Part shown: one piece after another, positions 1 to 64,000 of the stretch
How the letters are laid out: each line of letters begins with the position of its first letter
How positions within the stretch are numbered: the stretch's first letter is position 1
Notes under the pieces: generated by a model
Told to the model about the DNA's origin: nothing
What the model saw: only the letters and a program-made list of their open reading frames with translations
The model's database searches: none
IMG/VR virus record: IMGVR_UViG_3300003177_000005
Location: 1 to 64,000 of that record
Strand: one strand, 5' to 3'
DNA from: a virus
DNA: 64,000 bases
Translations under genes and position numbers: made by a program

Positions 1-3000
1 TTATCAGGCCCAGTCTTTTTATCAAAAGTTTTAGTTTTAATCTCTGGGATACCTGTATTTTTAGAACCTGTTACTGATGTGCCTACACTAGGAGTTGAAG
101 TACTATTAACTTGACCCAAGTCTGTATTAACAGGTTTCTTAATCGATGGTATATTAAGCTTTTTACTATTTTCTATAGTAGGACCTACCTGTTTAACTTT
201 ATCACTAGTCTTTATTAATGTTTCTGCTGAATATTCAGCTATTTTTTGTGCATTAGGAAACTGGATGTGGTTTGGATCTTTGCCGTGTCTTAAAAATCCT
301 GCACCTAATTCTGGATATGACTTAGCATAAGCTCTCATAGATTGAGCGATGATAGCATTCTCACCAGGATCTTTATAACCTTTAGACGATATTATATCTA
401 TAGCTCTACCACCACGATGTTTGGAATTTAATGTCCAAGTTATTTTTTTACCTGGTTTTGTTCGACCTTTAGCATAAAGTAATTCTTGATCAGCTAAAGA
501 TCGATTTCCACCCATCCAAGGTATTTGTATCTTTATACCTCTAGCTAACATATGTCGAGAGAACTCATCATAAAATCGTCTAGCTTCGGGACCTAAGGTA
601 CTATATCGGATACGAGTTCCTTTATTATGTAGATAAGCACCACTACCATCTACCTTAGCTATAGCCTTACGAGCATTAGTTTTATCTAACTGTTTATATT
701 GTTCTTTCTCGAAATTACTCTTAGCTTGTGGTGTATTATCCTTATAAGGGATATCGCTAGTATTATTATCACCGTTGCGACTTATATCAACGAGATGTGT
801 TTTACCGTTTGTAGTAACAGTTTTAGTTTGCACAACTCTACTAGGGTTTTGGATATCTGAAGTTTTACTATTAACATCTCTTTTATCAGTTTCTAGACTA
901 CCATTATCTAAAATTTCTCTCATCACTCTTAAGGTAGCACTTAAATCTTTAATAGTAGTACCTATTGGTTGTCCATACTTGGTTGTACCAGGATTTTTAG
1001 GATCTTCTATAGAAGCAAATTCAAATGATAGCAATTCCATAAAACTTATATTATCTATACCTTCGTTCTTCCATTCTTTATATTTACGCTCAATATTTAG
1101 TTTATAAATTATTAAGGCATCTTGTAAATCAGGTGTAAAGATAACATTATCATCTATTTTAAGTTTCTTCTTTAAGTAGTCTAAAGTTTTCTTAACGAAC
1201 TGATACTTCCCTACAGCTGTTGATGGGTATTTACTTTTCTTTGTCTTATCAGCTAGAACATCTTGGAATGCTGATACTTCTGCTAGTGTCATACTAGTTA
1301 ATGGTTTTGGTAAAAGTTTTCTATAAAGTTTACCACCATAAATAGCATTATAACCAAACCCTTTATCAGTTCCTTCGCCTTTTGATATTCTATCCAAAAG
1401 AATGTAATCGACTTTTTCAACTTTTATTATTTTACCACCTACATTTATCTCTTTAGGTTTTAAATCTTTATAACTACTTGTAGAAACTTTATTGTTAACA
1501 TCGTTTAGATTACTTACATTTGCTGTTAGTTTAGTTACATCTGAAGTATCTTTTGTTTTACTACCTTTATCGTCACTCTTTATACCTAAAACATCTTTAA
1601 GTATATTAATTAATGACTTACCTAACCCTTCCATTATTTTAGCTATAAAACCTTTTGTCTTCTTAGGTTTAATTTTACCACTACTATCGTGTGTACTTTT
1701 AAACTTTTTGAATGTTTCTTTGTCAACCTTTTCAATATCTTTACTAATAGCTAACATTTCAGTTTTTTTATCTGTCAACTTTTTATTTAAACCAGCAATC
1801 TTTTTATCTAAGTTAGCTAAAAATACTTTTTGTTCAGCTTTAGTACCTTTAGGATTTTTTATAAACTCTTCTTTAGCTTTTATTGTCATTTCGAGTTCTT
1901 TAAAGATATCGTTATACTCTAAACTCTTCTTGTAAAGTTTATCATTAAGAGCTTTCTTTTTACTTTCTTTTTCAGCTTCAAACTTTTTCTTTAATTCACT
2001 ATCAGTTAAACTTTTAGCTTTTAAAACACCTTTATTTTTTATAGTTGTGTTTATAGTCTTAGTTAAATCTTTAAATTCTTTATCTTTTTTAGCTAAGAGT
2101 GTTTTATCCTTTTCTAAACTTTTACTTACTTTATCGATACTATTTTGGTATGTCTTATATTCTTTTGAACCTTTCTTAAACTCTTTTTGTTTTTTAGTTA
2201 GATTATCTAAAGTCAATTGTTCTGTTTTAACAGTATTAACTAAAGGTTCTTTTTCTTTCTTAAGAGGGGTAAGATATTTTTCTTTTAAAGTTTCTCTTAC
2301 CTTGTTTTCATCAACATTTGGTAATTTCTCTTTAAGTTTCTTTTCTTGTTCTACTAAAGTTTGTTTTTCTACTTCTAATCTTTTATTAAGTCTTTTTAAA
2401 ACATTATCGTAACGCTTAACCATAAAAGGGTTATCTTTATGTTCCTCTTTTAGTTTCTTAGTTTTAATTATTGCTTCTTCAATAGTTTTAATACGATTTT
2501 TTTGTCTATTAATTTTAGCAATACTTAATTTCTCTTTGTCCATACCTGTTAACTTGTTATAATCTTTAAGAACTTTACTTTCTATACTCTCTTCTGTTTC
2601 AGTCTTAACAAATTTAGTTTCTGTATTATCAGTAATAGTATCACTAGATTTAGTTGTTTCTTTTTTCTCACTAACCTTTTTAATAGTTTTAGAATCTTTT
2701 TTACTATCTGATGTTTTTGTAGTAGTATCTTTAGCTTCTTCTCTGGCTTTTAGGATTCTCTTATCGTCTATGTCATTAGCTTTAGCCTTACTAGACATAG
2801 CCATAACTATAGCACCTATAGATAAAGGATCTATAACACCCATCGCTAAATCTTTTACCATACCTAAAGAGTCTTTACCAAATTCTTTTAAGGACATCTT
2901 TCCTGAAATTAGTTTACCTATATTTAATGCTGTTTTACCACCATATTTTAAACCTTTGTAAACATTCTTTAGTACAGGTATCTTACTCATAATTTTATCT

Positions 3001-6000
3001 GTAAAACCAAGTACTGATTTAAAACCAATCTTAGAGAAAGGATTCTTAATCTTACTAAACTTACTTTTAATAAAATTCCATCCAGAACCTAGTTTAGATA
3101 TTAAACCTTTTTTACTTGAAGTTTTTATCTCTTGAGCACCAGCTTTAGTAGCCGAACTTAAATCTTTACTAAATATTTTACTAGTTAGTGAAGTCTTAGT
3201 ACCAGCTAATGCTGATATACCTTTAGTAAAAACAGCAGGTAATAAAAACTTGATAGCCGATAATGTACTACTCATAGTTAAACCTATATTAACCAGATCA
3301 CTTAAACTAGTATCTTTACCATCTTCAGGTTTTGTTGGTTCAGTAATAACTTTTGTTGTTTCAGGTTTACTATTAAGATTTGGTGTAGATATCAAATTAG
3401 TTTTAACCTGGTCATCTTTATGTTGCGGTTTATTAGGGATCTGATGAGCTTTAGCATACTTCATAAACTCTTCAGCATCTTTAGCCTTTTTCTGGAAATC
3501 TTCATCTTCGTGACTATTAAGAGCTGTTGGTATTAATACTCCTGCTGCAACTCCGCCAGCAACTTTAGCCAAACCCCGACTTTTAGAAAAGAAATTAGCT
3601 GCCTTACTTAATGTATTGCGAACAATACTACCTTTTTGAAATAAACCTTTACCCCTACTTAATAAATTGAGTCCACCTATACCAGCTTTTATAAGTAACA
3701 GTTTAATAGATGATAAAATACCGCCAATACTTTTAATGGGATGTAGAATTAAATTAAAACCACCTTTTATTATACTCTTAACACCACTAAATAAAGATAA
3801 TAAACGAGTGCCAAACCCAGACTTAGGTTTTACCATCCACCAAGCGAATTTAGCTATTTTTTCTAATCCCCAAAATCCAGCTTTTAGAAAATGTTTAGCA
3901 AAGAATGTAACAGGTGTTAATAATGTACCTAATACACTTTTAATACCAAAGAACCGACCCATCAAACCAGTCAGTCCACCAGCTGGAGAAAGAAAAAATT
4001 TTGATAAACCAAAAATCCCACCAGCGATACCACCCACTAAACCAAATAATGATCTAAATACACCTTTACTTTCTTTTGTAGTTTCTTTTTTCCTTTTAAT
4101 TTCTCTTTCTTTAAATTCTAAGTTGGCTTTTAATCTATCAAGAGTACCTGCCCTTTTAGCATTTCTTTCTTGTCTCTCTTTCTTAAGCTTCTCTTTTCTA
4201 GCGGTTTCTTTAGCTTCTTCTGACAGTTCTGTTTGTTCCTCAACATTATCAGCTGTGGTTTTAGTGTTCTCTTTAATAGTATTTAGAATACTTGAGACTC
4301 TATTAAAGAAACCAGTTATATCTGGTTTTGGTATATTACTTTCTTTCTTTTTACTTTTCTCCTCTTTCTTCTTTTTAGGTTTATCTTTCTTTTCTTCACT
4401 TTTGAGTTCTTTTTTAGTTTCTTCAACCTTTTCATCTACAGCTGTTTTAACTTTTTCTTCAATCTCGTTTTCATCTTTTTCATCTTTTGTTTTAAACCAA
4501 TTGAAAATCTTATCTACAACTTTAGAGGAGAGTGATTTATCTATCCCATCTTCAACTTTCTTGTTAATCTTTTCTTGACTAATCTTAGCTATTTTTTCAG
4601 CTTTATGTAAGATATTTGGATCTTTACTATCATACCAATCTATCTTTCCAGATTTAATTAATTTTTCTCTTTGGTCTTTTTCTAATTCATCTCTTATAAG
4701 TAGAGAACTCTTTTGTTTACTTTCTAAGAAGATTTTAAATTTATCAAACTTATCTTTACCAAAACCTTTAAGTTCTTTTCCAACTTCTTCCATATTCTCT
4801 TTACTGAATAATCCTTTAATAAAAGCTCTACCACCATCGACAAAGGTTTTATTTTTCTTTTCCTTAAATGGTATCTTTTTTTTACTCTCTCGTCGTTGTT
4901 CAAACTTACTTTTCTTTTTTGGTTCTTTATTTTTATTTTTCTTAACTCTTAGTTTCTCATACTTAGATTCTCTCTTTTTCTTTTCTTCTTTAAAACCGTA
5001 CTCTTTAAGAAGCTCTTCCATCTTTTCATTAACAGTATCTTTAACTTGTTCATAACTATCTATCCCCGATTGTTTAAGTTTTTCTTTTTGTTCTTTTAAA
5101 AGAGCTTTTCGAGCTTTAACTTTATCCCCATCGTGTTCTTTAAGAAGTTCTTCATATCTTTTATTTAGTTCTTCTTTTTTCTTAGTTATGACTTCATTAA
5201 TGATTTTACTATAATCTTCTTTTTTCTGTTTAGCTTTTTTATATTTTTCTGTAACTATACTTTGTACATTCTCACCTTCTTCTTGAAGTAATTGTTTAAA
5301 AGCTTTACTAGCATCTCCATCGTACTCTATAAGTAATTCTTGATATCTTTCATTTAGTCTATCTCTATTATTTTTATAGAACTCTTTTAAATCTTTAACA
5401 CCAGTTATACCTTTTGAATATAATGATAATATCTCTTTTTGAAAATAGTCGATAGTAAATATACCACCCATCTTATCAAAAGCTTTTTTAATCTTTTTCT
5501 TAGATCTATCTGGTATCTTATCTAAAACTTTATCTTCATATAGTTTCTTAGCTTGTTTAAATTGTTTAGTATTTTTAACCTCTTTAAACAAATCACTAGC
5601 TGTACCTTTTATATCTAAATCATCAAGTTTCTCTTTTAGACCATCTTTAGCTTTTTCATAAGCATTATAATTAGCATCGTTTTTCTCAACTTTGTCAGTA
5701 GCTTCATTAGTTAGATAAGTTAAATACTTTTCCTTATTAAACTCATAACCACCACTTCTTTTGTTATAAGTAACCCAATCAGTACCCTCAAGTGTTGCAA
5801 TATTACCATCTTTAAAATATTTTAATAATTGACTTTCTGGATTCTCTAAAGACTCACCTATTCGTTCTAAATTATCTTTTAGAGATTTATGTGTTGCTAT
5901 AGACTCATTTGTATCTCCACTAACTGCTTCTGTTATAGCATTCTTAATTTTCTCAGTTAACTTTACATCATCTATCTTAGAATAGAAATCAATACCTAAA

Positions 6001-7586
6001 TCATCAATACGACCAATCTTATGATATAAAGAGTAATTTATTAATGCTCTAGAAAGTTTTCTCTTTTCTATTTTAGTAAAAGTGGTTTTACCTTCTTTTT
6101 CTATAGTTTTAATAAAATCTGTAATATAACCTGAAACATAACCATCTTTAGCTATCTTTTTAATTTTACTATCAAAATTTTGTTGTAAATCTTTTTCACT
6201 TATAAATCTTTCAGTATCATAATCATATGTTACTTTCTTTACGTCTTTACTAGAACCTTTTCTAATACTTTCTACATTATATAAAATTTTGGTTAATAGC
6301 TCTGGGATAACTTTAGTTTGAGCTATCTTCATTCTATTATCTAAAACTGTTTCAGTATCAGGTGAAACCTCTGATTTAATAGTTGATATACTATGTGCAT
6401 CTACATCACCACTAAATAAACCACCAAATCCTCTAATTATCTTAGCCCAAGTAGGACTCTTCTCTTCTAACTTATCTGCTCTCTCATTTATTTTAGACGC
6501 TGGGTCTATAAAGAAATCATTTATTTTGTTCATTCTTTTATTAAAGAAATCAAAACTTCTTAACTTTCCAGCTACTCCATCAAGTATTTTATCTTTAATA
6601 CTATCAGCTACCATACCAACAGCCATCTGTTGTTTAGACATACCAGGCATATCTTGTTCTAACATAGGTGTTATAGTACCAGCTAACCCCATTACATTAA
6701 CGAATGAATCTGTAGCTGTATCACCTAATCTTTTAACCTTATTAACTAATGCAGTCGACCACTTAGTTCTAGTAACAAAATTATTTAAAAGGTTTTGTCC
6801 AAAACTATTTAATGCACCTGCTTTAATTGCTTCTGCACTTCTCATTTTTACTATATCTGGCAACATACTATTATGTACAAGCTTAGTTGTTATTTCTATA
6901 AGTGAACCAGTGAAAGGTTTTAATAAGTTAAAAGTTGATTGTTGTATATAAATAGATCTAAATTTAAGTTCTAGAGATTTTCTATAATAAGCATCGGTTG
7001 CTCTAAACCTAAATTCATTAGCACCTTTTAACTCAGCTTTAACTTCAGCTAAAAGATGCGCTTGGTCTTTATTTACCTCTGCTGTTTTTTCTCGTTGTAT
7101 CATTTCAGCTATAGATGTTCTAGCCATAGTTTCACCAAGAACATTATTTGTTTCTCTTAATGCTCTTTGTTCTACTGTCTCTTGTTGAGAACCACTATTT
7201 TCTCTGATATCAAAAAAACTTCTAGTCTTTTCCAATACTGATTTAAAAAATGGTATATGACCTACAGATTGGTCAGCTATATTAGTTATACTTCTTATAG
7301 TATCTTTACTATTCTCTTTTACATAATCTAATTTATCTTTTAGATTTCTCTCAACATCATTAACTACATTAAACATATCGTTAGCACCATCAGGCATAAC
7401 TTTTTTAGCAAAATTTAAAGCTTCTCCTTCTGGGTCACCAGTAGCAGTTTCTTTTAATGCTGAAACGAAGTCTGATTTCAATGTTGCTGGTTTTCTTTTT
7501 TCACCTTCAGCACCCATAGTATCGAAATCGAATTCATCCCCCATAGCGAAATCGCCTATATCTATATCTTCATTATTTTCATTCAT
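1..7586 (-). CDS. Giant tail tape-measure-like virion protein (phiKZ gp181-like) with two C-proximal peptidoglycan hydrolase domains; 3' end lies beyond the window
   Basis: Not in the ORF track because it runs off the edge. ATG at 7586 after GAAAGGG. Same frame found at the start, middle (3578) and end when spot-checked. N-terminal YYRKSLELKFR...LPDIVK resembles gp181-family proteins. Lambda-lysozyme-like segment ~1410-960 and M15 peptidase segment ~600-255. Divergent from the vRNAP genes. Confidence 0.85.
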   Translation of the reverse strand, partial: MNENNEDIDIGDFAMGDEFDFDTMGAEGEKRKPATLKSDFVSALKETATGDPEGEALNFAKKVMPDGANDMFNVVNDVERNLKDKLDYVKENSKDTIRSITNIADQSVGHIPFFKSVLEKTRSFFDIRENSGSQQETVEQRALRETNNVLGETMARTSIAEMIQREKTAEVNKDQAHLLAEVKAELKGANEFRFRATDAYYRKSLELKFRSIYIQQSTFNLLKPFTGSLIEITTKLVHNSMLPDIVKMRSAEAIKAGALNSFGQNLLNNFVTRTKWSTALVNKVKRLGDTATDSFVNVMGLAGTITPMLEQDMPGMSKQQMAVGMVADSIKDKILDGVAGKLRSFDFFNKRMNKINDFFIDPASKINERADKLEEKSPTWAKIIRGFGGLFSGDVDAHSISTIKSEVSPDTETVLDNRMKIAQTKVIPELLTKILYNVESIRKGSSKDVKKVTYDYDTERFISEKDLQQNFDSKIKKIAKDGYVSGYITDFIKTIEKEGKTTFTKIEKRKLSRALINYSLYHKIGRIDDLGIDFYSKIDDVKLTEKIKNAITEAVSGDTNESIATHKSLKDNLERIGESLENPESQLLKYFKDGNIATLEGTDWVTYNKRSGGYEFNKEKYLTYLTNEATDKVEKNDANYNAYEKAKDGLKEKLDDLDIKGTASDLFKEVKNTKQFKQAKKLYEDKVLDKIPDRSKKKIKKAFDKMGGIFTIDYFQKEILSLYSKGITGVKDLKEFYKNNRDRLNERYQELLIEYDGDASKAFKQLLQEEGENVQSIVTEKYKKAKQKKEDYSKIINEVITKKKEELNKRYEELLKEHDGDKVKARKALLKEQKEKLKQSGIDSYEQVKDTVNEKMEELLKEYGFKEEKKKRESKYEKLRVKKNKNKEPKKKSKFEQRRESKKKIPFKEKKNKTFVDGGRAFIKGLFSKENMEEVGKELKGFGKDKFDKFKIFLESKQKSSLLIRDELEKDQREKLIKSGKIDWYDSKDPNILHKAEKIAKISQEKINKKVEDGIDKSLSSKVVDKIFNWFKTKDEKDENEIEEKVKTAVDEKVEETKKELKSEEKKDKPKKKKEEKSKKKESNIPKPDITGFFNRVSSILNTIKENTKTTADNVEEQTELSEEAKETARKEKLKKERQERNAKRAGTLDRLKANLEFKEREIKRKKETTKESKGVFRSLFGLVGGIAGGIFGLSKFFLSPAGGLTGLMGRFFGIKSVLGTLLTPVTFFAKHFLKAGFWGLEKIAKFAWWMVKPKSGFGTRLLSLFSGVKSIIKGGFNLILHPIKSIGGILSSIKLLLIKAGIGGLNLLSRGKGLFQKGSIVRNTLSKAANFFSKSRGLAKVAGGVAAGVLIPTALNSHEDEDFQKKAKDAEEFMKYAKAHQIPNKPQHKDDQVKTNLISTPNLNSKPETTKVITEPTKPEDGKDTSLSDLVNIGLTMSSTLSAIKFLLPAVFTKGISALAGTKTSLTSKIFSKDLSSATKAGAQEIKTSSKKGLISKLGSGWNFIKSKFSKIKNPFSKIGFKSVLGFTDKIMSKIPVLKNVYKGLKYGGKTALNIGKLISGKMSLKEFGKDSLGMVKDLAMGVIDPLSIGAIVMAMSSKAKANDIDDKRILKAREEAKDTTTKTSDSKKDSKTIKKVSEKKETTKSSDTITDNTETKFVKTETEESIESKVLKDYNKLTGMDKEKLSIAKINRQKNRIKTIEEAIIKTKKLKEEHKDNPFMVKRYDNVLKRLNKRLEVEKQTLVEQEKKLKEKLPNVDENKVRETLKEKYLTPLKKEKEPLVNTVKTEQLTLDNLTKKQKEFKKGSKEYKTYQNSIDKVSKSLEKDKTLLAKKDKEFKDLTKTINTTIKNKGVLKAKSLTDSELKKKFEAEKESKKKALNDKLYKKSLEYNDIFKELEMTIKAKEEFIKNPKGTKAEQKVFLANLDKKIAGLNKKLTDKKTEMLAISKDIEKVDKETFKKFKSTHDSSGKIKPKKTKGFIAKIMEGLGKSLINILKDVLGIKSDDKGSKTKDTSDVTKLTANVSNLNDVNNKVSTSSYKDLKPKEINVGGKIIKVEKVDYILLDRISKGEGTDKGFGYNAIYGGKLYRKLLPKPLTSMTLAEVSAFQDVLADKTKKSKYPSTAVGKYQFVKKTLDYLKKKLKIDDNVIFTPDLQDALIIYKLNIERKYKEWKNEGIDNISFMELLSFEFASIEDPKNPGTTKYGQPIGTTIKDLSATLRVMREILDNGSLETDKRDVNSKTSDIQNPSRVVQTKTVTTNGKTHLVDISRNGDNNTSDIPYKDNTPQAKSNFEKEQYKQLDKTNARKAIAKVDGSGAYLHNKGTRIRYSTLGPEARRFYDEFSRHMLARGIKIQIPWMGGNRSLADQELLYAKGRTKPGKKITWTLNSKHRGGRAIDIISSKGYKDPGENAIIAQSMRAYAKSYPELGAGFLRHGKDPNHIQFPNAQKIAEYSAETLIKTSDKVKQVGPTIENSKKLNIPSIKKPVNTDLGQVNSTSTPSVGTSVTGSKNTGIPEIKTKTFDKKTGPD

Positions 7587-7661
7587 AAACTTACCCTTTC
7601 TATATAAGAACAGTTTCTAACAACTTTCTATGACTTAATCATAAAATAGCATAAAGGAAAT

Positions 7662-9302
7662 ATGATGGCATCTATAGATGATAAATTTAGACTAGAATTA
7701 GATTTGCTAGTTTTACGAAAAGATGAGGTTAAAAAACTTTTACCAGTAACAACATCTTTAATTTTTGATAAGAATGGGAATGAATTTAATACTAAAGGTT
7801 TATTTAGTAATGAAATATTTGGCCCTATAGGGTCAGAAGAAAGATATGATAAAATATCCTATATAAATTTAAAAACTCCTATACTTCATCCAGCAGCTTT
7901 TGATATATTAATTGGTTATAATTCTTTATATACTGATATAATAAATGGTAAAAGATATGCTAAATTTAATAGTAAAAGTAAAAAGTTTGAAGAAGTTGAT
8001 ATGAGTGAAGGAGAAACTGGTTTTGGTTTTTTCTTAAATCATGTGCAAGAATTAAAATTAGAAGATAAAGAAAGTCGAACAGGACAAGAAAATAAAGAAT
8101 TCGTAGAGATGTGTCGTAAAAAGAATAATTTGTTTATGACTTATTGTTTTGTTACTGCTGCTGGTTATAGAGAATATTATGTAGCCCCTGATGGTAAAGC
8201 AACGATGGATGTAGCAAATGAATTCTATTTTAAGATATTAAACAATACTACATTATTACCAGAAAAACCATTAAATAATAATGATAAAATTCTATTATCC
8301 AATACACTCTTAAAGATACAAAAATCTGTTTTAGAATTACACTACCATTACTTAAGTTTGATGGATGGCAAACATAAACTTATACAAGGGGCTTGGACAA
8401 AAACAGCTATTATGGATGGTACAAGAAATGTATTTACTGGATTTAATGTTAAAGTTGATGATGTCTTTGATATTAAAAAGACTGTTACTGTTAACCATAC
8501 TGTTTTGGGTTTATACCAATATGCTAAATCTATTAACCCTTTAATTATTAGTAATATTAAACAACATGTTATGGAACGGGTATTTAATATAGATGCTGGA
8601 ACAGCTACGCTTATTGACCCTAAAACAAAAAAGAATATTATTATTAAATTACAAGATAAAACTTTTAACGATTGGACCACTAAAGATGGTATGGAGAACT
8701 TAATTAATAAGTTATCCAATGATTATGGTAGTAATGAAGAGATAATTATTGATGGAAATTATCTAGCCCTTGTTTATATAAACGATGATAAAGTAAAACT
8801 TATATTTGATACTTCAACAGTAGATGAGAAAACACTTAAAACTAGTAAACCTGTAACTTATGGTGAATTACTTTATATTATAAGTTTTGATAAAATAGAT
8901 AAATACCCAACATTTATAACTCGTTATCCTGCTACTGGACCAGGTAGTATTTATCCTAGTAAAACAATAGTTAAAACAACAATGAAAGATAGAAAATTAA
9001 AATTAGTTAGTTTTGACGATAGTTATATAGGAGATTTAGATCATTATCCCATAAAAGGTGAGAAATGGTTTTTATCATTAGCTCCACATAGTAGTAAACT
9101 AAAAGCTATGGGTGCTGACTTTGATGGGGATAAAGGTTCAGCCAATACGGTTTATACTAAAGAGAGTAGAGAAGAAATAGAAGATTTATTTAATAAAAGG
9201 TCTTTTTATATATCAACAGAAGGAAAATTACTAGATGACCCTGTTACTGATATAATAAAATTCGTATCAAAAACTTTAACTGCTGATGTTAAAGTTTGTT
9301 AA
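7662..9302 (+). CDS. Virion RNA polymerase beta'-like subunit (phiKZ gp180-like)
   Basis: GLFSNEIFG, ITRYP and catalytic GADFDGD motifs; AAAGGA RBS; next to the beta-like subunit. Confidence 0.92.
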   Translation: MMASIDDKFRLELDLLVLRKDEVKKLLPVTTSLIFDKNGNEFNTKGLFSNEIFGPIGSEERYDKISYINLKTPILHPAAFDILIGYNSLYTDIINGKRYAKFNSKSKKFEEVDMSEGETGFGFFLNHVQELKLEDKESRTGQENKEFVEMCRKKNNLFMTYCFVTAAGYREYYVAPDGKATMDVANEFYFKILNNTTLLPEKPLNNNDKILLSNTLLKIQKSVLELHYHYLSLMDGKHKLIQGAWTKTAIMDGTRNVFTGFNVKVDDVFDIKKTVTVNHTVLGLYQYAKSINPLIISNIKQHVMERVFNIDAGTATLIDPKTKKNIIIKLQDKTFNDWTTKDGMENLINKLSNDYGSNEEIIIDGNYLALVYINDDKVKLIFDTSTVDEKTLKTSKPVTYGELLYIISFDKIDKYPTFITRYPATGPGSIYPSKTIVKTTMKDRKLKLVSFDDSYIGDLDHYPIKGEKWFLSLAPHSSKLKAMGADFDGDKGSANTVYTKESREEIEDLFNKRSFYISTEGKLLDDPVTDIIKFVSKTLTADVKVC

Positions 9303-9314
9303 AAAGGAGAATAG

Positions 9315-12300
9315 ATGTTAACAAATGAAATTTTTAAACAAAGATTTATAGCTAAAACATTAGATCAGTTTGTCCACCATAAAGCTATAGATGTTAATAA
9401 ACTGGATATAGCTAAAGATTATGTTATAGGATGGTTAGGTTTTGATAATGATTTATTGCCAGATAAAGGGTTTATCTCTTTTATGGACGATAAACTTAAT
9501 GGTTACAACATAAACCTATATGAACCATATAATGTTGATGTTAGATACCGTAAGGATATAACAAAGATTAATCAATTTAAACAAGAAAGTCGTTTACATT
9601 TTGATTCTTTCTTAACTGTTAATAAAGACAAGATTAAAACACTAAAAGAAAAGAATGTTCCATTTATTATTAATGCTGGCGTTTTAAAAGAAACAATAAC
9701 AATAGATACAAGAGACTATATAGATTTCTTTAAAAATAATGATATAAGATTAAGAAGTCTATTAAACTTTTTTAAAACAAATCTTTTAACAAAACATCTT
9801 ATCATACCGATATCTATTAATAGTATTGATAGTTTAAACTTAGAACAAATGTATAGAGCAATGAAACTTAAAGATATGGCTCTTTATGGTTTAGTTAATA
9901 AAGATGAAAACTATTTCTTTAAAGAATTATTGGAGTTAATTCATCCTAAATATTATGAAAATTCTGTTTTCTTTAAATATGCTGATATACTAGATAGGAT
10001 AAGTTTTGCTTTTTATTTTAATAATAAAATAAAGTTCATTAATCTAGAGACATTACTAGGTAGTGTAACTGATATTTTCTATGTTCCTAAAAATGAAATA
10101 ATAACAAACAAATCTAATTTTAAAGATGTTCATAAGAAATTAATACTTTCTTTAAAATCCACTAAATTAGATTTAACATTAACTAAAAAAGATGATATAG
10201 ATACTATAGAAAAAAAGATTAAAGAAGAAGTAACTATCGAAAAAACCAAAGAGGTTATTTATAAAGAAGATAAATTAGAAGACTTGAATAAGATTAAGTT
10301 TGATAATAACCTAATTACTAAACATCTAAAATCCCATATAGAGATGATGGAGATACCAAAAGCTAAAGTTAAGAAAATAGAAGCTGAATTAGAAGAAAGT
10401 CTTAAACAAAATCCTATAGAAGAAATCGATATAGATAAATTAACTTTAACAGAAAAAGATGTTAATCTACCTGATTTAGATTTTGTTCAAGATAAAGCTA
10501 TGTTAAGAGATACTCTTAATGTAAAAAGACAAAAGATAATGAAATATGTTTTATCTAAAATATATAGAAATACAGTATTCAGTATACAACGAGGTGGGTA
10601 CATCATAAAGGAATACAAAGAAGTTCTTTTTAAAAATAACATAAGTAAATACTATGAATTACATTTTACTATTAAAGATATAGTTGGTAATAGTTATAAG
10701 CGTATGATGGTTGTTCCATACATTGAAGAAAACTCAACATTTAAAATATATGGAAATGTATATAAATTAAGATTTCAAAAACTAGATAATCCTATAAGAA
10801 AGATAGATGGTAAAACAGCTACTCTAACATCAGCTATAGGTAAACTCTTTATAAAAAAGGCTGATACTGGGACATATGATGCTAGCGTAAGTATAGTTAA
10901 ACAATTTAAAAGTCGTAATAATATTAAGAAGATTATTTTCAGTACTTTGAAAATAATCGATGTTAAACTACCTAGACAGTATTTTGTACTTTCTAGAAAA
11001 ATAAAATCTTTTAGTTATAGCGGTTATCAACTATTCTTAGATTACTTAAATAGAGCTAACTATATAGGAGTTAATAACGATTTAGAAAAAATAGAAAACG
11101 ATGGTTTAGTCCTCATAGGTTATAATAACTATAAAAAGAAGTTCCTACTTATAGATAACGATAACAAATTAACCGTATATGAAAATAATAAATACACAAA
11201 ATTAAATATGGATCTTTATCAGTTTTTAGATATAGATGTTGATACACTTAATGTAGAACACTCTACAGTTAAAATATTTAAATCTAGAATACCTGTTGCA
11301 TTATTATTAACTTATTATTTGGGATTAACTAAATTATTAGACCTCTTAAAAGCTAAATATGAAATTAGAGATACAACTACACTAAGAATGAACAAGAACC
11401 AATATGGTATTAGATTTAACGATAAATCAATAGTCATAGATAAAGATTATGGTTTAAACGATATGATACTTTATGGTTTAGTAACAGTTAATAAACATCT
11501 CAAAAAGATATCTATAAATACTGTAGATAACAAGAAACAATTTAGAGATATTTTTAGTATTATGGATTTACCTTTATTAGTTATTAATGAAATAGATCTT
11601 TTGGAACATCTCTTTATAGATCCATTAACTATAGTAACATTACAAAATATGAAAGAGCCTGTTAACTTACCTGCACTTTTAATTCGTGCTAGTGAATTAC
11701 TACTAACAGATTATTCAGGACATCCTAATAATGCAGATGAAATGCTTTTAAGAGGTGATGAAAGAATAGCGAGTTACTTATATAAAGAACTAGTTAATAG
11801 TTTAAGAACTTATAGAAATAAGAAAAGCTTTGGTCGTGCTACCTTAATTTTAGACCCTTATAAAATAGTTAAAACTCTACCATCTGATAGTGGAACTATC
11901 ATAGTTAATGATGTTAATCCTATTTTAGCATTAAAAGACCAAGAAGATACAACTTATACAGGGGAAGGTGGTAGAAGTAAAGAAGCTATGGTAGGTATAA
12001 GTAGAGAGTTCCACGAAAGTGAACTAGGTATAACTTCTGAAGCCACTAAAGATAGTTCTGATGTTGGAGTTAATGTATATACTACTTCTGCACCTAACTT
12101 TAAATCAGCTTTGGGAGATAGTAAAAAAATCACTGATGTTAAAGACTTAAAACCTAGTATGTTAAATAGCACCTCTGTTTTATTAGCACCTTTTGGTAAT
12201 AAAGACGATCCCAAAAGAAAAGGGTTTACATCTATTATGAACACTAACATAATAGCGACTGAAGGTTATAAAACACTACCCGTTATGACTGGTTATGAAG

Positions 12301-13325
12301 GTGTAATTATATTTAGAGTTGGTAAGAAGTTTGGATATGCTAGTAGAGAACCAGGTAAAGTATTATCAGTAAGTCCAAGTAATATAAAGATAGAATTAAA
12401 GTCAGGAGAAAAATTAACATTACCATTAGGACATTGGTTTGCTAAAGATAAGTCTGGTGTATCAGCTAAACATAATGTTATAACTACTTGGAAAAAAGGG
12501 GATAAGTTCAAAGCTGGTGATACTATCAGTTACGATACATTATTCTTTGAACCTAGTTTATTTGATCCAAAGAAAGTTACTTATAAGACAGGTGTCTTAT
12601 TAAGATTAGCATTCTTAGAAGACCCTGAAACTTATGAAGACTCTATGATGCTTTATGAGGAAAAAGGTCTTACGGATTTAAAAATTAAAAATAATAAAAG
12701 TAAAACTTTTAGATTTACTAATGAACAAGAGATAATAGACATCGTTAATATTAACGACAAGGTTAAATTTAATACACCCCTATTCACTATTATAAATAAG
12801 GACATTTTAAAAGATTCAAGTTTTGATAAAGAAACACTTAAAGAAATTATGGAAGCTCAAAAGAAATATCCTAAAGCTGGTGTTGATGGTGTTATATCCA
12901 ATATAGAATTAAGATATCATTGTGAATATAAAGAGTTAAGTAAGTCTCTACAAAGGGTGGCTGATGTAAGTAATAAATTAATGAAGATGACAAAACAAGA
13001 TCCTAATATAGATGGTGAAGTTGATAATACGTTTAGTTATAAAGGTGTACCTCTTTTAGAAGGAGAAGTTATAATGACTATAACTATAGAACACGAACAA
13101 CCAATGTCAATTGGTGATAAAGGTGTTCTTGGTAATCAGCTTAAGTATACTGTTGGTAATGCATTCAGTGAAAAGTATATAGTTAATGATGATAAGATAT
13201 TAGAGGGTTTCTTTAGTGTTAGATCACTAGAAGCTAGGATTGTTAATTCAGCTTTAGAAGTTAGTTTCTTAACTCAATTTCTAGAAGCTGGTAAGGAGAA
13301 AGTTTTAAAGGAGTACTTCGGTTAA
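9315..13325 (+). CDS. Virion RNA polymerase beta-like subunit (phiKZ gp178-like)
   Basis: TYTGEGGRS, SEATKDSSDVG, DDPKR, ETYEDS and GDKGVLGNQLK motifs; 1336 aa; AAGGAG RBS. Confidence 0.92.
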   Translation: MLTNEIFKQRFIAKTLDQFVHHKAIDVNKLDIAKDYVIGWLGFDNDLLPDKGFISFMDDKLNGYNINLYEPYNVDVRYRKDITKINQFKQESRLHFDSFLTVNKDKIKTLKEKNVPFIINAGVLKETITIDTRDYIDFFKNNDIRLRSLLNFFKTNLLTKHLIIPISINSIDSLNLEQMYRAMKLKDMALYGLVNKDENYFFKELLELIHPKYYENSVFFKYADILDRISFAFYFNNKIKFINLETLLGSVTDIFYVPKNEIITNKSNFKDVHKKLILSLKSTKLDLTLTKKDDIDTIEKKIKEEVTIEKTKEVIYKEDKLEDLNKIKFDNNLITKHLKSHIEMMEIPKAKVKKIEAELEESLKQNPIEEIDIDKLTLTEKDVNLPDLDFVQDKAMLRDTLNVKRQKIMKYVLSKIYRNTVFSIQRGGYIIKEYKEVLFKNNISKYYELHFTIKDIVGNSYKRMMVVPYIEENSTFKIYGNVYKLRFQKLDNPIRKIDGKTATLTSAIGKLFIKKADTGTYDASVSIVKQFKSRNNIKKIIFSTLKIIDVKLPRQYFVLSRKIKSFSYSGYQLFLDYLNRANYIGVNNDLEKIENDGLVLIGYNNYKKKFLLIDNDNKLTVYENNKYTKLNMDLYQFLDIDVDTLNVEHSTVKIFKSRIPVALLLTYYLGLTKLLDLLKAKYEIRDTTTLRMNKNQYGIRFNDKSIVIDKDYGLNDMILYGLVTVNKHLKKISINTVDNKKQFRDIFSIMDLPLLVINEIDLLEHLFIDPLTIVTLQNMKEPVNLPALLIRASELLLTDYSGHPNNADEMLLRGDERIASYLYKELVNSLRTYRNKKSFGRATLILDPYKIVKTLPSDSGTIIVNDVNPILALKDQEDTTYTGEGGRSKEAMVGISREFHESELGITSEATKDSSDVGVNVYTTSAPNFKSALGDSKKITDVKDLKPSMLNSTSVLLAPFGNKDDPKRKGFTSIMNTNIIATEGYKTLPVMTGYEGVIIFRVGKKFGYASREPGKVLSVSPSNIKIELKSGEKLTLPLGHWFAKDKSGVSAKHNVITTWKKGDKFKAGDTISYDTLFFEPSLFDPKKVTYKTGVLLRLAFLEDPETYEDSMMLYEEKGLTDLKIKNNKSKTFRFTNEQEIIDIVNINDKVKFNTPLFTIINKDILKDSSFDKETLKEIMEAQKKYPKAGVDGVISNIELRYHCEYKELSKSLQRVADVSNKLMKMTKQDPNIDGEVDNTFSYKGVPLLEGEVIMTITIEHEQPMSIGDKGVLGNQLKYTVGNAFSEKYIVNDDKILEGFFSVRSLEARIVNSALEVSFLTQFLEAGKEKVLKEYFG

Positions 13326-13333
13326 CCGAAGTA
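13314..13333. terminator. Palindromic hairpin over the RNAP beta stop codon
   Basis: TACTTCGGTTAACCGAAGTA perfect 20-bp palindrome followed by T-rich sequence. Confidence 0.6.
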
Positions 13334-13386
13334 TCTTACTTTTATAAAACTTTTATTGAAGAAACTTATAAAAATAAGGAAAGATT

Positions 13387-14826
13387 ATGAAAATAAACCC
13401 GATATACAAGAAAATTAAATATGCTGGAAATTATGCAAGTAAGATAGCTCTTGATGAATTATCTAATAGAGAAGTTGAACTATCTAATGTAACTATAGAT
13501 ACATTATATAATACTTTTGACACTATTTATAATCAGTTTATTAATAGTAGATATTTAGACGAAGATAAAGATGCTACTTATAAAGAAATTTATTATAACG
13601 ATTTAGCACCTTTAGCTACTGTTAACCTAGATCCAGCTAGATTAACTAATACTGCTTACTTAGATGTTTTAGGTCTTAAAATAGCTAATGCTGTTGATTT
13701 CTGTAGACTTAATGTTTTACCAGTTGTTAAAAATACAGTTATGGGAGTTAATGAAGAGTTAAAAAAAGTTAATAATAAAATTGTTAGTATAGATAGAAAA
13801 CTTAAAAAGGTAACCATACCAGAAATTGTTTTAGAGAGTTTCCCGTACTTACCTGAAGTTGAAAGTAATTTTGATTTAACAAGAGAAGTCATATTCCGTT
13901 TGTACGATGATGTTAATATATTAGATATACTTAGTGAAAGACAAACAAGTGCTTATGGTCAAAAAGTAGCTAATTATTTAAAAGGTAATTATGAAGCTAA
14001 ATTTATTCAAAGTGTATGTAATGATTTAAATTTATTTACTAGTAAAGATATCTATGATGCTGGTGTATTATCTAATGACAAATCATTAGACCAAACGGTA
14101 ATAACATATCTTCTTTTATTATTGTTACAATTAAGAGACCTTAAAGATGTAGCTAGTGATATAAAAGATAATGAATTACGCATATACACTAAAAACATTT
14201 CTGTTAGTTTATTTAATGAGTTAACTAGTTTAACTAATTTAGATAGTAAAGAAAATCCTATTTTTGTTTATCGTACATATAAAGATACTATGTATGTTAA
14301 TGAGAATATATATGATTTATTAGAAACTCATAATTTAACATTAGACAATGTTATTGGTGCTACTTTAACAAATGGTCTTGAAACTGGTCGTATTAGATTA
14401 AATCAAATTCTATCAAACCTTGAAACTATTAAGTCTAATTATATTGCTAAAATTAATCATCTTAAAATTGAAGCTGATATAGAGAACAAGAAATATTTAA
14501 GATTGCATCTTAATAATATTTTATTAGAAAATGTTTCTAAAATACCAGCGTTAAAAGATGATAAAGAAAAATTAGGAAAAGTTATTGACCACATTAGTAA
14601 AGTTGTAGGTAATATTAATATAGAAATACTACAAGATATAGAAAAGTTTGTAGCATCTTTAATTTTGGATATATTTTCTGATCATAAAGTTGTTAAAACT
14701 GTTTATCTTAAGATAGCTAAATATTATGAAACTTTAGAACTAAAACCAAAAGATAGTATAGCTTATGTTATATTTGAGATTATAATTGAACATTTATTTT
14801 TACAAGTACATACAGTAGAAGTCTAG
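13387..14826 (+). CDS. Hypothetical protein (position of phiKZ gp177-like gene)
   Basis: 479-aa ORF with AAGGA RBS; orthology inferred from synteny only. Confidence 0.7.
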   Translation: MKINPIYKKIKYAGNYASKIALDELSNREVELSNVTIDTLYNTFDTIYNQFINSRYLDEDKDATYKEIYYNDLAPLATVNLDPARLTNTAYLDVLGLKIANAVDFCRLNVLPVVKNTVMGVNEELKKVNNKIVSIDRKLKKVTIPEIVLESFPYLPEVESNFDLTREVIFRLYDDVNILDILSERQTSAYGQKVANYLKGNYEAKFIQSVCNDLNLFTSKDIYDAGVLSNDKSLDQTVITYLLLLLLQLRDLKDVASDIKDNELRIYTKNISVSLFNELTSLTNLDSKENPIFVYRTYKDTMYVNENIYDLLETHNLTLDNVIGATLTNGLETGRIRLNQILSNLETIKSNYIAKINHLKIEADIENKKYLRLHLNNILLENVSKIPALKDDKEKLGKVIDHISKVVGNINIEILQDIEKFVASLILDIFSDHKVVKTVYLKIAKYYETLELKPKDSIAYVIFEIIIEHLFLQVHTVEV

Positions 14827-14851
14827 AGCTCTACTGTATGATACTTTATTT

Positions 14852-15550
14852 TTATCTATTGTAGTACTTGTCCATAGTTGTACCTTTCTTTGTACCTTTA
14901 CGAACAGCTGATGTAACACCTCTTTTAAAATAAGGTCCTGTTATCTTTTGATAAGTTGTAGCATAATCACTATTATTTATTAACCCTGTGAATAATGGTC
15001 GTCCTTGACATTTACCTTCTCTGTAATATCTAGATGGCACATCTGGGTCTTTAGCGTTAATAGACCAAAGGACACTAATGATGGGTAAGTTACTAGAGAA
15101 GTTAGAACCAGCATAAACACCAGCATTACTAAACAGTGTAGTACCATCATCATCGTCTAAATACCAAGGTACCATACCCTTCTGTATTATCTCTATAAAT
15201 AAATCAAAAATAAATGCATCAGTTATGGCGATATCTCTTCTTGTCATAAATAAAGCATCTTTTTCAAATGTACAAACATAATACTCTTGTCCATCTATTT
15301 CTTCTGTCTCTATATCAGTTGGTTCCATCGATATAAGTGTTGGTGCGTTAAGTATAAAGTATTTATCTTTAACAACAACAGCAAAACAAGTTAATACTTG
15401 TGTATAGTTCTCTATAGAACAAACACCAACATTAACAAACCTAGTAGGGAATATAACCTTACAACTTTCATTTACAGTAACAACACTCTCTTTTACATTT
15501 AATACTTTCTTAGCTAAATTTTTATCTCTTTTTAATTTAGTAATATCCAT
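14852..15550 (-). CDS. Conserved phiKZ-like protein (gp176-like)
   Basis: MDITKLKRD...CKVIFPTRF...KGMVPWYL...KITGPYF resembles this jumbo-phage family; synteny with vRNAP and protease genes. Confidence 0.7.
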   Translation of the reverse strand: MDITKLKRDKNLAKKVLNVKESVVTVNESCKVIFPTRFVNVGVCSIENYTQVLTCFAVVVKDKYFILNAPTLISMEPTDIETEEIDGQEYYVCTFEKDALFMTRRDIAITDAFIFDLFIEIIQKGMVPWYLDDDDGTTLFSNAGVYAGSNFSSNLPIISVLWSINAKDPDVPSRYYREGKCQGRPLFTGLINNSDYATTYQKITGPYFKRGVTSAVRKGTKKGTTMDKYYNR

Positions 15551-15613
15551 AAACTTCCTTTACTTGGATTATCAATTAATGGAGTAATTACGGATATTTA
15601 CACATTAAGAAAA

Positions 15614-15719
15614 TATCCATATATTATTTAAATAGTGACTGACATTACTATTAGTTGTCTTCTCTTAGAAAGATCCCGTAATCAGCAATGATTATCACAT
15701 TCTCATAATTTAAGGAGTT
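15614..15719 (+). promoter_or_regulatory. Early promoter plus structured 5' leader (copy 1)
   Basis: TATCCA-TATATTAT box; AATAGTGA-ctgaca-TTACTATT hairpin; GTTGTCT linker; GTAATCA-GCAA-TGATTAT hairpin; CATAATTTAAGGAG RBS. Confidence 0.7.
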
Positions 15720-16349
15720 ATGATGAGAAATTATTTTAGTTATGACCTTTGGGTCAATTTGTTAACAGGACTTATGGTGGGTTTAATGGTCCTACTAACC
15801 CAATATATTTTCCAGATTGGTAGCCACCATCTCGCAACAGTTTCTGGGTTAGATTTTATTAAAAACGTGGCTGGTATCCTAACCACCATACTCGTCTTTA
15901 ATCGATATGTAAGTTTAAGAGGTGTTGAGTTAAAAAAGGCAGTTTTAATAATGTTTGTATCAGAGTCTATTTATTTATTAATAGAAGGAATACTCATATA
16001 CCTAATACTAACTGAAAACGATGAAGTAAAATTATTAAAGTTGATGACTTTCATTACTATTTTAGGTATGGGTTTCCAACACTTAATGGCTGAGTTGCAT
16101 CGTCAGTTTAAAGACTACTTTATTAAAGATGTTCGTTATAAGGATTTTTTAACAATAATACGCCGCAAGACAGCTATTATACCAAAGTTAGTTGGAACGG
16201 CTACTACACTTTTTATGTATATTATGACAGAATATTATGAATTTCAAGCAATCGATTTCTTTCATATTTGTTGGGTTTTAACCATAATACTTGTTATTGG
16301 GTTACTGATTAACAATTGGAAACTTTATCGATGGTACAAGGGGATTTAA
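15720..16349 (+). CDS. Polytopic membrane protein, about 5-6 hydrophobic segments
   Basis: Hydrophobic stretches throughout; RBS AAGGAG at 15712 (start may be ATG 15723); followed by GGGGATTTAATCCCC hairpin and T-run. Confidence 0.75.
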   Translation: MMRNYFSYDLWVNLLTGLMVGLMVLLTQYIFQIGSHHLATVSGLDFIKNVAGILTTILVFNRYVSLRGVELKKAVLIMFVSESIYLLIEGILIYLILTENDEVKLLKLMTFITILGMGFQHLMAELHRQFKDYFIKDVRYKDFLTIIRRKTAIIPKLVGTATTLFMYIMTEYYEFQAIDFFHICWVLTIILVIGLLINNWKLYRWYKGI

Positions 16350-16386
16350 TCCCCTACTCCAACTTTCTTTTTTTTCATTAAAATTT

Positions 16387-16423
16387 TATCCATATATTAT
16401 TTAAATAGTGACTGATATCACTA
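16387..16423 (+). promoter_or_regulatory. Early promoter with 5' hairpin
   Basis: TATCCA-TATATTAT-TTAAA-TAGTGA-ctgata-TCACTA. Confidence 0.7.
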
Positions 16424-16443
16424 ATTAAAAAAAAGGTGTAAAA

Positions 16444-17361
16444 ATGAAAAAAATATTTGAGGTATGTGTATATCACGCATTTTGTAATGACGGACAAATG
16501 GCGGCTACTGTAGCTAAGAAGTACCATAATGAAAATGGTAAAGATTTAAAGTTAATAGAAGGCATTCATGGCAAAGATTTAGACCCTGAAGTATTTAGGG
16601 ACAAAAAAGTTCTTATGGTGGATTTTGCACCAAAAGAAGATAACCTTCTTGAAATTATTAAAGTGGCTAAGACAGTAACGATTATCGATCATCACGTTAC
16701 TGCTAAAGATATGTTAGATGGTCTAAATGAAGAAGATGTTAAAACCATCTTCGATAATGAAGAATCTGGTGCCACTTTAACCTGGCAATACTTCTATCCT
16801 AATACTAAAACACCCGAAATAGTTTTAGATGTAAAAGATAGAGATATTTGGGAGTGGAAAAGAAATAATACCAAATATACCACTGAAATATTATTTGCAA
16901 CTCCTTTTGTCTTAGAAGAGTGGTTATCGTTCTTATACGATAACCTAAAATTAAGAGATGAGAAGTACTTCCAGACAATTGAAGCTGGTAAAATTCTCTT
17001 AAAGAAAAAAGAATTTGAAGTGGAGAAAGCTATGAAGTTAGCATTCCCAGCCACCATTAATGTTAACGGCAATGTATTTAATGTAATCGTAAATAATGTC
17101 AGTAAAGACATCGAATCTGACCTTATGAACAGATTACTGATAGAAGATGTTGATAAAATCTATGACTTTGCTCTTAATATAAAGTTTAAAGGTAATGGCA
17201 AGATTAGTATGTCATTTAGAAGTACTAATGACAGAACTGATGTTTCTGAAATTGCTAAACAGTTTAATGGTGGTGGTCACAGAAATGCTAGTGGTGGTCT
17301 AACAACTATATCAGAACTATTTGTTATGAGTAGAGGTATTCTGGATAGTATGGATGGGTAG
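16444..17361 (+). CDS. DHH/DHHA1-family phosphoesterase
   Basis: YHAFCNDG, MVDF, IDHH, DRDIW, SFRS and GGGHRNASG motifs. Confidence 0.9.
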   Translation: MKKIFEVCVYHAFCNDGQMAATVAKKYHNENGKDLKLIEGIHGKDLDPEVFRDKKVLMVDFAPKEDNLLEIIKVAKTVTIIDHHVTAKDMLDGLNEEDVKTIFDNEESGATLTWQYFYPNTKTPEIVLDVKDRDIWEWKRNNTKYTTEILFATPFVLEEWLSFLYDNLKLRDEKYFQTIEAGKILLKKKEFEVEKAMKLAFPATINVNGNVFNVIVNNVSKDIESDLMNRLLIEDVDKIYDFALNIKFKGNGKISMSFRSTNDRTDVSEIAKQFNGGGHRNASGGLTTISELFVMSRGILDSMDG

Positions 17362-17392
17362 TCTTCGGACTACTTTCACCTTTCTTTTTTTT
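17358..17392 (+). terminator. Intrinsic terminator
   Basis: GTAGTC-TTCG-GACTAC stem with C(UUCG)G loop, followed by a T-rich tract. Confidence 0.75.
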
Positions 17393-17454
17393 CTAAACTA
17401 TAGTATTAACCACATTTTTATGATATATATAAAAATAATATAAAAAGGTATGGT

Positions 17455-18222
17455 ATGAGTAATTTAAAGATTATTTATAGTCAGGATATAATTAAAAATC
17501 CTGGAGAATTAAAATTCGACAAAGATGGTTATGCTTGGTTAAGAGTTGGTGGATATAATGTAATGAACAGTGCTGGTCAAAAATATGTTATAACTGATAA
17601 AGTTAGAGCCTTATATGCTGAAAACTCTGCTTTACAAAACCGTATTAAAAATGGACAACAATTTGGTGAGCACGGTCATCCAAAGTTAGTCCCTGGTATG
17701 TCTATTAAAGAATTTAGTAAAAGACTTTCAATCGTAGATGAAAATAACATAAGTACACATCACAAAGCTGTTAAACTAGTAGATCATCCTAATGGAGAGG
17801 TTGGAGTTTATAGTTTATTAAAAGGTCACGGTGTTCATGGTGATTTAATTAATAAAGCTCTTAGAGATAAGAATGTTAATGTCTCTTATTCAGTTAGAAG
17901 TCTAAGTATGGGACAAGTAGTTAATGGTGTACTACATAAAGAGGTTTATCATATTAATACTTGGGATGATGTGACAGCACCTGGTATTAAAGGAGCTGAT
18001 AAGTTTAGTACTATACGAGAGGGGTTAGTTAGTGTTGATATGGAAAGTAGAGACTTTTTAACTTTCGACGCAGAGAGTAAAGCTGATAAAGCAATCGTTA
18101 TGGATTTACTTCAAGAGTGTAAAGAAAGTTTTGATTTAGAATCTGAAACAGTACAGTTATTCACTACTATGTTAAGTATGTTTAGATGTGATGATAATAG
18201 TTGTAAATTTTATAATTGGTAA
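17455..18222 (+). CDS. Prohead maturation protease (phiKZ gp175-like, peptidase S80)
   Basis: GGYNVMNSAG, FGEHGHP, NISTHH, VSYSVRSL and TWDDVTAPGI motifs. Confidence 0.88.
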   Translation: MSNLKIIYSQDIIKNPGELKFDKDGYAWLRVGGYNVMNSAGQKYVITDKVRALYAENSALQNRIKNGQQFGEHGHPKLVPGMSIKEFSKRLSIVDENNISTHHKAVKLVDHPNGEVGVYSLLKGHGVHGDLINKALRDKNVNVSYSVRSLSMGQVVNGVLHKEVYHINTWDDVTAPGIKGADKFSTIREGLVSVDMESRDFLTFDAESKADKAIVMDLLQECKESFDLESETVQLFTTMLSMFRCDDNSCKFYNW

Positions 18223-18224
18223 AA

Positions 18225-18258
18225 ATACTAGTAAGGAGACAAGACTCCTTACTAGTAT
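18225..18258. terminator. 14-bp inverted repeat hairpin
   Basis: ATACTAGTAAGGAG-acaaga-CTCCTTACTAGTAT. Confidence 0.65.
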
Positions 18259-18387
18259 AACCCTTTTTACCGTTTAATATCACTGACTTTGTTATAACTC
18301 GTAAGTACAGTTGATATACTGTATTATAATTTAAAATCCACCATTTCTTTTTTTGTTTTAGTTGATAAGGCTAATTAAGGATATGAA

Positions 18388-20610
18388 ATGGCAGAGAGAT
18401 CAATACTTTATGATAAATTAAAATTGAATACAGAAACAGGTAATCATAACACTAAAAATTTAAGTTATGATGCTAAAGATAATATAGATGATAAATCTTG
18501 GGTTATAACAAGAATGTTAACACCTAATGGTGATCTAAATCCGACTGTTGCACGGAATAGATTCTATAACAATGCAATGAAAAAAATAGTTGACACATCT
18601 ATTGGTGGTCATATAGCTTTAAATCCTAGACCACAGTTTTGTCGTTACGCTGATCCCAGAGAGAAAGGTAGACTAGAATCAAGAGGAGAAGTAAGTCCTA
18701 GTAATGATACTCCTGGTTTAGGTATGGGTGAGTTTTATTCTAGAGCTTTTGATGATAACGCCCAACTACTTTTTTTACAGATGGGACTACCTGAATTTAC
18801 ATCTTTTATTAGCTGGTTAAAAAGAGCTGTATCAAGAGCTGAAGTCATAGTAGCACATAAAGGTTACTTACCTATGTCTTATAAGATAGGTAGAGTTATT
18901 GGTTCTTTAGGTGCTATAGCCTTTTTTGGTTTTGGTCGGTTCTTAGTTTTCTCGGCTTTACAATTTGGTATTAAATTCTTTGTAGGTAACGAAACAAATA
19001 AATACTATAAATTAAGACCAGAGATGGCACAGTTTTGGGGTAAAGCAAATGTTATATTAAATCAGATAGCTATTGAAAAAGGATTTACACCTTACTCTAT
19101 GGAAAAGAATCCTAATAAGAAGATAGGAGCTGCTTTAAGACCTGATAAAGATTTATTAGGATATATGAAAGAAGCTATGCCAGATATCATATCAGATGAA
19201 GGTAGAGTTGATATATATGCGATAGCTACTAGGTCACAAATATTAGCTAATGAAGTTATGAAATCTGAATATGAAAAATATGGTAATATAGATGGTAACA
19301 TAGATGATGTTCTAGGTTATACTAATATAAAATATAAAAAAGAGAAAGGACCATCTTTTCAAGATTGGTTTGAAAAATTAATACTTGGTGTTGATAACAA
19401 CGCTAGTAAGAAAAAAGAGACTGCTAAACCATTAGGTGTTGATGCAACTAGCGGATTGGGTGGTAGTCTGGGTGGTATAGGTTCTGCTATTGAAGGTATT
19501 ACAAGTACAGTCGCAAGTGTAACTGGTGCCATAAGTGATGTAAAAGCAGGTTTTGATGCTGTTCAAGATAGTACTAAATCTACTGATAGTAAAGATCCAA
19601 ATGAAGACCCTACTAATATACCTGATAGTGAGGGTAAATATTTAGCTAAAGCTGATGAAATAACAAGTACTTATATTGAACGGTTAAAGAAATATTTTAG
19701 ATCAACAGTACACGGTGGCGGTGGTTATTTAGCACTGCAAGTTGATTTAATAAAAGAGAGTAGTATAACTTTTAGTAATGAAGTTGGTAATATACCATTA
19801 GAATATAAACTAAATCAAATAGGTGGAGCTGCTTTAGATGCTCGATTCTCTTTATCCGATGGTAATATATTTGGTAATATGGTTAAGAGTGTTACTGACA
19901 CTATAGGTGAAACATTAAGTGGTGGTTTAGAAAGTATGACTTTTGGTTTAAGTAATATAGTTTATGCATTATTTGGTGGTGGTTATACTGAAATGGGTAA
20001 GATGTGGAAAAACAGTAGCGTTACATTTCCTCAATATACTTTTAGGATAGATTTGACTATGCCTTTTAACGAACCATTAGCAACGCTTTTATACCAAGAT
20101 AGTGTTATTGCAACTATATTAGCGGCGACTCTACCAACAGCTACTGGTAAAGCTACATTTACATCACCTATGTTAAGTTCTGCTTTCCTAAAAGGTCACC
20201 TTAATGGAACTAAAGGTATGATAACTAGTTTTACAATTAAACGAGGGGATTCTAATATAGGTTGGAATAGTGATAGACAAGCTCTTTCAACTGTATTAGA
20301 ATTTACTTATACCGACTTTACAGAACATTTAGCTGCTCCTGTTGTTATGAACGCTTTTGATATAGCTATAAATGATGAAGATAGTTTATCTAACTTCATA
20401 AGTACATTAGCTGGTAGATCTCTACACGAGAATAGATTTATATATCCAAAACTTATAATGAAATACTATAAAGCTAAGTATGGTGTTCAAGCAATGTTCT
20501 CACCTGCTTATCATAGTATGGCTCTATTTAATACCGTTGCTGTACCATTCCAAGCTGTTTTAGATTCTAACAATGTAGCGTATACAAATAACAGCCACAA
20601 GAACTATTAA
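18388..20610 (+). CDS. Conserved phiKZ-like virion structural protein (likely tail/baseplate)
   Basis: IGGHIALNPRPQFCRYADPR...GMGEFYSRAFDDN and C-terminal GMITSFTIKRG...GW resemble a conserved jumbo-phage virion family. Confidence 0.7.
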   Translation: MAERSILYDKLKLNTETGNHNTKNLSYDAKDNIDDKSWVITRMLTPNGDLNPTVARNRFYNNAMKKIVDTSIGGHIALNPRPQFCRYADPREKGRLESRGEVSPSNDTPGLGMGEFYSRAFDDNAQLLFLQMGLPEFTSFISWLKRAVSRAEVIVAHKGYLPMSYKIGRVIGSLGAIAFFGFGRFLVFSALQFGIKFFVGNETNKYYKLRPEMAQFWGKANVILNQIAIEKGFTPYSMEKNPNKKIGAALRPDKDLLGYMKEAMPDIISDEGRVDIYAIATRSQILANEVMKSEYEKYGNIDGNIDDVLGYTNIKYKKEKGPSFQDWFEKLILGVDNNASKKKETAKPLGVDATSGLGGSLGGIGSAIEGITSTVASVTGAISDVKAGFDAVQDSTKSTDSKDPNEDPTNIPDSEGKYLAKADEITSTYIERLKKYFRSTVHGGGGYLALQVDLIKESSITFSNEVGNIPLEYKLNQIGGAALDARFSLSDGNIFGNMVKSVTDTIGETLSGGLESMTFGLSNIVYALFGGGYTEMGKMWKNSSVTFPQYTFRIDLTMPFNEPLATLLYQDSVIATILAATLPTATGKATFTSPMLSSAFLKGHLNGTKGMITSFTIKRGDSNIGWNSDRQALSTVLEFTYTDFTEHLAAPVVMNAFDIAINDEDSLSNFISTLAGRSLHENRFIYPKLIMKYYKAKYGVQAMFSPAYHSMALFNTVAVPFQAVLDSNNVAYTNNSHKNY

Positions 20611-20623
20611 ACAATTAATTATG

Positions 20624-20656
20624 TACTTAGTAAGGAGATAATCTCCTTACCAAGTA
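20624..20656. terminator. Bidirectional terminator-like hairpin between convergent genes
   Basis: TACTTAGTAAGGAGAT-a-ATCTCCTTACCAAGTA. Confidence 0.65.
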
Positions 20657-21550
20657 TTAAACAGTATACAATAACCCATTATCTATGTCAGGTGCTTTAA
20701 ATGTATCTTCTTCAATAACTTGTTGCTTTCCTACTTTAACAAATTTTTCAAATACTTTTTTACTTTCACCTTTAAGTTTATATATTGGTTTCTCTTTATT
20801 TTTATCCATCTTACTCATTATACCTAATAAAGTATTATACCCATCTAAACTAATTTCCGCTTTACTATTATCTAAAAACTTAACTAAACTATTTTTAGGA
20901 TCTCTATCATAACGGCTTATTAAAGGGAATACTTCTTTTTCGTCTAATTGTTTTAATGTCTTAATGGGTTTTTTACTTTTACCTTTTCTTAATAAAGTAG
21001 GAGCTTGTTTAGCAATCTCTGTTTTCTTAAAACTCTTACCGAAAATAGTTTCTGCTGTATTAAAAGCATCAATATCACCAGAACATATTAAACCCAGTAA
21101 AATAGATGTTACTGCAAATTGTTCAACATTAGGTAACTCTATACCATATTGTTTATTAAAATCACTACTTAGATTTAAACAATCATTAACAAAAGTTTTT
21201 AACCATTTAACTTTATCCCATAGATTTATACCAAATAAACCTAAAGCAGCTGATAATAAATTGAATATCATTTCAGCTATTTTTTTCAATCCTAACTCAT
21301 CCAACCAAGCACTAAAATCAAATAGCTGTTTTAACTGGGCTAGAATTGATGAGATAAGGTTCTTAAACTTTGTTAGTAGTCTATCTATCATTCCTTTAAT
21401 ATCTGGCATTTTACCCTGTTTAACATAGTTCTTTGCCTCTTCTAATTCTGTAAAGAATCCTAGAGTAAAATCTTTATTCCCTATCTTCTTTAAATCTTGG
21501 AAATTTGGTTTATTTCCTTTACCTGTACCTTTACCACCAACGACTGCCAT
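20657..21550 (-). CDS. Hypothetical (probable virion) protein; lies on the MINUS strand
   Basis: The ORF track labels it +, but MAVVGGKG... is the reverse complement of sequence ending at 21550 (CGACTGCCAT), with an AAAAGGA RBS on the minus strand. Confidence 0.8.
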   Translation of the reverse strand: MAVVGGKGTGKGNKPNFQDLKKIGNKDFTLGFFTELEEAKNYVKQGKMPDIKGMIDRLLTKFKNLISSILAQLKQLFDFSAWLDELGLKKIAEMIFNLLSAALGLFGINLWDKVKWLKTFVNDCLNLSSDFNKQYGIELPNVEQFAVTSILLGLICSGDIDAFNTAETIFGKSFKKTEIAKQAPTLLRKGKSKKPIKTLKQLDEKEVFPLISRYDRDPKNSLVKFLDNSKAEISLDGYNTLLGIMSKMDKNKEKPIYKLKGESKKVFEKFVKVGKQQVIEEDTFKAPDIDNGLLYTV

Positions 21551-21654
21551 TCGTAAATCCTTTTAGTCTTAATTCTTCATTAAAATCATATTTTATTTAT
21601 CTCTATATTATTTAGTTGCCTAGTATATATTAAATTTTAAATCAGGAGTTAAAA

Positions 21655-22020
21655 ATGTCAGGAGTTAAAAAATCTCTATTCGTAGAGAAAGACTTTCAAG
21701 TTGAAGAGACAGATAATAACATTACTATTACTGTTAGTAAAGAACATTTTGAAAAAGCTGCACCTAAAGGTACAAGAGAAGCACTAGACTTTGTTAAGAA
21801 ATATGGTCAAGACTTTGTTAATGAAACTGCAAAACTTTATGAAGGTAAAGAAGAAAAGGAGTTATATGGTCAGTGTCATTTAGGGTATGAAGATGATGAT
21901 GTATTAGAAATTCAAACTATTAAAGATGAAGATAAAATCATTGTTGGTACACAGACTACACCAACATATATGACCTATGACCTTGGTCTTTTCTATAAAG
22001 AAGAAGATAAAGAAAAATAA
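21655..22020 (+). CDS. Acidic hypothetical protein behind an early-type promoter
   Basis: TATATTAT box at 21604; AGGAG RBS. Confidence 0.8.
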   Translation: MSGVKKSLFVEKDFQVEETDNNITITVSKEHFEKAAPKGTREALDFVKKYGQDFVNETAKLYEGKEEKELYGQCHLGYEDDDVLEIQTIKDEDKIIVGTQTTPTYMTYDLGLFYKEEDKEK

Positions 22021-22035
22021 GAACCAATATTAACT

Positions 22036-22069
22036 ACAGTACTATATGTCTTACGACATATAGTACTGT
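22036..22069. terminator. Bidirectional terminator hairpin
   Basis: ACAGTACTATATGTC-ttac-GACATATAGTACTGT 15-bp stem between convergent genes. Confidence 0.75.
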
Positions 22070-22098
22070 TAAAGAATATCTAACTTATCTTTTTTTTA

Positions 22099-23004
22099 TT
22101 AAACATTAGTACTTTCGTCAAAACCTCTTATGTCTTGTAGTTTTGCATCAACAGCTTCTTTAACTGTTGAACCAACAGCTATGTTATCATAGAATGGATC
22201 TGTACCAATCACTAACATGTTGTCTAACATAAGTTGTCCTAATTCAAAGACACCATTTGAAACTGAAGTAATACTTGTCCAAGGTATAGTATTTTCTTTA
22301 ATCTCTGCTGAACCACTAATATCTTTTTTAGAAGTAATCTCTGGAGTTTGTTTAGGTTTCATATTGAAACTTAAATATGCTCTTTCAACATATCTTCTAG
22401 AAGTATCAGGTTCTATAAATAGAATTGTACAACTATTTAAGAAATCAAAATATATCTCTTTAACATCTCTAGGACCAGCTAAAACGGTTGTAAGTAATGG
22501 TGATTGTGTAACGTCATCTCTTACTAAATATCTTAGCCATATTTCGAATGTTCTTTCAAATGGTCTACCAGCAGGTTCAACAGCAGTAGTTGAAATCTCT
22601 GATTGCTCTCTAGTAGACTTTACAGCTACTTGATATTTTTGGCCACTTCTACCAATTGCATGTTCTGCATACTCGATAGTCATAGTAGCTTTTAAACCAT
22701 CAATTTTAGAAACTCTATCTTCCCAATAAGACTTAAGTATTCTTTTAAGTAAATCTCCATTAGGTAGTAAATCAAATCCTTTTGGATATTCTAAAATTAT
22801 AGGTATAACGTCTTCTTGTACATACGGCTTTTCACTTATCCATTCAGCAGCGCCATCTAACATACCTAATCTAGGGGACCAACCTTGTGAACCACCATAC
22901 TTAGGATTTATAATAGGAGATTGTGAATCACCTATTAACGCTGGTATTTGTTCTTGACGGTTACTAAAAGGACTAGTTACCGTTCCATAATCTACAGTAC
23001 TCAT
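22099..23004 (-). CDS. Tail tube / major virion protein (phiKZ gp030-like)
   Basis: YGGSQGWSP, WISEKPYV and TILFIEPD motifs; directly downstream of the sheath gene with an overlapping stop/start. Confidence 0.8.
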   Translation of the reverse strand: MSTVDYGTVTSPFSNRQEQIPALIGDSQSPIINPKYGGSQGWSPRLGMLDGAAEWISEKPYVQEDVIPIILEYPKGFDLLPNGDLLKRILKSYWEDRVSKIDGLKATMTIEYAEHAIGRSGQKYQVAVKSTREQSEISTTAVEPAGRPFERTFEIWLRYLVRDDVTQSPLLTTVLAGPRDVKEIYFDFLNSCTILFIEPDTSRRYVERAYLSFNMKPKQTPEITSKKDISGSAEIKENTIPWTSITSVSNGVFELGQLMLDNMLVIGTDPFYDNIAVGSTVKEAVDAKLQDIRGFDESTNV

Positions 23005-25115
23005 TACTTAACTCCTTTATTTGCTAAACGCTCTACATCGATGATACCATTAGCAACTGTTAATTGGCTATTACCATATAGTGTATAATGTATAGTCCAA
23101 CTAAAACCTAAAGTATTATCAACATCAGTAAATTCAATCTTAACATCTGCACTTACTTTATTATCAAAATAACTATCACTAATTCTAGCTTTAATCCAAT
23201 TCTCAACATCAGACTTAAATACTTTTTGAGGATCATCAGAACCCGCAAAGTATAACCAAGATTCAAATCCAACTCTTACTAAGTGAGTAATTGCAAAGAT
23301 AACTCTAGGATTTGAAAGTACGCTTGTACTATCTGCGTATGTACTTCTGAATGATGGGAATAAGAAACTTGTTCTATCTGAATTATAAGGCCAGATTATT
23401 CCATCTTTATATAATTTATCATAAAGAGGTTCTGGTATAAACTTAGGTTCAACAATTTCAACAGTGTCAACTGCATTAGCACCTTTACTAAAGAAATCAG
23501 CTGTTGTTTTCCATCCATGTTTGTTACCAAAGTAGTTGGCAAACTTACTAGCAACATCATATGAACTAGGTACATAACCATTATAGTTTACACCGATAGG
23601 TTTACTTTGACCAAGTACAATAAAACCTCTAGCAAATGGAGTGTTCCACTCTTGTGATTCAGGTGTAAGAGCCATTTTAGCCATAATAGCTTTAGCTATA
23701 GGTAATTGTTCTTGCCAAGTCGCATTAGGTTTAGTAACTTCCCATGTTGATAAAACTACAGATGTGTTTTTTCTTAGAGCAGTATAGTTAATCATAGATA
23801 ACTTAACTTCTAAATCAACACCTGGATCATACATAATTGTATCAGGGTTAAGAGCTAAACTTTGTTTCTTACTATAAGGGTCTAAATAATCTTCCATTTC
23901 AGATTTAAATAATGTCTGATAATTATCCCAAGTAACTGTACCATCTTGACCGCCTTCTAAATAGATAGGAGTTTTTAAAGATAGTCTAACTTCTTGAACA
24001 TCTGTTACAGGAGTTTTATCAAACTCTACAGTATAATAAGGAACTCTTGATGTTGAAGTAAAGTTTAATACATTAACTAAACCTTTATCTTTCTCTTTAA
24101 CTGCTTCCTCTGATGTCTCGATGAAATCCATCCAACCAGCAACAATTTTAGTATCACCTTCAACTGTTGTAACAACACGTTCTAATTGTGCAGCTTCTTT
24201 TTCAATAATCATTGTTTGAACTTGCTCTAACATATTTTGATGTACATTTATACCACCAAAGTCAGGATATCTGAAACCAGGACCTTCTTCTTTACTATAA
24301 TAAGTTGGAACAAATTGTTCTTGAATACTTTTATTCTCTTGTGATAGTGGGTCTACTGCATCTTCTAAAGTAAACTTAGTCTTAATTAAACCAGTTAAAC
24401 TTTTAACAATTTTAGCAACACCATTATTACGATATACCATCGCATTATATGTTAATTTTCTAGTTGTTTCTAAGAACTCTCTATTTACAGAGTCATTATC
24501 AATAACTTCTAGAGCTATACCATTTTTATTATAATCACTACCCACTTCATCAGCAAATACTGTCATAATAGGATACATAGTTGATTTATTACCATCAGCA
24601 TCTTCCATTGTACCTGGTTTTGGTGAAGCATTATCGAAGTCGCTTGTTAAAACCTCTGTTATCATCTTTACCTTATAACCAGGAACTGTTTCAGTACCAT
24701 CTTGAATAGGATCACCATTTACATCTCTTTGAATTGAACCGTCATTATATCTTTTATAGACAGGGATGTCAGCAGCTAATAAATCGACATAAATTCTTTT
24801 ATTAGCAGGTACACCTGCATCAGTAGGTATTAATCTTTGTACGGTTACATCATTTCCAGCTTTACCGAAAATTTGTAATTGTAAGGTTGCACTATTAAAA
24901 TATGGGTTTTTTGGATCAAACGCATCTGTTCCAAATACTGATGATAAAACACTTAAACCACCTGCGAAATCTTCTCTTGGACCTTTATTCGCAAAGATAT
25001 AAACCTTTGGCGAGTGGTCTGAAAAGATAGGTCGTTCATGTTTTATAACAGCACCAGAGTTATCATTCACTCCATCATAGAGGAATCTTGCAGCGGCCGT
25101 TGCTATTGAACTCAT
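23004..25115 (-). CDS. Tail sheath protein (phiKZ gp029-like)
   Basis: 703 aa; HSPKVYIFANKGP, QRLIPTDAG, LEGGQDGT, YDPG, FPSFRSTYADSTSVL and GFSW motifs. Confidence 0.85.
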   Translation of the reverse strand: MSSIATAAARFLYDGVNDNSGAVIKHERPIFSDHSPKVYIFANKGPREDFAGGLSVLSSVFGTDAFDPKNPYFNSATLQLQIFGKAGNDVTVQRLIPTDAGVPANKRIYVDLLAADIPVYKRYNDGSIQRDVNGDPIQDGTETVPGYKVKMITEVLTSDFDNASPKPGTMEDADGNKSTMYPIMTVFADEVGSDYNKNGIALEVIDNDSVNREFLETTRKLTYNAMVYRNNGVAKIVKSLTGLIKTKFTLEDAVDPLSQENKSIQEQFVPTYYSKEEGPGFRYPDFGGINVHQNMLEQVQTMIIEKEAAQLERVVTTVEGDTKIVAGWMDFIETSEEAVKEKDKGLVNVLNFTSTSRVPYYTVEFDKTPVTDVQEVRLSLKTPIYLEGGQDGTVTWDNYQTLFKSEMEDYLDPYSKKQSLALNPDTIMYDPGVDLEVKLSMINYTALRKNTSVVLSTWEVTKPNATWQEQLPIAKAIMAKMALTPESQEWNTPFARGFIVLGQSKPIGVNYNGYVPSSYDVASKFANYFGNKHGWKTTADFFSKGANAVDTVEIVEPKFIPEPLYDKLYKDGIIWPYNSDRTSFLFPSFRSTYADSTSVLSNPRVIFAITHLVRVGFESWLYFAGSDDPQKVFKSDVENWIKARISDSYFDNKVSADVKIEFTDVDNTLGFSWTIHYTLYGNSQLTVANGIIDVERLANKGVK

Positions 25116-25201
25116 AATTTTTCCTTTAATATTTAAATTTAAATTTCTTGAGTAGAATGAATCTACATCATTTAATGCGAAATTACATTTACTATCTATC
25201 G

Positions 25202-26965
25202 CTATTTATAGCGATAGATAGTTGCATTTTCTAATTCAGTTGTTCGAAAAATTATATTATCAAAATTTCTAAAAAATACTTTACCAGTTGGTTGTGGGTC
25301 GGATTTACTAACTTTAATAAATAAATCTTTTATTGGATCATAAATCATATAGTTTACATCGTGATCATTAATAGGTATAAACGATATTTTCCCATCTCTT
25401 CGTCTATATGTGTATAAATCTTTATCCTTAAATTCTTCAAGAAAAGCCTTAGTTAAAATCCATTTATCTTCTTTAGTATCATAAAAATAACTACTTGTTT
25501 CTGAATTCCCACCTAGTGTTAATAATTTTCCATTACCAATATTAACTATAACTGTTGAGTCAGTATATCCATCAGGTCTAGGATCTTTTAATTCCCAAAC
25601 CCCTGTATCTACATTAACAACCATTAAAAACAAATTATTGTTATTGTTTATAACATTTGAATATAAACTCCGAGTAATAGGATCATAAGCTATATTAGTA
25701 AACCCATTAAAGAAAATAGATTTAAAGTCATCTAATGTTGTTTCCCATAATGTTCTAGCTAATGCAACCTCACCATGAACTGATAAACAATGTAAAACTG
25801 TTTTATTTTCAGCATTCTCGTAAACCATTACTATCCGATTTTTATCTATATTTAAAATTTTTACATCGCTTGTTACTGTTTTATTAAAATCTGTTTCAAC
25901 ACTTATTATTTCTTTAATAGTTGAATTTTTAAAATCAATTTTAACTTTAACTAATCGTGATTCACTATTAAGTACAAAAAAGTTATTAGCACTAACTGGT
26001 TCAAAAAAACCATTTAACATAGCCAATTTAGTTTTAATACCAAACTCATCCACCACATCTTTTTGACTTATTTCCTTATTAAAAACAAAACGTTCACGAG
26101 GTGTAACAGTCTCAATAGTGAACTCCTTTTTATAAATCCCATCTATTTCATCATCAACTTTTAAAAAAACGATGATTTTATAAATAGCATTATTATCTAA
26201 TGTTTTTGGTTCTAAGACTATAGTTTTATTAAGAATCTCTGATGAAGACTTTTTTAAAATAATTTTATCATTATTAAAATCTTTAAAATGGACTTTGAGT
26301 AACCGACCTTTACTAAATTCGATTTTGAAAATATTTTTCTTAGTTGGATCTAAAAATTTGTCTGTTTTTATTTTTAAACCATATTTATTTAAACTATATT
26401 CTTCACTAGCAAACTTTGAGGTAATCCCAACTTCAGATTTATGAGCTACTTCGACTCTTAAACTATCTATTCTAAGCCAGTCTAATTCAGACTTTAAAAC
26501 ATCTAAAGATGTTAAGTTCTCTTTATCCTCAATAGATGCCATTAATATTTTATTATTTTCGTCTCTTAAAATATAAGTCGTTGATTCATGTATATCGCCG
26601 CCCATTCTGGCTTTAGATGTTTTAATTTTAATAGAATCTTTTGTTTCATCGTCTATACCCTCTACTTCTATTAATGGTATATCTACAAAAAGTTCTGGTC
26701 TTAAATCTAATGTTAAAAGTTTCGAGGTATCTCTTAATTCATTTGGACCAATCCAATCCGTTACTGTATCAGTATAGTGTAACTTATACCAAATGTAATA
26801 AACTAAACCTGGTGGTATAATTAAATTTGATATATACGAATCTATCATAGTCGTTGAAGCATCAATGATTGGTGCAACTATTTTTTGTCCTTCAACATCA
26901 GAAGTGACTTTCCAACTAACTGCTACTATATTTTCATCTACATTTCCTAGTTTAAAAAGAGCCAT
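25202..26965 (-). CDS. Virion structural protein with Ig-like and beta-propeller/kelch-like regions
   Basis: HESTTYILRDE...DKENLTS repeat unit; C-terminal LLTLGG...YFYD...W kelch-like blade; paralog of 27387 gene. Confidence 0.7.
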   Translation of the reverse strand: MALFKLGNVDENIVAVSWKVTSDVEGQKIVAPIIDASTTMIDSYISNLIIPPGLVYYIWYKLHYTDTVTDWIGPNELRDTSKLLTLDLRPELFVDIPLIEVEGIDDETKDSIKIKTSKARMGGDIHESTTYILRDENNKILMASIEDKENLTSLDVLKSELDWLRIDSLRVEVAHKSEVGITSKFASEEYSLNKYGLKIKTDKFLDPTKKNIFKIEFSKGRLLKVHFKDFNNDKIILKKSSSEILNKTIVLEPKTLDNNAIYKIIVFLKVDDEIDGIYKKEFTIETVTPRERFVFNKEISQKDVVDEFGIKTKLAMLNGFFEPVSANNFFVLNSESRLVKVKIDFKNSTIKEIISVETDFNKTVTSDVKILNIDKNRIVMVYENAENKTVLHCLSVHGEVALARTLWETTLDDFKSIFFNGFTNIAYDPITRSLYSNVINNNNNLFLMVVNVDTGVWELKDPRPDGYTDSTVIVNIGNGKLLTLGGNSETSSYFYDTKEDKWILTKAFLEEFKDKDLYTYRRRDGKISFIPINDHDVNYMIYDPIKDLFIKVSKSDPQPTGKVFFRNFDNIIFRTTELENATIYRYK

Positions 26966-27062
26966 TTTTTTAATCCTTTTTTTATATTATTAATCATTCA
27001 ATATTATAAAAGTTAATTTCTAAAAACATTTATTGACTAATGATAAGAAGAAAAGGATTTTT

Positions 27063-27371
27063 ATGGCTTATTTTTACATTGATGATGTTCTAACTATTGG
27101 TGTTGATGGCAAACAAGCTGAAGCTAAATGGGAAGCCTCATTTGAACCTGATTTTACAAATATAATTCAAACCGTAAAAAGTACTGATAAATATTTAAAA
27201 TTTTGGGAGACTATGTTCCGTTTACCTAATGGAGATCCGTGGGATGGTACTGTACCTGTATATGTTAGGGTTTCAATTAGATACGGTAAAACCTGGTCAA
27301 AACCATATTACTTTGAACCTTGTTTACCATATCCAGATGGTTTACCATTTAAATGGTTAAATAAAATTTAA
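27063..27371 (+). CDS. Small virion-associated hypothetical protein
   Basis: AAAAGGA RBS favours ATG at 27063; WEAS..PDF...YVRV..RYG..WS Ig/FN3-like pattern. Confidence 0.7.
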   Translation: MAYFYIDDVLTIGVDGKQAEAKWEASFEPDFTNIIQTVKSTDKYLKFWETMFRLPNGDPWDGTVPVYVRVSIRYGKTWSKPYYFEPCLPYPDGLPFKWLNKI

Positions 27372-27386
27372 ATTAAAAGGAAAAAA

Positions 27387-29206
27387 ATGAGACATAAGTT
27401 ATTTATAAATGATTTTCAAATACCTGAAAATGACCTTTATGAACTTGAAAGTATTGATTTTCAAATTACAAGAAAAAGAGACAATTGGAATAGTGAACAT
27501 CGTATAGCTGTTATAGCTAATCCTGATGATAGATTTAGTGTTTTCTATAACTATGATTTTAATAATGGTACAGTTATTTATGCCAGAGTTATTTTAAAAT
27601 ATAAAAGTATAAATGGTTCTGAACCTATACCAGATCAAGTTTTAACAACTATCGCACTAGATAAGAATTTTACAGGTTTTAAATTTTCAGATACAATTCT
27701 TATGACCCCTACTATTGAAATAGATAATATAGAAACGAATTTAGACGAACATTTAACTATTAGGACATCCGATATGAAAATTTATAGTGGTCGGGGTTTA
27801 CATAAATCAACCACTTATTTAGTAGAAGATACTAATGGGCACGTTTATTATAAAAGAGAAAGGGATGAAGAGAATTTAACGAGTATAAAAATAAAGACAA
27901 ATGAATTCCCAAAACAAAAGGCACTACTTATAAAAGTACAACATCATACTGATACAAATGCTAACAGTAATTATGGTGTTTTACCTATTTTTAGAGATAT
28001 ACATAAAACAAAAATACTAAAAGTTGAAGTAAAAGATAATACCCTTTACTCTAACAAACCAAATTGTTTTAAAGTTACTTTTAGAAAACCCAATGTAACT
28101 AAAATAGAATATCAATTATTTAAAAAAATAGCTGAAAAAGAAAGTTTAGTGGAAAATGGTAAGATAGACTTAGAAACATTAAAAACAATTAAAACCGTTT
28201 TAGACCCTTATTTACAATACAAACTAAAAGTTACAGTGACAACTGATGACGGTATGTTATATGAAAATAGTGAAGTTTATAACCCATACATCGCTAATGA
28301 TAAAATAATAAAAAGAAATAAAGATCTATATTATCAACCTTATAATTTTAAAAAAAATAGTAAGAATACTTTTGGTAGTCGTTTCTTAACACAATCAAAT
28401 ATGAATAAGTGTTTTTTACATTTAGATAAAAATAAAGGTTATTTAACTGTAGAAGAATTAAATAATGATGAAGTTGTATTTAAAAAACTTATTACGACTC
28501 TTGACATTTCTAATATGATAAATAATAGTGGTGTCAAAATAAATTATTTTGATAATAATATTTTGACAGTTTCATTTATTATTAATACTAATAATGGTTT
28601 AAAACAAAAAGTCATCGTTTTTAGGCATTGTGGTTATTTTGATAAAGAGTTTAAGAACATAACACAACTAACATCTTTTAACTTTACTCCTATAACATTA
28701 ACCAATGGTACTGTTTCAAACTTGATTAGACTAACTAATGAAAAAATATGTTTCCTGGAGAATATTGATGGTGTACTCACTGTAAGAACATTTGAACCAA
28801 AAACAAATATAATTACAAATTTTTTAGAAACAAATCTCGATAATAATATAGATGGTGAGTTGATGAGTGTTGATAACGAAAAATCATTATTTGTAAATAG
28901 AAAAGGTGAAATTTTTAAACTTGATTTTATTAATAGTACTACATCTAAACTACAAACAGTAAATGCGGATTTATTAAACACTGATAGTAATGGTGTTATT
29001 ATTGGGTTATTCGAAGTATTTGAAAATGTAAAAGGGCAGATAAACTATTAACAATATCAAAGGATACTGGATTTGTTAAAGCTAGTAATACTTTCTTTAA
29101 TAAAAATTGTGACCAAGGGATTAATATAGTTGTATTAAATGATGGTGATCTTTTATTCATTGATAGAGAAGATGATAACGGGTTACCTACAAAGTTTATT
29201 AAATAA
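27387..29206 (+). CDS. Virion structural protein (paralog of 25202 gene) with an apparent frameshift near 29000-29040
   Basis: HKSTTYLVED...DEENLTS unit; the track ORF stops at 29051 but a second frame (...ADKLLTISKDTG...LNDGDLLFID...FIK*) continues to TAA 29206, just before the next RBS. Confidence 0.7.
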
Positions 29207-29216
29207 AAAAGGAGAA

Positions 29217-29546
29217 ATGATGAAGAACATTCTTTATTTTGGTTTTTTGGTTTTAGCATTTGCTTGGAGTTTTTTAGTTGATGCTGATAGTGATTTTTTA
29301 AAAGGTTTTGGATATAGTACGGTTATTATTAATACTTTAGGTCTAATATTATTATTCGGTTTGTTAATGTTCTTGGTAGAGGTATTACCAGATATACATA
29401 GACGACTTAATGGTGAAAAAACTGATGCTGAGTTAATTAAACAAGCAACATTAACTGATAAGAGTCACATAATTTATATAGGTAATTCTATAAAAGTTCT
29501 AGCATATACACTTTTAGCTATTGCCGTTTTTACAAAACTATTCTAA
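29217..29546 (+). CDS. Putative holin (3 transmembrane segments)
   Basis: AAGGAG RBS at 29209 gives ATG 29217 (109 aa); three hydrophobic segments; near the endolysin. Confidence 0.6.
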   Translation: MMKNILYFGFLVLAFAWSFLVDADSDFLKGFGYSTVIINTLGLILLFGLLMFLVEVLPDIHRRLNGEKTDAELIKQATLTDKSHIIYIGNSIKVLAYTLLAIAVFTKLF

Positions 29547-29590
29547 CTACTTTACTACCCTAAAGTTGGGTAGTAAAGTAAATACTTTTT

Positions 29591-30541
29591 TTAAATATCT
29601 GGATATCTTCCTACTTCATCAATTACACCTTTTATACTTAATTTAAAATGATTAGCATCAATGTATCTTTTCTTAGCATCAACGACTTGTCCAAAGAATG
29701 TTTTTCTATAGAAAGATGAAACCAATACAGTATTCAACATAGCTACAACTGTTGGTAAATGTTCAGTTGCTACTAAACTTTCCTCTACAGCATTTTGTCC
29801 AAACCAAGATCTAGAAAGTAATTCATAGAGCACAGTTCTATTTAAACTCATTAACTTTGGAGAATCGCTAAGTATTGCTACATTCTCTAACATATCATCT
29901 ATTGTTGCTGGTGTCTTTTTAATAGTATTTAAGTAGTAACTCTTAACATTAGAACTAACTTTTATCTTAAGTATCGCTAATGTTCTTTCTAAGACTTCAT
30001 TAGCCTCATATTCATTATTATCAGGATTAATATACATATTAACAATAAAGTAACATACTGCAACAGAAACACCATCTTTTTCACTTGGACTTAACCCATA
30101 CTTTCTAGAAATAGACGCTACCATCCACTCAGTATAAGCAAAAGCTGTAGCATTAAAAATTTTAATAAATTTCATAGTATCTGTCTTAGCATAATATGAG
30201 TAAATAGCTTTCACTAAAAAAAACATAAATGTTATCTTATCCTTAATCACATCATTAACATCTAAGAAATCCTCTTCTATATTATGTCTCATTAATCTTC
30301 TAACATCTAAAACTATATAATCTTCGTGTTTATACTCAATTTCAAATGGTTGGTTCATAATAGGTAATCTTTTTTCATCATCATTTTTACCAGTAATAAA
30401 AACTAATTTCATATCTGTCTTTACAAATTCATACCTCAATGTTTCTGGTTTATACATTATGAAAAACTTATTTAATTCCATATTTATTTCATCTGTCTTT
30501 TTACCCTTTAAAAAGGTTGTTTCATATGGGTTATACAACAT
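29591..30541 (-). CDS. Conserved phiKZ-like virion protein (gp028-like)
   Basis: MLYNPYETT start; PIMNQP, YIVLDVR and SWFG...VATEHLPT motifs; near sheath and terminase. Confidence 0.7.
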   Translation of the reverse strand: MLYNPYETTFLKGKKTDEINMELNKFFIMYKPETLRYEFVKTDMKLVFITGKNDDEKRLPIMNQPFEIEYKHEDYIVLDVRRLMRHNIEEDFLDVNDVIKDKITFMFFLVKAIYSYYAKTDTMKFIKIFNATAFAYTEWMVASISRKYGLSPSEKDGVSVAVCYFIVNMYINPDNNEYEANEVLERTLAILKIKVSSNVKSYYLNTIKKTPATIDDMLENVAILSDSPKLMSLNRTVLYELLSRSWFGQNAVEESLVATEHLPTVVAMLNTVLVSSFYRKTFFGQVVDAKKRYIDANHFKLSIKGVIDEVGRYPDI

Positions 30542-30589
30542 TTTCTTTCCTTTAACTTATTGTTTTATATTCAAGTAAATAACTTTTAT
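30539..30589 (-). repeat. 51-bp direct repeat copy A (promoter/RBS/ATG region)
   Basis: 50/51 identical to 33440-33490. Confidence 0.9.
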
Positions 30590-30635
30590 AAAAGATGATT
30601 TAATCTTTATTGAACTATTAAATAAAAGGATACTT

Positions 30636-31370
30636 ATGAAAAGTCTACTTATAGTTTTACTTTTAACATTTAATCTTTTTGGTGTAAATGTAAAAACTTA
30701 TATTCCAAAAAAGGCATATAAATATATGCCACTTGTTTTTAGTGAATCTAAAAATTACATAAAAGATTTTAATGCGGTTTATTATTTTCCAGCATTAATA
30801 GAACAGGAGAGTTGTATATCTTTAAGACATCGCCGATGTTGGGATCCAACTTCTGAACTTAAGACATATAGAGAACAAGGTGTAGGTCTTGGACAAATCA
30901 CGAGAGCGTTTAAAAGAAATGGGAGACTACGGTTTGATAGTCTACACGAATTAAAAAGGCGATATCCAAAATCTTTTATAGGGGTTAATTGGCATAATCT
31001 AAAAAGAAGACCTAAAGCTCAAATTAGAGCTATCATTTTAATGTGGAAACGAAATTATAGATTACTGAAGAGAGTTCACGGTATGACAGAATTAGATCGT
31101 ATAGCCTTTGCTGATGCTGCTTACAACGGTGGTTATGGTGGTGTGAGTAGAGACAGATCTAAATGTAAGTTAACTAAAGGATGTAATCCTAAAAAATGGT
31201 TTAGAAATGTTGAGAAGACTTGTAGTAAGTCTAAAAGAAATCTGTATGGTAATAGAAATGCCTGTGATATAAATAGAGAACATGTCTATAATGTATTAAG
31301 GTTAAGAATGAATAAGTATACTAAGTATTACTTTGACAAATATTTAAAACAGAGAGGTTGGTCTAAATGA
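30636..31370 (+). CDS. Endolysin, lytic transglycosylase (SLT/GH23-like) with signal peptide
   Basis: ALIEQES (catalytic Glu), GLGQIT and AYNGG motifs; N-terminal MKSLLIVLLLTFNLFG signal. Confidence 0.85.
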   Translation: MKSLLIVLLLTFNLFGVNVKTYIPKKAYKYMPLVFSESKNYIKDFNAVYYFPALIEQESCISLRHRRCWDPTSELKTYREQGVGLGQITRAFKRNGRLRFDSLHELKRRYPKSFIGVNWHNLKRRPKAQIRAIILMWKRNYRLLKRVHGMTELDRIAFADAAYNGGYGGVSRDRSKCKLTKGCNPKKWFRNVEKTCSKSKRNLYGNRNACDINREHVYNVLRLRMNKYTKYYFDKYLKQRGWSK

Positions 31371-31382
31371 CCAACTTCTCTA

Positions 31383-33442
31383 TTAGTTTATGTTTTGTTC
31401 CAAAGATAATTGTTTAATTATGTTATTAATATTGATAGGGTCGATTACACTTGTATCTAAAACACTATATAACTGTTTTATTTTTACTATGATTTTATTT
31501 TTTAAAATATCATCATCCGTTACTGTTCTTAATCTATTAACCAATGTTTCAATAACAGTTAATATTTTCTTTTGCATTTCTACATATGTGTTATTATCTA
31601 ATCGTTCAGCACCTACACTATTAACTGTTGATAAGAATTTTAAAGCATCAGATGGGTTTAAACCATATACTTCTTTATTTCTACCAAACTTAATAAACCA
31701 GTAAGCTAAAAGTAATGATACGACCACGCTAATTCAGCATCTTTTATAATAGTAGTTAGATAATTAACTGCTTCTTTTAATGTTTTAGAATAAAGGTTAT
31801 CTCTAGAAGCTCTACCTCTACCAGATGTACCATAACCAAAATGTTTCTTATATTTTAAAAGTAACCTATCATCTACCTTGTCTTTTAAGATAGCCTGCTT
31901 CTCTTCTAAGTTGAGTTTATCTAATTCATCTACTGTCCAGTTGAATAAACGCTTAAATGGATTTATACCTAATTCTGGTAAGATATCTATTAAACCATCT
32001 AATATACCAACACCTGTATTCTTTCTTTCTATTATAGCTATTAATTCAGGATAATCTATAAACCATTTAACCAACCATTTAAGAAACTTGTTTAGGTTAA
32101 CATCATTATAACTTCCAGTACATACAGTTTCACCACTATAATAATCCATAATATAAAATGCAATACCATCTTGACCAACAGCTTCAGATGTATCTAAACC
32201 TAATATACAAGGTCTACCATTTTTATATTCTTCTTTATCTTTATACCATCTAACTACAAGATTATAATCTGTAATTTCAATTTCTGGATCTTTTTCTACA
32301 TTATTATTTAATTCTTCTAATAACTCTTTAGTAAATGGTGACCTAATACTACCTAAAGACCAGATGTTTAAGAAGTCGGCTTTAGCATCATCCCCTTCAG
32401 AAATTGCCTTAGCTATTCTTTCAGCCAACCATAGATCAGAAAAACCTAACTGGTTATGGTTATACTCTAAAAGAACTATCTCGGTAGCTCTTAATAACTT
32501 ATCCTCGCTAGCTGGTTTATTTGATTTAATTAACTTCTTTAATTCTTCTGGATTTTTAGCATCCATAAATTTTTCGTTCCATCTAGTAGATGCTTTATAG
32601 ATTCTATAAGCATATTTCCCTGGTTTAGATTTTATATGTCCAGCTGTTGTTGAGAAAATAATACCATAAGGACTATTGTTAGCTTTTGCCGCATCCATAG
32701 CTGCTGTTAGTGATGCTAACATAGCTGGTATAGTAATAAAGTTATTATCTATATAAGCAAATTCATCTATATAGTCAACAGGTGCTGTAAGACCACGACC
32801 AATCTTTAATGCACCTTTTTCGTCCATCTGTGCTACATAACCATTTATAATGTTTTTTAAAGCTTTTACAGTAATATTCTCTGTATTATTAGAATCTTTT
32901 TTAGTTCTAAGTTTTAAAAATTCAGGCAACTCATCTATATTAGCTTTTGTTTTTTCTACAAGGTCGACTCTATGTGTTGTATCTTTACCAAGCATCGACA
33001 TCTTACTATTAGCCATCCAAAAACTACATAGACCACCCAGTAATTGTGTAACGGAAAATGTCTTTCCTGTTTGTCTTGGTTGTATAAGATATGTTGTAAT
33101 GTGATTAAAGAATAACCAAAACAAAGATATGTTTGCTCTATTAGCTATAAATTGTCTAGGTGTTGTACCAGCAATAGCAGGAGCTCTTGCAATTTCTCTA
33201 AAATAATACCAAGGGTTTTCTTTTATTTCTAGTGCAATTTTTAATTTAGTCCTTAAACTATTGGCATTATCAAAAGGATCAACTCCTTGTAAATCTGGGT
33301 TATGTAATGCTAATAAAAAAGTGTGGTTTTCTAAACCCATCTGTTTTAAAACAGAAGCTGTTTCTATAAATGTTTTATTATTTGTTTTATAATCTGGTAT
33401 AGCTCTTGGATATTTCTTCCAATCTTCTAAAAATAAGATCAT
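31383..33442 (-). CDS. terL: Terminase large subunit (phiKZ gp025-like), interrupted by a frameshifting deletion at about 31728
   Basis: NPWYYFRE, QPRQTGKT Walker A, IDEF Walker B, TTAG, GLDTS and IIERK motifs. The C-terminal VVSLLLAYWF..G.N...YG part is in another frame (31383-31727). Confidence 0.88.
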
Positions 33443-33490
33443 TTTCTTTCCTTTAACTTATTATTTTATATTCAAGTAAATAACTTTTAT
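33440..33490 (-). repeat. 51-bp direct repeat copy B (terminase promoter/RBS/ATG region)
   Basis: 50/51 identical to 30539-30589. Confidence 0.9.
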
Positions 33491-33499
33491 TAATATTTT

Positions 33500-33535
33500 A
33501 TTTTTTATGAGTTTTGGCCAAAACTCATAAAAAAT
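33500..33535. repeat. Perfect 36-bp palindrome
   Basis: ATTTTTTATGAGTTTTGG|CCAAAACTCATAAAAAAT. Confidence 0.9.
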
Positions 33536-33552
33536 TAACATAGGAGATCAGT

Positions 33553-34263
33553 ATGGCAAGAATAAACACAACACTAATTAAGTCTAGCTTAAAATATGCT
33601 AGAGGTTTTAATGATGATAGTGGTATTTACTTTAATCTAGGTAATTCTAACAGAGATGAGTTAAAGATATATATCAAACCTTTGGTTAAGATATTAAGAG
33701 GTAGTAATGAAAAGTTACCAAAAGACTGGAGAAAAACAAAAAGTGGAAATTTAGTAACACCAATGTTTAAAGCAAGTATTTCAAAACAAGTCATTGGTGA
33801 AGATACTCCATTAAAAGATACTTTTGAAACACTGTTTATTACTATAAATGATAGTAAAAAGATTGTTTTACACCTTGGAGTTATAGAAAAGTTTAATGAA
33901 CTTAAAGACCAAGATGAAACTATTGTTGGAAGTGAAGCTAAAAAAGGTATCAAATATCGAATAGTTAATACTGATAAGCTTTTAAATACATTTTGTGAGA
34001 AAAATCTATTTGTAGTCAATGGGAAGGCTTATGTAATAACCGTAAGTGGTTCAGATGTAAAAATTTATAGTGCTGTGAGTCGAAGATGGTTAAAGAGGAT
34101 TTATAAAAATGGTAAAAGTTATTATGTAATCCCTGTATTCAATCACGGTAAACTTATTAAATTTAAGAAATATGATTTTGATGTATTAAAAAAAATATAT
34201 GAAAAATTTGATAAACCAAGTTTTTTAACTAGAATTAAAAAATTAGTTAAAAGGAATAAATAA
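33553..34263 (+). CDS. Basic hypothetical protein
   Basis: 236-aa ORF with AGGAG RBS. Confidence 0.75.
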   Translation: MARINTTLIKSSLKYARGFNDDSGIYFNLGNSNRDELKIYIKPLVKILRGSNEKLPKDWRKTKSGNLVTPMFKASISKQVIGEDTPLKDTFETLFITINDSKKIVLHLGVIEKFNELKDQDETIVGSEAKKGIKYRIVNTDKLLNTFCEKNLFVVNGKAYVITVSGSDVKIYSAVSRRWLKRIYKNGKSYYVIPVFNHGKLIKFKKYDFDVLKKIYEKFDKPSFLTRIKKLVKRNK

Positions 34264-34268
34264 TTTAA

Positions 34269-34571
34269 ATGTCAACGATGGACTGTGAAAAAAAGATATT
34301 GGACTATTGTGGTGAAAAAACAAAACCAATGTCATTTACATACTTAAACAAGAAGTATGTATTATACACTTTGGATACAAGACTAATAGTTGCCCAATGT
34401 GATAATTTAAAGCAAAAATGGTTTGTTAAATATGACAATAGTGTTTGGTTTATAAAGCTTGATGATAAAAACATTATTTTACTAAATAGGATTATAATTA
34501 AATATCGAGTTTACTATAAATGGTATAATAAGTTAAAGAGATGGGTTAAAAAAGTTTATAGGATAAGATAA
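34269..34571 (+). CDS. Hypothetical protein
   Basis: 100-aa ORF with AAGGA RBS. Confidence 0.7.
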   Translation: MSTMDCEKKILDYCGEKTKPMSFTYLNKKYVLYTLDTRLIVAQCDNLKQKWFVKYDNSVWFIKLDDKNIILLNRIIIKYRVYYKWYNKLKRWVKKVYRIR

Positions 34572-34592
34572 GGAGTTAATCCTTATCTTATC
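34562..34592. terminator. Inverted repeat covering the stop codons of two convergent genes
   Basis: GATAAGATAAGGA-gttaa-TCCTTATCTTATC. Confidence 0.65.
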
Positions 34593-35797
34593 ACTTTGTC
34601 ATTGACCTTAAATAGAGATATATTGTTTATTATCGAAGAACTCTTTATACCTAAATTATGCTTCACCTCTTTAATCATCTTACTTTTTATTTTTTTTACA
34701 TTATCGTCTTTTATTTTACTATTTGTCCATATAAATTTAATGTTCTTTAATACATCTACTACATTATTATCTAAATCTGGTATTATACCTCTTTTTATTA
34801 ATATGTTATTATTAACTTCTATTATTTCTTTTAGGATACCATCATATCGTATTTTTTCTTTTAAGTAATTATCTGAAATCACTCTTAAATTTTTTTGTAA
34901 AAGATTAAAACGAGTCATAGGGAATATAGATTTTGTTAATTGTAAAGTTTGACTATTATATAAAACTGAATAATCACCAACCATTTGTTGTAAATTAATA
35001 AAATTCTGACGGTAGGCATTTTGAACTACACCTATTTTGTCACCATCCTCATACGAGTCAGTTATATCTGATGATGAGACTACATCACCTTTATTTTGTT
35101 CTATTTCCCTTAGTACTGATGTGTACTCTTTCATTAATGATGTTAATCTATTATATCCATCTGTTAATGCGTATAATATACCTTCTACATCACATTTATT
35201 AAATGCCTCTTTATGATGGTTATCCCCACCATTTCTCAATTTATCATTTATATAAAGTATTAAAGCATAATCATCGATAACTTCTTGCCAGTTACGAAAT
35301 TGTTTTAATTTAAAGTGCCCTGACATTTTATTTATAACTGTCTTATGAACATTTAATGGTAACTGATAATTCCCAAACCACTCACCAACTTTAGAAGAAA
35401 TAACCTTATATGCAAAAATTGAAAATAATTCTGTTTTAGCAGTATTAGTTATATGTTCTGAAAATTTCCTTTGACTATAATAAGCCATTAATCCAAATAA
35501 AACTACATTATAGACATTAGAACTAACCTTAAAATTTTTATTTACTTCTTTAAAATGATAAATATCTTCTTGTAGTTTATCTATATCTTTTATTTTCATA
35601 ATCTCGTTAAATAGAACTCTAAAATCTGTTACAGAGAACCTAGTTATAACAAGTCCTAAATATCTAGAAGATAACCACTCTATATGATCCTCATTTCTAT
35701 TAACCCAAGACATTCTAAATCGTCCTATATCTTTTAAAAGTTTTTCATCTATTTTTCTACCTATATGTTCTTCTAATAATTTAAACAATTTACACAT
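34583..35797 (-). CDS. Conserved phiKZ-like hypothetical protein (gp174-like)
   Basis: NRNEDHIEW...LGLVITRF, FKVSSNVYN and F.LKQ..NW motifs recalled from this family; probable start ATG 35797 after GGAAAGGG. Confidence 0.65.
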   Translation of the reverse strand: MCKLFKLLEEHIGRKIDEKLLKDIGRFRMSWVNRNEDHIEWLSSRYLGLVITRFSVTDFRVLFNEIMKIKDIDKLQEDIYHFKEVNKNFKVSSNVYNVVLFGLMAYYSQRKFSEHITNTAKTELFSIFAYKVISSKVGEWFGNYQLPLNVHKTVINKMSGHFKLKQFRNWQEVIDDYALILYINDKLRNGGDNHHKEAFNKCDVEGILYALTDGYNRLTSLMKEYTSVLREIEQNKGDVVSSSDITDSYEDGDKIGVVQNAYRQNFINLQQMVGDYSVLYNSQTLQLTKSIFPMTRFNLLQKNLRVISDNYLKEKIRYDGILKEIIEVNNNILIKRGIIPDLDNNVVDVLKNIKFIWTNSKIKDDNVKKIKSKMIKEVKHNLGIKSSSIINNISLFKVNDKVIR

Positions 35798-35950
35798 ATA
35801 AACCCTTTCCAGTTGTATCAATCAAGATGTATTTTTTCCATTAAATGAAGTCTAAACACTCTAATAACAAACAGAATTAAAAAAATATATACTAAAGGGT
35901 TTAGAATTTAATAAACTATAAAGTTTAGGCTTCATCATTTTTTTCTCCTG

Positions 35951-36003
35951 ATGAGTACTTCCCAGATACTACCGTATTTTGGTAGTATCTGGGAAGTACT
36001 CAT
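35951..36003. repeat. 23-bp perfect inverted repeat with 7-nt spacer
   Basis: ATGAGTACTTCCCAGATACTACC-gtatttt-GGTAGTATCTGGGAAGTACTCAT. Confidence 0.9.
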
Positions 36004-36056
36004 AACTATTTTAAAAATATATAATTTAAATGTCAAATATAAACAAGGAGTTTTTT

Positions 36057-36467
36057 ATGTGGTTATTTTTTTATGGTATAGTTATACTCGCTATAACTTT
36101 TTTATTAGGTGTTTTAAAACTTATTCCCGATAATGTTTTATTATTAATACTTGGTGGTGTTTTAAGTGTAGATTTATTTTTGTATCTATTTAAATTTAAA
36201 CATAAGATAGATATAAGGGTTTTCAATAATAAGAATTCTAAACTTATTAATAGTCCTGGATGGATAAAACATAATGCAATATTTACTTTAATAATTCTAG
36301 TTATTTCCGCTGGTTGTTATGACCTATTTATTTATAATAAAATTAATATTATACATTACTTTATTCTTTTATCTATAATAAGTATTTACTTTAATATTTA
36401 TTTAATAAACCAAAACAGGTTTGCAGCACTAAAACAGTTAAAGGATTTAACTAATGACAAAAAGTGA
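36057..36467 (+). CDS. Membrane protein (about 4 TM segments)
   Basis: AAGGAG RBS at 36045 favours ATG 36057; hydrophobic segments. Confidence 0.7.
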   Translation: MWLFFYGIVILAITFLLGVLKLIPDNVLLLILGGVLSVDLFLYLFKFKHKIDIRVFNNKNSKLINSPGWIKHNAIFTLIILVISAGCYDLFIYNKINIIHYFILLSIISIYFNIYLINQNRFAALKQLKDLTNDKK

Positions 36468-37596
36468 GTATGAGAAATTAGTTGATAAATTAAAAGAATG
36501 GAATGCCCTTTATGAAAAGGGTAGTCCTATAGTTGATGATATTGTTTTTGACTACAATTATGATTTAGTAAAAGAGTATGAATTAGAAAATAATATTAAA
36601 AACAAAGATTCCATAACTAATATAATTGGTACTGTTGATAAATCTAAAAAGATAAAACATAAGCAAAGAATGTATAGTCTAAAAAAGACTTATAATAAAA
36701 CTGATGTAGTAGAAATGTCGAAAAAGGATATGCTGGTCATTATGCCAAAATATGATGGTGTAGCTATAAAACTAATTTATCTTAATGGGGAACTGACAGA
36801 TATATTAACTAGAGGTAATGGTAAATATGGAATAAGTTTAAGGCATTTAAAAAGTAAACAACCTTTCAAGAAGTTTAAAAAGTGTAGTGACGACATTACC
36901 GAAGTTGTTGGTGAACTTGTTATCAGTATACCCAACTTTAAACGAGTACATAAAATAACAAAGAGGGAGTTTATTAATAATAGAAGTCTTGTAAGTAGTG
37001 TTATAACGAATAAGAAAAATATGGACTTAGCCAACTATTTGAAGTTTAGACCTTTTGGTATTGTAACGACTAAAGAGTTTTCAGTTTATAGTAATGAATT
37101 AGATTATTTAAAATCTGTTTTTAATGTTAAAATCCCTTATAAGAAAACGAATGTATTAGGTTGTAGTGAATTAGACTTATTTCCATTAATAACAACATTA
37201 ACTGCTGAAACAAGTAGTTATCCAAAAGACGGGATAGTTTTTAGTTTAAACTCTCTGAAGTATTGGAATGAATATACTCAAAAATATCCAAAGTTTAAAC
37301 TAGCTTTAAAAGATAAAGCTAAAGTAAAAGAAAGTGTGCTTTTAGATGTTAAATGGAGAAAAGGTGCAACAGGTAGAATTACACCAGTTGGTATAATAGA
37401 ACCAGTTATAGTTGACAATGCTCTTATTTCCAAAGTTAACCTTCATAGCTATAAGACTATTAAAACTTTGGGTTTAGCGATAAATGACACCATTATGGTT
37501 GCTAGACAGGGTGGTAGCGTCCCTAAGATAGTTGAAGTTATTTATGATGTAGATAAACAAGATAAACGAATAGAAATAAAAAATTATTTAGAATAA
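36454..37596 (+). CDS. ligA: NAD+-dependent DNA ligase (compact form)
   Basis: MYSLKK, PKYDG adenylation motif, LTRGNG, GE, DGIV, ALK and TGRITPV; ends after the OB fold. Confidence 0.9.
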   Translation: MTKSEYEKLVDKLKEWNALYEKGSPIVDDIVFDYNYDLVKEYELENNIKNKDSITNIIGTVDKSKKIKHKQRMYSLKKTYNKTDVVEMSKKDMLVIMPKYDGVAIKLIYLNGELTDILTRGNGKYGISLRHLKSKQPFKKFKKCSDDITEVVGELVISIPNFKRVHKITKREFINNRSLVSSVITNKKNMDLANYLKFRPFGIVTTKEFSVYSNELDYLKSVFNVKIPYKKTNVLGCSELDLFPLITTLTAETSSYPKDGIVFSLNSLKYWNEYTQKYPKFKLALKDKAKVKESVLLDVKWRKGATGRITPVGIIEPVIVDNALISKVNLHSYKTIKTLGLAINDTIMVARQGGSVPKIVEVIYDVDKQDKRIEIKNYLE

Positions 37597-37694
37597 CTAT
37601 TAGTCGTTAAACCGACTAATGGTTTAAAAGCTTATCGTTTCTTTTTTTTTCTAATCTTTTGACCTATTAATGAATACTTAAAGAAAGGCATAAT

Positions 37695-39335
37695 ATGTTA
37701 TTAGAAGACATAATTTTAGAGAAGCGTGGTTTGCTTGATAGAAAAGCAGACTTATTAGATAAGAGTTATTCGAGACTTATTTCAATATTAGACAATAATA
37801 CAATAACCAATATGGATAAAACTGTTGAGTTATTAAAAGAAAATCTAGATGATGATAAATGTATAGTTTTAAATACAGATTTTGATGTTGATGGTATGAC
37901 TTCTATGGCAATACTACATAATGGATTAAAAGAAGTTTTTGGTTTTAAAGGTGAATTAATTATTATTAATAATAATAGAGAACTTGGCAGAGGTATAAAC
38001 AATACAACTATGATGGAAGTTGAAAACCTTTCTAAAATTAAGAAGATAGATTTATTTATAACTGGTGACCACGGAAGTACAGATAAAGAACAAGTTAATA
38101 AATTAATGAGTATGGGAATTAAATGTATTATTACCGACCATCATCTTTATGATGAAGAGAGTAAAGTTGAAACACCTTATTTCATTAACCCTATATTTGA
38201 GAATAACCAATTTAAATTTATCTCTGGTGCTACAGTTTTATATGTTCTTTTTTATAAATTAGCTAAAGCTTTAGATAGTGATAAATATTTACCTATATTA
38301 CAACTAGAGTTATTACCATTAGCGGCATTAACCACTATATCTGATATGATGGATATGAGAGAACCTATTAATAGATGTTTAGTACATAATGGTATTAAGG
38401 TTATGACTGTTAGTAAGAAAATAGTTTTTCAAGAGATGATTAAAACTGTTAAGTCTAAAAGAGTTATAACTTCTGGACAATTAGGTGCTATTATATCACC
38501 TATCATTAATTCAGCTGGTAGAATGAATAAAAGTATGTTAGGTATAAGGTTCCTTATTTCTCCTGATACTGAAGCTAAGTTTAACTATGAAAAATTAAAA
38601 CAAGTTAATAAAGATAGAAAAGAGTATCTTGAAGACATTATGAAAGATGTAAAACATAAGGTTGATTTCTATAGACAAAAATATAAAAATATTAATGTAG
38701 TAGTATTAGAAGAAGGTGGTGGTATAGCTGGTATAGTTGCTAGTAGATTAGGTGACCAATATAGTAAACCTACTTTTGTTTTAACTAAAGGAGAAGATGG
38801 ATATAATTGTAGTGCTAGAGCTATAGTTGAAGGTGTTCATATTGAAGAAACTGTTAAAAAGCTTAAAGAGAAAGGTTTAATTTTAAAAGGTGGTGGTCAT
38901 AAAGGGGCTGGTGGTTGTTTAATACCATTAGATAAATTAAAAGATTTTTTAGAAGAACTCAACAGTATATTTGAAGGAATAACTAACGAGGACTTTAAAG
39001 CTGATGTGATAGAGGCTAATAATTTTAAACTTTTAGATTTACATAAAACTGTATTTAAATTAGAACCATTTGGTAACTTCTTTCCAACACCTATGTTTAA
39101 GCAGACTTTTAAAATACTTAGAAAAAATAGACTAGGTATGACAGAACATATTAAATTTATAGTAGAACGAGATGGTATAATGACTGATGCCTTATGTTTT
39201 AATATGTTATCTAAAGCTGATAAATTTAAACCTGGTGATGATATAACATTAATATTTAAAACAGAATTAAAAAGTGATAATATATCTTTAATAGTTGATG
39301 ATATAGAACTCGTAAGGAAAAGTGGTAAGACTTGA
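37695..39335 (+). CDS. recJ: ssDNA-specific exonuclease RecJ
   Basis: DFDVDG, ITGDHG, TDHH, TISDMM, PIINSAGR, GGGHKGAGG and LEPFGN motifs. Confidence 0.92.
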   Translation: MLLEDIILEKRGLLDRKADLLDKSYSRLISILDNNTITNMDKTVELLKENLDDDKCIVLNTDFDVDGMTSMAILHNGLKEVFGFKGELIIINNNRELGRGINNTTMMEVENLSKIKKIDLFITGDHGSTDKEQVNKLMSMGIKCIITDHHLYDEESKVETPYFINPIFENNQFKFISGATVLYVLFYKLAKALDSDKYLPILQLELLPLAALTTISDMMDMREPINRCLVHNGIKVMTVSKKIVFQEMIKTVKSKRVITSGQLGAIISPIINSAGRMNKSMLGIRFLISPDTEAKFNYEKLKQVNKDRKEYLEDIMKDVKHKVDFYRQKYKNINVVVLEEGGGIAGIVASRLGDQYSKPTFVLTKGEDGYNCSARAIVEGVHIEETVKKLKEKGLILKGGGHKGAGGCLIPLDKLKDFLEELNSIFEGITNEDFKADVIEANNFKLLDLHKTVFKLEPFGNFFPTPMFKQTFKILRKNRLGMTEHIKFIVERDGIMTDALCFNMLSKADKFKPGDDITLIFKTELKSDNISLIVDDIELVRKSGKT

Positions 39336-40166
39336 ACGATACACCCATTTATAAAATGGGTTGGTGGTAAAGGTAGTATACTTAATACGCTTATAAAACA
39401 TATACCAGAAAACTTTAATAATTATTACGAGCCATTCTTAGGTGGTGGTTCTATGTTCTTTAAGTTATATGCTATGGAACGATTAAAGAAAAGAGATGTT
39501 GTTTTATCTGATGTTAATGAAGAACTTATCAATACTTATAAGGTTGTAAAGACAAATCCATATCAATTATTAAAGAAACTAAAAAAACATAGTAAGAAAC
39601 ATAGCAAGAAATATTACTATAGAATAAGAGAGTTAGATAGAAGAAAGGATTTTAAAAATTTTAAAGATGTAGATAGAGCTGCTAGGTTCATTTATCTTAA
39701 TAAAACTTGTTTTAATGGTTTACATAGAACAAACCAAAAAGGACACTTTAATGTACCTTTAGGTAATATGAAGATTAAACATTTGGTAGATAGAGAAAAC
39801 CTACTTAGAGTTCATCGAGCTTTAAGGCATGTTACTATAAAACATAGTAGTTTTGAAGATATAATTAAAAAAGCTAAGAAAGATGATTTTATTTATTTAG
39901 ACCCACCATATATACCACTAAATAAAACATCTTCTTTTACTAATTATAATAAAAATGGTTTTAATCTAGATGACCAAAAGAGATTAAGAGATTTACTCTT
40001 GGATGCTAGTAATAGAGGTGTTAAACTTCTAATTAGTAATTCTTATACTGAACTAACTAAAGAGCTTTATAAAGACTTTAATATTAAGGTTATACAAGCT
40101 AGGAGGAATATTAATAGTAAAGGTCATAAAAGGAATAAGGTAAATGAAGCCTTAATCTTTAATTAA
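39332..40166 (+). CDS. dam: Dam-family (D12 class) N6-adenine DNA methyltransferase with an anomalous 5' junction
   Basis: PFIKWVGGK and YYEPFLGGGS lie upstream of the track start (39453) in the same frame; YLNKTCFNGL and YLDPPY motifs; true start uncertain. Confidence 0.88.
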
Positions 40167-40170
40167 AATC

Positions 40171-40220
40171 ATCCAACATATACCCTTATATAATTTAAGT
40201 AGTGATTAGTTATCGCTACT
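40171..40220 (+). promoter_or_regulatory. Early-type promoter with 5' hairpin upstream of PhuZ
   Basis: TATATAAT box then AAGTAGTGA-ttagtta-TCGCTACTT. Confidence 0.6.
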
Positions 40221-40251
40221 TAAAAAATAAACTTTTTCGAAAAGGATTAAA

Positions 40252-41328
40252 ATGTACAAAATTAAGGTTAACATCATAGGTTGTGGGGGAGCTGGTAGTA
40301 AACTAGTAGAGACATTCGCTAAATACTACGACTCTAAGTTAAAAAGTTTTGAGAGTGAAATCTCACCAATCGTTGTATTCAAGAAGTATGATTTAGATAC
40401 TAAAGAAGGAACTATCCCAACTACTGTTATTGAGTCGCCATTAAAGAATGGTCAAAAACTATATGGGTCTGGTGGTGAAAGAATTAGTAACTTCAAAGAG
40501 ATAAGAGATGCTGTTGCAAAGAATGCTAGTAAAATGGTTGAGGTTGAACCTACAACCATTAATATGGTAATATTTGGAACTGGTTCTGGTTCTGGAAGTG
40601 TTATTGGTCCAATAATTGCTGACCTAATAAAAAAGAGTGGTGGAACTGTTGTGGTTCTAGCTGTAGTAGATAGTTTTTCAAAGAAGAATACTATAGCTTC
40701 TATTGGAAGTCTTAAAACACTAGAAGGTTTAGCAGTTAAAAATAAATATGTTTTACCTGTTATGGCGTTTGAAAATATGCCAACAAAAGCCGAGTTGTTT
40801 ACAGTTAATAATATTGAAACTAATATAGAAAATGCTGATAACAAACTGTTAAGTAAGTTGTCTTTAATTTTACCATTCTTAACTAAACACGATGATTTAG
40901 AAGTTTCAGACTTATTATCACTGTTCAATCCTGAAAGAGGAAATAGTTTAAAAATTTCTAATGGAACAAAAAAATTAGATATAGCTTTAAATGGTGATTA
41001 CTATTTATCAGAAAATGTTGTTTCTGTTAAGTCTATAAGTCCTCTTGGTCATAACTATAGACCTAAGTTCCATAACCTATCTGACTTTAAAGTTGATAAG
41101 CCTAATAGTTATGCTAATGATATAATTAATCATTTCATTAGTAATACTAAAGACTCTAATGTTGCATTCCCATTAGAAATTATTTTAGCTGACCTTGGAT
41201 TTGGCGGCTTAGTTAGAACTCTGGAAGAAAAATTAGTAAACTTTAACGAAGCTGAACAAGCTCGTACAGATACTAATAATGCAATCGATATTGATTTAGA
41301 AGCAAGTGAAGATGGAATGTTTTTCTAA
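40252..41328 (+). CDS. phuZ: Phage tubulin PhuZ/TubZ
   Basis: GCGGAG, GSGG and GTGSGSGSVIGP tubulin signature; acidic C-terminal tail ending EDGMFF. Confidence 0.9.
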   Translation: MYKIKVNIIGCGGAGSKLVETFAKYYDSKLKSFESEISPIVVFKKYDLDTKEGTIPTTVIESPLKNGQKLYGSGGERISNFKEIRDAVAKNASKMVEVEPTTINMVIFGTGSGSGSVIGPIIADLIKKSGGTVVVLAVVDSFSKKNTIASIGSLKTLEGLAVKNKYVLPVMAFENMPTKAELFTVNNIETNIENADNKLLSKLSLILPFLTKHDDLEVSDLLSLFNPERGNSLKISNGTKKLDIALNGDYYLSENVVSVKSISPLGHNYRPKFHNLSDFKVDKPNSYANDIINHFISNTKDSNVAFPLEIILADLGFGGLVRTLEEKLVNFNEAEQARTDTNNAIDIDLEASEDGMFF

Positions 41329-41635
41329 ATCAGGTCAACAAAAGAAATGTAAGATGTTATTTTACGATGTGTTAGGTCCAAATGTTGGACCTGACATTAT
41401 CGAAAATAATATACTTTGTTTACTTAACGATGTTGATTTTTTTAATGTCTTAAAGAAGTCTTACATTGAAACGGATGCAATAGTTCATAACTTCATAGAA
41501 ACTGTAGTATCCATTATAATGGATACTTTTATAGCTAGGTTTACTAATGTGGATTTTAATTTTATAAACGTAAGAGTTAGTAAAAGAAGAAAATATATAT
41601 TAGTAGAAGTCTTTGCTTATTACATAGAGATTTAA
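41312..41635 (+). CDS. Hypothetical protein
   Basis: ORF overlapping the phuZ end; part of a tightly packed operon. Confidence 0.6.
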   Translation: MECFSKSGQQKKCKMLFYDVLGPNVGPDIIENNILCLLNDVDFFNVLKKSYIETDAIVHNFIETVVSIIMDTFIARFTNVDFNFINVRVSKRRKYILVEVFAYYIEI

Positions 41636-41646
41636 GGAGTATAAAA

Positions 41647-42249
41647 ATGCGTCTATTAAAAACACAAACTTATAATATTGATACTTTGGTAACTCTTATT
41701 AATGAAGTTTTAAGGCTAAATGATTTTCAAGATGTCCCTATAGACCAAGGTTTATTTATAGAACTTCGTAATGGTATTCCAAAGTATGTTGGGTATAAAG
41801 ATGATTTTAAAGAACCTGGGGTAATCTTTATAGACCGTAATAGTCAAAGGCAAATCTTTTTTAAAGCTAGACAAATACTAGTAGGTGAACTAAATAAATT
41901 CTTTTATTTTCAACATGAGTTTAAAGAATTATTCAATGTGGAACTTAAAAAAAATGAGATATCTAGAAATAATAAACTTCTACTAGAAGTAGTAGAAGAT
42001 CGACTTATTAAATTAGAACCACAACCTACATACATAGAAGAAGGTATACATGAGTTGGTAAAAGATTTCTATAATAAACTGTTAACTGATATACCAGAAT
42101 TGAAAACAAATTTTATTACTTTTAATGCTGACACTTATTTTCTAACTGTAAATGTTTATGAAAATTTAGCTAGTTATAGATTTAGGAAATATATGTCAAT
42201 CTTAAAAGAGGATGAGAAAGAATGTTACAAGTTACATACCCAGATTTAA
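41647..42249 (+). CDS. Hypothetical protein
   Basis: AAGGAG RBS; 200 aa. Confidence 0.75.
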   Translation: MRLLKTQTYNIDTLVTLINEVLRLNDFQDVPIDQGLFIELRNGIPKYVGYKDDFKEPGVIFIDRNSQRQIFFKARQILVGELNKFFYFQHEFKELFNVELKKNEISRNNKLLLEVVEDRLIKLEPQPTYIEEGIHELVKDFYNKLLTDIPELKTNFITFNADTYFLTVNVYENLASYRFRKYMSILKEDEKECYKLHTQI

Positions 42250-42653
42250 AAAAGCTGGTAGATGAATTTACAGTTGAAATAGAATGGGAAGAATATATAA
42301 ATAGTGATATACCAGATCTAAAAAGTATGGTTTTTGATTTAGAATATAGATATAAAGAACAAGAGTATAAGTCTTTTCATGTATTTAGGATTGGAAGACC
42401 TTATGAGATTAATAATGAAACATTTGTTACTTTAGCTAAACATCTTAAAGCTGGAAAACTTGATGAACGAAATCCTTTAGTTACGATACTTAAAGATTTA
42501 GTTAATAAGGACGGAAATGATATACTTGTGGAAAATGATTATTTCCTAAACAACTATCACAACTTATGTTGTCTTGCTACTGTTTTAACAGTTATAATAA
42601 GGGACGATAGTGTAGACATTAAAATAATAGAAAAAGGGGTAATAGGATGGTAG
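42222..42653 (+). CDS. Hypothetical protein
   Basis: Overlapping operon ORF. Confidence 0.7.
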   Translation: MLQVTYPDLKKLVDEFTVEIEWEEYINSDIPDLKSMVFDLEYRYKEQEYKSFHVFRIGRPYEINNETFVTLAKHLKAGKLDERNPLVTILKDLVNKDGNDILVENDYFLNNYHNLCCLATVLTVIIRDDSVDIKIIEKGVIGW

Positions 42654-43117
42654 GAACCAAGATAACTCTTATATCTCTAATAAGAGAATATAAGAATAGT
42701 CTTGAAAGTGTTATACTACTAGATAGTATCATATCGATACTCAATAATGGTATACACGAATTAGACTATCCCGATGAGGTTATAAATAGTCCTGATTACT
42801 TAACAGCTATGTTAAGTTCAGAAACTTTTTATTTAGAACTTAATGAACTAGTTAATAAAAAAGCCAACTTTTATGCTATAGAACATATAGTTATTAAAAA
42901 GGAAGTTTATATAAACTTAACATTAAAGATTTTATATGTTATAGCAGATGTTTTAAATGCTACACAGTTAAGTATAAAAAATTTAAAGAACATTTTTTTA
43001 CATAACTTAAATGGTGCACTAAAATTTCTAGAATACACAGAACTAACATTAAATGTTACAATACTTAAAGGAGTCTATTATGGAGAAAACTATCTACTGC
43101 CCGAAAAAGTTAACTAA
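42647..43117 (+). CDS. Hypothetical protein
   Basis: Overlapping operon ORF with AAGGGG RBS. Confidence 0.7.
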   Translation: MVGTKITLISLIREYKNSLESVILLDSIISILNNGIHELDYPDEVINSPDYLTAMLSSETFYLELNELVNKKANFYAIEHIVIKKEVYINLTLKILYVIADVLNATQLSIKNLKNIFLHNLNGALKFLEYTELTLNVTILKGVYYGENYLLPEKVN

Positions 43118-43307
43118 ACGGGAATTAAAAGCCTTAAATTATGGATTTACTCATCAAGACCCTATTATACTAGCCCAACTACCTAAGAATGCTTTAGAAG
43201 CTATGATAGAGATGGAAAGACATATGGATGATGATGAGTTAACACCAAAGGAAGGTGTCGACAAACCTATACGACAATTAGGTAAATTTTTAAGAGTTGA
43301 AATATGA
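43080..43307 (+). CDS. Hypothetical protein
   Basis: AAGGAG RBS favours ATG 43080. Confidence 0.65.
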   Translation: MEKTIYCPKKLTKRELKALNYGFTHQDPIILAQLPKNALEAMIEMERHMDDDELTPKEGVDKPIRQLGKFLRVEI

Positions 43308-43762
43308 GTGATGTTAAAGATTTATCATTTTATAAGACTCCAACATTAGATGGTATATGTGAAGTTTTTAACGAACTAACATATAATTTGGTTAAACAGT
43401 ATAAAAGAGAAGGATTAAGTAAAGAGGAATATAACTTTGAATATTACAAAGTAATAGATTATAGTTTTTGGACTTTTATAATTAATCTGGTTTCTGATTA
43501 CATTATTACTAATGATATACAATATGAAAATATAATAACCGATAACTTAAGATATGTAGCCAACTTACCACAAGAAGCTATAAGAGACATACATATATTT
43601 CTTTATGATAATAGAGAAGTTATTGAAAAGAATGCTACTGACTATGCATATCAAGTATATAATTATATATCTGAAGAAGAGTATGGTATAGAAGAGATAT
43701 TTACATCTTCGGTTGATCCTAAGACTATATCAGTCACAGTTGTATACTTTCCTGTTAATTGA
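43304..43762 (+). CDS. Hypothetical protein
   Basis: ATGA-coupled ORF. Confidence 0.7.
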   Translation: MSDVKDLSFYKTPTLDGICEVFNELTYNLVKQYKREGLSKEEYNFEYYKVIDYSFWTFIINLVSDYIITNDIQYENIITDNLRYVANLPQEAIRDIHIFLYDNREVIEKNATDYAYQVYNYISEEEYGIEEIFTSSVDPKTISVTVVYFPVN

Positions 43763-43784
43763 TAATGAAAAAAAGGAAAAATTA

Positions 43785-44165
43785 ATGTATGAGAATTTAG
43801 AATTGGATAAAACATATTCTATTAATTTAAAACCTAATAGTATTTTGGGTAATGAATTTTTAGGGGCTGTTTATCAAGGTGCTGTATCTTTAAGTAGTAT
43901 AAAAAATAGTATTAACCCAAATATAGACTCTATTATATCAGCGTTAAAAGAGGTTGATAATATAGATACTGTAAGTAAAACATTCTTAACCTTTAGAGTT
44001 AATGATGAAACATTAGCAGTTAATGTGGACTGGGTTAGTTCTGTTGAGACTAGTGATGACTCTTTGATTTTAACTTTCAATAGTATAACAGCTGAAGAAA
44101 AAGAACTAATACTTTTACAGATAAAAGAATTAGGATTCTATGGCGATAGGTTAACAATAAACTGA
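43785..44165 (+). CDS. Conserved phiKZ-like hypothetical protein (gp049-like)
   Basis: YSINLKPNSILGNEF...DWV...L.ELGF pattern; located beside polB as in phiKZ-like phages; AAAGGA RBS before ATG 43785. Confidence 0.6.
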   Translation: MYENLELDKTYSINLKPNSILGNEFLGAVYQGAVSLSSIKNSINPNIDSIISALKEVDNIDTVSKTFLTFRVNDETLAVNVDWVSSVETSDDSLILTFNSITAEEKELILLQIKELGFYGDRLTIN

Positions 44166-44195
44166 TATAGTAGATGCTAAACATCTACTATATCA
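44165..44195. terminator. Bidirectional hairpin between convergent genes
   Basis: GATATAGTAGATG-ctaaa-CATCTACTATATC. Confidence 0.65.
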
Positions 44196-44596
44196 AGTTC
44201 TATATTTAAATCTATTTTTTTTCTTATGTTTTCGGTTAGTGTCTTTAAACTCATATTGTTAGTAAAACAGAACTTAACCATTTTTAATCTTTTAACATTG
44301 TAATTACTTACTAAACTATTTAAACCATCTAGTGCCGAGTTGATTAATCTATAATCACAATTATCTGTTTCTTTTCTTTTATATGGCATAAAAATAATTC
44401 TATTATTACTAGTCTCAAAATAAACTGGTCTACCTATATCTAATTCAAAGCTTGAAACCGATTGATTAAATTTATAAGCTAATTCTGGATCTTTTGAAAA
44501 AAGTTCTCTTAATAATTCGGTATTAGGAAAACCTTCCATATCTATTGGTAAAACATAAATGGTATTCTCTTCTTTTTTAAACATCGTTGCACCCAC
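44177..44596 (-). CDS. Degenerate macrodomain-like protein
   Basis: Layout resembles Poa1p/DarG macro folds (..IIFMPYKR...DYRLINSALDGL...KRLKMVKF) but the GxG loops are missing. Confidence 0.45.
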   Translation of the reverse strand: MGATMFKKEENTIYVLPIDMEGFPNTELLRELFSKDPELAYKFNQSVSSFELDIGRPVYFETSNNRIIFMPYKRKETDNCDYRLINSALDGLNSLVSNYNVKRLKMVKFCFTNNMSLKTLTENIRKKIDLNIELDIVDV

Positions 44597-44761
44597 TCCT
44601 TAAGATTTCAATAAATAGAAAAAATGAATGTATTAGGTTATTTACAATACTTTTTAAATTCTTCGAAATTGTCAATTAATCTTTCTATATTATACTCTTA
44701 ATCTACTAATAACTTATACATTTTAAAAAATCTTTTTTAGTCGCTAAAATCATCAAAAAAA

Positions 44762-44902
44762 CATACATATATTATTAATATAGTGAATGACATCACTATA
44801 GTTGTCTTACTCTTAAGTAAGATTAGTTATACTGTGAAGTATAACACCCTGTCTTATGGTGGATTCCATACACCTAAGACGTAACCTTATAAGGAGGGAA
44901 TT
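44762..44902 (+). promoter_or_regulatory. Early promoter plus structured 5' leader (copy 2)
   Basis: TATATTAT 44768; hairpins at 44779-44800, 44805-44822, 44826-44845 (GTGA loop) and 44851-44880; AAGGAGG RBS. Confidence 0.8.
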
Positions 44903-45121
44903 ATGGAATTAACTAAAATTGAGCTACATAAGCTCATAAAGGCTGGGGAACACCTAGCCATAAACCTATTAATAAATAGATACGGCTATGATGCTTTCGT
45001 AGCCAGATACGGTAGGGAGATTGCGGGTCACCGCATCTCCCTTCGTGATGTGGGAGCTGAAGTTTACGAAGCTCACCACATCACTAAAGAGGTGGTTATT
45101 GAGCCTGTAGAGGCTCAATAA
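44903..45121 (+). CDS. 72-aa hypothetical protein encoded in a highly structured, GC-enriched RNA
   Basis: Strong RBS and open frame; at least six stems inside the ORF. Confidence 0.6.
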   Translation: MELTKIELHKLIKAGEHLAINLLINRYGYDAFVARYGREIAGHRISLRDVGAEVYEAHHITKEVVIEPVEAQ

Positions 45122-45158
45122 CTATCCTCGCCGTATCTTATTAACTATTTATTTTTTT

Positions 45159-47297
45159 TTATTCCCTACCATACATTTCTTTTATGGATAGTTTGTTCTG
45201 TCTAAATATACCTAATGTCTCTAAAATCATATAGTAACCTGCCATAGTAGTATCTAGTAGTTTACTATAATCAACAAAATCTTTTAACTCATCTGGTATA
45301 CCTATACTTTCGGCATATGTCATCGGTACTCTAAATTGTTTTAATTCCTTTTTATTATTAGCTCTAAGGAAATTATCAAGTCTATCTAGAAATATACTAT
45401 TACCTTTACCTTCTTCTTTAAATGTTTTTATAGTACTACTACTAAACTTCACAGTTGGTATTGTAACTACTTTATATTCTGGTTCAGGGGCATTACCGTA
45501 TTTTTTACTAAAAACACCATTCCATAATAGATGTTGAAAATATGTTGAATTTTTGACACCCTCACTATAAGCTTTAGCAGGTTTTATAGAACTTACTCTT
45601 AAAAAGTTATAATCAGCTTTTTGTACACGCTCTATTAGATATTCTTCCATATCTATAACTTTATTAATAACCTTATTTATATCTAAACTACTCTCTTGTT
45701 CTATAGATGTCAAGATATATTTCATAAGGTCTTTTTGTCCTTCTTTAATCTTTTCTGGGAATGCTCCACCCAATAAAGTAGGACCTTTAATCTCAGGTTT
45801 ATAAGAATCAAAAACAAACCCTTCCTTAATGTTTACCTTAGCGTAATAGTTTTTAGAAGCATATATAGCCATTAAAGGCCAGTAATACTCATTTTTCATC
45901 TTAAGTAAATCTCTTTTATCTGGTTGGACATTCATATTGGTAGCTAATGTTTTTAGGTTATGATCAATAGCTTGCGTTACAAATGTCATAATAATAGCCG
46001 AAACAGCTGTTGCATCTTTGGTAAACTTGATATCACCAAAATACCATTGTACCCAATCTTGATAAGTTCCACAAGTTGAATCAGTATCAGATAGTACTAT
46101 GGCATCTCTTACCATAAGTTTAGTGTCAGCAACATTAGGTGGTAAGATAACTGTTCTAAAGAATGTATCTATTAATAATTCTTGTTCTTCAATTTTCTTA
46201 TAGATATGTAAAGCTGTTGTAGCCAATTTATCTAACAATACCATATCTTCTATAGCATCAAATTTAACATCTTTACCTTTTACATCTTCAGATACAATAT
46301 GGAATAGTAAGTTAATGATAAATTCAGGCATATCCTTTAATAGCTTAACTTTATCTTCTCTACTTCCTTCTATACCAGAAACTGGTTTTATCATATCAGT
46401 TACTAGGGTCTTTAAAAAGGTTGGGTTAAATTCTCTAATATTATAAAGGTTATTAACATAAGCAATCGCTGCTCTTTCTACTGGGGTTAATTTCTTTATA
46501 TACTTAAGTATCTCCCAATCTTTTTCTCTATTTTGCCAATATTGATGAGCAGGTTCTAATAGTGATTTTGCTAATTCTTGATAAGTTGGTATTCTAAGAA
46601 CCAATTTATCTAATGTATATTTAACTTTATCCATATCTATAAATGTTATTATAGAAGTTATATAATCCATAACTAACTCTGGAGTTCTGAATATATAATT
46701 AGATGCCACCATAACTTCTGTTAATGCATTACCTATACCTGCAACACAACGAGTAACTGATGTTAATCCATAGTGAGCTGATGCGTTATAAAGAACATTA
46801 AATACTGATGCGTATGCTCCTGATAATGAGTTGTTTAAAATCTTCTTACTATTTTGATAACCATTATAAAAGTCATATAGTTCCATTTTCTTTTCAGCAT
46901 AAAACTTCTTAGCCTTTTGTTTCGCATCGTTTCTTTCAGCAACGTTTTTAAATGTATATGTAGCGTCTATACCAGCTTCTTTATTAGACGCTATATAAAC
47001 AGTCATAGATGGTGCTAAGGCATTACCCTCTTCAGACGCCTTTCTTAAATAACCTAAAAAATTCCCTCTTTTCTTTACTTTATCTTTTACTTCATTTCTC
47101 TCATAATATTCTATCTCTGGGTCTCTAAAACCGTGATCTTTTAATGCTTTTCTAATAATATATTTAGCTTCTTCACCTACTATTTCATAGCGAACTTCTA
47201 AAAACTTTTTATACATCTTAATCATATTACCTAATAGATCCAGATGTCGCTTATATTCATTCGATGGTAGGATAAAAGGGTTATTAAATTTAGACAT
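45159..47297 (-). CDS. polB: Family B DNA polymerase (phiKZ gp050-like)
   Basis: QNSKKILNNSLSGA, LTSVTR, LSDTDST and KMKNEYY motifs. Confidence 0.88.
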   Translation of the reverse strand: MSKFNNPFILPSNEYKRHLDLLGNMIKMYKKFLEVRYEIVGEEAKYIIRKALKDHGFRDPEIEYYERNEVKDKVKKRGNFLGYLRKASEEGNALAPSMTVYIASNKEAGIDATYTFKNVAERNDAKQKAKKFYAEKKMELYDFYNGYQNSKKILNNSLSGAYASVFNVLYNASAHYGLTSVTRCVAGIGNALTEVMVASNYIFRTPELVMDYITSIITFIDMDKVKYTLDKLVLRIPTYQELAKSLLEPAHQYWQNREKDWEILKYIKKLTPVERAAIAYVNNLYNIREFNPTFLKTLVTDMIKPVSGIEGSREDKVKLLKDMPEFIINLLFHIVSEDVKGKDVKFDAIEDMVLLDKLATTALHIYKKIEEQELLIDTFFRTVILPPNVADTKLMVRDAIVLSDTDSTCGTYQDWVQWYFGDIKFTKDATAVSAIIMTFVTQAIDHNLKTLATNMNVQPDKRDLLKMKNEYYWPLMAIYASKNYYAKVNIKEGFVFDSYKPEIKGPTLLGGAFPEKIKEGQKDLMKYILTSIEQESSLDINKVINKVIDMEEYLIERVQKADYNFLRVSSIKPAKAYSEGVKNSTYFQHLLWNGVFSKKYGNAPEPEYKVVTIPTVKFSSSTIKTFKEEGKGNSIFLDRLDNFLRANNKKELKQFRVPMTYAESIGIPDELKDFVDYSKLLDTTMAGYYMILETLGIFRQNKLSIKEMYGRE

Positions 47298-47360
47298 TTC
47301 TAACTCCTTATTATAATCAGTAAATAGTAAAATGTATAGTAAAATAAATCATTTCTTTTT

Positions 47361-47495
47361 TATCCATATATTATTAATATAGTGACTGACATCACTATAG
47401 CTGTCTCATTGTAGAGATTACTCTTATCGTGAGATAAGAGACTCTGTCTTATGGTGGATTCCATGCACCTAAGACATAATTTATAAGGAGTTATT
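47361..47495 (+). promoter_or_regulatory. Early promoter plus structured 5' leader (copy 3)
   Basis: TATCCA-TATATTAT; hairpins at 47378-47399, 47404-47417, 47421-47440 (GTGA loop) and 47445-47476; AAGGAG RBS. Confidence 0.8.
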
Positions 47496-47975
47496 ATGGT
47501 AAGATTTGAAGAAAAAAATTGGCAAGAGATTCTATGGATGCCTTCTTCGCCAATTGGTTTCGGAGAAGAAGGTGATAACACTATAAAGTTTTGTAATGTA
47601 GATGTGTTTCATTTACAAAAAAAAGACTTAGAGATAGGAGAGACTGTTATTTGTGACCTTAATGGTCACATAGTGACTATCACAAATAACAAAGAAGAGG
47701 GGTTTTTATATACCCTCTTCGTGGATGAGGTCTATAGAATAAAAGCTTATCTGGGTATAAATCTAGAGGACCTAATTTATGATGAAGTTATCCTAAAAAC
47801 GCACAAGGACATTGTGAATTTTAAAGTGGGTGACATTATTTCAAGAATAATAGGTGGTAGAAATGTTGTAGCCAATGAGTTTGATGGCGACACAGTTGAA
47901 TGGGGTGAAGAAGTATATTATGCCAAAGGCATAAAAATATATCTAAAAGAAGAGCCAAAAAAGGAGGTTAACTAG
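47496..47975 (+). CDS. Hypothetical protein behind the structured leader
   Basis: 159 aa; strong RBS; T-rich terminator after the stop. Confidence 0.75.
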   Translation: MVRFEEKNWQEILWMPSSPIGFGEEGDNTIKFCNVDVFHLQKKDLEIGETVICDLNGHIVTITNNKEEGFLYTLFVDEVYRIKAYLGINLEDLIYDEVILKTHKDIVNFKVGDIISRIIGGRNVVANEFDGDTVEWGEEVYYAKGIKIYLKEEPKKEVN

Positions 47976-47998
47976 CTCTTCTTCTTTTATTTTTTTTC

Positions 47999-49270
47999 CT
48001 ATTTACAACTTTCTTTTATTTTTTCTAATTTTTCTTTCTGTTCTTCTAGAGTTTTTTCCATAAAATCTTTTCTTAAATTATCTAACATCTTACTTAAACT
48101 TTGTTCAAACTTATTAGTATATAGACTTATATTATTATATTCACTTACCATTATTTGGACTACAGTAGAGATAAATTTAGTCATTACCGAGATAAAGACC
48201 TTATTCGAACTATCAGTGTTTATTAACTCAGATTTTAAACCTTCAGATAGAAGCTCCTCAAACTCTTTAGTATTTTTCTCAATTTTCTCTGACTCAGCCT
48301 TAACATCTTTAAAGGATTTTGTTAAATCATCTACTGCCACCCGATCTATCTTCTTAAATTCTCCACTAATTTCTTTTGGTGGTTTTAAGGTAAAATCAAT
48401 GTTCTTATAGACGCCTGGGTCTTTTGTTATTATTTTTATAGAAAAACCTTTATCTGTTACAACTATATTTGGAAAGTAAATAAAATGTTCCTTGTCATTT
48501 CTATGAGACTTATTTATATTTTCTTTTATTACAGCAACTACATCTTTTAAAAGTTTAAGACTATTGTCTAAATTCTCATAAATTTTTTTATGGTTTTCTA
48601 TATCTTCGATAAAATTATCGAATCTTTTTATTGTATCTAAATTTATTTCTCGTATTGTAAGAGTAATGGTGGAAAAGAACAATTGCCTAATACTATCTTG
48701 GTATTTTTTCATTTCGACTTTTAATAGTTTTTCATACTCTTCTTTATTCTTTGCACGACTCGTTACATCTTTTTTGACATTAGAATGCATTACCTGAAAT
48801 TTTTTATTCATCTCTTCAAATCGTCCAGTGACTTTATTTTGATCTAAGTAAAGATCAAATGAGTCTTTTTTAAGACCATAAAGATATGGTACACTCAAAT
48901 CTTCCATATAATAAATAAAATAATGACTTAAATTATAATGCTCAAATAGACATAATAAATCTTGGGTTGTCATATTTATTTTAATTTTATCCTTAAAGAT
49001 TTCACTCAACTTTTTTCCATTAATAGTAATTTCCGATAGAGATGAACTTATAGTTTTCTTTTTACCAAAAATAAACTCCCAAATTTTCTTGAAAAAGCTC
49101 TTAATAACTTTCCACATATTACCTAAGAACCCTTCTACATCATTATACTCTATCATACCTTTGCTATTAACTTGTCTAATTAATACTTGATTTTCAGTAT
49201 TAAGTTCTAGTAAATCTAATTTCTCAATTGTTGATTCTAAATCAATCATCAATTTTTCTATTTTATACAT
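47999..49270 (-). CDS. Internal head (inner-body-type) protein with a propeptide
   Basis: DVEGFLGNMWKVIKSFFKKIWEFIFG amphipathic helix after a Glu cleavage-type site, typical of phiKZ head paralog families; probable start ATG 49270. Confidence 0.7.
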   Translation of the reverse strand: MYKIEKLMIDLESTIEKLDLLELNTENQVLIRQVNSKGMIEYNDVEGFLGNMWKVIKSFFKKIWEFIFGKKKTISSSLSEITINGKKLSEIFKDKIKINMTTQDLLCLFEHYNLSHYFIYYMEDLSVPYLYGLKKDSFDLYLDQNKVTGRFEEMNKKFQVMHSNVKKDVTSRAKNKEEYEKLLKVEMKKYQDSIRQLFFSTITLTIREINLDTIKRFDNFIEDIENHKKIYENLDNSLKLLKDVVAVIKENINKSHRNDKEHFIYFPNIVVTDKGFSIKIITKDPGVYKNIDFTLKPPKEISGEFKKIDRVAVDDLTKSFKDVKAESEKIEKNTKEFEELLSEGLKSELINTDSSNKVFISVMTKFISTVVQIMVSEYNNISLYTNKFEQSLSKMLDNLRKDFMEKTLEEQKEKLEKIKESCK

Positions 49271-49374
49271 TTTAAAACCTTTTTTTATTTTCATTTAACT
49301 AACTTTAAATCGAATAATTTTTATCTATATATTGTTAATTTGTCATTGACATATTTTTTTTAAAGGGGTTAACA

Positions 49375-50241
49375 ATGAGAAAAGCTTTCTTATTAATCGC
49401 AGTGTTACTAATCACTATAAACTTTAGTGGGTGTAAGTTCTTGCAAAAAGGTAATGAGGTTATCTATATAGATAAGACAAGTAATAATGGTTGTGGTAGT
49501 TGTAGTACTGGTTGTAGTGATGAATGTAGTCAACCGTGTAAAAGTGGTGATGGGGGGTGTGAACCATCATATTGTATAGGGGGTAAAACTTGGTTTGATA
49601 ATAACGAAGATGGTCTTTTTAATAGTGGTGATAAAGTTCTAGCACATACTGACTTCAATGTAACACTTAACGATAGTGTAATTGAGTTTAATTCTGATAA
49701 AGATGGTAAGTGGGAGTATTGTGGTGTAAAACCAGGTGATACCGTTAAGTTAAGCTATAAAGGGACTTATGTGCCAACAAAGAAAACAAAAGATAATCTA
49801 TTAAATTCTGATGGTGTATCAGATTTACTAGAGATGATTGATTGTAATAACAGACATCTAGATATTGGTGTTAAAGTTAAAACTGTTAATACAGCATCAG
49901 TGAAAGTTACACAAAGAAAATATACCAAATGTGGTTGTGGTGGCAGATATGATAGTGAAGCTAAATATGGTTATACTAATATGGTCGTTACTGGTAAGAA
50001 CATAGTTGATGTCATCTTCACTACTGATCAACCATTAACAGCTTTATGGAATAACCATAGCCGTTATATTAAAGATTTTAGTTATCAAAATCTAGGTACA
50101 AGATTCCATTGGCCTAAAAATAATGAAGGTGGGAAAGGTGGTTATTGGATTTACAGTAAACAAAGTAATCCAGCTGTGATACAAGCAATTGTAACATTTA
50201 AAGATGGCAGTAAAAAAACCATAAATGTAATTAAAGGGTAA
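49375..50241 (+). CDS. Lipoprotein with a Cys-rich linker and SdrD-B/CnaB-like domain
   Basis: Lipobox NFSGC; IGGKTWFDNNEDGLFNSGD...SDKDGKWEY.GVKPG...LDIG. Confidence 0.75.
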   Translation: MRKAFLLIAVLLITINFSGCKFLQKGNEVIYIDKTSNNGCGSCSTGCSDECSQPCKSGDGGCEPSYCIGGKTWFDNNEDGLFNSGDKVLAHTDFNVTLNDSVIEFNSDKDGKWEYCGVKPGDTVKLSYKGTYVPTKKTKDNLLNSDGVSDLLEMIDCNNRHLDIGVKVKTVNTASVKVTQRKYTKCGCGGRYDSEAKYGYTNMVVTGKNIVDVIFTTDQPLTALWNNHSRYIKDFSYQNLGTRFHWPKNNEGGKGGYWIYSKQSNPAVIQAIVTFKDGSKKTINVIKG

Positions 50242-50395
50242 CTATGTTTTATTCATTAGATACAAACAATGAAAAGTTTTTAAAATGGTTAGAAGATTTT
50301 GAAGGTGTAGTAAAAAATTTTAATAAAAATAATATTTTTCTTATTATAGATATAATTATTACTAATTTAAAAAAAGAAAACATGAATCAATTGTA

Positions 50396-50669
50396 ATGAA
50401 TAAATTAGATAAAAAACTTTGTGATTTGACAGTTAATAATTGTTATAAATACAAGGTTTTTGGAATTGAAATTAAAAAATTAAATAAAAAAAAACTACAT
50501 AGTTATAAAAGATGAAGAAGAAAACTTTTTTATATATTCATATAGTGCTGATGAAGATTTAACATCTGTATTAGAACTAAATAGAATAAAAATTCTCGAC
50601 TATTTTAAAGAACCAAAGGTTTTAAATGCTGATAGTCTAGAAAGTCTTAAAGAGTTTTTAGAAATATAA
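50396..50669 (+). pseudogene. Hypothetical ORF broken at an A9 run (~50486-50494)
   Basis: Removing one A restores MNKLDKKL...KKNYIVIKDEEE...EFLEI*. Confidence 0.5.
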
Positions 50670-50674
50670 ATATA

Positions 50675-50708
50675 TATCTAGTTATGGATTTTACCATAAC
50701 TAGATATA
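50675..50708. terminator. Bidirectional terminator hairpin
   Basis: TATATCTAGTTATGG-atttta-CCATAACTAGATATA; coordinates approximate. Confidence 0.7.
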
Positions 50709-50737
50709 ACAAAGATTATTGGAAATTATTTTTTTTA

Positions 50738-52444
50738 TTAAAAGTCGAACTCCAAATTATTACCCATCTCATAATTGGTGTTTGTTGTATCGAAGCTACC
50801 TCTTTCCACATTACTGAAATTAACATTTCTATCTACTAATTTCTGTAAGAAAGTTTTATCATTCTTTTTATAAATGTTGTCTAAACCGATAGCTGTCATT
50901 CTTTCGTTAGCATAGTTCTTAACAGTCATATCTAACATCTGATCTGTCATGCCCATAACTGGATAATCTTTAATTAATTGTTTAGCAAATTCTAATTCAA
51001 TGTTAACAGCCTCATCAATCATCTTGTAAACATTATCAATTACTTTAGTGTCTATTTTATTTTCTCTTCTTATCGTCTTAAAAATGTTCGCAAACAACGG
51101 CAGGTGGGAGTTTATCTCATCTCTTGCTCCTTTATGTTCATATACAGACGCAACTCTGTATACAGTTCTCTTATGAACTTCTACATGTTTCCATATAGAG
51201 CAGACTATATCAACACCTTCAACATTACTTGGTCAGGTGACTGCTGTTTCGGACATCATTAGCTTATGTCCTACTCCCAAAAGGGATAGTCGTTAGGCTT
51301 TTATTTATTAAAACTAGAGAACGCTACTATTTACTCAGGAAATGTAATATCTGGAAAATCATTATCTATGATTTACAACATTATAGTTACCTTTTACTAA
51401 AAAAGTTGTTGCAACTAAACGATGTATAGTTTGAGTTTTGGTTTTGTACTTACCATTCTTATAATAAGTTATAGAAAGACTATAATAACCAGAACTATCT
51501 ATACATGGTATTATTTTTTTAATACGTTCTTTTATGTATATTTTTCCATTCAATACAAAACGTCTCTTTGTGCCATAAACATTTCCTTTTTTGTCAATAT
51601 AATACCCAAAACTATCAGGTATTAAACGAGTATCCTCTAACATAATTACATCCTTTCATTTTTTTTCATTAAAGAATATAACATGTTTTAATAAAATTTA
51701 GCACGGTAAGTTACCCACAGCTTCAACTGTTTGGGCTTTCTCCGTTTAAGCAGTTTTCGACATACAATTTCTTGTATGAAGCACTAACTGTTTTCCTTAT
51801 GCGAAAACAGTGTTAATGAAAGCAACCATATCTCTAGCACCAATAAATTTACTACCCATATTAAAGATAAAAGCAAATCCTGTTAAGAAATAAACACCTT
51901 CTAAAGCAACAGAAGCAGTTGCAGATAATAACATACCATTTGTATCATCTCTATTTATATGTCTTAGGAACTGTTCAGCTATCTTTTGGTTTTTTAAACT
52001 TAAAGGGACATAAAGTTTATCAGCTTCTCTAACTGCATCTGCATTACCAGCTGAATCTAATAGTACACTATATGATTGACTATGGTTAGTCTCTTGAGCT
52101 TGTTGTATCGTTATTGTAGACTTTACTATATTATTATTTACTTTTGCTCTAAAATCAGCTAGATGGTCTTCTTGTATAGCATCATTGATTGATAACTGAG
52201 CAAATACTTTTTCATAAATATTTTTCTCATTATCAGTAGCATTAGATAAAGCTAATTTTTCACCAGATGTATTAACTTCTCCAGGAAACCAAGTATCTGC
52301 CAGCATATTATCCAAAATCTTTTTACTCCAACTATACCTTGGTCTATTAAAATCTCTAAATCCTTTATTCTCTTTACCATTCTTTAAAAGTGTTTCTTCT
52401 AGAGAATCAACTCCGTTTTTATTATAGTATGATTTTCGTTCCAT
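50738..52444 (-). CDS. nrdB: Ribonucleotide reductase class I beta subunit, two exons (52444-51816 and 51128-50738; 339 aa spliced)
   Basis: WFPGEV, NDAIQ, ETNHSQSY and LEGVYF in exon 1; splicing restores FI/ARDEINSH with the last Glu/His metal ligands. Confidence 0.92.
51129..51815 (-). mobile_element. Group I (IA-like) self-splicing intron in nrdB, 687 nt
   Basis: P1 CAU^UAAC/GUUAGUG with U.G at the splice site; terminal G at 51129; 3' exon AGCA can pair with UGCU (P10); R element CCUAACGACUA and S element GAUAUAGUCU on the minus strand. Confidence 0.9.
51362..51643 (-). pseudogene. Intron-encoded NUMOD4/HNH homing endonuclease remnant
   Basis: YYIDKKGNVY, GYY.L and IHRLVATTFL...VVNH then two stops; the rest of the HNH core is missing. 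Confidence 0.8.
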
Positions 52445-52572
52445 TGTATACCTTTTTTTTTATTTTCTAGTCAATAAAACAGTAATAATGAAAAATTAAA
52501 ACGATGCTTTTTTTATCCACTTATTATTCAATTGAGTATATTAATATACTACATTATTAAAAGGAGTTAGAT

Positions 52573-53208
52573 ATGGCTAAAGTTACATATGATAACATCC
52601 CAGGGTTAACACTAGAGTGCGATGTTTTTCTTGGTAATGGAGCAGATGATAAAAGACCGTTAGAAGAAAGAGTTAAGGTAAAAGGTCGTTTAGGTTGGAC
52701 ATTTAGAAATGGTAGACCAAGAATTAATGTTTTCTGGGATAAAGTTAATAAAGATATTGATAAAGAGGTAAATTTCATAATTGCCCCATTTAATCCTGTA
52801 CCGTGTATGCAGTTTTTAGAAAACGTTATACATTATTATACTATTAGTTTAAAGAATAAAAACTTTAACAAAGCAGTTAATGTTATACACAAAAATGTTC
52901 ATGATGGTAAAGAGTTTAAACAAGCTGAAACTAAATTTAAATATGAATACCGTAATGGTGTTTATTATCCAACATTAGTTATAAAATGTTTAAGACATGG
53001 TCATACAGCTATAGCTGATTTATCAGTTGATAAAAATTGGTATACATATGGGAAAAGTATGTTTAGTCAAACAGAACAAAATACTTATGATGCTATAGGG
53101 TATCTATATCTGTCTAAGAAAGTTTTAAGCAATATAATTAGTGGTAAAACTAATCTTAACAAAGTTGAACAAGAAACAACAACAGATAAATTATTAAAGG
53201 AGATATAA
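52573..53208 (+). CDS. Hypothetical protein, possibly phiKZ gp052-like
   Basis: RLGWTFRNGRPRINVF...IIAPFNP resembles the conserved gene normally found between polB and chimallin; early-type promoter and AAGGAG RBS. Confidence 0.55.
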   Translation: MAKVTYDNIPGLTLECDVFLGNGADDKRPLEERVKVKGRLGWTFRNGRPRINVFWDKVNKDIDKEVNFIIAPFNPVPCMQFLENVIHYYTISLKNKNFNKAVNVIHKNVHDGKEFKQAETKFKYEYRNGVYYPTLVIKCLRHGHTAIADLSVDKNWYTYGKSMFSQTEQNTYDAIGYLYLSKKVLSNIISGKTNLNKVEQETTTDKLLKEI

Positions 53209-54150
53209 ATGGAAAAAGAAACAATTGGAGTAATGGATATAAAAAGTAGTATACCTTATTTAAAAAGGTTATTACACACAGAACCTTTTTATCCTGATAT
53301 GTGTCAATTACACTATGTATGTCGAAAAATATTAAACTTAGGAACTGATTATCAAGAAGAATGTTCTATTCAAGATATTTTATATTATTTAAAAGTCTTT
53401 TTCTATAAGATAGATGAAATAGAAATAGAAAATGGTATTAATAGTTTATTTAATGGTACAGTTGCTATTTTAAATACAATGAAAAATATTCGTAAGAATT
53501 TTAATACTACAGACTACGAAAGACTGATACATTTTGAACTTGATGCTGTTTATAGAGTACTCTATTATTTAAATCAAGAACTAGAACGTTTAAAACCATT
53601 TAGACCTGGTAAAAAATATTATGTTTTAGAGGGGGTAGATGGTAGTGGTAAGAGTACTGTAATAAAAAAGCTTAAAATTAAATTAGAGGATATTGAAAAT
53701 GTTTTCTTTATGGACGAGCCAACACTTTTAGCTTTTAGTATTAAAGATTTAACCGTTTTCCCACAATTGAGAGAATTATGGTTCCTTTTAAATAAAGAAT
53801 ATCTAAAAGATAAAATAATTATATCGGGTCGATCTTATATTTCTGGTATGGTGTATAATAATTTGTTAGTAAGAAAAATAAAAATAGATAAAGTTTATTG
53901 TTTATTACCAGAACTAAAACTAAATAAAGAGTTACTCGAAACTCGCGGCCATCTAGATGAATTAGATAAAAAATATCTAGAAAGACAAGCTGATTTTAAT
54001 AATAAGTTTGTAGAAACAATATGCAATAATGAAAGTATTAAAAAATATAATATTTACTCGATGGCTGAAAAAGAAAACTTAACTGACTATCAAGAAGAGA
54101 TAATTAAAGATATAAGTAAAAAAGTTAAAAAACATAGCAAAGGAAAATAA
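53209..54150 (+). CDS. tmk: Thymidylate (dTMP) kinase with a ~130-aa N-terminal extension
   Basis: VLEGVDGSGKST P-loop, DEP and GRSYISGMVY motifs. Confidence 0.8.
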   Translation: MEKETIGVMDIKSSIPYLKRLLHTEPFYPDMCQLHYVCRKILNLGTDYQEECSIQDILYYLKVFFYKIDEIEIENGINSLFNGTVAILNTMKNIRKNFNTTDYERLIHFELDAVYRVLYYLNQELERLKPFRPGKKYYVLEGVDGSGKSTVIKKLKIKLEDIENVFFMDEPTLLAFSIKDLTVFPQLRELWFLLNKEYLKDKIIISGRSYISGMVYNNLLVRKIKIDKVYCLLPELKLNKELLETRGHLDELDKKYLERQADFNNKFVETICNNESIKKYNIYSMAEKENLTDYQEEIIKDISKKVKKHSKGK

Positions 54151-54917
54151 TGAGTGGACTAGAAAGAAAAACAAGAGTTGATGATCAATTAGTTGTTGAA
54201 CATATAGATCAAGACTGGATTAAAGGTGATTTTAAAGATTTAAAAAAGTTTGTTGCTGATATTGCAACTCTATCTTATGGTAATGATGAAGCTAAAAATC
54301 CAGAAAGACTTTTTGATAGGTTAAGAGAACTTAAACACGAAAGTATTTTAGAGTTTGTTAACTTATACCCATTCTTACCAGAAAAGAAATGTAATTATGC
54401 TGGAAGTAAAAGAATCAATGCTTCATTAAGACATTTGAGCGATGAAAGCTTTCAATCACATTGGGATTTAGAAACTAGTTATATTGGTAAAGAGGCTTTA
54501 TATAATACATATATGAAAAATGTTTTTACTTTTAAGATAACTGCACCTATATTTGTTATAAGACAATTTGTCAGACATCGTATCTTATCATTCTTAGAAT
54601 TAAGTAGAAGATATGTTGGTAATAATAAAGTACCATTTAAGTTCTATATACCTAACAATGTTAATACGGTATCACAAATAATAATGAAAGAAAGTAATGA
54701 AGAAAGTGTAAGACACTATGAACAATTACTATCAGAGGGTGTACATACTCAATTAGCTCGTTCTGTTCTAGGGACTAATCTTATGACTACTATTTACGTA
54801 CAAGGTACAAAAGAAGAGTGGCAATCATTCTTAAATCTTAGAACTAAAAAATCAGCTCAAGATGAAATAAGATATGTTGCAGAGATGATAGATGAAGTTG
54901 TTAATAAGAAACAATAA
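54150..54917 (+). CDS. thyX: Flavin-dependent thymidylate synthase
   Basis: HESILEF, RQFVRHR..SF.ELSRRY, LARSVL and LRTKKSAQDEIR motifs. Confidence 0.93.
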   Translation: MSGLERKTRVDDQLVVEHIDQDWIKGDFKDLKKFVADIATLSYGNDEAKNPERLFDRLRELKHESILEFVNLYPFLPEKKCNYAGSKRINASLRHLSDESFQSHWDLETSYIGKEALYNTYMKNVFTFKITAPIFVIRQFVRHRILSFLELSRRYVGNNKVPFKFYIPNNVNTVSQIIMKESNEESVRHYEQLLSEGVHTQLARSVLGTNLMTTIYVQGTKEEWQSFLNLRTKKSAQDEIRYVAEMIDEVVNKKQ

Positions 54918-55351
54918 TGAAGATTGTCATTAAGAAAGATGAAAATATTCTAAGAGCACCATCAGGTTTCGTAGTAATTCCTGTTAATGGTGTTGGTGTT
55001 ATGGGTAAAGGTCTAGCCTTACAATTTAAACAAAAGTTTCCTATTGGTTATAACTATTATAGAGATGTTTGTAATAGTGGGGAATTTGATGGTAAGTACA
55101 TTGATGGTTGGGAAGAGTTCATATTTTTTAAAACAAAAGAACATTGGAGAGACCCTTCCATTATGGAAGATATAATAAAGGGTCTTTATGAACTTAAAGA
55201 GGTTTTAATAGAAGACTTCCTTATGGACGATATTAATATACCAAAGATAGGTTGTGGTTTAGGTGGTCTTGATTGGGTTTTAGTAAAGAATGCTATAATC
55301 CAAATATTAGGAACAGTGGAAAATGAAAAAACACTTTACATTTACGAATAA
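54917..55351 (+). CDS. Macrodomain protein (Poa1p/DarG-like ADP-ribose hydrolase)
   Basis: PVNGVGVMGKGLALQFK, FKTKEHWR and IPKIGCGLGGLDW motifs. Confidence 0.9.
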   Translation: MKIVIKKDENILRAPSGFVVIPVNGVGVMGKGLALQFKQKFPIGYNYYRDVCNSGEFDGKYIDGWEEFIFFKTKEHWRDPSIMEDIIKGLYELKEVLIEDFLMDDINIPKIGCGLGGLDWVLVKNAIIQILGTVENEKTLYIYE

Positions 55352-55360
55352 AGGTGCAAT

Positions 55361-55777
55361 ATGAGAGGAATTATAGTTGCATTAGCAATTAAGTTAATGG
55401 AAAATAAAGAATTACTTGGTTTAGCTGAACCAATGAAAAAAGGTGGTGTTGTTACTATAGACCCTGATAAAAAATATGAAGACTTCTATTTTGCTACTAG
55501 TTGTCTTTATAAAAATCTTAGAGATCGACCAGCTATAGATGATGTCCTAAAAACTTTTTTTAAGAAACATAAGATTGATAAGGAATTAGTTTTCTGTTTG
55601 ATTAATCATCATATTGAAAAAACTAATATCGATTGTAATTTATTAAAAGTTGAAAAAGATAATATTTGGAGAGATAGTGAGTATGTTTATAAATTACTAG
55701 AAGGGTTATATAATGGTAGTATTAATAAACCTAATAGTTATTTAAAACGCAATGGAGTTAAACGATGGTACAAATAA
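55361..55777 (+). CDS. Hypothetical protein
   Basis: 138-aa ORF with RBS. Confidence 0.7.
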   Translation: MRGIIVALAIKLMENKELLGLAEPMKKGGVVTIDPDKKYEDFYFATSCLYKNLRDRPAIDDVLKTFFKKHKIDKELVFCLINHHIEKTNIDCNLLKVEKDNIWRDSEYVYKLLEGLYNGSINKPNSYLKRNGVKRWYK

Positions 55778-55790
55778 GAAAGGTAATGAA

Positions 55791-56160
55791 ATGAGAAATA
55801 AAATTTTTAAACCTAGCTTGTAAAATAGCAAGAATAATTAGGTTAGAAATCAATCATTTATCTGATTCTGAACAAACTTGTTATATGGTATCCACAGGTT
55901 ATAATTGCGAAGATAAAAAAGGGGATCGTCCCTGGTTCTTATTTATTATAGATATAAAAAAAAAGATGGGAAACATTTTCTATTTAATTTAGAAAATGTT
56001 TCCTTACATAGAACAGTAAACCTAGAAGATAATTTATGTATTGTTGGTAATTACATGTATCAGTATAAAATTGATACTAATAAGATTCCTGGTTTTGATA
56101 AAAAAAAACTCTTAACACATACTACATAAAAGTAGTATCTAGTAATAAAAATCGTAAATA
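55791..56160 (+). pseudogene. Hypothetical gene with multiple homopolymer frameshifts
   Basis: ATG 55791 after AAAGG; coding-like frames switch at A-runs near 55800, 55960 and 56100. Confidence 0.5.
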
Positions 56161-56245
56161 ATTTATTAAAATATTTTTTATTTGGTTATGATATCACTAT
56201 AGGTACTCTTAGGAGTTAAAAAATTAATATTATAAAGGAGTTAAT

Positions 56246-56548
56246 ATGGTATTAAAAATTGTAGAAGTAAAAACAAAATTAATGTTCGTTAAGGAGTTTA
56301 ATGTTTTTATAGATGATAATAAAATAGCTAATGTTCGTTGGAGAACAAAAGCTAAATTATCATCTATGTTGGCAAGCTTTAGATATGCTGGGGACATTAA
56401 CTTCAAAAATGCTAGACCAACAAATAAAGAAGAGGTGGTTGGCATAATTAAAAAATATGTTTTAGAAACATATGTTAATTTAAAGACAACTAGTAATAAA
56501 GGTTACAAGATAACATCAACTGATGTTAATCTTTTACCTGAAGATTAA
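56246..56548 (+). CDS. Hypothetical protein
   Basis: AAGGAG RBS; followed by CTGAAGA/TCTTCAG hairpin and T-run. Confidence 0.75.
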   Translation: MVLKIVEVKTKLMFVKEFNVFIDDNKIANVRWRTKAKLSSMLASFRYAGDINFKNARPTNKEEVVGIIKKYVLETYVNLKTTSNKGYKITSTDVNLLPED

Positions 56549-56603
56549 TTTCTTCAGACCTTTTTTTCTTTTCCCCAGTAACACTTTTTTAAATTCATTA
56601 CTT

Positions 56604-56763
56604 TTTTATACAGATATAATTAAAATAGTGATGATGTCACTAATTTAGTTTTATACAAATAAGTAATGTTATATTATACTAGGATAACAACTAGAGGTTA
56701 TCTCCATAAAGTAGTATAATATCAAGGCATGAAATGTTTGTATTAAAACACCAAGGAGTTAAA
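56604..56763 (+). promoter_or_regulatory. Early-type promoter with a long structured leader
   Basis: TATACA-GATATAAT box; TAGTGA-tgatg-TCACTA hairpin; ATATTATACTA/TAGTATAATAT stem enclosing GATAAC/GTTATC. Confidence 0.6.
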
Positions 56764-57474
56764 ATGACAACAATTAAAAATAAGAATATGGAACTAACAC
56801 ACGATGCTAATAAGGGTATCTTAACAATTAATGATACTTTTCATACCGTTAAATCTAAAGATGAGATTAAGATACTAACAGTATTATTATCAGATAATCC
56901 AATAACAAGAAGTAAAGTAAAAGTTGGAGTAGACAAGAAAATATTTAGAGTTAGTTTTTTTAAATTAAAGATGAGTTTAACAATGAATATCTTTCTAGTT
57001 TTGAAAGAGTTAGACTTACTTAAACTTGAAAATAAATCACCAACATCTTTCATCTTAAATGTTGGGGATAAAAAATTTAATATGGTTTATGAGGATAACC
57101 TATTTAAATTAAAAAGTCATCATAGACATAAAAAAACTTTAAATACTGTTAAATTTAAAGAGATTAAAACAGATCGTGTTAAACTACCAGATATAATTGG
57201 GAGTATTCAAATTAATGGTTATGAACTTAAAAATGAAGAAATAGCTAAAATCCAAATTTACTTAGTAAATGAGATAAAAAAAGCTATTGTAGAACAAGGT
57301 AGTTTTAGTATTTCGGGATTTGGTTCATTTACTTATAAACAAGCATATGTTAAAAAGAATCAATATATGCCAGAGACAGGTTGCAAAAACGACATATTAA
57401 TTAAAGCTAATGTTCGATTTAAAGCAAGTAAAGCATTAAGAGATAAATTATTAGAAAAGACTGAAGGGGAATAG
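56764..57474 (+). CDS. Protein with a C-terminal HU/IHF-like DNA-binding domain
   Basis: FSISGFGSF...PETG...I.IKA..VRFKASKALRD; AAGGAG RBS favours ATG 56764. Confidence 0.8.
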   Translation: MTTIKNKNMELTHDANKGILTINDTFHTVKSKDEIKILTVLLSDNPITRSKVKVGVDKKIFRVSFFKLKMSLTMNIFLVLKELDLLKLENKSPTSFILNVGDKKFNMVYEDNLFKLKSHHRHKKTLNTVKFKEIKTDRVKLPDIIGSIQINGYELKNEEIAKIQIYLVNEIKKAIVEQGSFSISGFGSFTYKQAYVKKNQYMPETGCKNDILIKANVRFKASKALRDKLLEKTEGE

Positions 57475-57906
57475 ATGTTAACAAAATTATATAATGAATT
57501 AAAGATAATCATCAAGAATTATGATGATTACTATTCAAAAGATAAACAGTGTCTAAATTATCAAGATACTGTTGAATTAGATAAGTACCTTATAGCACTT
57601 GTTGGAAATGTCTTTATAATAAAGCATCGAAATCCAATAACTAATTCTGTAACTATGGATGTAGTTATTATTGATGAAATAAAGAAAGTAATCGATAATG
57701 AAGATACTTTTCAAAACTTTATTTTATCACTTGATGGTACACAAAAGGTAAACGAGTTTACCAATATTAAAGTTGAGGAAAATCAAGTAGGAGCTGATGT
57801 TGATGATATCTGTAAAGAAAAAAGATTTAAAAGATTAGTAAACACTATTTTAGATTTTATGTTAGGTATGGCAACAACTTACCTTATTTATCAAATGTTA
57901 TATTAA
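57475..57906 (+). CDS. Hypothetical protein with a C-terminal TM anchor
   Basis: ORF; hydrophobic C-terminus. Confidence 0.7.
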   Translation: MLTKLYNELKIIIKNYDDYYSKDKQCLNYQDTVELDKYLIALVGNVFIIKHRNPITNSVTMDVVIIDEIKKVIDNEDTFQNFILSLDGTQKVNEFTNIKVEENQVGADVDDICKEKRFKRLVNTILDFMLGMATTYLIYQMLY

Positions 57907-57918
57907 AAAAGGAAAAAG

Positions 57919-58206
57919 ATGAAGAAAATTATTGTGTTATTAGTGTTAATAAGTAGTATGGTATTAGGTAATGAGTTTAAAGTAACAAATGAGAATGGTC
58001 TAGTAATATACAATACTCGTTTTCAAAAAGTTATTGTTAATAAGGCAAATTTTAAAGAGTTCATAGCTCTTAAAAGATTTAGAGTTGCTTTATATAGAAT
58101 TGAAGGTGTCTATACTAAGTATAATTGGATTTTATTGGTTTTAGATAAAAATGGTAAATCAACTTATCAGACTCTAGTAAATGTTAAGGAGATTCCAAAT
58201 GAGTAG
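57919..58206 (+). CDS. Secreted hypothetical protein
   Basis: Signal peptide MKKIIVLLVLISSMVLG. Confidence 0.7.
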   Translation: MKKIIVLLVLISSMVLGNEFKVTNENGLVIYNTRFQKVIVNKANFKEFIALKRFRVALYRIEGVYTKYNWILLVLDKNGKSTYQTLVNVKEIPNE

Positions 58207-58570
58207 TTTAGTAATGGTCTATCCAGATACAAAAGCAAAATTAAAAGAACAGTTTACTATATTTAAACGAAAAAAATTTGGGACCATTTATAATGGTAAC
58301 TTAACTGAAATTAAAAAAACCATAGAAGACACTAATATGGTAGCTATGGAAATAATTCCATTTGTTCAGGTATATGGTAGAGATACTACAACAAGCGAGA
58401 TAGTAGCTAATGATGATTTAGAAGAGTATTCTGCTAAAATCGCTAAACGATATCTTTGTGTAGAACCTTATAGAAGAAATACATATATATTACCTGGGCC
58501 TATTAGTGAAGTTGTAGTTGATGATTTAAATAAAGCTGTTTTAGATTTAATAAAAGAAGATTGGAGATAA
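58199..58570 (+). CDS. Hypothetical protein
   Basis: AAGGAG RBS favours ATG 58199. Confidence 0.7.
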   Translation: MSSLVMVYPDTKAKLKEQFTIFKRKKFGTIYNGNLTEIKKTIEDTNMVAMEIIPFVQVYGRDTTTSEIVANDDLEEYSAKIAKRYLCVEPYRRNTYILPGPISEVVVDDLNKAVLDLIKEDWR

Positions 58571-58574
58571 AAAA

Positions 58575-59717
58575 ATGAAAAAAAAAGAAAATACAGGTAA
58601 ATTTAATAATGATACAGTAGGTATCATTGATGATGGTTCATTAGTAACCTTTAAAGAGTATAAAGAGACAAAGTCTAATACATTTGCTGGTTTACCAAGT
58701 ATCACTATTGATTTAGAACATCGTAGTTATATCTTCTATCTTAAAGATGCTAACATTCATTGCTTTAACGATGATAAATACGAAGACCGATTAAATCAAT
58801 TATCTTTGTCACCAACATTCTTTTATACACTTAGAGCTAATCCTACAAAGAAGGATATAATTTATTTCGATGGTTTAGGGTTTAAAAATATTTTGTTAGA
58901 ACCAGTAGAAGAACCTATTATTAACAATCTAGACCTTGATGAAGTTTTAGAGGGTATCCTTCTTAGTGGGGATAAAATAAATGTTGACTTTATACTAGGA
59001 CTAAACCTGCATCTTACGGATAATCCGAATGAGAGAATAAAGTTTATAAATTTTAAAGTAAAACCAGGTTTCGAGGTTGAAGCTGAGATAGTTATAAAAG
59101 ATGTTTCTTATATGGAAAAAGGTACTTTAGTATATACTAAAGAACTTAGAATTACTTTTACTAGAGATAAATATGACAATATAAATACTTGTTTGGGTGA
59201 ACCCCTTAAAATGATGAAAAATGTTAATACTAATATGGACAATAGTATTGGGCGTCAAATTGGTAGTCAAAGTATAAATAGCAACACTCAGATTTTGGTT
59301 GACAGAGAAGAGGTTGCAACTCAAAACTCTAAAGAAGAAGTATCAGACCTAATTACAGATGAAAATATTACTGAAATTAAAGAAGATTTTAAAGAAAAAG
59401 ATGAAATGTATCTACCTAGTTCTGATGCTGTTCCCAAAGAAGAATTAAACCCTATACTTATACCAGATATACCAAAGGGAGAAGTTAAAATAAATAATGG
59501 TGGGTCTGACCCTTTATTAAGTCAAGAGTGGGGTAATGAAGGTGCAAGAGAACCGATAGTTGAACCTAATGAAATTAAGGATTTCGAACAAATGGATAAT
59601 GTAAACCCTAACACTATGAAAAAAAATATGATGACCTTTAAGGGTCTTGAAGAAAAAGATCTTATTAAAGAAGGTGGGAAAGAGATTTCTTACATAATTA
59701 AAAAGTTTTTAAAATGA
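58575..59717 (+). CDS. Hypothetical protein with an acidic, probably disordered C-terminal half
   Basis: 380-aa ORF. Confidence 0.75.
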   Translation: MKKKENTGKFNNDTVGIIDDGSLVTFKEYKETKSNTFAGLPSITIDLEHRSYIFYLKDANIHCFNDDKYEDRLNQLSLSPTFFYTLRANPTKKDIIYFDGLGFKNILLEPVEEPIINNLDLDEVLEGILLSGDKINVDFILGLNLHLTDNPNERIKFINFKVKPGFEVEAEIVIKDVSYMEKGTLVYTKELRITFTRDKYDNINTCLGEPLKMMKNVNTNMDNSIGRQIGSQSINSNTQILVDREEVATQNSKEEVSDLITDENITEIKEDFKEKDEMYLPSSDAVPKEELNPILIPDIPKGEVKINNGGSDPLLSQEWGNEGAREPIVEPNEIKDFEQMDNVNPNTMKKNMMTFKGLEEKDLIKEGGKEISYIIKKFLK

Positions 59718-59737
59718 AAAATAAAAAAGGATAACAG

Positions 59738-60202
59738 ATACTAGCACCAATAAAAAGAAAAGAATTCTTTAGAGGATTTCAAAAAACTATTGAGGATTTC
59801 TTTAAAGAGAATAATCTTCATTATATTCCTTTCGCACTAGATCGCGTTATTGGAAATGTATACATTAAGTATCTAACTAAAGAATTGGAGATATTTGTAA
59901 ATCTATCTGAAATGTTTAAAGATGGTAAGGTTAATATCAAAATAGGTCGGACTCGCATGCCAGTAGAAGATGCCACAAAATTAATCGAAAACCTAGAAGT
60001 GATTATTAAAGATTATGTCGCAGAGAACACTAAGGTTATTGATTTAGATAATTGTGACGTAAAAGAGTTCGTAACCAAAGAGACAGGTTATCAACTCATT
60101 GATGATACAATAGTGAATGAACAAAATCTCTTAACATTTATGAAAAATATTGATGGTAAGGAAAAGAGATTTACCTTGGATTTAACAGAAAAATTAAGCT
60201 AG
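59738..60202 (+). CDS. Hypothetical protein, apparently initiating at ATA
   Basis: The frame is open 49 codons upstream of the track start; AAGGA at 59727-59731 lies 6 nt before ATA 59738. Confidence 0.6.
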   Translation: MLAPIKRKEFFRGFQKTIEDFFKENNLHYIPFALDRVIGNVYIKYLTKELEIFVNLSEMFKDGKVNIKIGRTRMPVEDATKLIENLEVIIKDYVAENTKVIDLDNCDVKEFVTKETGYQLIDDTIVNEQNLLTFMKNIDGKEKRFTLDLTEKLS

Positions 60203-60249
60203 AAGATAATACTCTACTTAAAGTTGTTCCTACTTATAGATACATAATA

Positions 60250-60468
60250 ATGGGTAATAAAAAATATAATCAAAAAGCATTTGTTCCAATTAAGGGTAAG
60301 TGCAATTTTGATAAAAAGTTAGAAACAGAAGTGACTGTTTTAACTATTAAAAAAATTATAGAATTTTTCTTCAGCTCAATATTGGTTATTAGTATCATAA
60401 TAGCTATCAATGTTTTATTCTTTAAAGAAACTGATGAGGATGCTTATAAAAACAGAAGTAACTTTTAG
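60250..60468 (+). CDS. Small single-TM hypothetical protein
   Basis: 72-aa ORF with a hydrophobic segment. Confidence 0.5.
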   Translation: MGNKKYNQKAFVPIKGKCNFDKKLETEVTVLTIKKIIEFFFSSILVISIIIAINVLFFKETDEDAYKNRSNF

Positions 60469-60476
60469 ATGTATTA

Positions 60477-60519
60477 CTAGGTGTAGGTTTAAAACCTACA
60501 CCTAGCTTATTTTTTTTTA
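60477..60519 (+). terminator. Intrinsic terminator
   Basis: CTAGGTGTAGGTTT-a-AAACCTACACCTAG followed by a T-tract. Confidence 0.8.
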
Positions 60520-60531
60520 TTTCATTATGTT

Positions 60532-60562
60532 TTTATACAGATATAGTTTAAATAGTGATTAA
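60532..60562 (+). promoter_or_regulatory. Early-type promoter with 5' hairpin
   Basis: TATACA-GATATAGT-TTAA-ATAGTGA-ttaaga-TCATTAT. Confidence 0.6.
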
Positions 60563-60592
60563 GATCATTATATTTTAATTAAGGAGAGAAAG

Positions 60593-61156
60593 TTGTTTAA
60601 ATTAAAGAAACTAACAACAGGGAAATTCATAGAGGTGCTAAACAATGCTGTTATAAACTATTGTCAAAGTACAATTGGTGACTTTAACGAAAGTCAATTG
60701 TTTTACGATAAGTTTAATAATAATGGCAAAAGTTTTATTCAGTGGGAATTTACTTCCCAACATATTCTAACATTAAATTTAACACTACTTTTACAAAATG
60801 GAGTAGTAAATTTGACAGAGAAAAGAGCAGACCAAACTATCCTACCTTTAGAACTAATTCTAAAGTTAGAAGATATAGTTTCTAAGCATTTAGAAAAGGT
60901 AGATTTTGATTTAAAAAAATTAGAAGACTACTTAAAAGAGGAAGGTTTTACAATTGGTCATATCAGTCTCTATGGGGATGTATTTAAACTCGCATTTACA
61001 AAATGGTTTGATATGGTACCAAGACATTATAGAATAAATATTACTAGACTTATAGTGGGTTTACCTGTATTATTAGAAAGTGAGGTAGAAAATACTGGTA
61101 GTAATGAAATTAAAAAAGTAATCAAAAAAATAAATCAAATGCGACAAGAGGACTAA
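60593..61156 (+). CDS. Hypothetical protein
   Basis: TTG start with AAGGAG RBS. Confidence 0.75.
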   Translation: MFKLKKLTTGKFIEVLNNAVINYCQSTIGDFNESQLFYDKFNNNGKSFIQWEFTSQHILTLNLTLLLQNGVVNLTEKRADQTILPLELILKLEDIVSKHLEKVDFDLKKLEDYLKEEGFTIGHISLYGDVFKLAFTKWFDMVPRHYRINITRLIVGLPVLLESEVENTGSNEIKKVIKKINQMRQED

Positions 61157-61419
61157 TGTTATGAACAGTTTTATACAAAACTATTTACCAAGGATTTTGT
61201 CTTTGGTAATATTTTAAGTATTACTAAAAATAAGTCAAAACAAGAACAAGAGAGAATACATATTTTTATCGTTTCTCTAATTGCTAACTTTTTCTTTACA
61301 GCATTACTAAAAGATTATCTACCAGTTCCAGAAAATACAACCGAGTTTGTTTTATTGTCTGTTATGTGTATAATTGGTTTTGTTACTATTATGGTAACAT
61401 ATGAAAGTAAAATTAAATA
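61156..61419 (+). pseudogene. Small membrane protein with a 1-nt insertion right after ATG
   Basis: ATGTTATGAACAG: removing one T gives MYEQFYTKLF...IGFVTIMVTYESKIK*. Confidence 0.45.
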
Positions 61420-61607
61420 AATGGTTACGGAAGTAGGAGCATTTGAGAAGAAGATTGATTATGTATAAATTAAAAGAAAATATTAATATTTGATACTAGG
61501 AGCCGTATGGTTTCCTAGTAACATCTTTTACTATTAAAGTAACCTTTATTTTTTTATTTTCGACCTTTATTATTGATAAGATAAAAAAAAAGGGGGGGGG
61601 GTTACTA

Positions 61608-61943
61608 ATGAATGAGTTTAATAACAAAGGTATATCGGAGTTAAAGGATTTAATTTATGTTAATACAAGAAAGTTTAAAGATGACAAGAAAATACTTTTT
61701 GATGTATTAGTCAAAATACAAATGGAGATACTATTAAAGTTAGCCCCATCAAAGGATATCGTAATAGAAGATTTAAATAATATTTTAAAAGGTGATTTTG
61801 CTGTTTATGATGATCCATTTACAAATATAAATGAAATTATTCTAGAAAATATTTATGATAATAATTTAGATTATAATAAAGAACTACAGCGTTTAGCTGT
61901 TTTTTCATTTTTAAAATGTCAAAACGAAGGTATACTTGATTAA
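61608..61943 (+). CDS. Hypothetical protein preceded by an A9G10 tract
   Basis: 111-aa ORF. Confidence 0.7.
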   Translation: MNEFNNKGISELKDLIYVNTRKFKDDKKILFDVLVKIQMEILLKLAPSKDIVIEDLNNILKGDFAVYDDPFTNINEIILENIYDNNLDYNKELQRLAVFSFLKCQNEGILD

Positions 61944-62018
61944 CTCTCAGTTTAGAGAGTTAATCAAAATATTTTCATAAAGATATTTTTTAATTAATAT
62001 TAGAAAGGACTTAGAAGT

Positions 62019-62351
62019 ATGGAAGAGATGTATATTAAATCGTTATATAAAGAACACGGTGATAAAGATGTTGAAAAGGTAAAGGTTAACCTATATAAGG
62101 ATCCTACAGGTTATGAGTTAAATATACCAATTAACTTAGTTTTAGAGGCTTTTAATAAAGAAGGTCGATTACTTTATAAAGCATTATGTAAAGATCATAG
62201 TTGTAAAAAAGATCATCCCAATTATTCAGAAAATGAGAAATGGTTTGACATTAATTATTACCAGAAACAACGAGAGGTTAGTAATTTTATTTTACATTTT
62301 GTTTATTATACATCACCTAGAAATGGTAATGTTGAATTTAAAACATATTAG
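62019..62351 (+). CDS. Hypothetical protein
   Basis: AAAGGA RBS. Confidence 0.7.
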   Translation: MEEMYIKSLYKEHGDKDVEKVKVNLYKDPTGYELNIPINLVLEAFNKEGRLLYKALCKDHSCKKDHPNYSENEKWFDINYYQKQREVSNFILHFVYYTSPRNGNVEFKTY

Positions 62352-62365
62352 AAGGGAGATTAGTT

Positions 62366-62929
62366 TTGATAACTTCGAATAAAACAAAAGTATCTGTTAA
62401 AGATACCGAGATAATCTTAAAGAGTTTAGTCGCTAATAATAAAGGTACTAAATTAATTAGTAACATAGAAAAGAAAGGTTTTGAAACTATTACAGCTGTT
62501 TCTAGAAATGATGAAAATGTTATTTTTATAGTTTTTACTAAAGGTTTAAAAAATGATGATCGAGTCTCTATTAGATTCGATTTGATTAGGAATTTATGGA
62601 GAGTAACTTTTGTTGTTATTGGTAAAAGGAAACAACCTGGTGATTTTAAAAAACTATTAAGAGATAATTTAGTTATTATTAGGAAACAGAGTAAGGTTTA
62701 TCTTTTCGATTTAAAGTCTAATAAAAAATTTAATATTCATTTAGATTTACAATTAGAAATGATTAACAATATTAATTATGATAGAGAAAAAAGGGTTTTA
62801 GAAATAGTAGATGATTATGAAAATCTTTTAATTCTAAGATTTGAAGAGACTAAGATTAGTGGTTATACCCATAAAGGTTTTTATCTTAAAGAAATTATTT
62901 TAGGAGAAGAAGATGTTAAAAAAGTATAA
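62366..62929 (+). CDS. Hypothetical protein
   Basis: TTG start with AAGGGAG RBS. Confidence 0.7.
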   Translation: MITSNKTKVSVKDTEIILKSLVANNKGTKLISNIEKKGFETITAVSRNDENVIFIVFTKGLKNDDRVSIRFDLIRNLWRVTFVVIGKRKQPGDFKKLLRDNLVIIRKQSKVYLFDLKSNKKFNIHLDLQLEMINNINYDREKRVLEIVDDYENLLILRFEETKISGYTHKGFYLKEIILGEEDVKKV

Positions 62930-63473
62930 TAAAAATGGTTTTGTTATGGAAGAATACAACGATAGAATAAAGTTCTATTCTTATAATACTCCATTATATG
63001 TGAATGTTCTTTATATTAATTTTAAAGATATAGAAAAATATAGTTTTGAGATAGTTACTGTTCTTAAAACTCGCTGTATAATTAATCTTAAAATCAAAAC
63101 AGATCAAGGTATCCTACTAAAAGATTTTCAGATAAGTTTAAGAAAAGAAGAAACTAGATGGTATATCTATCAAATAGTAGATTTAAATAAACAAATGTTT
63201 GAGTCTTTTTTAGAGATTATCGCTCCTGATTTAGTCTTAGCATACACACCAAAAAAAGTGTTAAAATTATTTAGACGGAACTATATACATGTAGATACTC
63301 TTAAATTTGAACCAAATCTTTTCTTAATAGATTATGGTAACCCTATTTTTAACCAGATGACAAGAAAAATAAAAGAATTAGTTCTGTTTAATAAAGATAA
63401 TACAACTTTTATTTTAAAACAATATAAAGATGATAAAGCATTTTATCTAACTAAATTTTTAATAACAAATTAA
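62913..63473 (+). CDS. Hypothetical protein
   Basis: AGGAG RBS; overlapping operon. Confidence 0.7.
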   Translation: MLKKYNKNGFVMEEYNDRIKFYSYNTPLYVNVLYINFKDIEKYSFEIVTVLKTRCIINLKIKTDQGILLKDFQISLRKEETRWYIYQIVDLNKQMFESFLEIIAPDLVLAYTPKKVLKLFRRNYIHVDTLKFEPNLFLIDYGNPIFNQMTRKIKELVLFNKDNTTFILKQYKDDKAFYLTKFLITN

Positions 63474-63488
63474 CAAAAAGGAACAGTA

Positions 63489-63866
63489 ATGATTTGGGAA
63501 TTAAAACCAACAAAAGGAAGACCTAAAATAAAAGATTTTATCTATGATAGAATAGGTAGTGAAACGGTTATACCAAATGAGACTAATGTTTTTAGATACA
63601 TAACTATATTGGCTAAATACGAACTTAAAAAAGATTATAAAGAACTAACTATAATCAAGAAGACTAAGTGTACCTTCGAAGCAAAGATAGATAAAGAGTT
63701 AGACCTTGTTATAACAGCCGTTAAAGCAACAGATGAACTTATGTTTAGAACATACTATATTATCAGATATAATAAAAAATATTATATTTGTAGTAATTCA
63801 AAGTATGATAATTTACTAATGAAGTTCATACTAGATCATAGAGCTAGGGTTAACGAAATCAGTTAG
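63489..63866 (+). CDS. Hypothetical protein
   Basis: AAGGA RBS. Confidence 0.7.
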   Translation: MIWELKPTKGRPKIKDFIYDRIGSETVIPNETNVFRYITILAKYELKKDYKELTIIKKTKCTFEAKIDKELDLVITAVKATDELMFRTYYIIRYNKKYYICSNSKYDNLLMKFILDHRARVNEIS

Positions 63867-63870
63867 ATTT

Positions 63871-63910
63871 TATCAATATATTTTTTTAATTAGTGAGAAA
63901 TATCACTATA
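63871..63910 (+). promoter_or_regulatory. Early-type promoter with 5' hairpin
   Basis: TATCAA-TATATTTT...TAGTGA-gaaata-TCACTA; downstream TATTTTAATTAAGGAG identical to 60561-60576. Confidence 0.65.
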
Positions 63911-63931
63911 TTTTAATTAAGGAGTTAAAAG

Positions 63932-64000
63932 ATGTTTATTAAAGACATAGAATGTCATATCATTTGTTTCCAAAGTGCTGGTTACTATTACTATGGGGAA
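63932..64000 (+). CDS. Partial hypothetical protein (runs off the window)
   Basis: AAGGAG RBS, ATG 63932, open to the edge. Confidence 0.6.
   Translation, partial: MFIKDIECHIICFQSAGYYYYGE

What the first reader, a model, noticed from the sequence alone, without database searches (positions are those of the whole stretch)
15631..47495. Candidate novel cis-regulatory RNA: three paralogous multi-hairpin leaders with co-varying stems and GNRA tetraloops
Seen: the leaders at 15631-15719, 44779-44902 and 47378-47495 share the order H1 (AGTGA/TCACT), G(T/C)TGTCT linker, H2, H3, (H4), TAA..TAAGGAG RBS. The H3 stems differ in sequence but all pair and close a GNRA loop: GTTATACT-GTGA-AGTATAAC, CTCTTATC-GTGA-GATAAGAG and GTAATCA-GCAA-TGATTAT. 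H2 also co-varies (TCTTACT/AGTAAGA vs TCTC/GAGA). H4 (CTGTCTTATGGTGGATTCCAT[A/G]CACCTAAGAC) is 31/32 identical in two copies and has two alternative inner pairings (GGTG/CACC or TATGG/CCATR). The downstream ORFs are unrelated. Each unit is a promoter-leader-ORF-terminator cassette oriented against its core-gene neighbours, and two of them flank polB. Inference: an undescribed phage leader RNA (translational enhancer or switch, protein-binding or export signal) that spreads as an expression cassette.
Basis: partly seen in the sequence, partly recalled or inferred. Interest (0 to 1): 0.82.

Follow-up and report, generated by a model that had tools for sequence, protein, structure and literature searches.

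The report
Structured leaders on jumbo-phage early genes
An uncultured giant phage puts the same early promoter and a folded, multi-hairpin RNA leader in front of several unrelated small genes, most likely to protect and tune its first messages; it is a real but modest new RNA motif known so far from one genome.

Summary
All three leaders are in the sequence as described. A fourth full copy lies outside the window (genome 70134-70249), and there are two truncated copies.

The repeated block upstream is not RNA. It matches the AR9/phiKZ-type early (virion RNA polymerase) promoter, TATCCATATATTATT-N5. By analogy with AR9, that puts +1 on the A of AGTGA, so H1 would be a hairpin at the very 5' end of the transcript.

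H3 shows strong covariation. All 8 pairs change on both sides, 31 of 32 cells pair, and every loop is GNRA. All four G·U pairs lie on the + strand.

No Rfam family matches. My covariance model finds exactly four full copies in this genome. It finds none in AR9, four other jumbo-phage records, 46 polB loci or two Campylobacterota MAGs.

A switch is not supported. The "terminator" and "mobile cassette" parts are unproven.

Best reading: a modular early-mRNA 5' UTR that shields the 5' end and blocks 5'-to-3' decay, possibly also a protein-binding site. There is no expression data and no close relative.

The scan noted the same kind of element before on other DNA (e1-5929691, e1-1962039).

The parts
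15614..15633 (+). Early (virion-RNAP type) promoter of copy 1: TATCCATATATTATT plus a 5-nt spacer.
   Evidence: 0 mismatches to the 15-mer consensus. Matches AR9 AAATATATATTAT-N6-+1 (PMC5312081).
15634..15649 (+). H1 of copy 1, 5'-terminal hairpin AGTGA-CTGACA-TTACT with one G·U pair.
15658..15673 (+). H2 of copy 1. Weak: 4-5 of 7 aligned pairs form.
15678..15695 (+). H3 of copy 1, 7-bp stem with GCAA (GNRA) loop.
15712..16349 (+). SD AAGGAG and 209-aa ORF with hydrophobic stretches by eye of its translation; no family found.
16387..16422 (+). Short form: same promoter plus H1 (AGTGA-CTGATA-TCACT), then directly the RBS of the DHH phosphoesterase gene (16444-17361).
   Evidence: Scores 38.4 bits with model R1. 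DHH assignment.
44762..44781 (+). Early promoter of copy 2.
   Evidence: 2 mismatches to the consensus.
44782..44797 (+). H1 of copy 2.
44805..44822 (+). H2 of copy 2, TCTTACT-CTTA-AGTAAGA.
44826..44845 (+). H3 of copy 2, 8 bp with GTGA loop.
44851..44880 (+). H4 of copy 2: outer stem GTCTTA/TAAGAC, inner stem GGTG/CACC.
44891..45121 (+). SD AAGGAGG and 72-aa ORF. Its 44% GC contrasts with 28% for the genome. No family found.
47361..47380 (+). Early promoter of copy 3.
   Evidence: 0 mismatches to the consensus.
47381..47396 (+). H1 of copy 3.
47404..47417 (+). H2 of copy 3, TCTC-ATTGTA-GAGA.
47421..47440 (+). H3 of copy 3, 8 bp with GTGA loop.
47446..47475 (+). H4 of copy 3. Differs from copy 2 at one base.
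47485..47975 (+). SD AAGGAG and 159-aa ORF; no family found.
45159..47297 (-). DNA polymerase B (context), flanked on both sides by opposite-strand cassettes 2 and 3.
   Evidence: phrog_2927, E = 3.3e-163. Homologues found.

Best explanation
Each unit is an early promoter of the AR9/phiKZ class, read by the phage's injected multisubunit RNA polymerase, followed by a modular structured 5' UTR.

Transcription is predicted to start at the A of AGTGA, so H1 pairs the very first nucleotides of the mRNA. I propose that H1 hides the 5' triphosphate end from RppH-type pyrophosphohydrolases and from 5'-end-dependent nucleases.

In four transcripts, the extra hairpins H2, H3 (GNRA-capped, always starting 41-45 nt from the predicted start) and H4 would act as further roadblocks and insulators. 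They would keep short, foreign-looking early ORFs stable and translatable from a strong, mostly exposed AAGGAG site.

Shown: the promoter match, the hairpins, their covariation and strand, and their restriction to this genome.

Inferred: the start site, transcription itself, and the stabilising role.

H4 is almost identical in two copies while the neighbouring stems have diverged, so H4 may also be a sequence-specific binding site.
For: - Promoter. TATCCATATATTATT-N5-AGT recurs 14 times on the + strand at 2 or fewer mismatches, and 2 times on the - strand. It matches AR9's AAATATATATTAT-(6N)-G+1, and phiKZ and phiR1-37 also start 6 nt downstream of their consensus (PMC5312081, passages).
- Phage polymerase genes are present: a beta-like gene at 9315-13325 and a beta'-like gene at genome 91792-93264.
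- A hairpin of 5 bp or more starts at +1 to +3 in 9 of 16 promoter sites, against 789 of 5000 random positions and 81 of 456 AGTRA positions.
- H1 covaries: AGTAAT/ATTACT at 73162 and AGTATA/TATACT at 52534. It has G·U on the + strand in copy 1.
- H3: 8 of 8 pairs are compensated and every loop is GNRA. It stays in the minimum-free-energy fold of all four copies at 55 C and of three at 37 C, where copy 1 takes a competing fold.
- Model R1 scores 153, 152, 131 and 92 bits for the four full copies. The next scores are 38 and 34 bits, for the truncated copies.
- 5'-terminal base pairing is an established mRNA stabiliser, and RppH needs unpaired 5' nucleotides (review PMC3997798, passages). A 5' UTR stem-loop stabilises vacA mRNA in H. 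pylori (PMC4843948, abstract).
- Host clade. The only two cellular NrdA relatives retrieved are Nautiliaceae and Campylobacteraceae MAGs at 40-43% identity. Both encode RNase J above the family cut-off, and RNase E/G was not detected in either (the MAGs are incomplete).
- Payload ORFs have no family. Two are GC-rich, at 44% and 41% against 28%, as expected for acquired accessory genes.
Against: - There are no RNA data. 0 of 5 sequencing runs listed are RNA, so the start site rests on analogy with phages whose polB is at most 31% identical.
- H1 is weak: about -3.7 kcal/mol for the 40-nt short-form leader, whose only predicted structure is H1. At 55 C its first five nucleotides are 41-78% unpaired. 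That matters if the host is a vent thermophile.
- The sequence of the H1 arms and loop is conserved more than structure alone needs.
- AR9's own early leaders are short and unstructured: 18 examined.
- 4 of the 14 + strand sites have no 5' hairpin of 5 bp. A fifth, 78527, has only a 4-bp H1. So a 5-bp hairpin is not obligatory.
- Copies 1 and 4 fold no better than shuffles overall.
- Near-identity of H4 in two copies is not explained by a passive roadblock.
- Only four paralogues from one genome were compared. They are not independent lineages, so the shuffle statistics overstate the significance.
Confidence: 0.5

Rival explanations
1. The leader is a binding platform for a specific phage or host RNA-binding protein. 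That protein would time, repress or localise a subset of immediate-early messages. H3's GNRA hairpin and the sequence-conserved H4 and UAGYUGUCU linker would be the recognition elements.
For: - Mosaic conservation. The H1, linker and H4 sequences are nearly invariant, while the H2 and H3 stems between them have been replaced with compensation.
- H4 differs at 1 base between copies 2 and 3, while 6 of 8 H3 pairs differ between the same two copies.
- The GNRA loop and its position (starting +41 to +45) are fixed.
- From sequence only: with the alternative TATGG/CCATR pairing, H4 presents a GGA in its loop about 30 nt upstream of the SD GGA. I recall that this resembles CsrA-type two-site targets; I did not test it.
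Against: - No candidate protein was identified.
- H4 is absent from copy 1 and different in copy 4.
- SD and AUG accessibility shows no common sequestration.
- Patchy gene conversion between paralogues could also give identical blocks.
Confidence: 0.22
2. The repeats matter mainly at the DNA level. A conserved promoter-leader module would provide homology for recombination that swaps or inserts accessory early genes, as PeSLs do in T4-type phages. The hairpins would then be ordinary leader structure.
For: - The same module heads unrelated ORFans, two of them GC-rich.
- Two cassettes sit on the opposite strand on both sides of polB. Opposite-strand neighbours on both sides were seen in only 2 of 40 relatives' polB loci (crude ORF call; 6 of the 46 loci were dropped for a partial polB).
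- PeSLs are repeated promoter/stem-loop motifs next to ORFans at exchange points (PMC4122927, passages; PMC2839356, search listing only).
- Assemblies break at the repeat.
Against:
- Recombination homology does not explain the compensatory changes, the fixed GNRA loop or the + strand G·U pairs.
- This reading concerns the element's evolution, so it is compatible with the best explanation rather than an alternative to it.
Confidence: 0.3
3. H1 and the linker form a DNA operator, or part of the promoter's initially transcribed region. They would be recognised as double-stranded DNA by the virion polymerase or by an early-shutoff repressor, and would not be an RNA element.
For: - AGTGA...TCACT lies at +1 to +16, a typical operator position. 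Its sequence, including the TGAYA loop, is conserved in 5 copies.
- AGT also follows the same promoter in other jumbo-phage records that have no hairpin.
Against: - H1 variants keep the pairing with changed sequence (73162, 52534, 40201), and with G·U pairs that would be A·C mismatches on the other strand.
- This reading says nothing about H2 to H4.
Confidence: 0.1
4. The leader is a ligand- or temperature-sensing switch, or a processive antitermination signal (boxB/put-like).
For: - Alternative inner pairings exist in H4.
- In copies 2 and 3 a possible closing helix joins AUAG(U/C)U to A(A/G)UUAU next to the start codon, with one compensatory change.
- From recall: GNRA-like loops are used by lambda boxB.
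Against: - The closing helix is absent from copies 1 and 4.
- Unpaired probability of the SD ranges from 0.27 to 0.93, and of the AUG from 0.02 to 0.66, with no common pattern.
- There is no Rfam riboswitch hit.
- Cassettes 2 and 3 are single short genes facing convergent genes, so antitermination has no obvious target.
Confidence: 0.05

Closest known systems
Early (virion RNA polymerase) promoters of AR9, phiKZ and phiR1-37 (Lavysh et al. 2017, PMC5312081)
   Same: An extended AT-rich consensus containing ATATATTAT with a purine start 6 nt downstream. It heads small early genes of a jumbo phage that encodes split multisubunit RNA polymerases.
   Different: In AR9, 18 early promoters examined lead into short, unstructured leaders starting GA/GT. 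Here most transcripts would begin with a hairpin, and four carry a 90-120 nt multi-hairpin leader. The start site here is inferred, not mapped.
5'-terminal stem-loop mRNA stabilisers (ompA and papA 5' UTRs in E. coli as cited in review PMC3997798; vacA 5' UTR stem-loop in H. pylori, PMC4843948)
   Same: A hairpin at or next to the first nucleotide of an mRNA, followed by further structure and a strong ribosome site.
   Different: No half-life data exist here. H1 is only 5 bp. The element is a repeated, paralogous module tied to one phage promoter class and carries a position-fixed GNRA hairpin.
PeSLs (promoter-early stem-loops) of T4-type phages (PMC4122927; PMC2839356)
   Same: A repeated, conserved promoter-plus-stem-loop motif in intergenic spaces next to ORFans, interspersed among core genes.
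   Different: PeSLs are described as composite terminator/promoter motifs built on sigma-70-type promoters. Here the promoter is of the jumbo-phage virion-polymerase type, and the hairpins lie downstream of the predicted start, in the 5' UTR. No recombination boundary could be examined.
5' UTR-derived small RNAs and structured leaders of jumbo phages (201phi2-1, PMC11512511; earlier scan finding e1-5929691)
   Same: Structured RNA directly behind a jumbo-phage promoter, absent from Rfam.
   Different: Those are single loci, conserved between phages or ended by premature termination. This one is a four-copy paralogous family within one genome, with no terminator before the ORF.

Membership tests
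AR9/phiKZ-type early (virion RNAP) promoter | Extended AT-rich consensus containing ATATATTAT. | tested here: met
   TATCCATATATTATT with 0-2 mismatches at all four long leaders and at the short forms. AR9 consensus taken from PMC5312081.
AR9/phiKZ-type early (virion RNAP) promoter | Transcription starts at a conserved purine 6 nt downstream of the motif. | not testable with these tools
   No RNA run holds the stretch. The A of AGTGA lies exactly 6 nt after TATATTAT.
AR9/phiKZ-type early (virion RNAP) promoter | The phage encodes multisubunit beta/beta'-like RNA polymerases. | tested here: met
   phrog_3148 RNA polymerase beta subunit, E = 9e-231, at 9315-13325. RNA_pol_Rpb1_2 domain at genome 91792-93264. 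Which subunit set is virion-borne was not determined.
Any Rfam 15 family | Score at or above the family's gathering threshold. | tested here: not met
   0 matches over the whole window. At E up to 5, three chance hits in 12 kb, none in a leader.
5'-terminal stem-loop mRNA stabiliser | Hairpin begins within about 0-2 nt of the 5' end. | tested here: inconclusive
   Met only if the predicted +1 is right. 9 of 16 promoter sites qualify, against 15.8% of random positions.
5'-terminal stem-loop mRNA stabiliser | Breaking the stem shortens the mRNA half-life. | not testable with these tools
   Needs an experiment.
PeSL (T4-type promoter-early stem-loop) | Composite of a terminator stem-loop and a sigma-70-like early promoter. 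| tested here: not met
   The promoter is of the AR9 type. Sigma-70-like sites are no more frequent than in shuffles: 27 against 25.7, and 21 against 21.5. The conserved hairpins lie after the predicted start, not before the promoter.
PeSL (T4-type promoter-early stem-loop) | Repeated next to variable ORFans, at indel or exchange points between close relatives. | tested here: inconclusive
   The ORFan association is met. Exchange points are untestable because no close relative could be fetched.
Riboswitch / translational switch | Conserved mutually exclusive folds, one of which sequesters the SD or start codon. | tested here: not met
   No common sequestration of SD or AUG at 37 or 55 C. The closing helix occurs only in copies 2 and 3.
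lambda-type nut site (boxA + boxB) | Conserved boxA, plus a short boxB stem with a GNRA-like pentaloop, ahead of terminators to be overridden. These features are recalled, not taken from a call. | tested here: not met
   H3 has 7-8 bp stems and 4-nt loops. No terminator or operon lies downstream of cassettes 2 and 3.

The most novel reading that the evidence does not exclude
The shared 5' end (H1 plus the UAGYUGUCU linker), and in a subset the H2-H4 module, may be an address tag for messages made by the injected polymerase. A phage factor would read it to move early transcripts out of the early-infection compartment, or to hand them to ribosomes.

How early mRNA leaves the EPI vesicle of nucleus-forming phages is an open question (review PMC12908238, passages).

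Caveat: whether this phage forms a nucleus is itself unsettled. Its chimallin candidate gives only E = 0.84 against PDB chimallin.
Probability: 0.06. Interest if true: 0.85.

Novelty: new member of a known kind. Interest (0 to 1): 0.4.

Why it matters
Jumbo phages with their own polymerases are poorly understood after the promoter step. Published transcript maps of phiKZ, AR9 and 201phi2-1, in the passages I read, report mostly short early leaders.

A paralogous leader family with clean compensatory changes has two uses:
- It is a ready-made natural mutagenesis series for testing how such phages stabilise or sort their first messages in an RNase J-type host.
- It could serve as a portable expression or insulator part.

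Its reach is limited. It is known from one uncultured, half-complete genome, and its function is inferred.

Tried and rejected
**Searches for relatives**
- Megablast of 44000-48500 against phages: no match.
- Distant blastn of leader 2 against phages: no match.
- 30-nt promoter/H1 pattern in viral contigs: 0 hits.
- Looser 20-nt pattern: 73 loci, none with the leader. A few are promoters of other jumbo phages.
- polB-related loci in viral contigs with the single protein: none.
- Metagenome scan: 7 loci, none with the linker or H3.
- Model R1 reached at most 25.4 bits in G001-G004 and found nothing in AR9. It reached at most 22.3 bits in two MAGs and at most 26.3 bits in 46 polB loci.

**Expression**
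- No RNA holder was listed among 5 runs.
- Laying contigs of 3 runs showed only assembly breaks at the repeat, and the paralogue aligning to leader 2.

**T7-like promoter idea** (TCACTATAG resembles T7/SP6, from recall)
- No PF00940 polymerase in the 119 kb. The control rang nowhere and the genome is 46% complete, so this is weak. I dropped the idea because the motif varies (TCACTGTAG, TTACTATTAG).

**AR9-type late promoter inside H1** (ACA-N6-TA)
- Not conserved among the H1 copies (GATA at 16407). By eye, late-gene upstream regions show no AACA motif.

**H4 derived from the DHH gene**
- A 14-mer of H4 recurs at 16611. Exact matches of 14 or more arise in 75.5% of 200 shuffle sets, so I treat it as chance.

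**Anti-leader pairing**
- The GC-rich non-coding stretch at genome 72.3-72.75 kb was tested against the leaders. Duplex energies lie within shuffles.

**General architecture in relatives**
- A GNRA hairpin within 130 nt of a TATATTAY site occurs in 1 of 24 sites in G007, 0 of 54 in G002 and 1 of 49 in G001, against 4 of 68 here.

**Other**
- No tRNA or tmRNA in the window.
- Supplementary tables of the AR9 paper (start sites) were not opened. They could refine the spacing rule.
- One wasted search: the literal TATATTAC in papers.

Full report
**What the window is**

The window is the first 64 kb of a 119,559-bp IMG/VR virus record. The record is rated 46% complete and has 28% G+C.

It encodes:
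- a split multisubunit RNA polymerase beta-like protein at 9315-13325 (phrog_3148, E = 9e-231);
- a phiKZ-group DNA polymerase B at 45159-47297, minus strand (phrog_2927, E = 3e-163);
- further along the record, a class I ribonucleotide reductase and a beta'-like polymerase fragment.

The nearest cultured polB is only 31% identical, among Bacillus, Pseudomonas and Vibrio jumbo phages. So this is a deep-branching, uncultured jumbo phage of the group that brings its own RNA polymerases.

Near-identical pieces occur in a hydrothermal-vent metagenome run. The only two cellular NrdA relatives retrieved are Nautiliaceae and Campylobacteraceae MAGs at 40-43% identity. This is a weak pointer to a Campylobacterota host.

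**Checking the observation**

The shared 22-nt stretch occurs 3 times in the window against none in 100 shuffles. A fourth full copy lies at genome 70134-70249, outside the window.

I aligned the four copies (A1) and wrote H1-H4 onto the alignment.
- 92.6% of 108 cells pair, against 75.2% after shuffling partners (0 of 500 shuffles reach it).
- 33-46% pair when partners are slid by 1-3 columns.
- H3 carries the signal. All 8 pairs show changes on both sides, 31 of 32 cells pair, and the loops are GTGA (three copies) and GCAA (one).
- H1 is invariant except for one G·U pair.
- H2 keeps a UCU/AGA base and varies above it.
- H4 is shared by copies 2 and 3 with one difference, is different in copy 4, and is absent from copy 1.

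The four G·U pairs (H1, H2 and H3 of copy 1; H3 of copy 4) are all on the + strand. On the other strand they would be A·C mismatches, so the constraint acts on a + strand RNA.

Caveats: the four sequences are paralogues from one genome, so the shuffle test overstates independence. Whole-leader folding energy is exceptional only for copies 2 and 3 (z = -3.9 and -3.3) and not for copies 1 and 4 (-0.22 and -0.76).

**What the conserved 5' block is**

The block upstream of H1, TATCCATATATTATT plus five bases, is not part of the RNA. It matches the early-promoter consensus of phage AR9, AAATATATATTAT-(6N)-G+1. The same paper states that phiKZ and phiR1-37 also start 6 nt downstream of their AT-rich consensus (PMC5312081, passages). 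Applied here, that spacing puts +1 on the A of AGTGA, the first nucleotide of H1.

With two or fewer mismatches the 15-mer occurs 16 times in the record, 14 of them on the + strand. Of the 16, 9 are followed by a hairpin of at least 5 bp starting at +1 to +3. The same is true of 15.8% of random positions and 17.8% of positions that merely begin AGTRA.

H1 variants keep the pairing with altered sequence: AGTAAT/ATTACT at 73162, AGTATA/TATACT at 52534, and AGTGAT/ATCGCT at 40201.

Two promoters lead straight from H1 to the ribosome site:
- 16387, heading a DHH phosphoesterase gene;
- 73142.

So H1 belongs to the early-transcript class as a whole. The long leader (linker, H2, H3, with or without H4) is an add-on found four times. 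A decayed version at 78521 has a 4-bp H1, TATAGGTGTCC and a small H2. A relic lies near 56180.

My covariance model R1 separates these cleanly:
- 153, 152, 131 and 92 bits for the four full copies;
- 38 and 34 bits for the truncated copies;
- under 23 bits for everything else.

**Is it known, and does it occur elsewhere?**

Rfam 15 gives nothing at gathering threshold over the window. It gives nothing in the leaders at E up to 5.

No copy was found in any of the following:
- GenBank phages;
- IMG/VR;
- JGI metagenomes;
- four other jumbo-phage records that share the promoter, plus AR9;
- 46 polB loci of distant relatives;
- two candidate host-clade MAGs.

AR9's own early leaders (18 read) are short and unstructured.

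A GNRA hairpin within 130 nt of a promoter-like site occurs 4 times here. All four start at +41 to +45, out of only 15 such hairpins in the genome. Three other records give 1 of 24, 0 of 54 and 1 of 49 sites.

All comparative evidence is therefore within one genome.

In the passages I read of the phiKZ, 201phi2-1 and AR9 transcriptome papers I found no description of such a leader. The 201phi2-1 paper does report 5' UTR-derived small RNAs. Two earlier reports of this scan describe the same kind of element in other phages.

**How it most likely works**

- Shown: the promoter match, the hairpins, their covariation and their strand.
- Inferred: that the virion polymerase starts at AGTGA.
- Inferred from established knowledge: 5'-terminal base pairing stabilises bacterial mRNAs, because RppH and 5'-end-dependent nucleases need unpaired 5' nucleotides (review PMC3997798, passages). 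In H. pylori a 5' UTR stem-loop lengthens the vacA mRNA half-life (PMC4843948, abstract).

Both candidate host-clade MAGs encode RNase J well above the family cut-off. Neither shows RNase E/G, though they are incomplete.

I therefore read H1 as a 5' cap hairpin. I read H2-H4 as additional stable roadblocks and insulators placed before a strong AAGGAG site. They sit in front of short ORFs that have no detectable family. Two of those ORFs are much richer in G+C than the phage, at 44% and 41% against 28%, as expected for acquired accessory genes that need a dependable expression context.

Evidence against this reading:
- H1 is only 5 bp, and is largely melted at 55 C in silico.
- H1 is conserved in sequence beyond what pairing needs.
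- A passive role does not explain why H4 differs at one base between two copies whose H3 stems differ at 6 of 8 pairs. That pattern suggests sequence-specific recognition, or patchy gene conversion.

**What is not supported**

- A switch. The unpaired probabilities of SD and AUG differ widely among copies, and a closing helix exists only in copies 2 and 3.
- Terminators at the cassette ends. The scan did not find them.
- The 'against its neighbours' layout for all copies. It holds for copies 2 and 3, which flank polB on the opposite strand. Opposite-strand neighbours on both sides were seen in 2 of 40 relatives by a crude ORF call. It does not hold for copy 1's downstream side or for copy 4.
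- Mobility. It cannot be judged without close relatives. The PeSL analogy (PMC4122927) fits the association with ORFans. It does not fit the promoter type or the position of the stem-loops.

**Verdict**

This is a real, strand-specific, covarying leader family attached to a known promoter class. It is a new member of the broad kind 'structured 5' UTR or 5' stabiliser'. It is known from one incomplete uncultured genome, and its function is untested.

Noticed in passing
Genome 70108-70252 (L003:1477-1621), outside the window: Fourth full copy of the promoter-leader. Its H2 is TCAAC/GTTGA, its H3 is GATATATT-GTGA-GATATATC, and its H4 differs from the others. It heads an 84-aa ORFan followed by an 88-aa ORF with 41% GC.
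   Followed up: yes
Window 15614-63871 and genome up to 78527, + strand: 14 of 16 matches to the early-promoter 15-mer lie on the + strand. Most predicted early transcripts begin with an AGTGA...TCACT-type hairpin, and variants keep the pairing.
   Followed up: yes
Whole record, ribosome sites: GGAG lies in the SD window of 8 of 12 genes behind early promoters (a ninth, at 15720, was missed by my window) against 31 of 118 other genes (Fisher p = 0.007). Many non-early genes use AAAGGA(A/T). This may be a class-specific SD flavour.
   Followed up: partly
L173:1857-2050 (record G007, polB 33% identical): A distant relative has a phiKZ-like promoter (TATATATTAC) followed by a 5'-terminal hairpin, a second hairpin, an 11-bp GAAA-capped hairpin and then a terminator. 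It looks like a small early RNA of about 160 nt with an architecture parallel to H1-H3. Model R1 scores it 26.3 bits, E = 0.04.
   Followed up: partly
L075:2176-2235 (record G001): Another jumbo-phage contig has the same promoter followed at +1 by a 12-13-bp hairpin that also opens AGTGA and closes TCACT.
   Followed up: no
Window 44903-45121: The 72-codon ORF behind leader 2 has 44% GC in a 28% GC genome. Another first-reader note says it folds extensively. It could be a recent acquisition, or partly a structured RNA.
   Followed up: no
Genome 72300-72760: A GC-rich stretch lacking a convincing ORF, with G-runs, lies behind a weak early-promoter copy (noted by another reader). I tested only whether it can pair with the leaders, and it cannot beyond chance.
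   Followed up: partly
Genome 89929-91713 (L146:5930-7714): A 594-aa ORF lies directly upstream of the beta'-like polymerase gene. Its only PDB sequence hit is chimallin, at E = 0.84 and collinear. There is no PHROG match. Whether the phage forms a nucleus is unsettled.
   Followed up: partly
Window 16611-16650: A 14-mer of H4 (plus TGCACC and AAGA) recurs inside the DHH phosphoesterase ORF. Shuffles give matches this long in 75.5% of trials, so it is probably chance.
   Followed up: yes
Window 3-7586, minus strand: An ORF of more than 2528 aa runs off the start of the window. I did not characterise it.
   Followed up: no

Follow-up and report, generated by a model that had tools for sequence, protein, structure and literature searches.

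The early transcription units of phages AR9 and phiKZ, as far as the excerpts of the reports describing them go, are headed by an AT-rich extended promoter with a ATATATTAT core and a start site about 6 nt downstream (PMC5312081, PMC8244752), the early consensus of AR9 being AAATATATATTAT-(6N)-G+1 (PMC5312081). The locus analysed here has these features in common with them, as well as an upstream T-rich stretch in most copies, short units, and a phage carrying both a phiKZ-type polymerase and a putative gene for a multisubunit RNA polymerase (RNAP). The 5′ UTRs of phiKZ are mostly 31-40 nt long in the text consulted, and the terms 'hairpin' and 'stem-loop' have no occurrence in the AR9 and phiKZ text searched (PMC5312081, PMC8244752). 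Our locus is unlike these units in that a conserved hairpin starts every copy, a 120-nt leader with four hairpins is found in three of them, and helices also tile the coding region. Another repeated module consisting of an early promoter and a stem-loop, and likewise flanking small variable genes, is represented by the PeSLs of T4-like phages, short intergenic promoter-stem-loop motifs with a proposed role in recombination; the excerpts of the PeSL papers do not report folding of the coding region, in contrast to what is seen here (PMC4122927, PMC2839356). A PeSL-like modularity could explain why look-alike leaders head unrelated ORFs. Our literature search found no paper describing hairpin-tiled early coding cassettes.

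Coding RNAs folded near end to end, with a structure that gates ribosomes or nucleases, are known from the genomes of MS2 and Qbeta, from hok and from Helicobacter AapA1, while in S. aureus RNAIII/hld and E. coli SgrS/SgrT the ORF is a small part of the RNA and the base-pairing targets are known. The present cassette, built around a 72-codon frame (ORF72), shares with the latter two a small ORF in a highly folded RNA, but here ORF72 fills the folded part. It differs from the former group in coming from a DNA phage and in encoding a predicted alpha/beta protein instead of a short hydrophobic toxin, and from hok and AapA1 also in having neither an identified antisense RNA gene nor a strong 5′-3′ fold-back, a single 6-bp AU helix being all that is predicted. 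A type I toxin mRNA was therefore rejected as a candidate, the ORF72 sequence being charged, its product predicted to be soluble, and no antisense unit having been identified. In hairworm mitochondria, according to the excerpts of the report, inverted repeats of up to 284 bp occur in protein-coding genes and template switching has been proposed (PMC6649704). These palindromes and our locus have in common near-perfect repeats with both arms coding, and the coexistence of protein function and strict secondary structure, although the repeats here are much shorter than those published. The hairworm repeats, as there described, belong to organelle genomes and show no link to a promoter class, whereas the early cassettes of our phages contain many helices of only 6-18 bp, which are enriched in G+C and biased towards the sense strand, i.e. 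RNA.

The window, that is, the whole stretch of DNA that was annotated, comprises the first 64 kb of the 119.6-kb virus record IMGVR_UViG_3300003177_000005, in which a genome G+C content of ~0.28 is raised to 0.43 between positions 44779 and 45142. Convergent to the ORF72 cassette lies the gene for a divergent family-B DNA polymerase (45159-47297, minus strand; PF20286, E 3e-161), which matched 294 phage records by tblastn, the top ones being Bacillus phage AgentSmith, PhiPA3 and 201phi2-1 at 28-31% identity. A protein (P0001) with 73% identity to the polymerase is encoded on another contig, 3.7 kb long. On account of this PF20286-type polymerase, the uncultured phage was assigned to the phiKZ-like jumbo phages. 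An ORF resembling the beta′ subunit of multisubunit RNAPs is located at genome positions 92677-93087 (PF00623, E 1.9e-8), and no match to PF00562 was found in the record, which is only 46% complete. The ORF72 cassette (cassette 1) and a paralogous cassette 2 lie antisense within a run of minus-strand genes (a 431-aa ORF, the polymerase and a 139-aa ORF), while in cassette 3 the next gene downstream is on the same strand. At convergent junctions elsewhere, a single bidirectional hairpin suffices, for example at 44162-44196. The stretch from 44766 to 45206 showed 0 differences among the 4 DNA sequencing runs containing it, and thus offers no polymorphism for testing compensation; no RNA run was listed as containing it. 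One of the DNA runs (X5), which bears the label of a hydrothermal vent metagenome, contains short pieces only.

The cassette is the most over-folded stretch in the 119.6-kb record. The plus strand of 44779-45142 (364 nt) folds to -161.4 kcal/mol, against -88.1 +/- 5.9 kcal/mol for 100 dinucleotide shuffles, none of which was as stable (z -12.4), and the ORF part alone (44921-45142) reaches z -14.5, with 0 of 200 shuffles equally good. When 240-nt windows were regressed on G+C, the two covering the cassette ranked 1 and 2 of 995, and in folding at 65 °C they ranked 1 and 2 of 1194 (-45.6 and -41.8; median -4.7); the mean unpaired probability of 0.336 is lower than in all 39 control windows (0.469 +/- 0.057). 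The preliminary description, which had been made from the sequence letters, had claimed a density of stems above that of neighbouring genes, had listed the stems and had asked for a comparison with shuffles; the density and the comparison bear it out, and every stem is where it had been placed and is part of the minimum-free-energy (MFE) fold. Within the ORF, hairpins are formed on the plus strand at 44920-44936, 44941-44959 (with one G.U pair) and 44984-45004 (with one U.G pair), along with a weak AU hairpin at ~44966-44979. They are followed by a 134-nt four-way junction (45005-45138), a feature also correctly foreseen, which is present in both the MFE and centroid folds. Its closing helix pairs 45005-45013 with 45130-45138 at probabilities of 0.87-1.0, its arms are formed by 45014-45042, 45045-45084 and 45089-45129, it spans ORF72 codons 35-72 and the stop codon, and its prediction persists at 85 °C. 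Pairing in the helices is nearly all of the Watson-Crick kind, only 6 of the 129 pairs in the plus-strand fold being G.U. Half of the ORF72 codons (36/72) are fully paired, and codon positions 1, 2 and 3 are paired in 46, 47 and 46 of the 72 codons, respectively. The number of perfect stems is a poor proxy for such structure because bulges divide helices. Thermophily was rejected as a cause of the G+C-rich stems, as the IVYWREL value of 0.3995 corresponds to ~39 °C.

A conformational switch had also been suggested, on the grounds that AGATACGG occurs twice and could give the 3′ end two partners. The two copies do exist, at 44978 and 45005, but the alternative pairing is not populated: the partner at 44978-44985 has a probability of 0.0 and enforcing it costs +7.3 kcal/mol, so that the idea of a switchable RNA had to be abandoned. 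The T-tract noted downstream of the structure is present as a run of nine T (45152-45160, plus strand), which begins 13 nt past the closing helix and overlaps the polymerase stop codon. Scanning for terminator patterns revealed no canonical intrinsic terminator on the plus strand at 45005-45165; phage RNAPs may use other termination signals. On the minus strand, a terminator-like site is found at 44936-44920.

ORF72 itself (44903-45121, plus strand; 72 codons and a TAA stop) codes for a real protein, as judged from homology, a structural model and its ribosome-binding site, and this protein is a small one with a predicted alpha/beta fold. In a phmmer search of 1.84 billion proteins, a homologue of 74 aa (P0122) was recovered at E 2.6e-4, with 35% identity over the full length by BLASTP. 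The Smith-Waterman score of the pair is 117, compared with 25 +/- 4.5 for shuffles (maximum 51-52 in 2 x 2000), corresponding to z ~19-20. In its own genome context (L011), the P0122 gene shares an ATGA overlap with the next ORF, as in an ordinary operon gene. The AlphaFold2 model of ORF72 has a mean pLDDT of 85.6, and AAGGAGG is located 5-11 nt upstream of the ATG, in a genome in which a Shine-Dalgarno core precedes 57 of 85 long ORFs as opposed to 5.6% of random positions. The family comprises only two members, with a modest library-wide E of 2.6e-4, and stayed at two after a word-based protein search and a two-sequence profile search; Pfam, PHROGs, Foldseek (PDB, BFVD) and the ESM Atlas yielded no match for family or fold, and VIA-align no fold relative (best Z 3.0). 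The composition of the gene is unusual, with GC1/2/3 of 0.60/0.30/0.41 compared with 0.39/0.28/0.18 for the genome (+/- 0.04 for GC3), and relative to P0122 the protein has more alanine, arginine, histidine and valine and less lysine.

The structure is superimposed on this coding gene. Permuting synonymous codons while keeping both the protein and the codon set (n=150) cost ~50 kcal/mol of folding energy (z -7.8), and the best permutation reached -85.8 against -119.5 for the native sequence, so that the fold also withstands the codon-preserving comparison that had been proposed as a check. Among 44 small ORFs preceded by a Shine-Dalgarno sequence, ORF72 was the most extreme at z -8.9, the runner-up having -4.7. 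Codon choice is thus fitted to the fold, and one sequence serves two masters. The homologous DNA of P0122, on the other hand, is AT-rich and unfolded (-30.9 kcal/mol, z -1.5, compared with z -14.5 for ORF72), which together with the loss on synonymous permutation indicates that the structure is specific to the lineage. Since the only homologue is unstructured, compensatory pairs in the ORF cannot be counted; folding exceeds what composition and protein demand, and covariation comes from the leader paralogues alone. The message has been rebuilt in this lineage, in its codons and in part of its amino-acid sequence, with two thirds of it in near-perfect G+C-rich helices.

Upstream of ORF72, a promoter resembling those of early AR9 and phiKZ genes is recognizable on the plus strand at 44763-44781 (ATACATATATTAT-TAATAT, followed by AG up to 44783). 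Its core ATATATTAT occupies 44767-44775 and a 6-nt spacer leads to the putative start at A44782/G44783. By this match to the consensus, the promoter class and the timing of the cassette would be AR9/phiKZ-like, which is in line with the transcript having been called early in the preliminary description. The promoter belongs to an internal family of 10 copies of the form ATATATTAT-N6-A/G, and of the 12 top BLAST matches within the record, 10, all on the plus strand, have ATCCATATATTATTWAAWTAGTGA and a downstream TCACTA arm in common. Outside the genome, the exact 19-nt leader pattern had 0 matches in viral contigs, and a 20-nt promoter pattern found at 6 loci (L005-L010) is regarded as chance because the TCACTA arm is absent from all six. 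The 9-mer ATATATTAT is unspecific in relatives, with 41 matches in 35 loci, only two of which (L034 and L029) contain real-looking cassettes.

From the putative start, a 5′ leader of ~120 nt (44782-44902) is predicted to fold into four hairpins and contains the Shine-Dalgarno sequence AAGGAGGG (44891-44898). The hairpins H1 (44779/82-44800), H2 (44804-44823), H3 (44826-44845, with a GUGA loop) and H4 (44851-44880) are all on the plus strand; H1, taken from 44779, overlaps the presumed promoter and start, and its RNA part would therefore be only ~44782-44797. The Shine-Dalgarno sequence is predicted to be mostly paired (unpaired probability ~0.1), and the AUG and first codons have an intermediate predicted accessibility (~0.3-0.8). 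Leader paralogues are present at 47362-47495 and at genome positions 70115-70249, and these also head real ORFs, with a ribosome-binding site and ATG at the conserved end of the leader. It is only among these paralogues, and for the leader, that covariation can be demonstrated: in a four-copy alignment, 8 of the 8 pairs of H3 are preserved via two-sided changes in at least one copy. The H4 loop of cassette 1 is almost the same as that of cassette 2.

The same treatment has been applied to other messages. Cassette 2 (47362-47975, plus strand) consists of a promoter, a four-hairpin leader with 79-81% identity and a 159-codon ORF (47496-47975); its message is over-folded (z -6.65 over 483 nt; synonymous-permutation z -2.4 to -3.5), with an MFE of -177.6 in the sense strand and -142.5 in the antisense strand and with 26 versus 11 G.U pairs. 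Eleven of the 20 most over-folded of the 995 windows fall within the three extended-leader cassettes. In a distant relative (L034), a T-run and a TATATATTAT-N6-AG promoter precede a 370-aa ORF for a Suv3-like helicase, which folds to -419 kcal/mol over 1051 nt with synonymous z ranging from -3.3 to -9.4 across all five segments; that cassette has terminators on either side and converges on the polymerase operon, and a homologue of its helicase was found neither in the 119.6-kb record nor in the other 34 loci. A further relative (L029) combines the promoter with a 5′ hairpin of 16 bp, an ORF of 75 aa and a terminator. The recurrence of hairpin tiling in unrelated early genes of phiKZ-like phages suggests a shared pressure on early messages. 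Dense structure is, however, no general requirement of such messages, as the windows of the same-promoter genes starting near 16388, 40182 and 63874 are outside the 20 most over-folded.

It could be asked whether the plus-strand RNA is what selection acts on. The minus strand of the cassette is itself strongly folded (z -11.1), as is the single-stranded DNA (z -12.4), and with 6 G.U pairs in sense against 4 in antisense the strand signal in the ORF72 cassette taken alone is weak. We regard it as improbable that the structure serves the opposite strand, as a folded 3′ trailer or terminator of the polymerase message or, through self-folding of both strands at the convergent junction, by keeping early sense RNA from pairing with later antisense RNA into long dsRNA. 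Such a role would fit the antisense position of cassettes 1 and 2 inside the minus-strand gene run, the end of the polymerase gene only 20 nt from the four-way junction, the minus-strand terminator-like site and the likewise convergent cassette of L034, but in all five cassettes the MFE is lower for the sense strand, the gene after cassette 3 has the same orientation as the cassette, and one bidirectional hairpin is enough at the other convergent junctions. The G.U pairs in helices of at least 7 bp, counted in sense versus antisense, are 5/2, 9/7, 21/2, 22/15 and 4/2 in the five cassettes. The wobbles also bear on the possibility that the helices act in single-stranded or supercoiled DNA, as hairpins or cruciforms at an origin, priming or recombination site, or are palindromes left by template switching with no RNA function. 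The almost pure Watson-Crick pairing, the DNA fold and the adjoining polymerase gene would be compatible with this, and perfect inverted repeats within working genes have a precedent in the excerpts on hairworms (PMC6649704). Yet all 6 wobbles of the plus-strand fold are G.U, for which the minus strand would have C.A mismatches, as at 44945/44955 and 44989/44999, and, besides the sense bias, the effect is linked to the transcription units of one promoter type and spares the translation start region, which makes a DNA-level origin quite improbable.

As to what the RNA does, the preliminary description had envisaged a dual-function or non-coding RNA. The double constraint on the sequence holds up, whereas the non-coding part does not. 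That ORF72 is an accident of raised G+C might be argued from the lack of a relative in Pfam, PHROGs or fold searches and from a chance of ~5% for an open frame of this length at this composition (a rough estimate, not a computed one), but the full-length homologue of equal size, the confident AlphaFold2 model, and a ribosome-binding site and ATG placed where the conserved leader ends, as they are ahead of the real ORFs of the paralogues, make a pure non-coding RNA very improbable. Known RNA classes gave no lead either. Rfam 15 had 0 matches at gathering score in the 64 kb, and at E up to 10 the best hits in 44500-45400 (E 2.4 and 7.9) were far below gathering; ARAGORN found 0 tRNA or tmRNA genes and called the junction as neither, and a blastn search against 50,697 phage records returned no DNA relative, so that the RNA homologues for which a search had been advised did not turn up. 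It could also be that ORF72 is translated and that its RNA, in whole or through the junction, has a second task in trans, binding some protein of the phage or the host as a decoy, sponge or scaffold; an RNase, a sensor of the defence system or an RNA-binding protein associated with the phage nucleus would be examples. The predicted junction forms an extremely stable domain of its own, the near-identical H4 loops of cassettes 1 and 2 are what a protein-binding site might look like, and the bending of the amino-acid sequence to GC-rich codons would imply that structure counts at least as much as protein. Still, the structure is made up of plain, near-perfect helices with small loops, neither pseudoknots nor conserved internal loops were seen, the sole homologue lacks the structure altogether, and nowhere does the 119.6-kb record contain a complement to any of three loop or junction motifs (9-11 nt). 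Since tiling also extends over unrelated ORFs, including the helicase, a generic role is favoured over a specific one, and a trans-acting second function seems to us unlikely.

We consider it somewhat more likely than not that the locus is a self-contained cassette for one early gene, belonging to a jumbo phage of the phiKZ/AR9-like (Chimalliviridae) type, and that the hairpins act in cis in the plus-strand mRNA of the cassette. A promoter of the type used by virion RNAPs would give rise to an RNA beginning with a terminal hairpin, followed by the ~120-nt leader, the Shine-Dalgarno sequence and ORF72. The molecule under selection would be this mRNA, and the chain of hairpins probably serves to protect or control the message. 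The 5′-terminal stem and the compact 3′ junction would stop end-dependent and exonucleolytic decay, and burying AU-rich single strand would leave fewer targets for single-strand-specific endonucleases and for guide-RNA pairing. With the AUG region moderately open and the Shine-Dalgarno sequence predicted to be mostly paired, ribosomes, once passing, would unwind the stems, and the expected outcome would be an early message that is long-lived and possibly throttled. As the paired Shine-Dalgarno sequence and the ORF helices of 12-18 bp should slow ribosomes, what looks like armour may in fact be repression. A more specific reading, and a rather unlikely one, is that hairpin tiling arose in nucleus-forming jumbo phages as an adaptation against host defence, certain early cassettes having been rebuilt, amino-acid sequence included, into double-stranded, armoured mRNAs. 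These would evade RNA-guided targeting by Cas13 and type III systems as well as single-strand-specific defence RNases. The DNA of such phages being hidden, early messages would be the first phage nucleic acid exposed to the cytoplasm, and, if this is true, the Suv3-like helicase in the relative's cassette could help ribosomes to read armoured mRNAs.

For annotation, the finding means that such islands resemble new non-coding RNAs and yet are genes, and for engineering they may provide natural designs of very stable, translatable mRNAs. For a protein-coding sequence, the cost of bearing a stringent nucleic-acid structure as well is high, and such overlaps are rare. The plain P0122 gene and the hairpin-packed ORF72 form a natural before-and-after pair, from which it appears that in a DNA phage selection for structure can prevail over codon usage and even over the choice of amino acids; candidate pressures on these phages are message lifetime, translation control and escape from RNA-directed defence.

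Every stem that the preliminary description had listed for 44779-45142 (+) is present in the sequence and forms in the predicted fold, and the 364 nt reach -161.4 kcal/mol, whereas 100 dinucleotide-shuffled versions average -88.1 ± 5.9 (z -12.4), which bears out the shuffle check proposed there; for the ORF part, z is -14.5. The density of stems does exceed that of neighbouring genes, as had been claimed, the segment occupying the top two places among 995 windows (240 nt each) once G+C is regressed out, and again the top two among 1194 windows folded at 65 °C (-45.6 against a median of -4.7). The helix closing the four-way junction pairs 45005-45013 with 45130-45138 (+; pair probabilities 0.87-1.0), and the junction is still predicted in silico at 85 °C. 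The suggested 3'-end switch did not hold: the second copy of AGATACGG exists at 44978, but it is the nearer copy that binds the 3' strand, at a probability of ~1, and forcing this strand onto the 44978 copy costs +7.3 kcal/mol. Strong folds were also obtained for the minus strand (z -11.1) and with DNA folding parameters (z -12.4), as expected because the helices are nearly pure Watson-Crick. Thermophily was considered as a cause of the G+C-rich stems and does not account for them. Windows 35761-36120 and 41281-41520 are also among the 20 most over-folded, and 35801-36100 folds equally on both strands at 65 °C (~-25 kcal/mol).

A non-coding RNA, one option raised earlier, is contradicted by a Shine-Dalgarno (SD) site, a full-length homologue and a confident AlphaFold2 model, and ORF72 (44903-45121, +; 72 codons and TAA) is a real coding gene. 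AAGGAGG lies 5-11 nt 5' of the ATG at 44903, and the SD core is present ahead of 57 of the 85 long ORFs, compared with 5.6% of positions chosen at random. When 1.84 billion representatives were searched exhaustively with phmmer, the sole relative of ORF72 was P0122, a protein of 74 aa (E 2.6e-4), which aligns end to end in BLASTP at 35% identity; the Smith-Waterman score of the pair is 117, compared with 24.7 ± 4.5 (maximum 51) and 25.6 ± 4.8 (maximum 52) when either partner was shuffled 2000 times. From the two-sequence alignment, AlphaFold2 predicts an H-H-H-E-H-E fold (mean pLDDT 85.6), and neither a related family nor a related fold came up in Pfam, PHROGs, Foldseek searches of PDB and BFVD, VIA-align or the ESM Atlas. 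The JGI contig L011 codes for P0122 from residue 7 onward, in an AT-rich gene having an ATGA overlap with the next ORF; a 42-aa zinc-ribbon-like ORF (CxxC...CxxC) and a polynucleotide-kinase-like AAA_33 kinase (E 2.3e-14) follow, the span being 204-826. Since these adjoin the P0122 gene, there is a hint that genes for nucleic-acid repair or kinases accompany the ORF72/P0122 family.

On this coding gene a structure is superimposed that appears to have been selected beyond coding needs. The homologous DNA of P0122 folds at -30.9 kcal/mol (z -1.5), against -118.8 (z -14.5) for the equivalent part of the window. When synonymous codons were exchanged between sites, leaving protein and codon set unchanged, ORF72 gave -67.4 ± 6.7 (best of 150, -85.8) against -119.5 for the native order (z -7.8), and permutation of codon order gave z -14.3. 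Of the 44 ORFs of 60-200 aa that follow an SD site, ORF72 has the lowest z (-8.9), the next being -4.7. Its GC1/GC2/GC3 values are 0.60/0.30/0.41, those of the 85 long ORFs 0.39/0.28/0.18 (sd 0.05/0.06/0.04), and relative to P0122 it has more alanine, arginine, histidine and valine and less lysine, isoleucine and tyrosine. Pairing is spread evenly over the three codon positions (46, 47 and 46 of 72), and 36 of the 72 codons are fully paired.

The sequence before the first leader hairpin (H1) is repeated elsewhere in the genome, and 10 of the 12 best internal matches share ATCCATATATTATTWAAWTAGTGA-N5-7-TCACTA, all on the + strand and 5' of ORFs with ribosome-binding sites. These early-type promoters lie at 15615, 16388, 40182, 44763, 47362, 56608, 60535 and 63874 of the window and at genome positions 70115 and 78528, each followed by a conserved TAGTGA-N5-7-TCACTA hairpin, in which G.U pairs preserve pairing in two copies and an outer A-T has become G-C in copy 40182. 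The + strand ORF behind that copy (~40250 onward) starts with MYKIKVNIIGCGGAGSK, by eye a tubulin/PhuZ-type GTP-binding start. The AR9 early promoter consensus is AAATATATATTAT-(6N)-G+1 (PMC5312081); the same spacing here would place the RNA start at A44782 or G44783, leaving only the inner 5 bp of H1 in the RNA, exactly at its 5' end. The complete four-hairpin leader is common to the cassettes at 44763, 47362 and genome 70115, and in an alignment including a shorter fourth copy all eight pairs of the third hairpin are kept through two-sided changes in at least one copy. In phiKZ, early promoters combine an extended -10 box with a T-rich upstream part, and most 5' UTRs have 31-40 nt (PMC8244752), so that a folded leader of 120 nt is unusual. 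Judged by promoter sequence only, the cassette is of the AR9/phiKZ early-unit kind.

The adjoining gene (45159-47297, -) encodes a divergent family-B DNA polymerase (PF20286, E 3e-161), whose closest named relatives among 294 records are phiKZ-like and AR9-like jumbo phages (28-31% identity); contigs carrying relatives of this protein reach 252 kb. The record has 119,559 nt, with the window as its first 64 kb (G+C ~0.28), and a CheckV completeness of 46%. It includes a multisubunit-RNAP beta'-like ORF by sequence match (genome 92677-93087), and PF00562 has no match in this partial record. ORFs 43713-44165 (+) and 44177-44596 (-) converge on a 14-16-bp hairpin at 44162-44196 that is terminator-like on both strands.

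The segment is one member of a class of folded cassettes. Three extended-leader cassettes account for 11 of the 20 most over-folded windows; cassette 2, with ORF159, has z -6.65, and cassettes 2 and 3 have synonymous-permutation z values of -2.4 to -3.5. In cassette 3 (genome 70115-70850, +, beyond the window; L003 1485-2220) the same leader precedes hairpin-tiled ORFs of 84 and 88 aa and a GAGGC-GUAA-GCCUC plus U-tract terminator; in the MFE structure ~17 nt at the 5' end are paired with the final part of the second ORF, and the sense strand reaches -225 against -185 for the antisense, with 28 against 7 G.U pairs. Among 35 loci of distant relatives, gathered via the polymerase alignment and scanned on the opposite strand from the polymerase gene, L034 stands out. 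Its cassette (5905-7100, -) is bounded by terminators; between them come, in order, a T-run, TATATATTAT-N6-AG as a promoter of the same type, a leader of 75 nt, an SD site and the ORF. This ORF, covered in perfect hairpins of 10-16 bp, encodes an SF2 helicase of 370 aa whose DEXQ domain is of the Suv3 type, an RNA helicase made from a hairpin-packed message (-419 kcal/mol over 1051 nt; synonymous z -3.3 to -9.4 in all five segments). In L029, from another relative, this promoter is followed by a 5' hairpin of 16 bp, an ORF of 75 aa and a terminator. Across the class there is a sense-strand bias: the sense strand is lower in energy in all five cassettes (three of this genome, L034 and L029), and G.U pairs in helices of at least 7 bp number 5/2, 9/7, 21/2, 22/15 and 4/2 on sense and antisense. 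For the segment alone the margin is small (-161.4 against -142.8; G.U pairs 6 against 4).

Other G+C-rich stretches were seen. An ORF-poor island at genome ~72300-72820, beyond the window, reaches a G+C of 0.50, folds much better on the + strand (72501-72700 at 65 °C, -28.4 against -11.3 kcal/mol) and contains a UUCG-capped helix of 14 bp; it probably represents a structured RNA in its own right. In two relatives, L016 2600-2900 (-) and L013 ~2700-2900, which immediately precede the polymerase gene, have G+C of 0.44-0.52 and form good folds on the strand opposite that gene; L016 2600-2900 has no long ORF in three frames of either strand, and both may be non-coding RNAs.

Looser parallels to helix-tiled coding regions are found in RNA-phage genomes and dual-function RNAs. 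A published parallel to such tiling with near-perfect helices is provided by hairworm mitochondria (PMC6649704). No description of such regions in DNA phages was found in the open literature searched.

The AUG and first codons have intermediate predicted accessibility, whereas the SD site is predicted to be mostly paired, in weak stems. The hairpins probably work in cis, within their own message, although several observations count against a protective role. A paired SD together with long helices could instead throttle translation, a terminator-pattern scan found no canonical terminator after the segment, and three further genes behind this promoter (starts ~16388, 40182 and 63874) have their windows outside the 20 most over-folded. 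Stems at the 5' terminus and compact 3' ends are textbook shields against end-dependent and 3' exonucleolytic decay, and may protect this message likewise; burial of AU-rich single strand, which takes away sites for single-strand endonucleases and guide RNAs, would leave fewer of them here.
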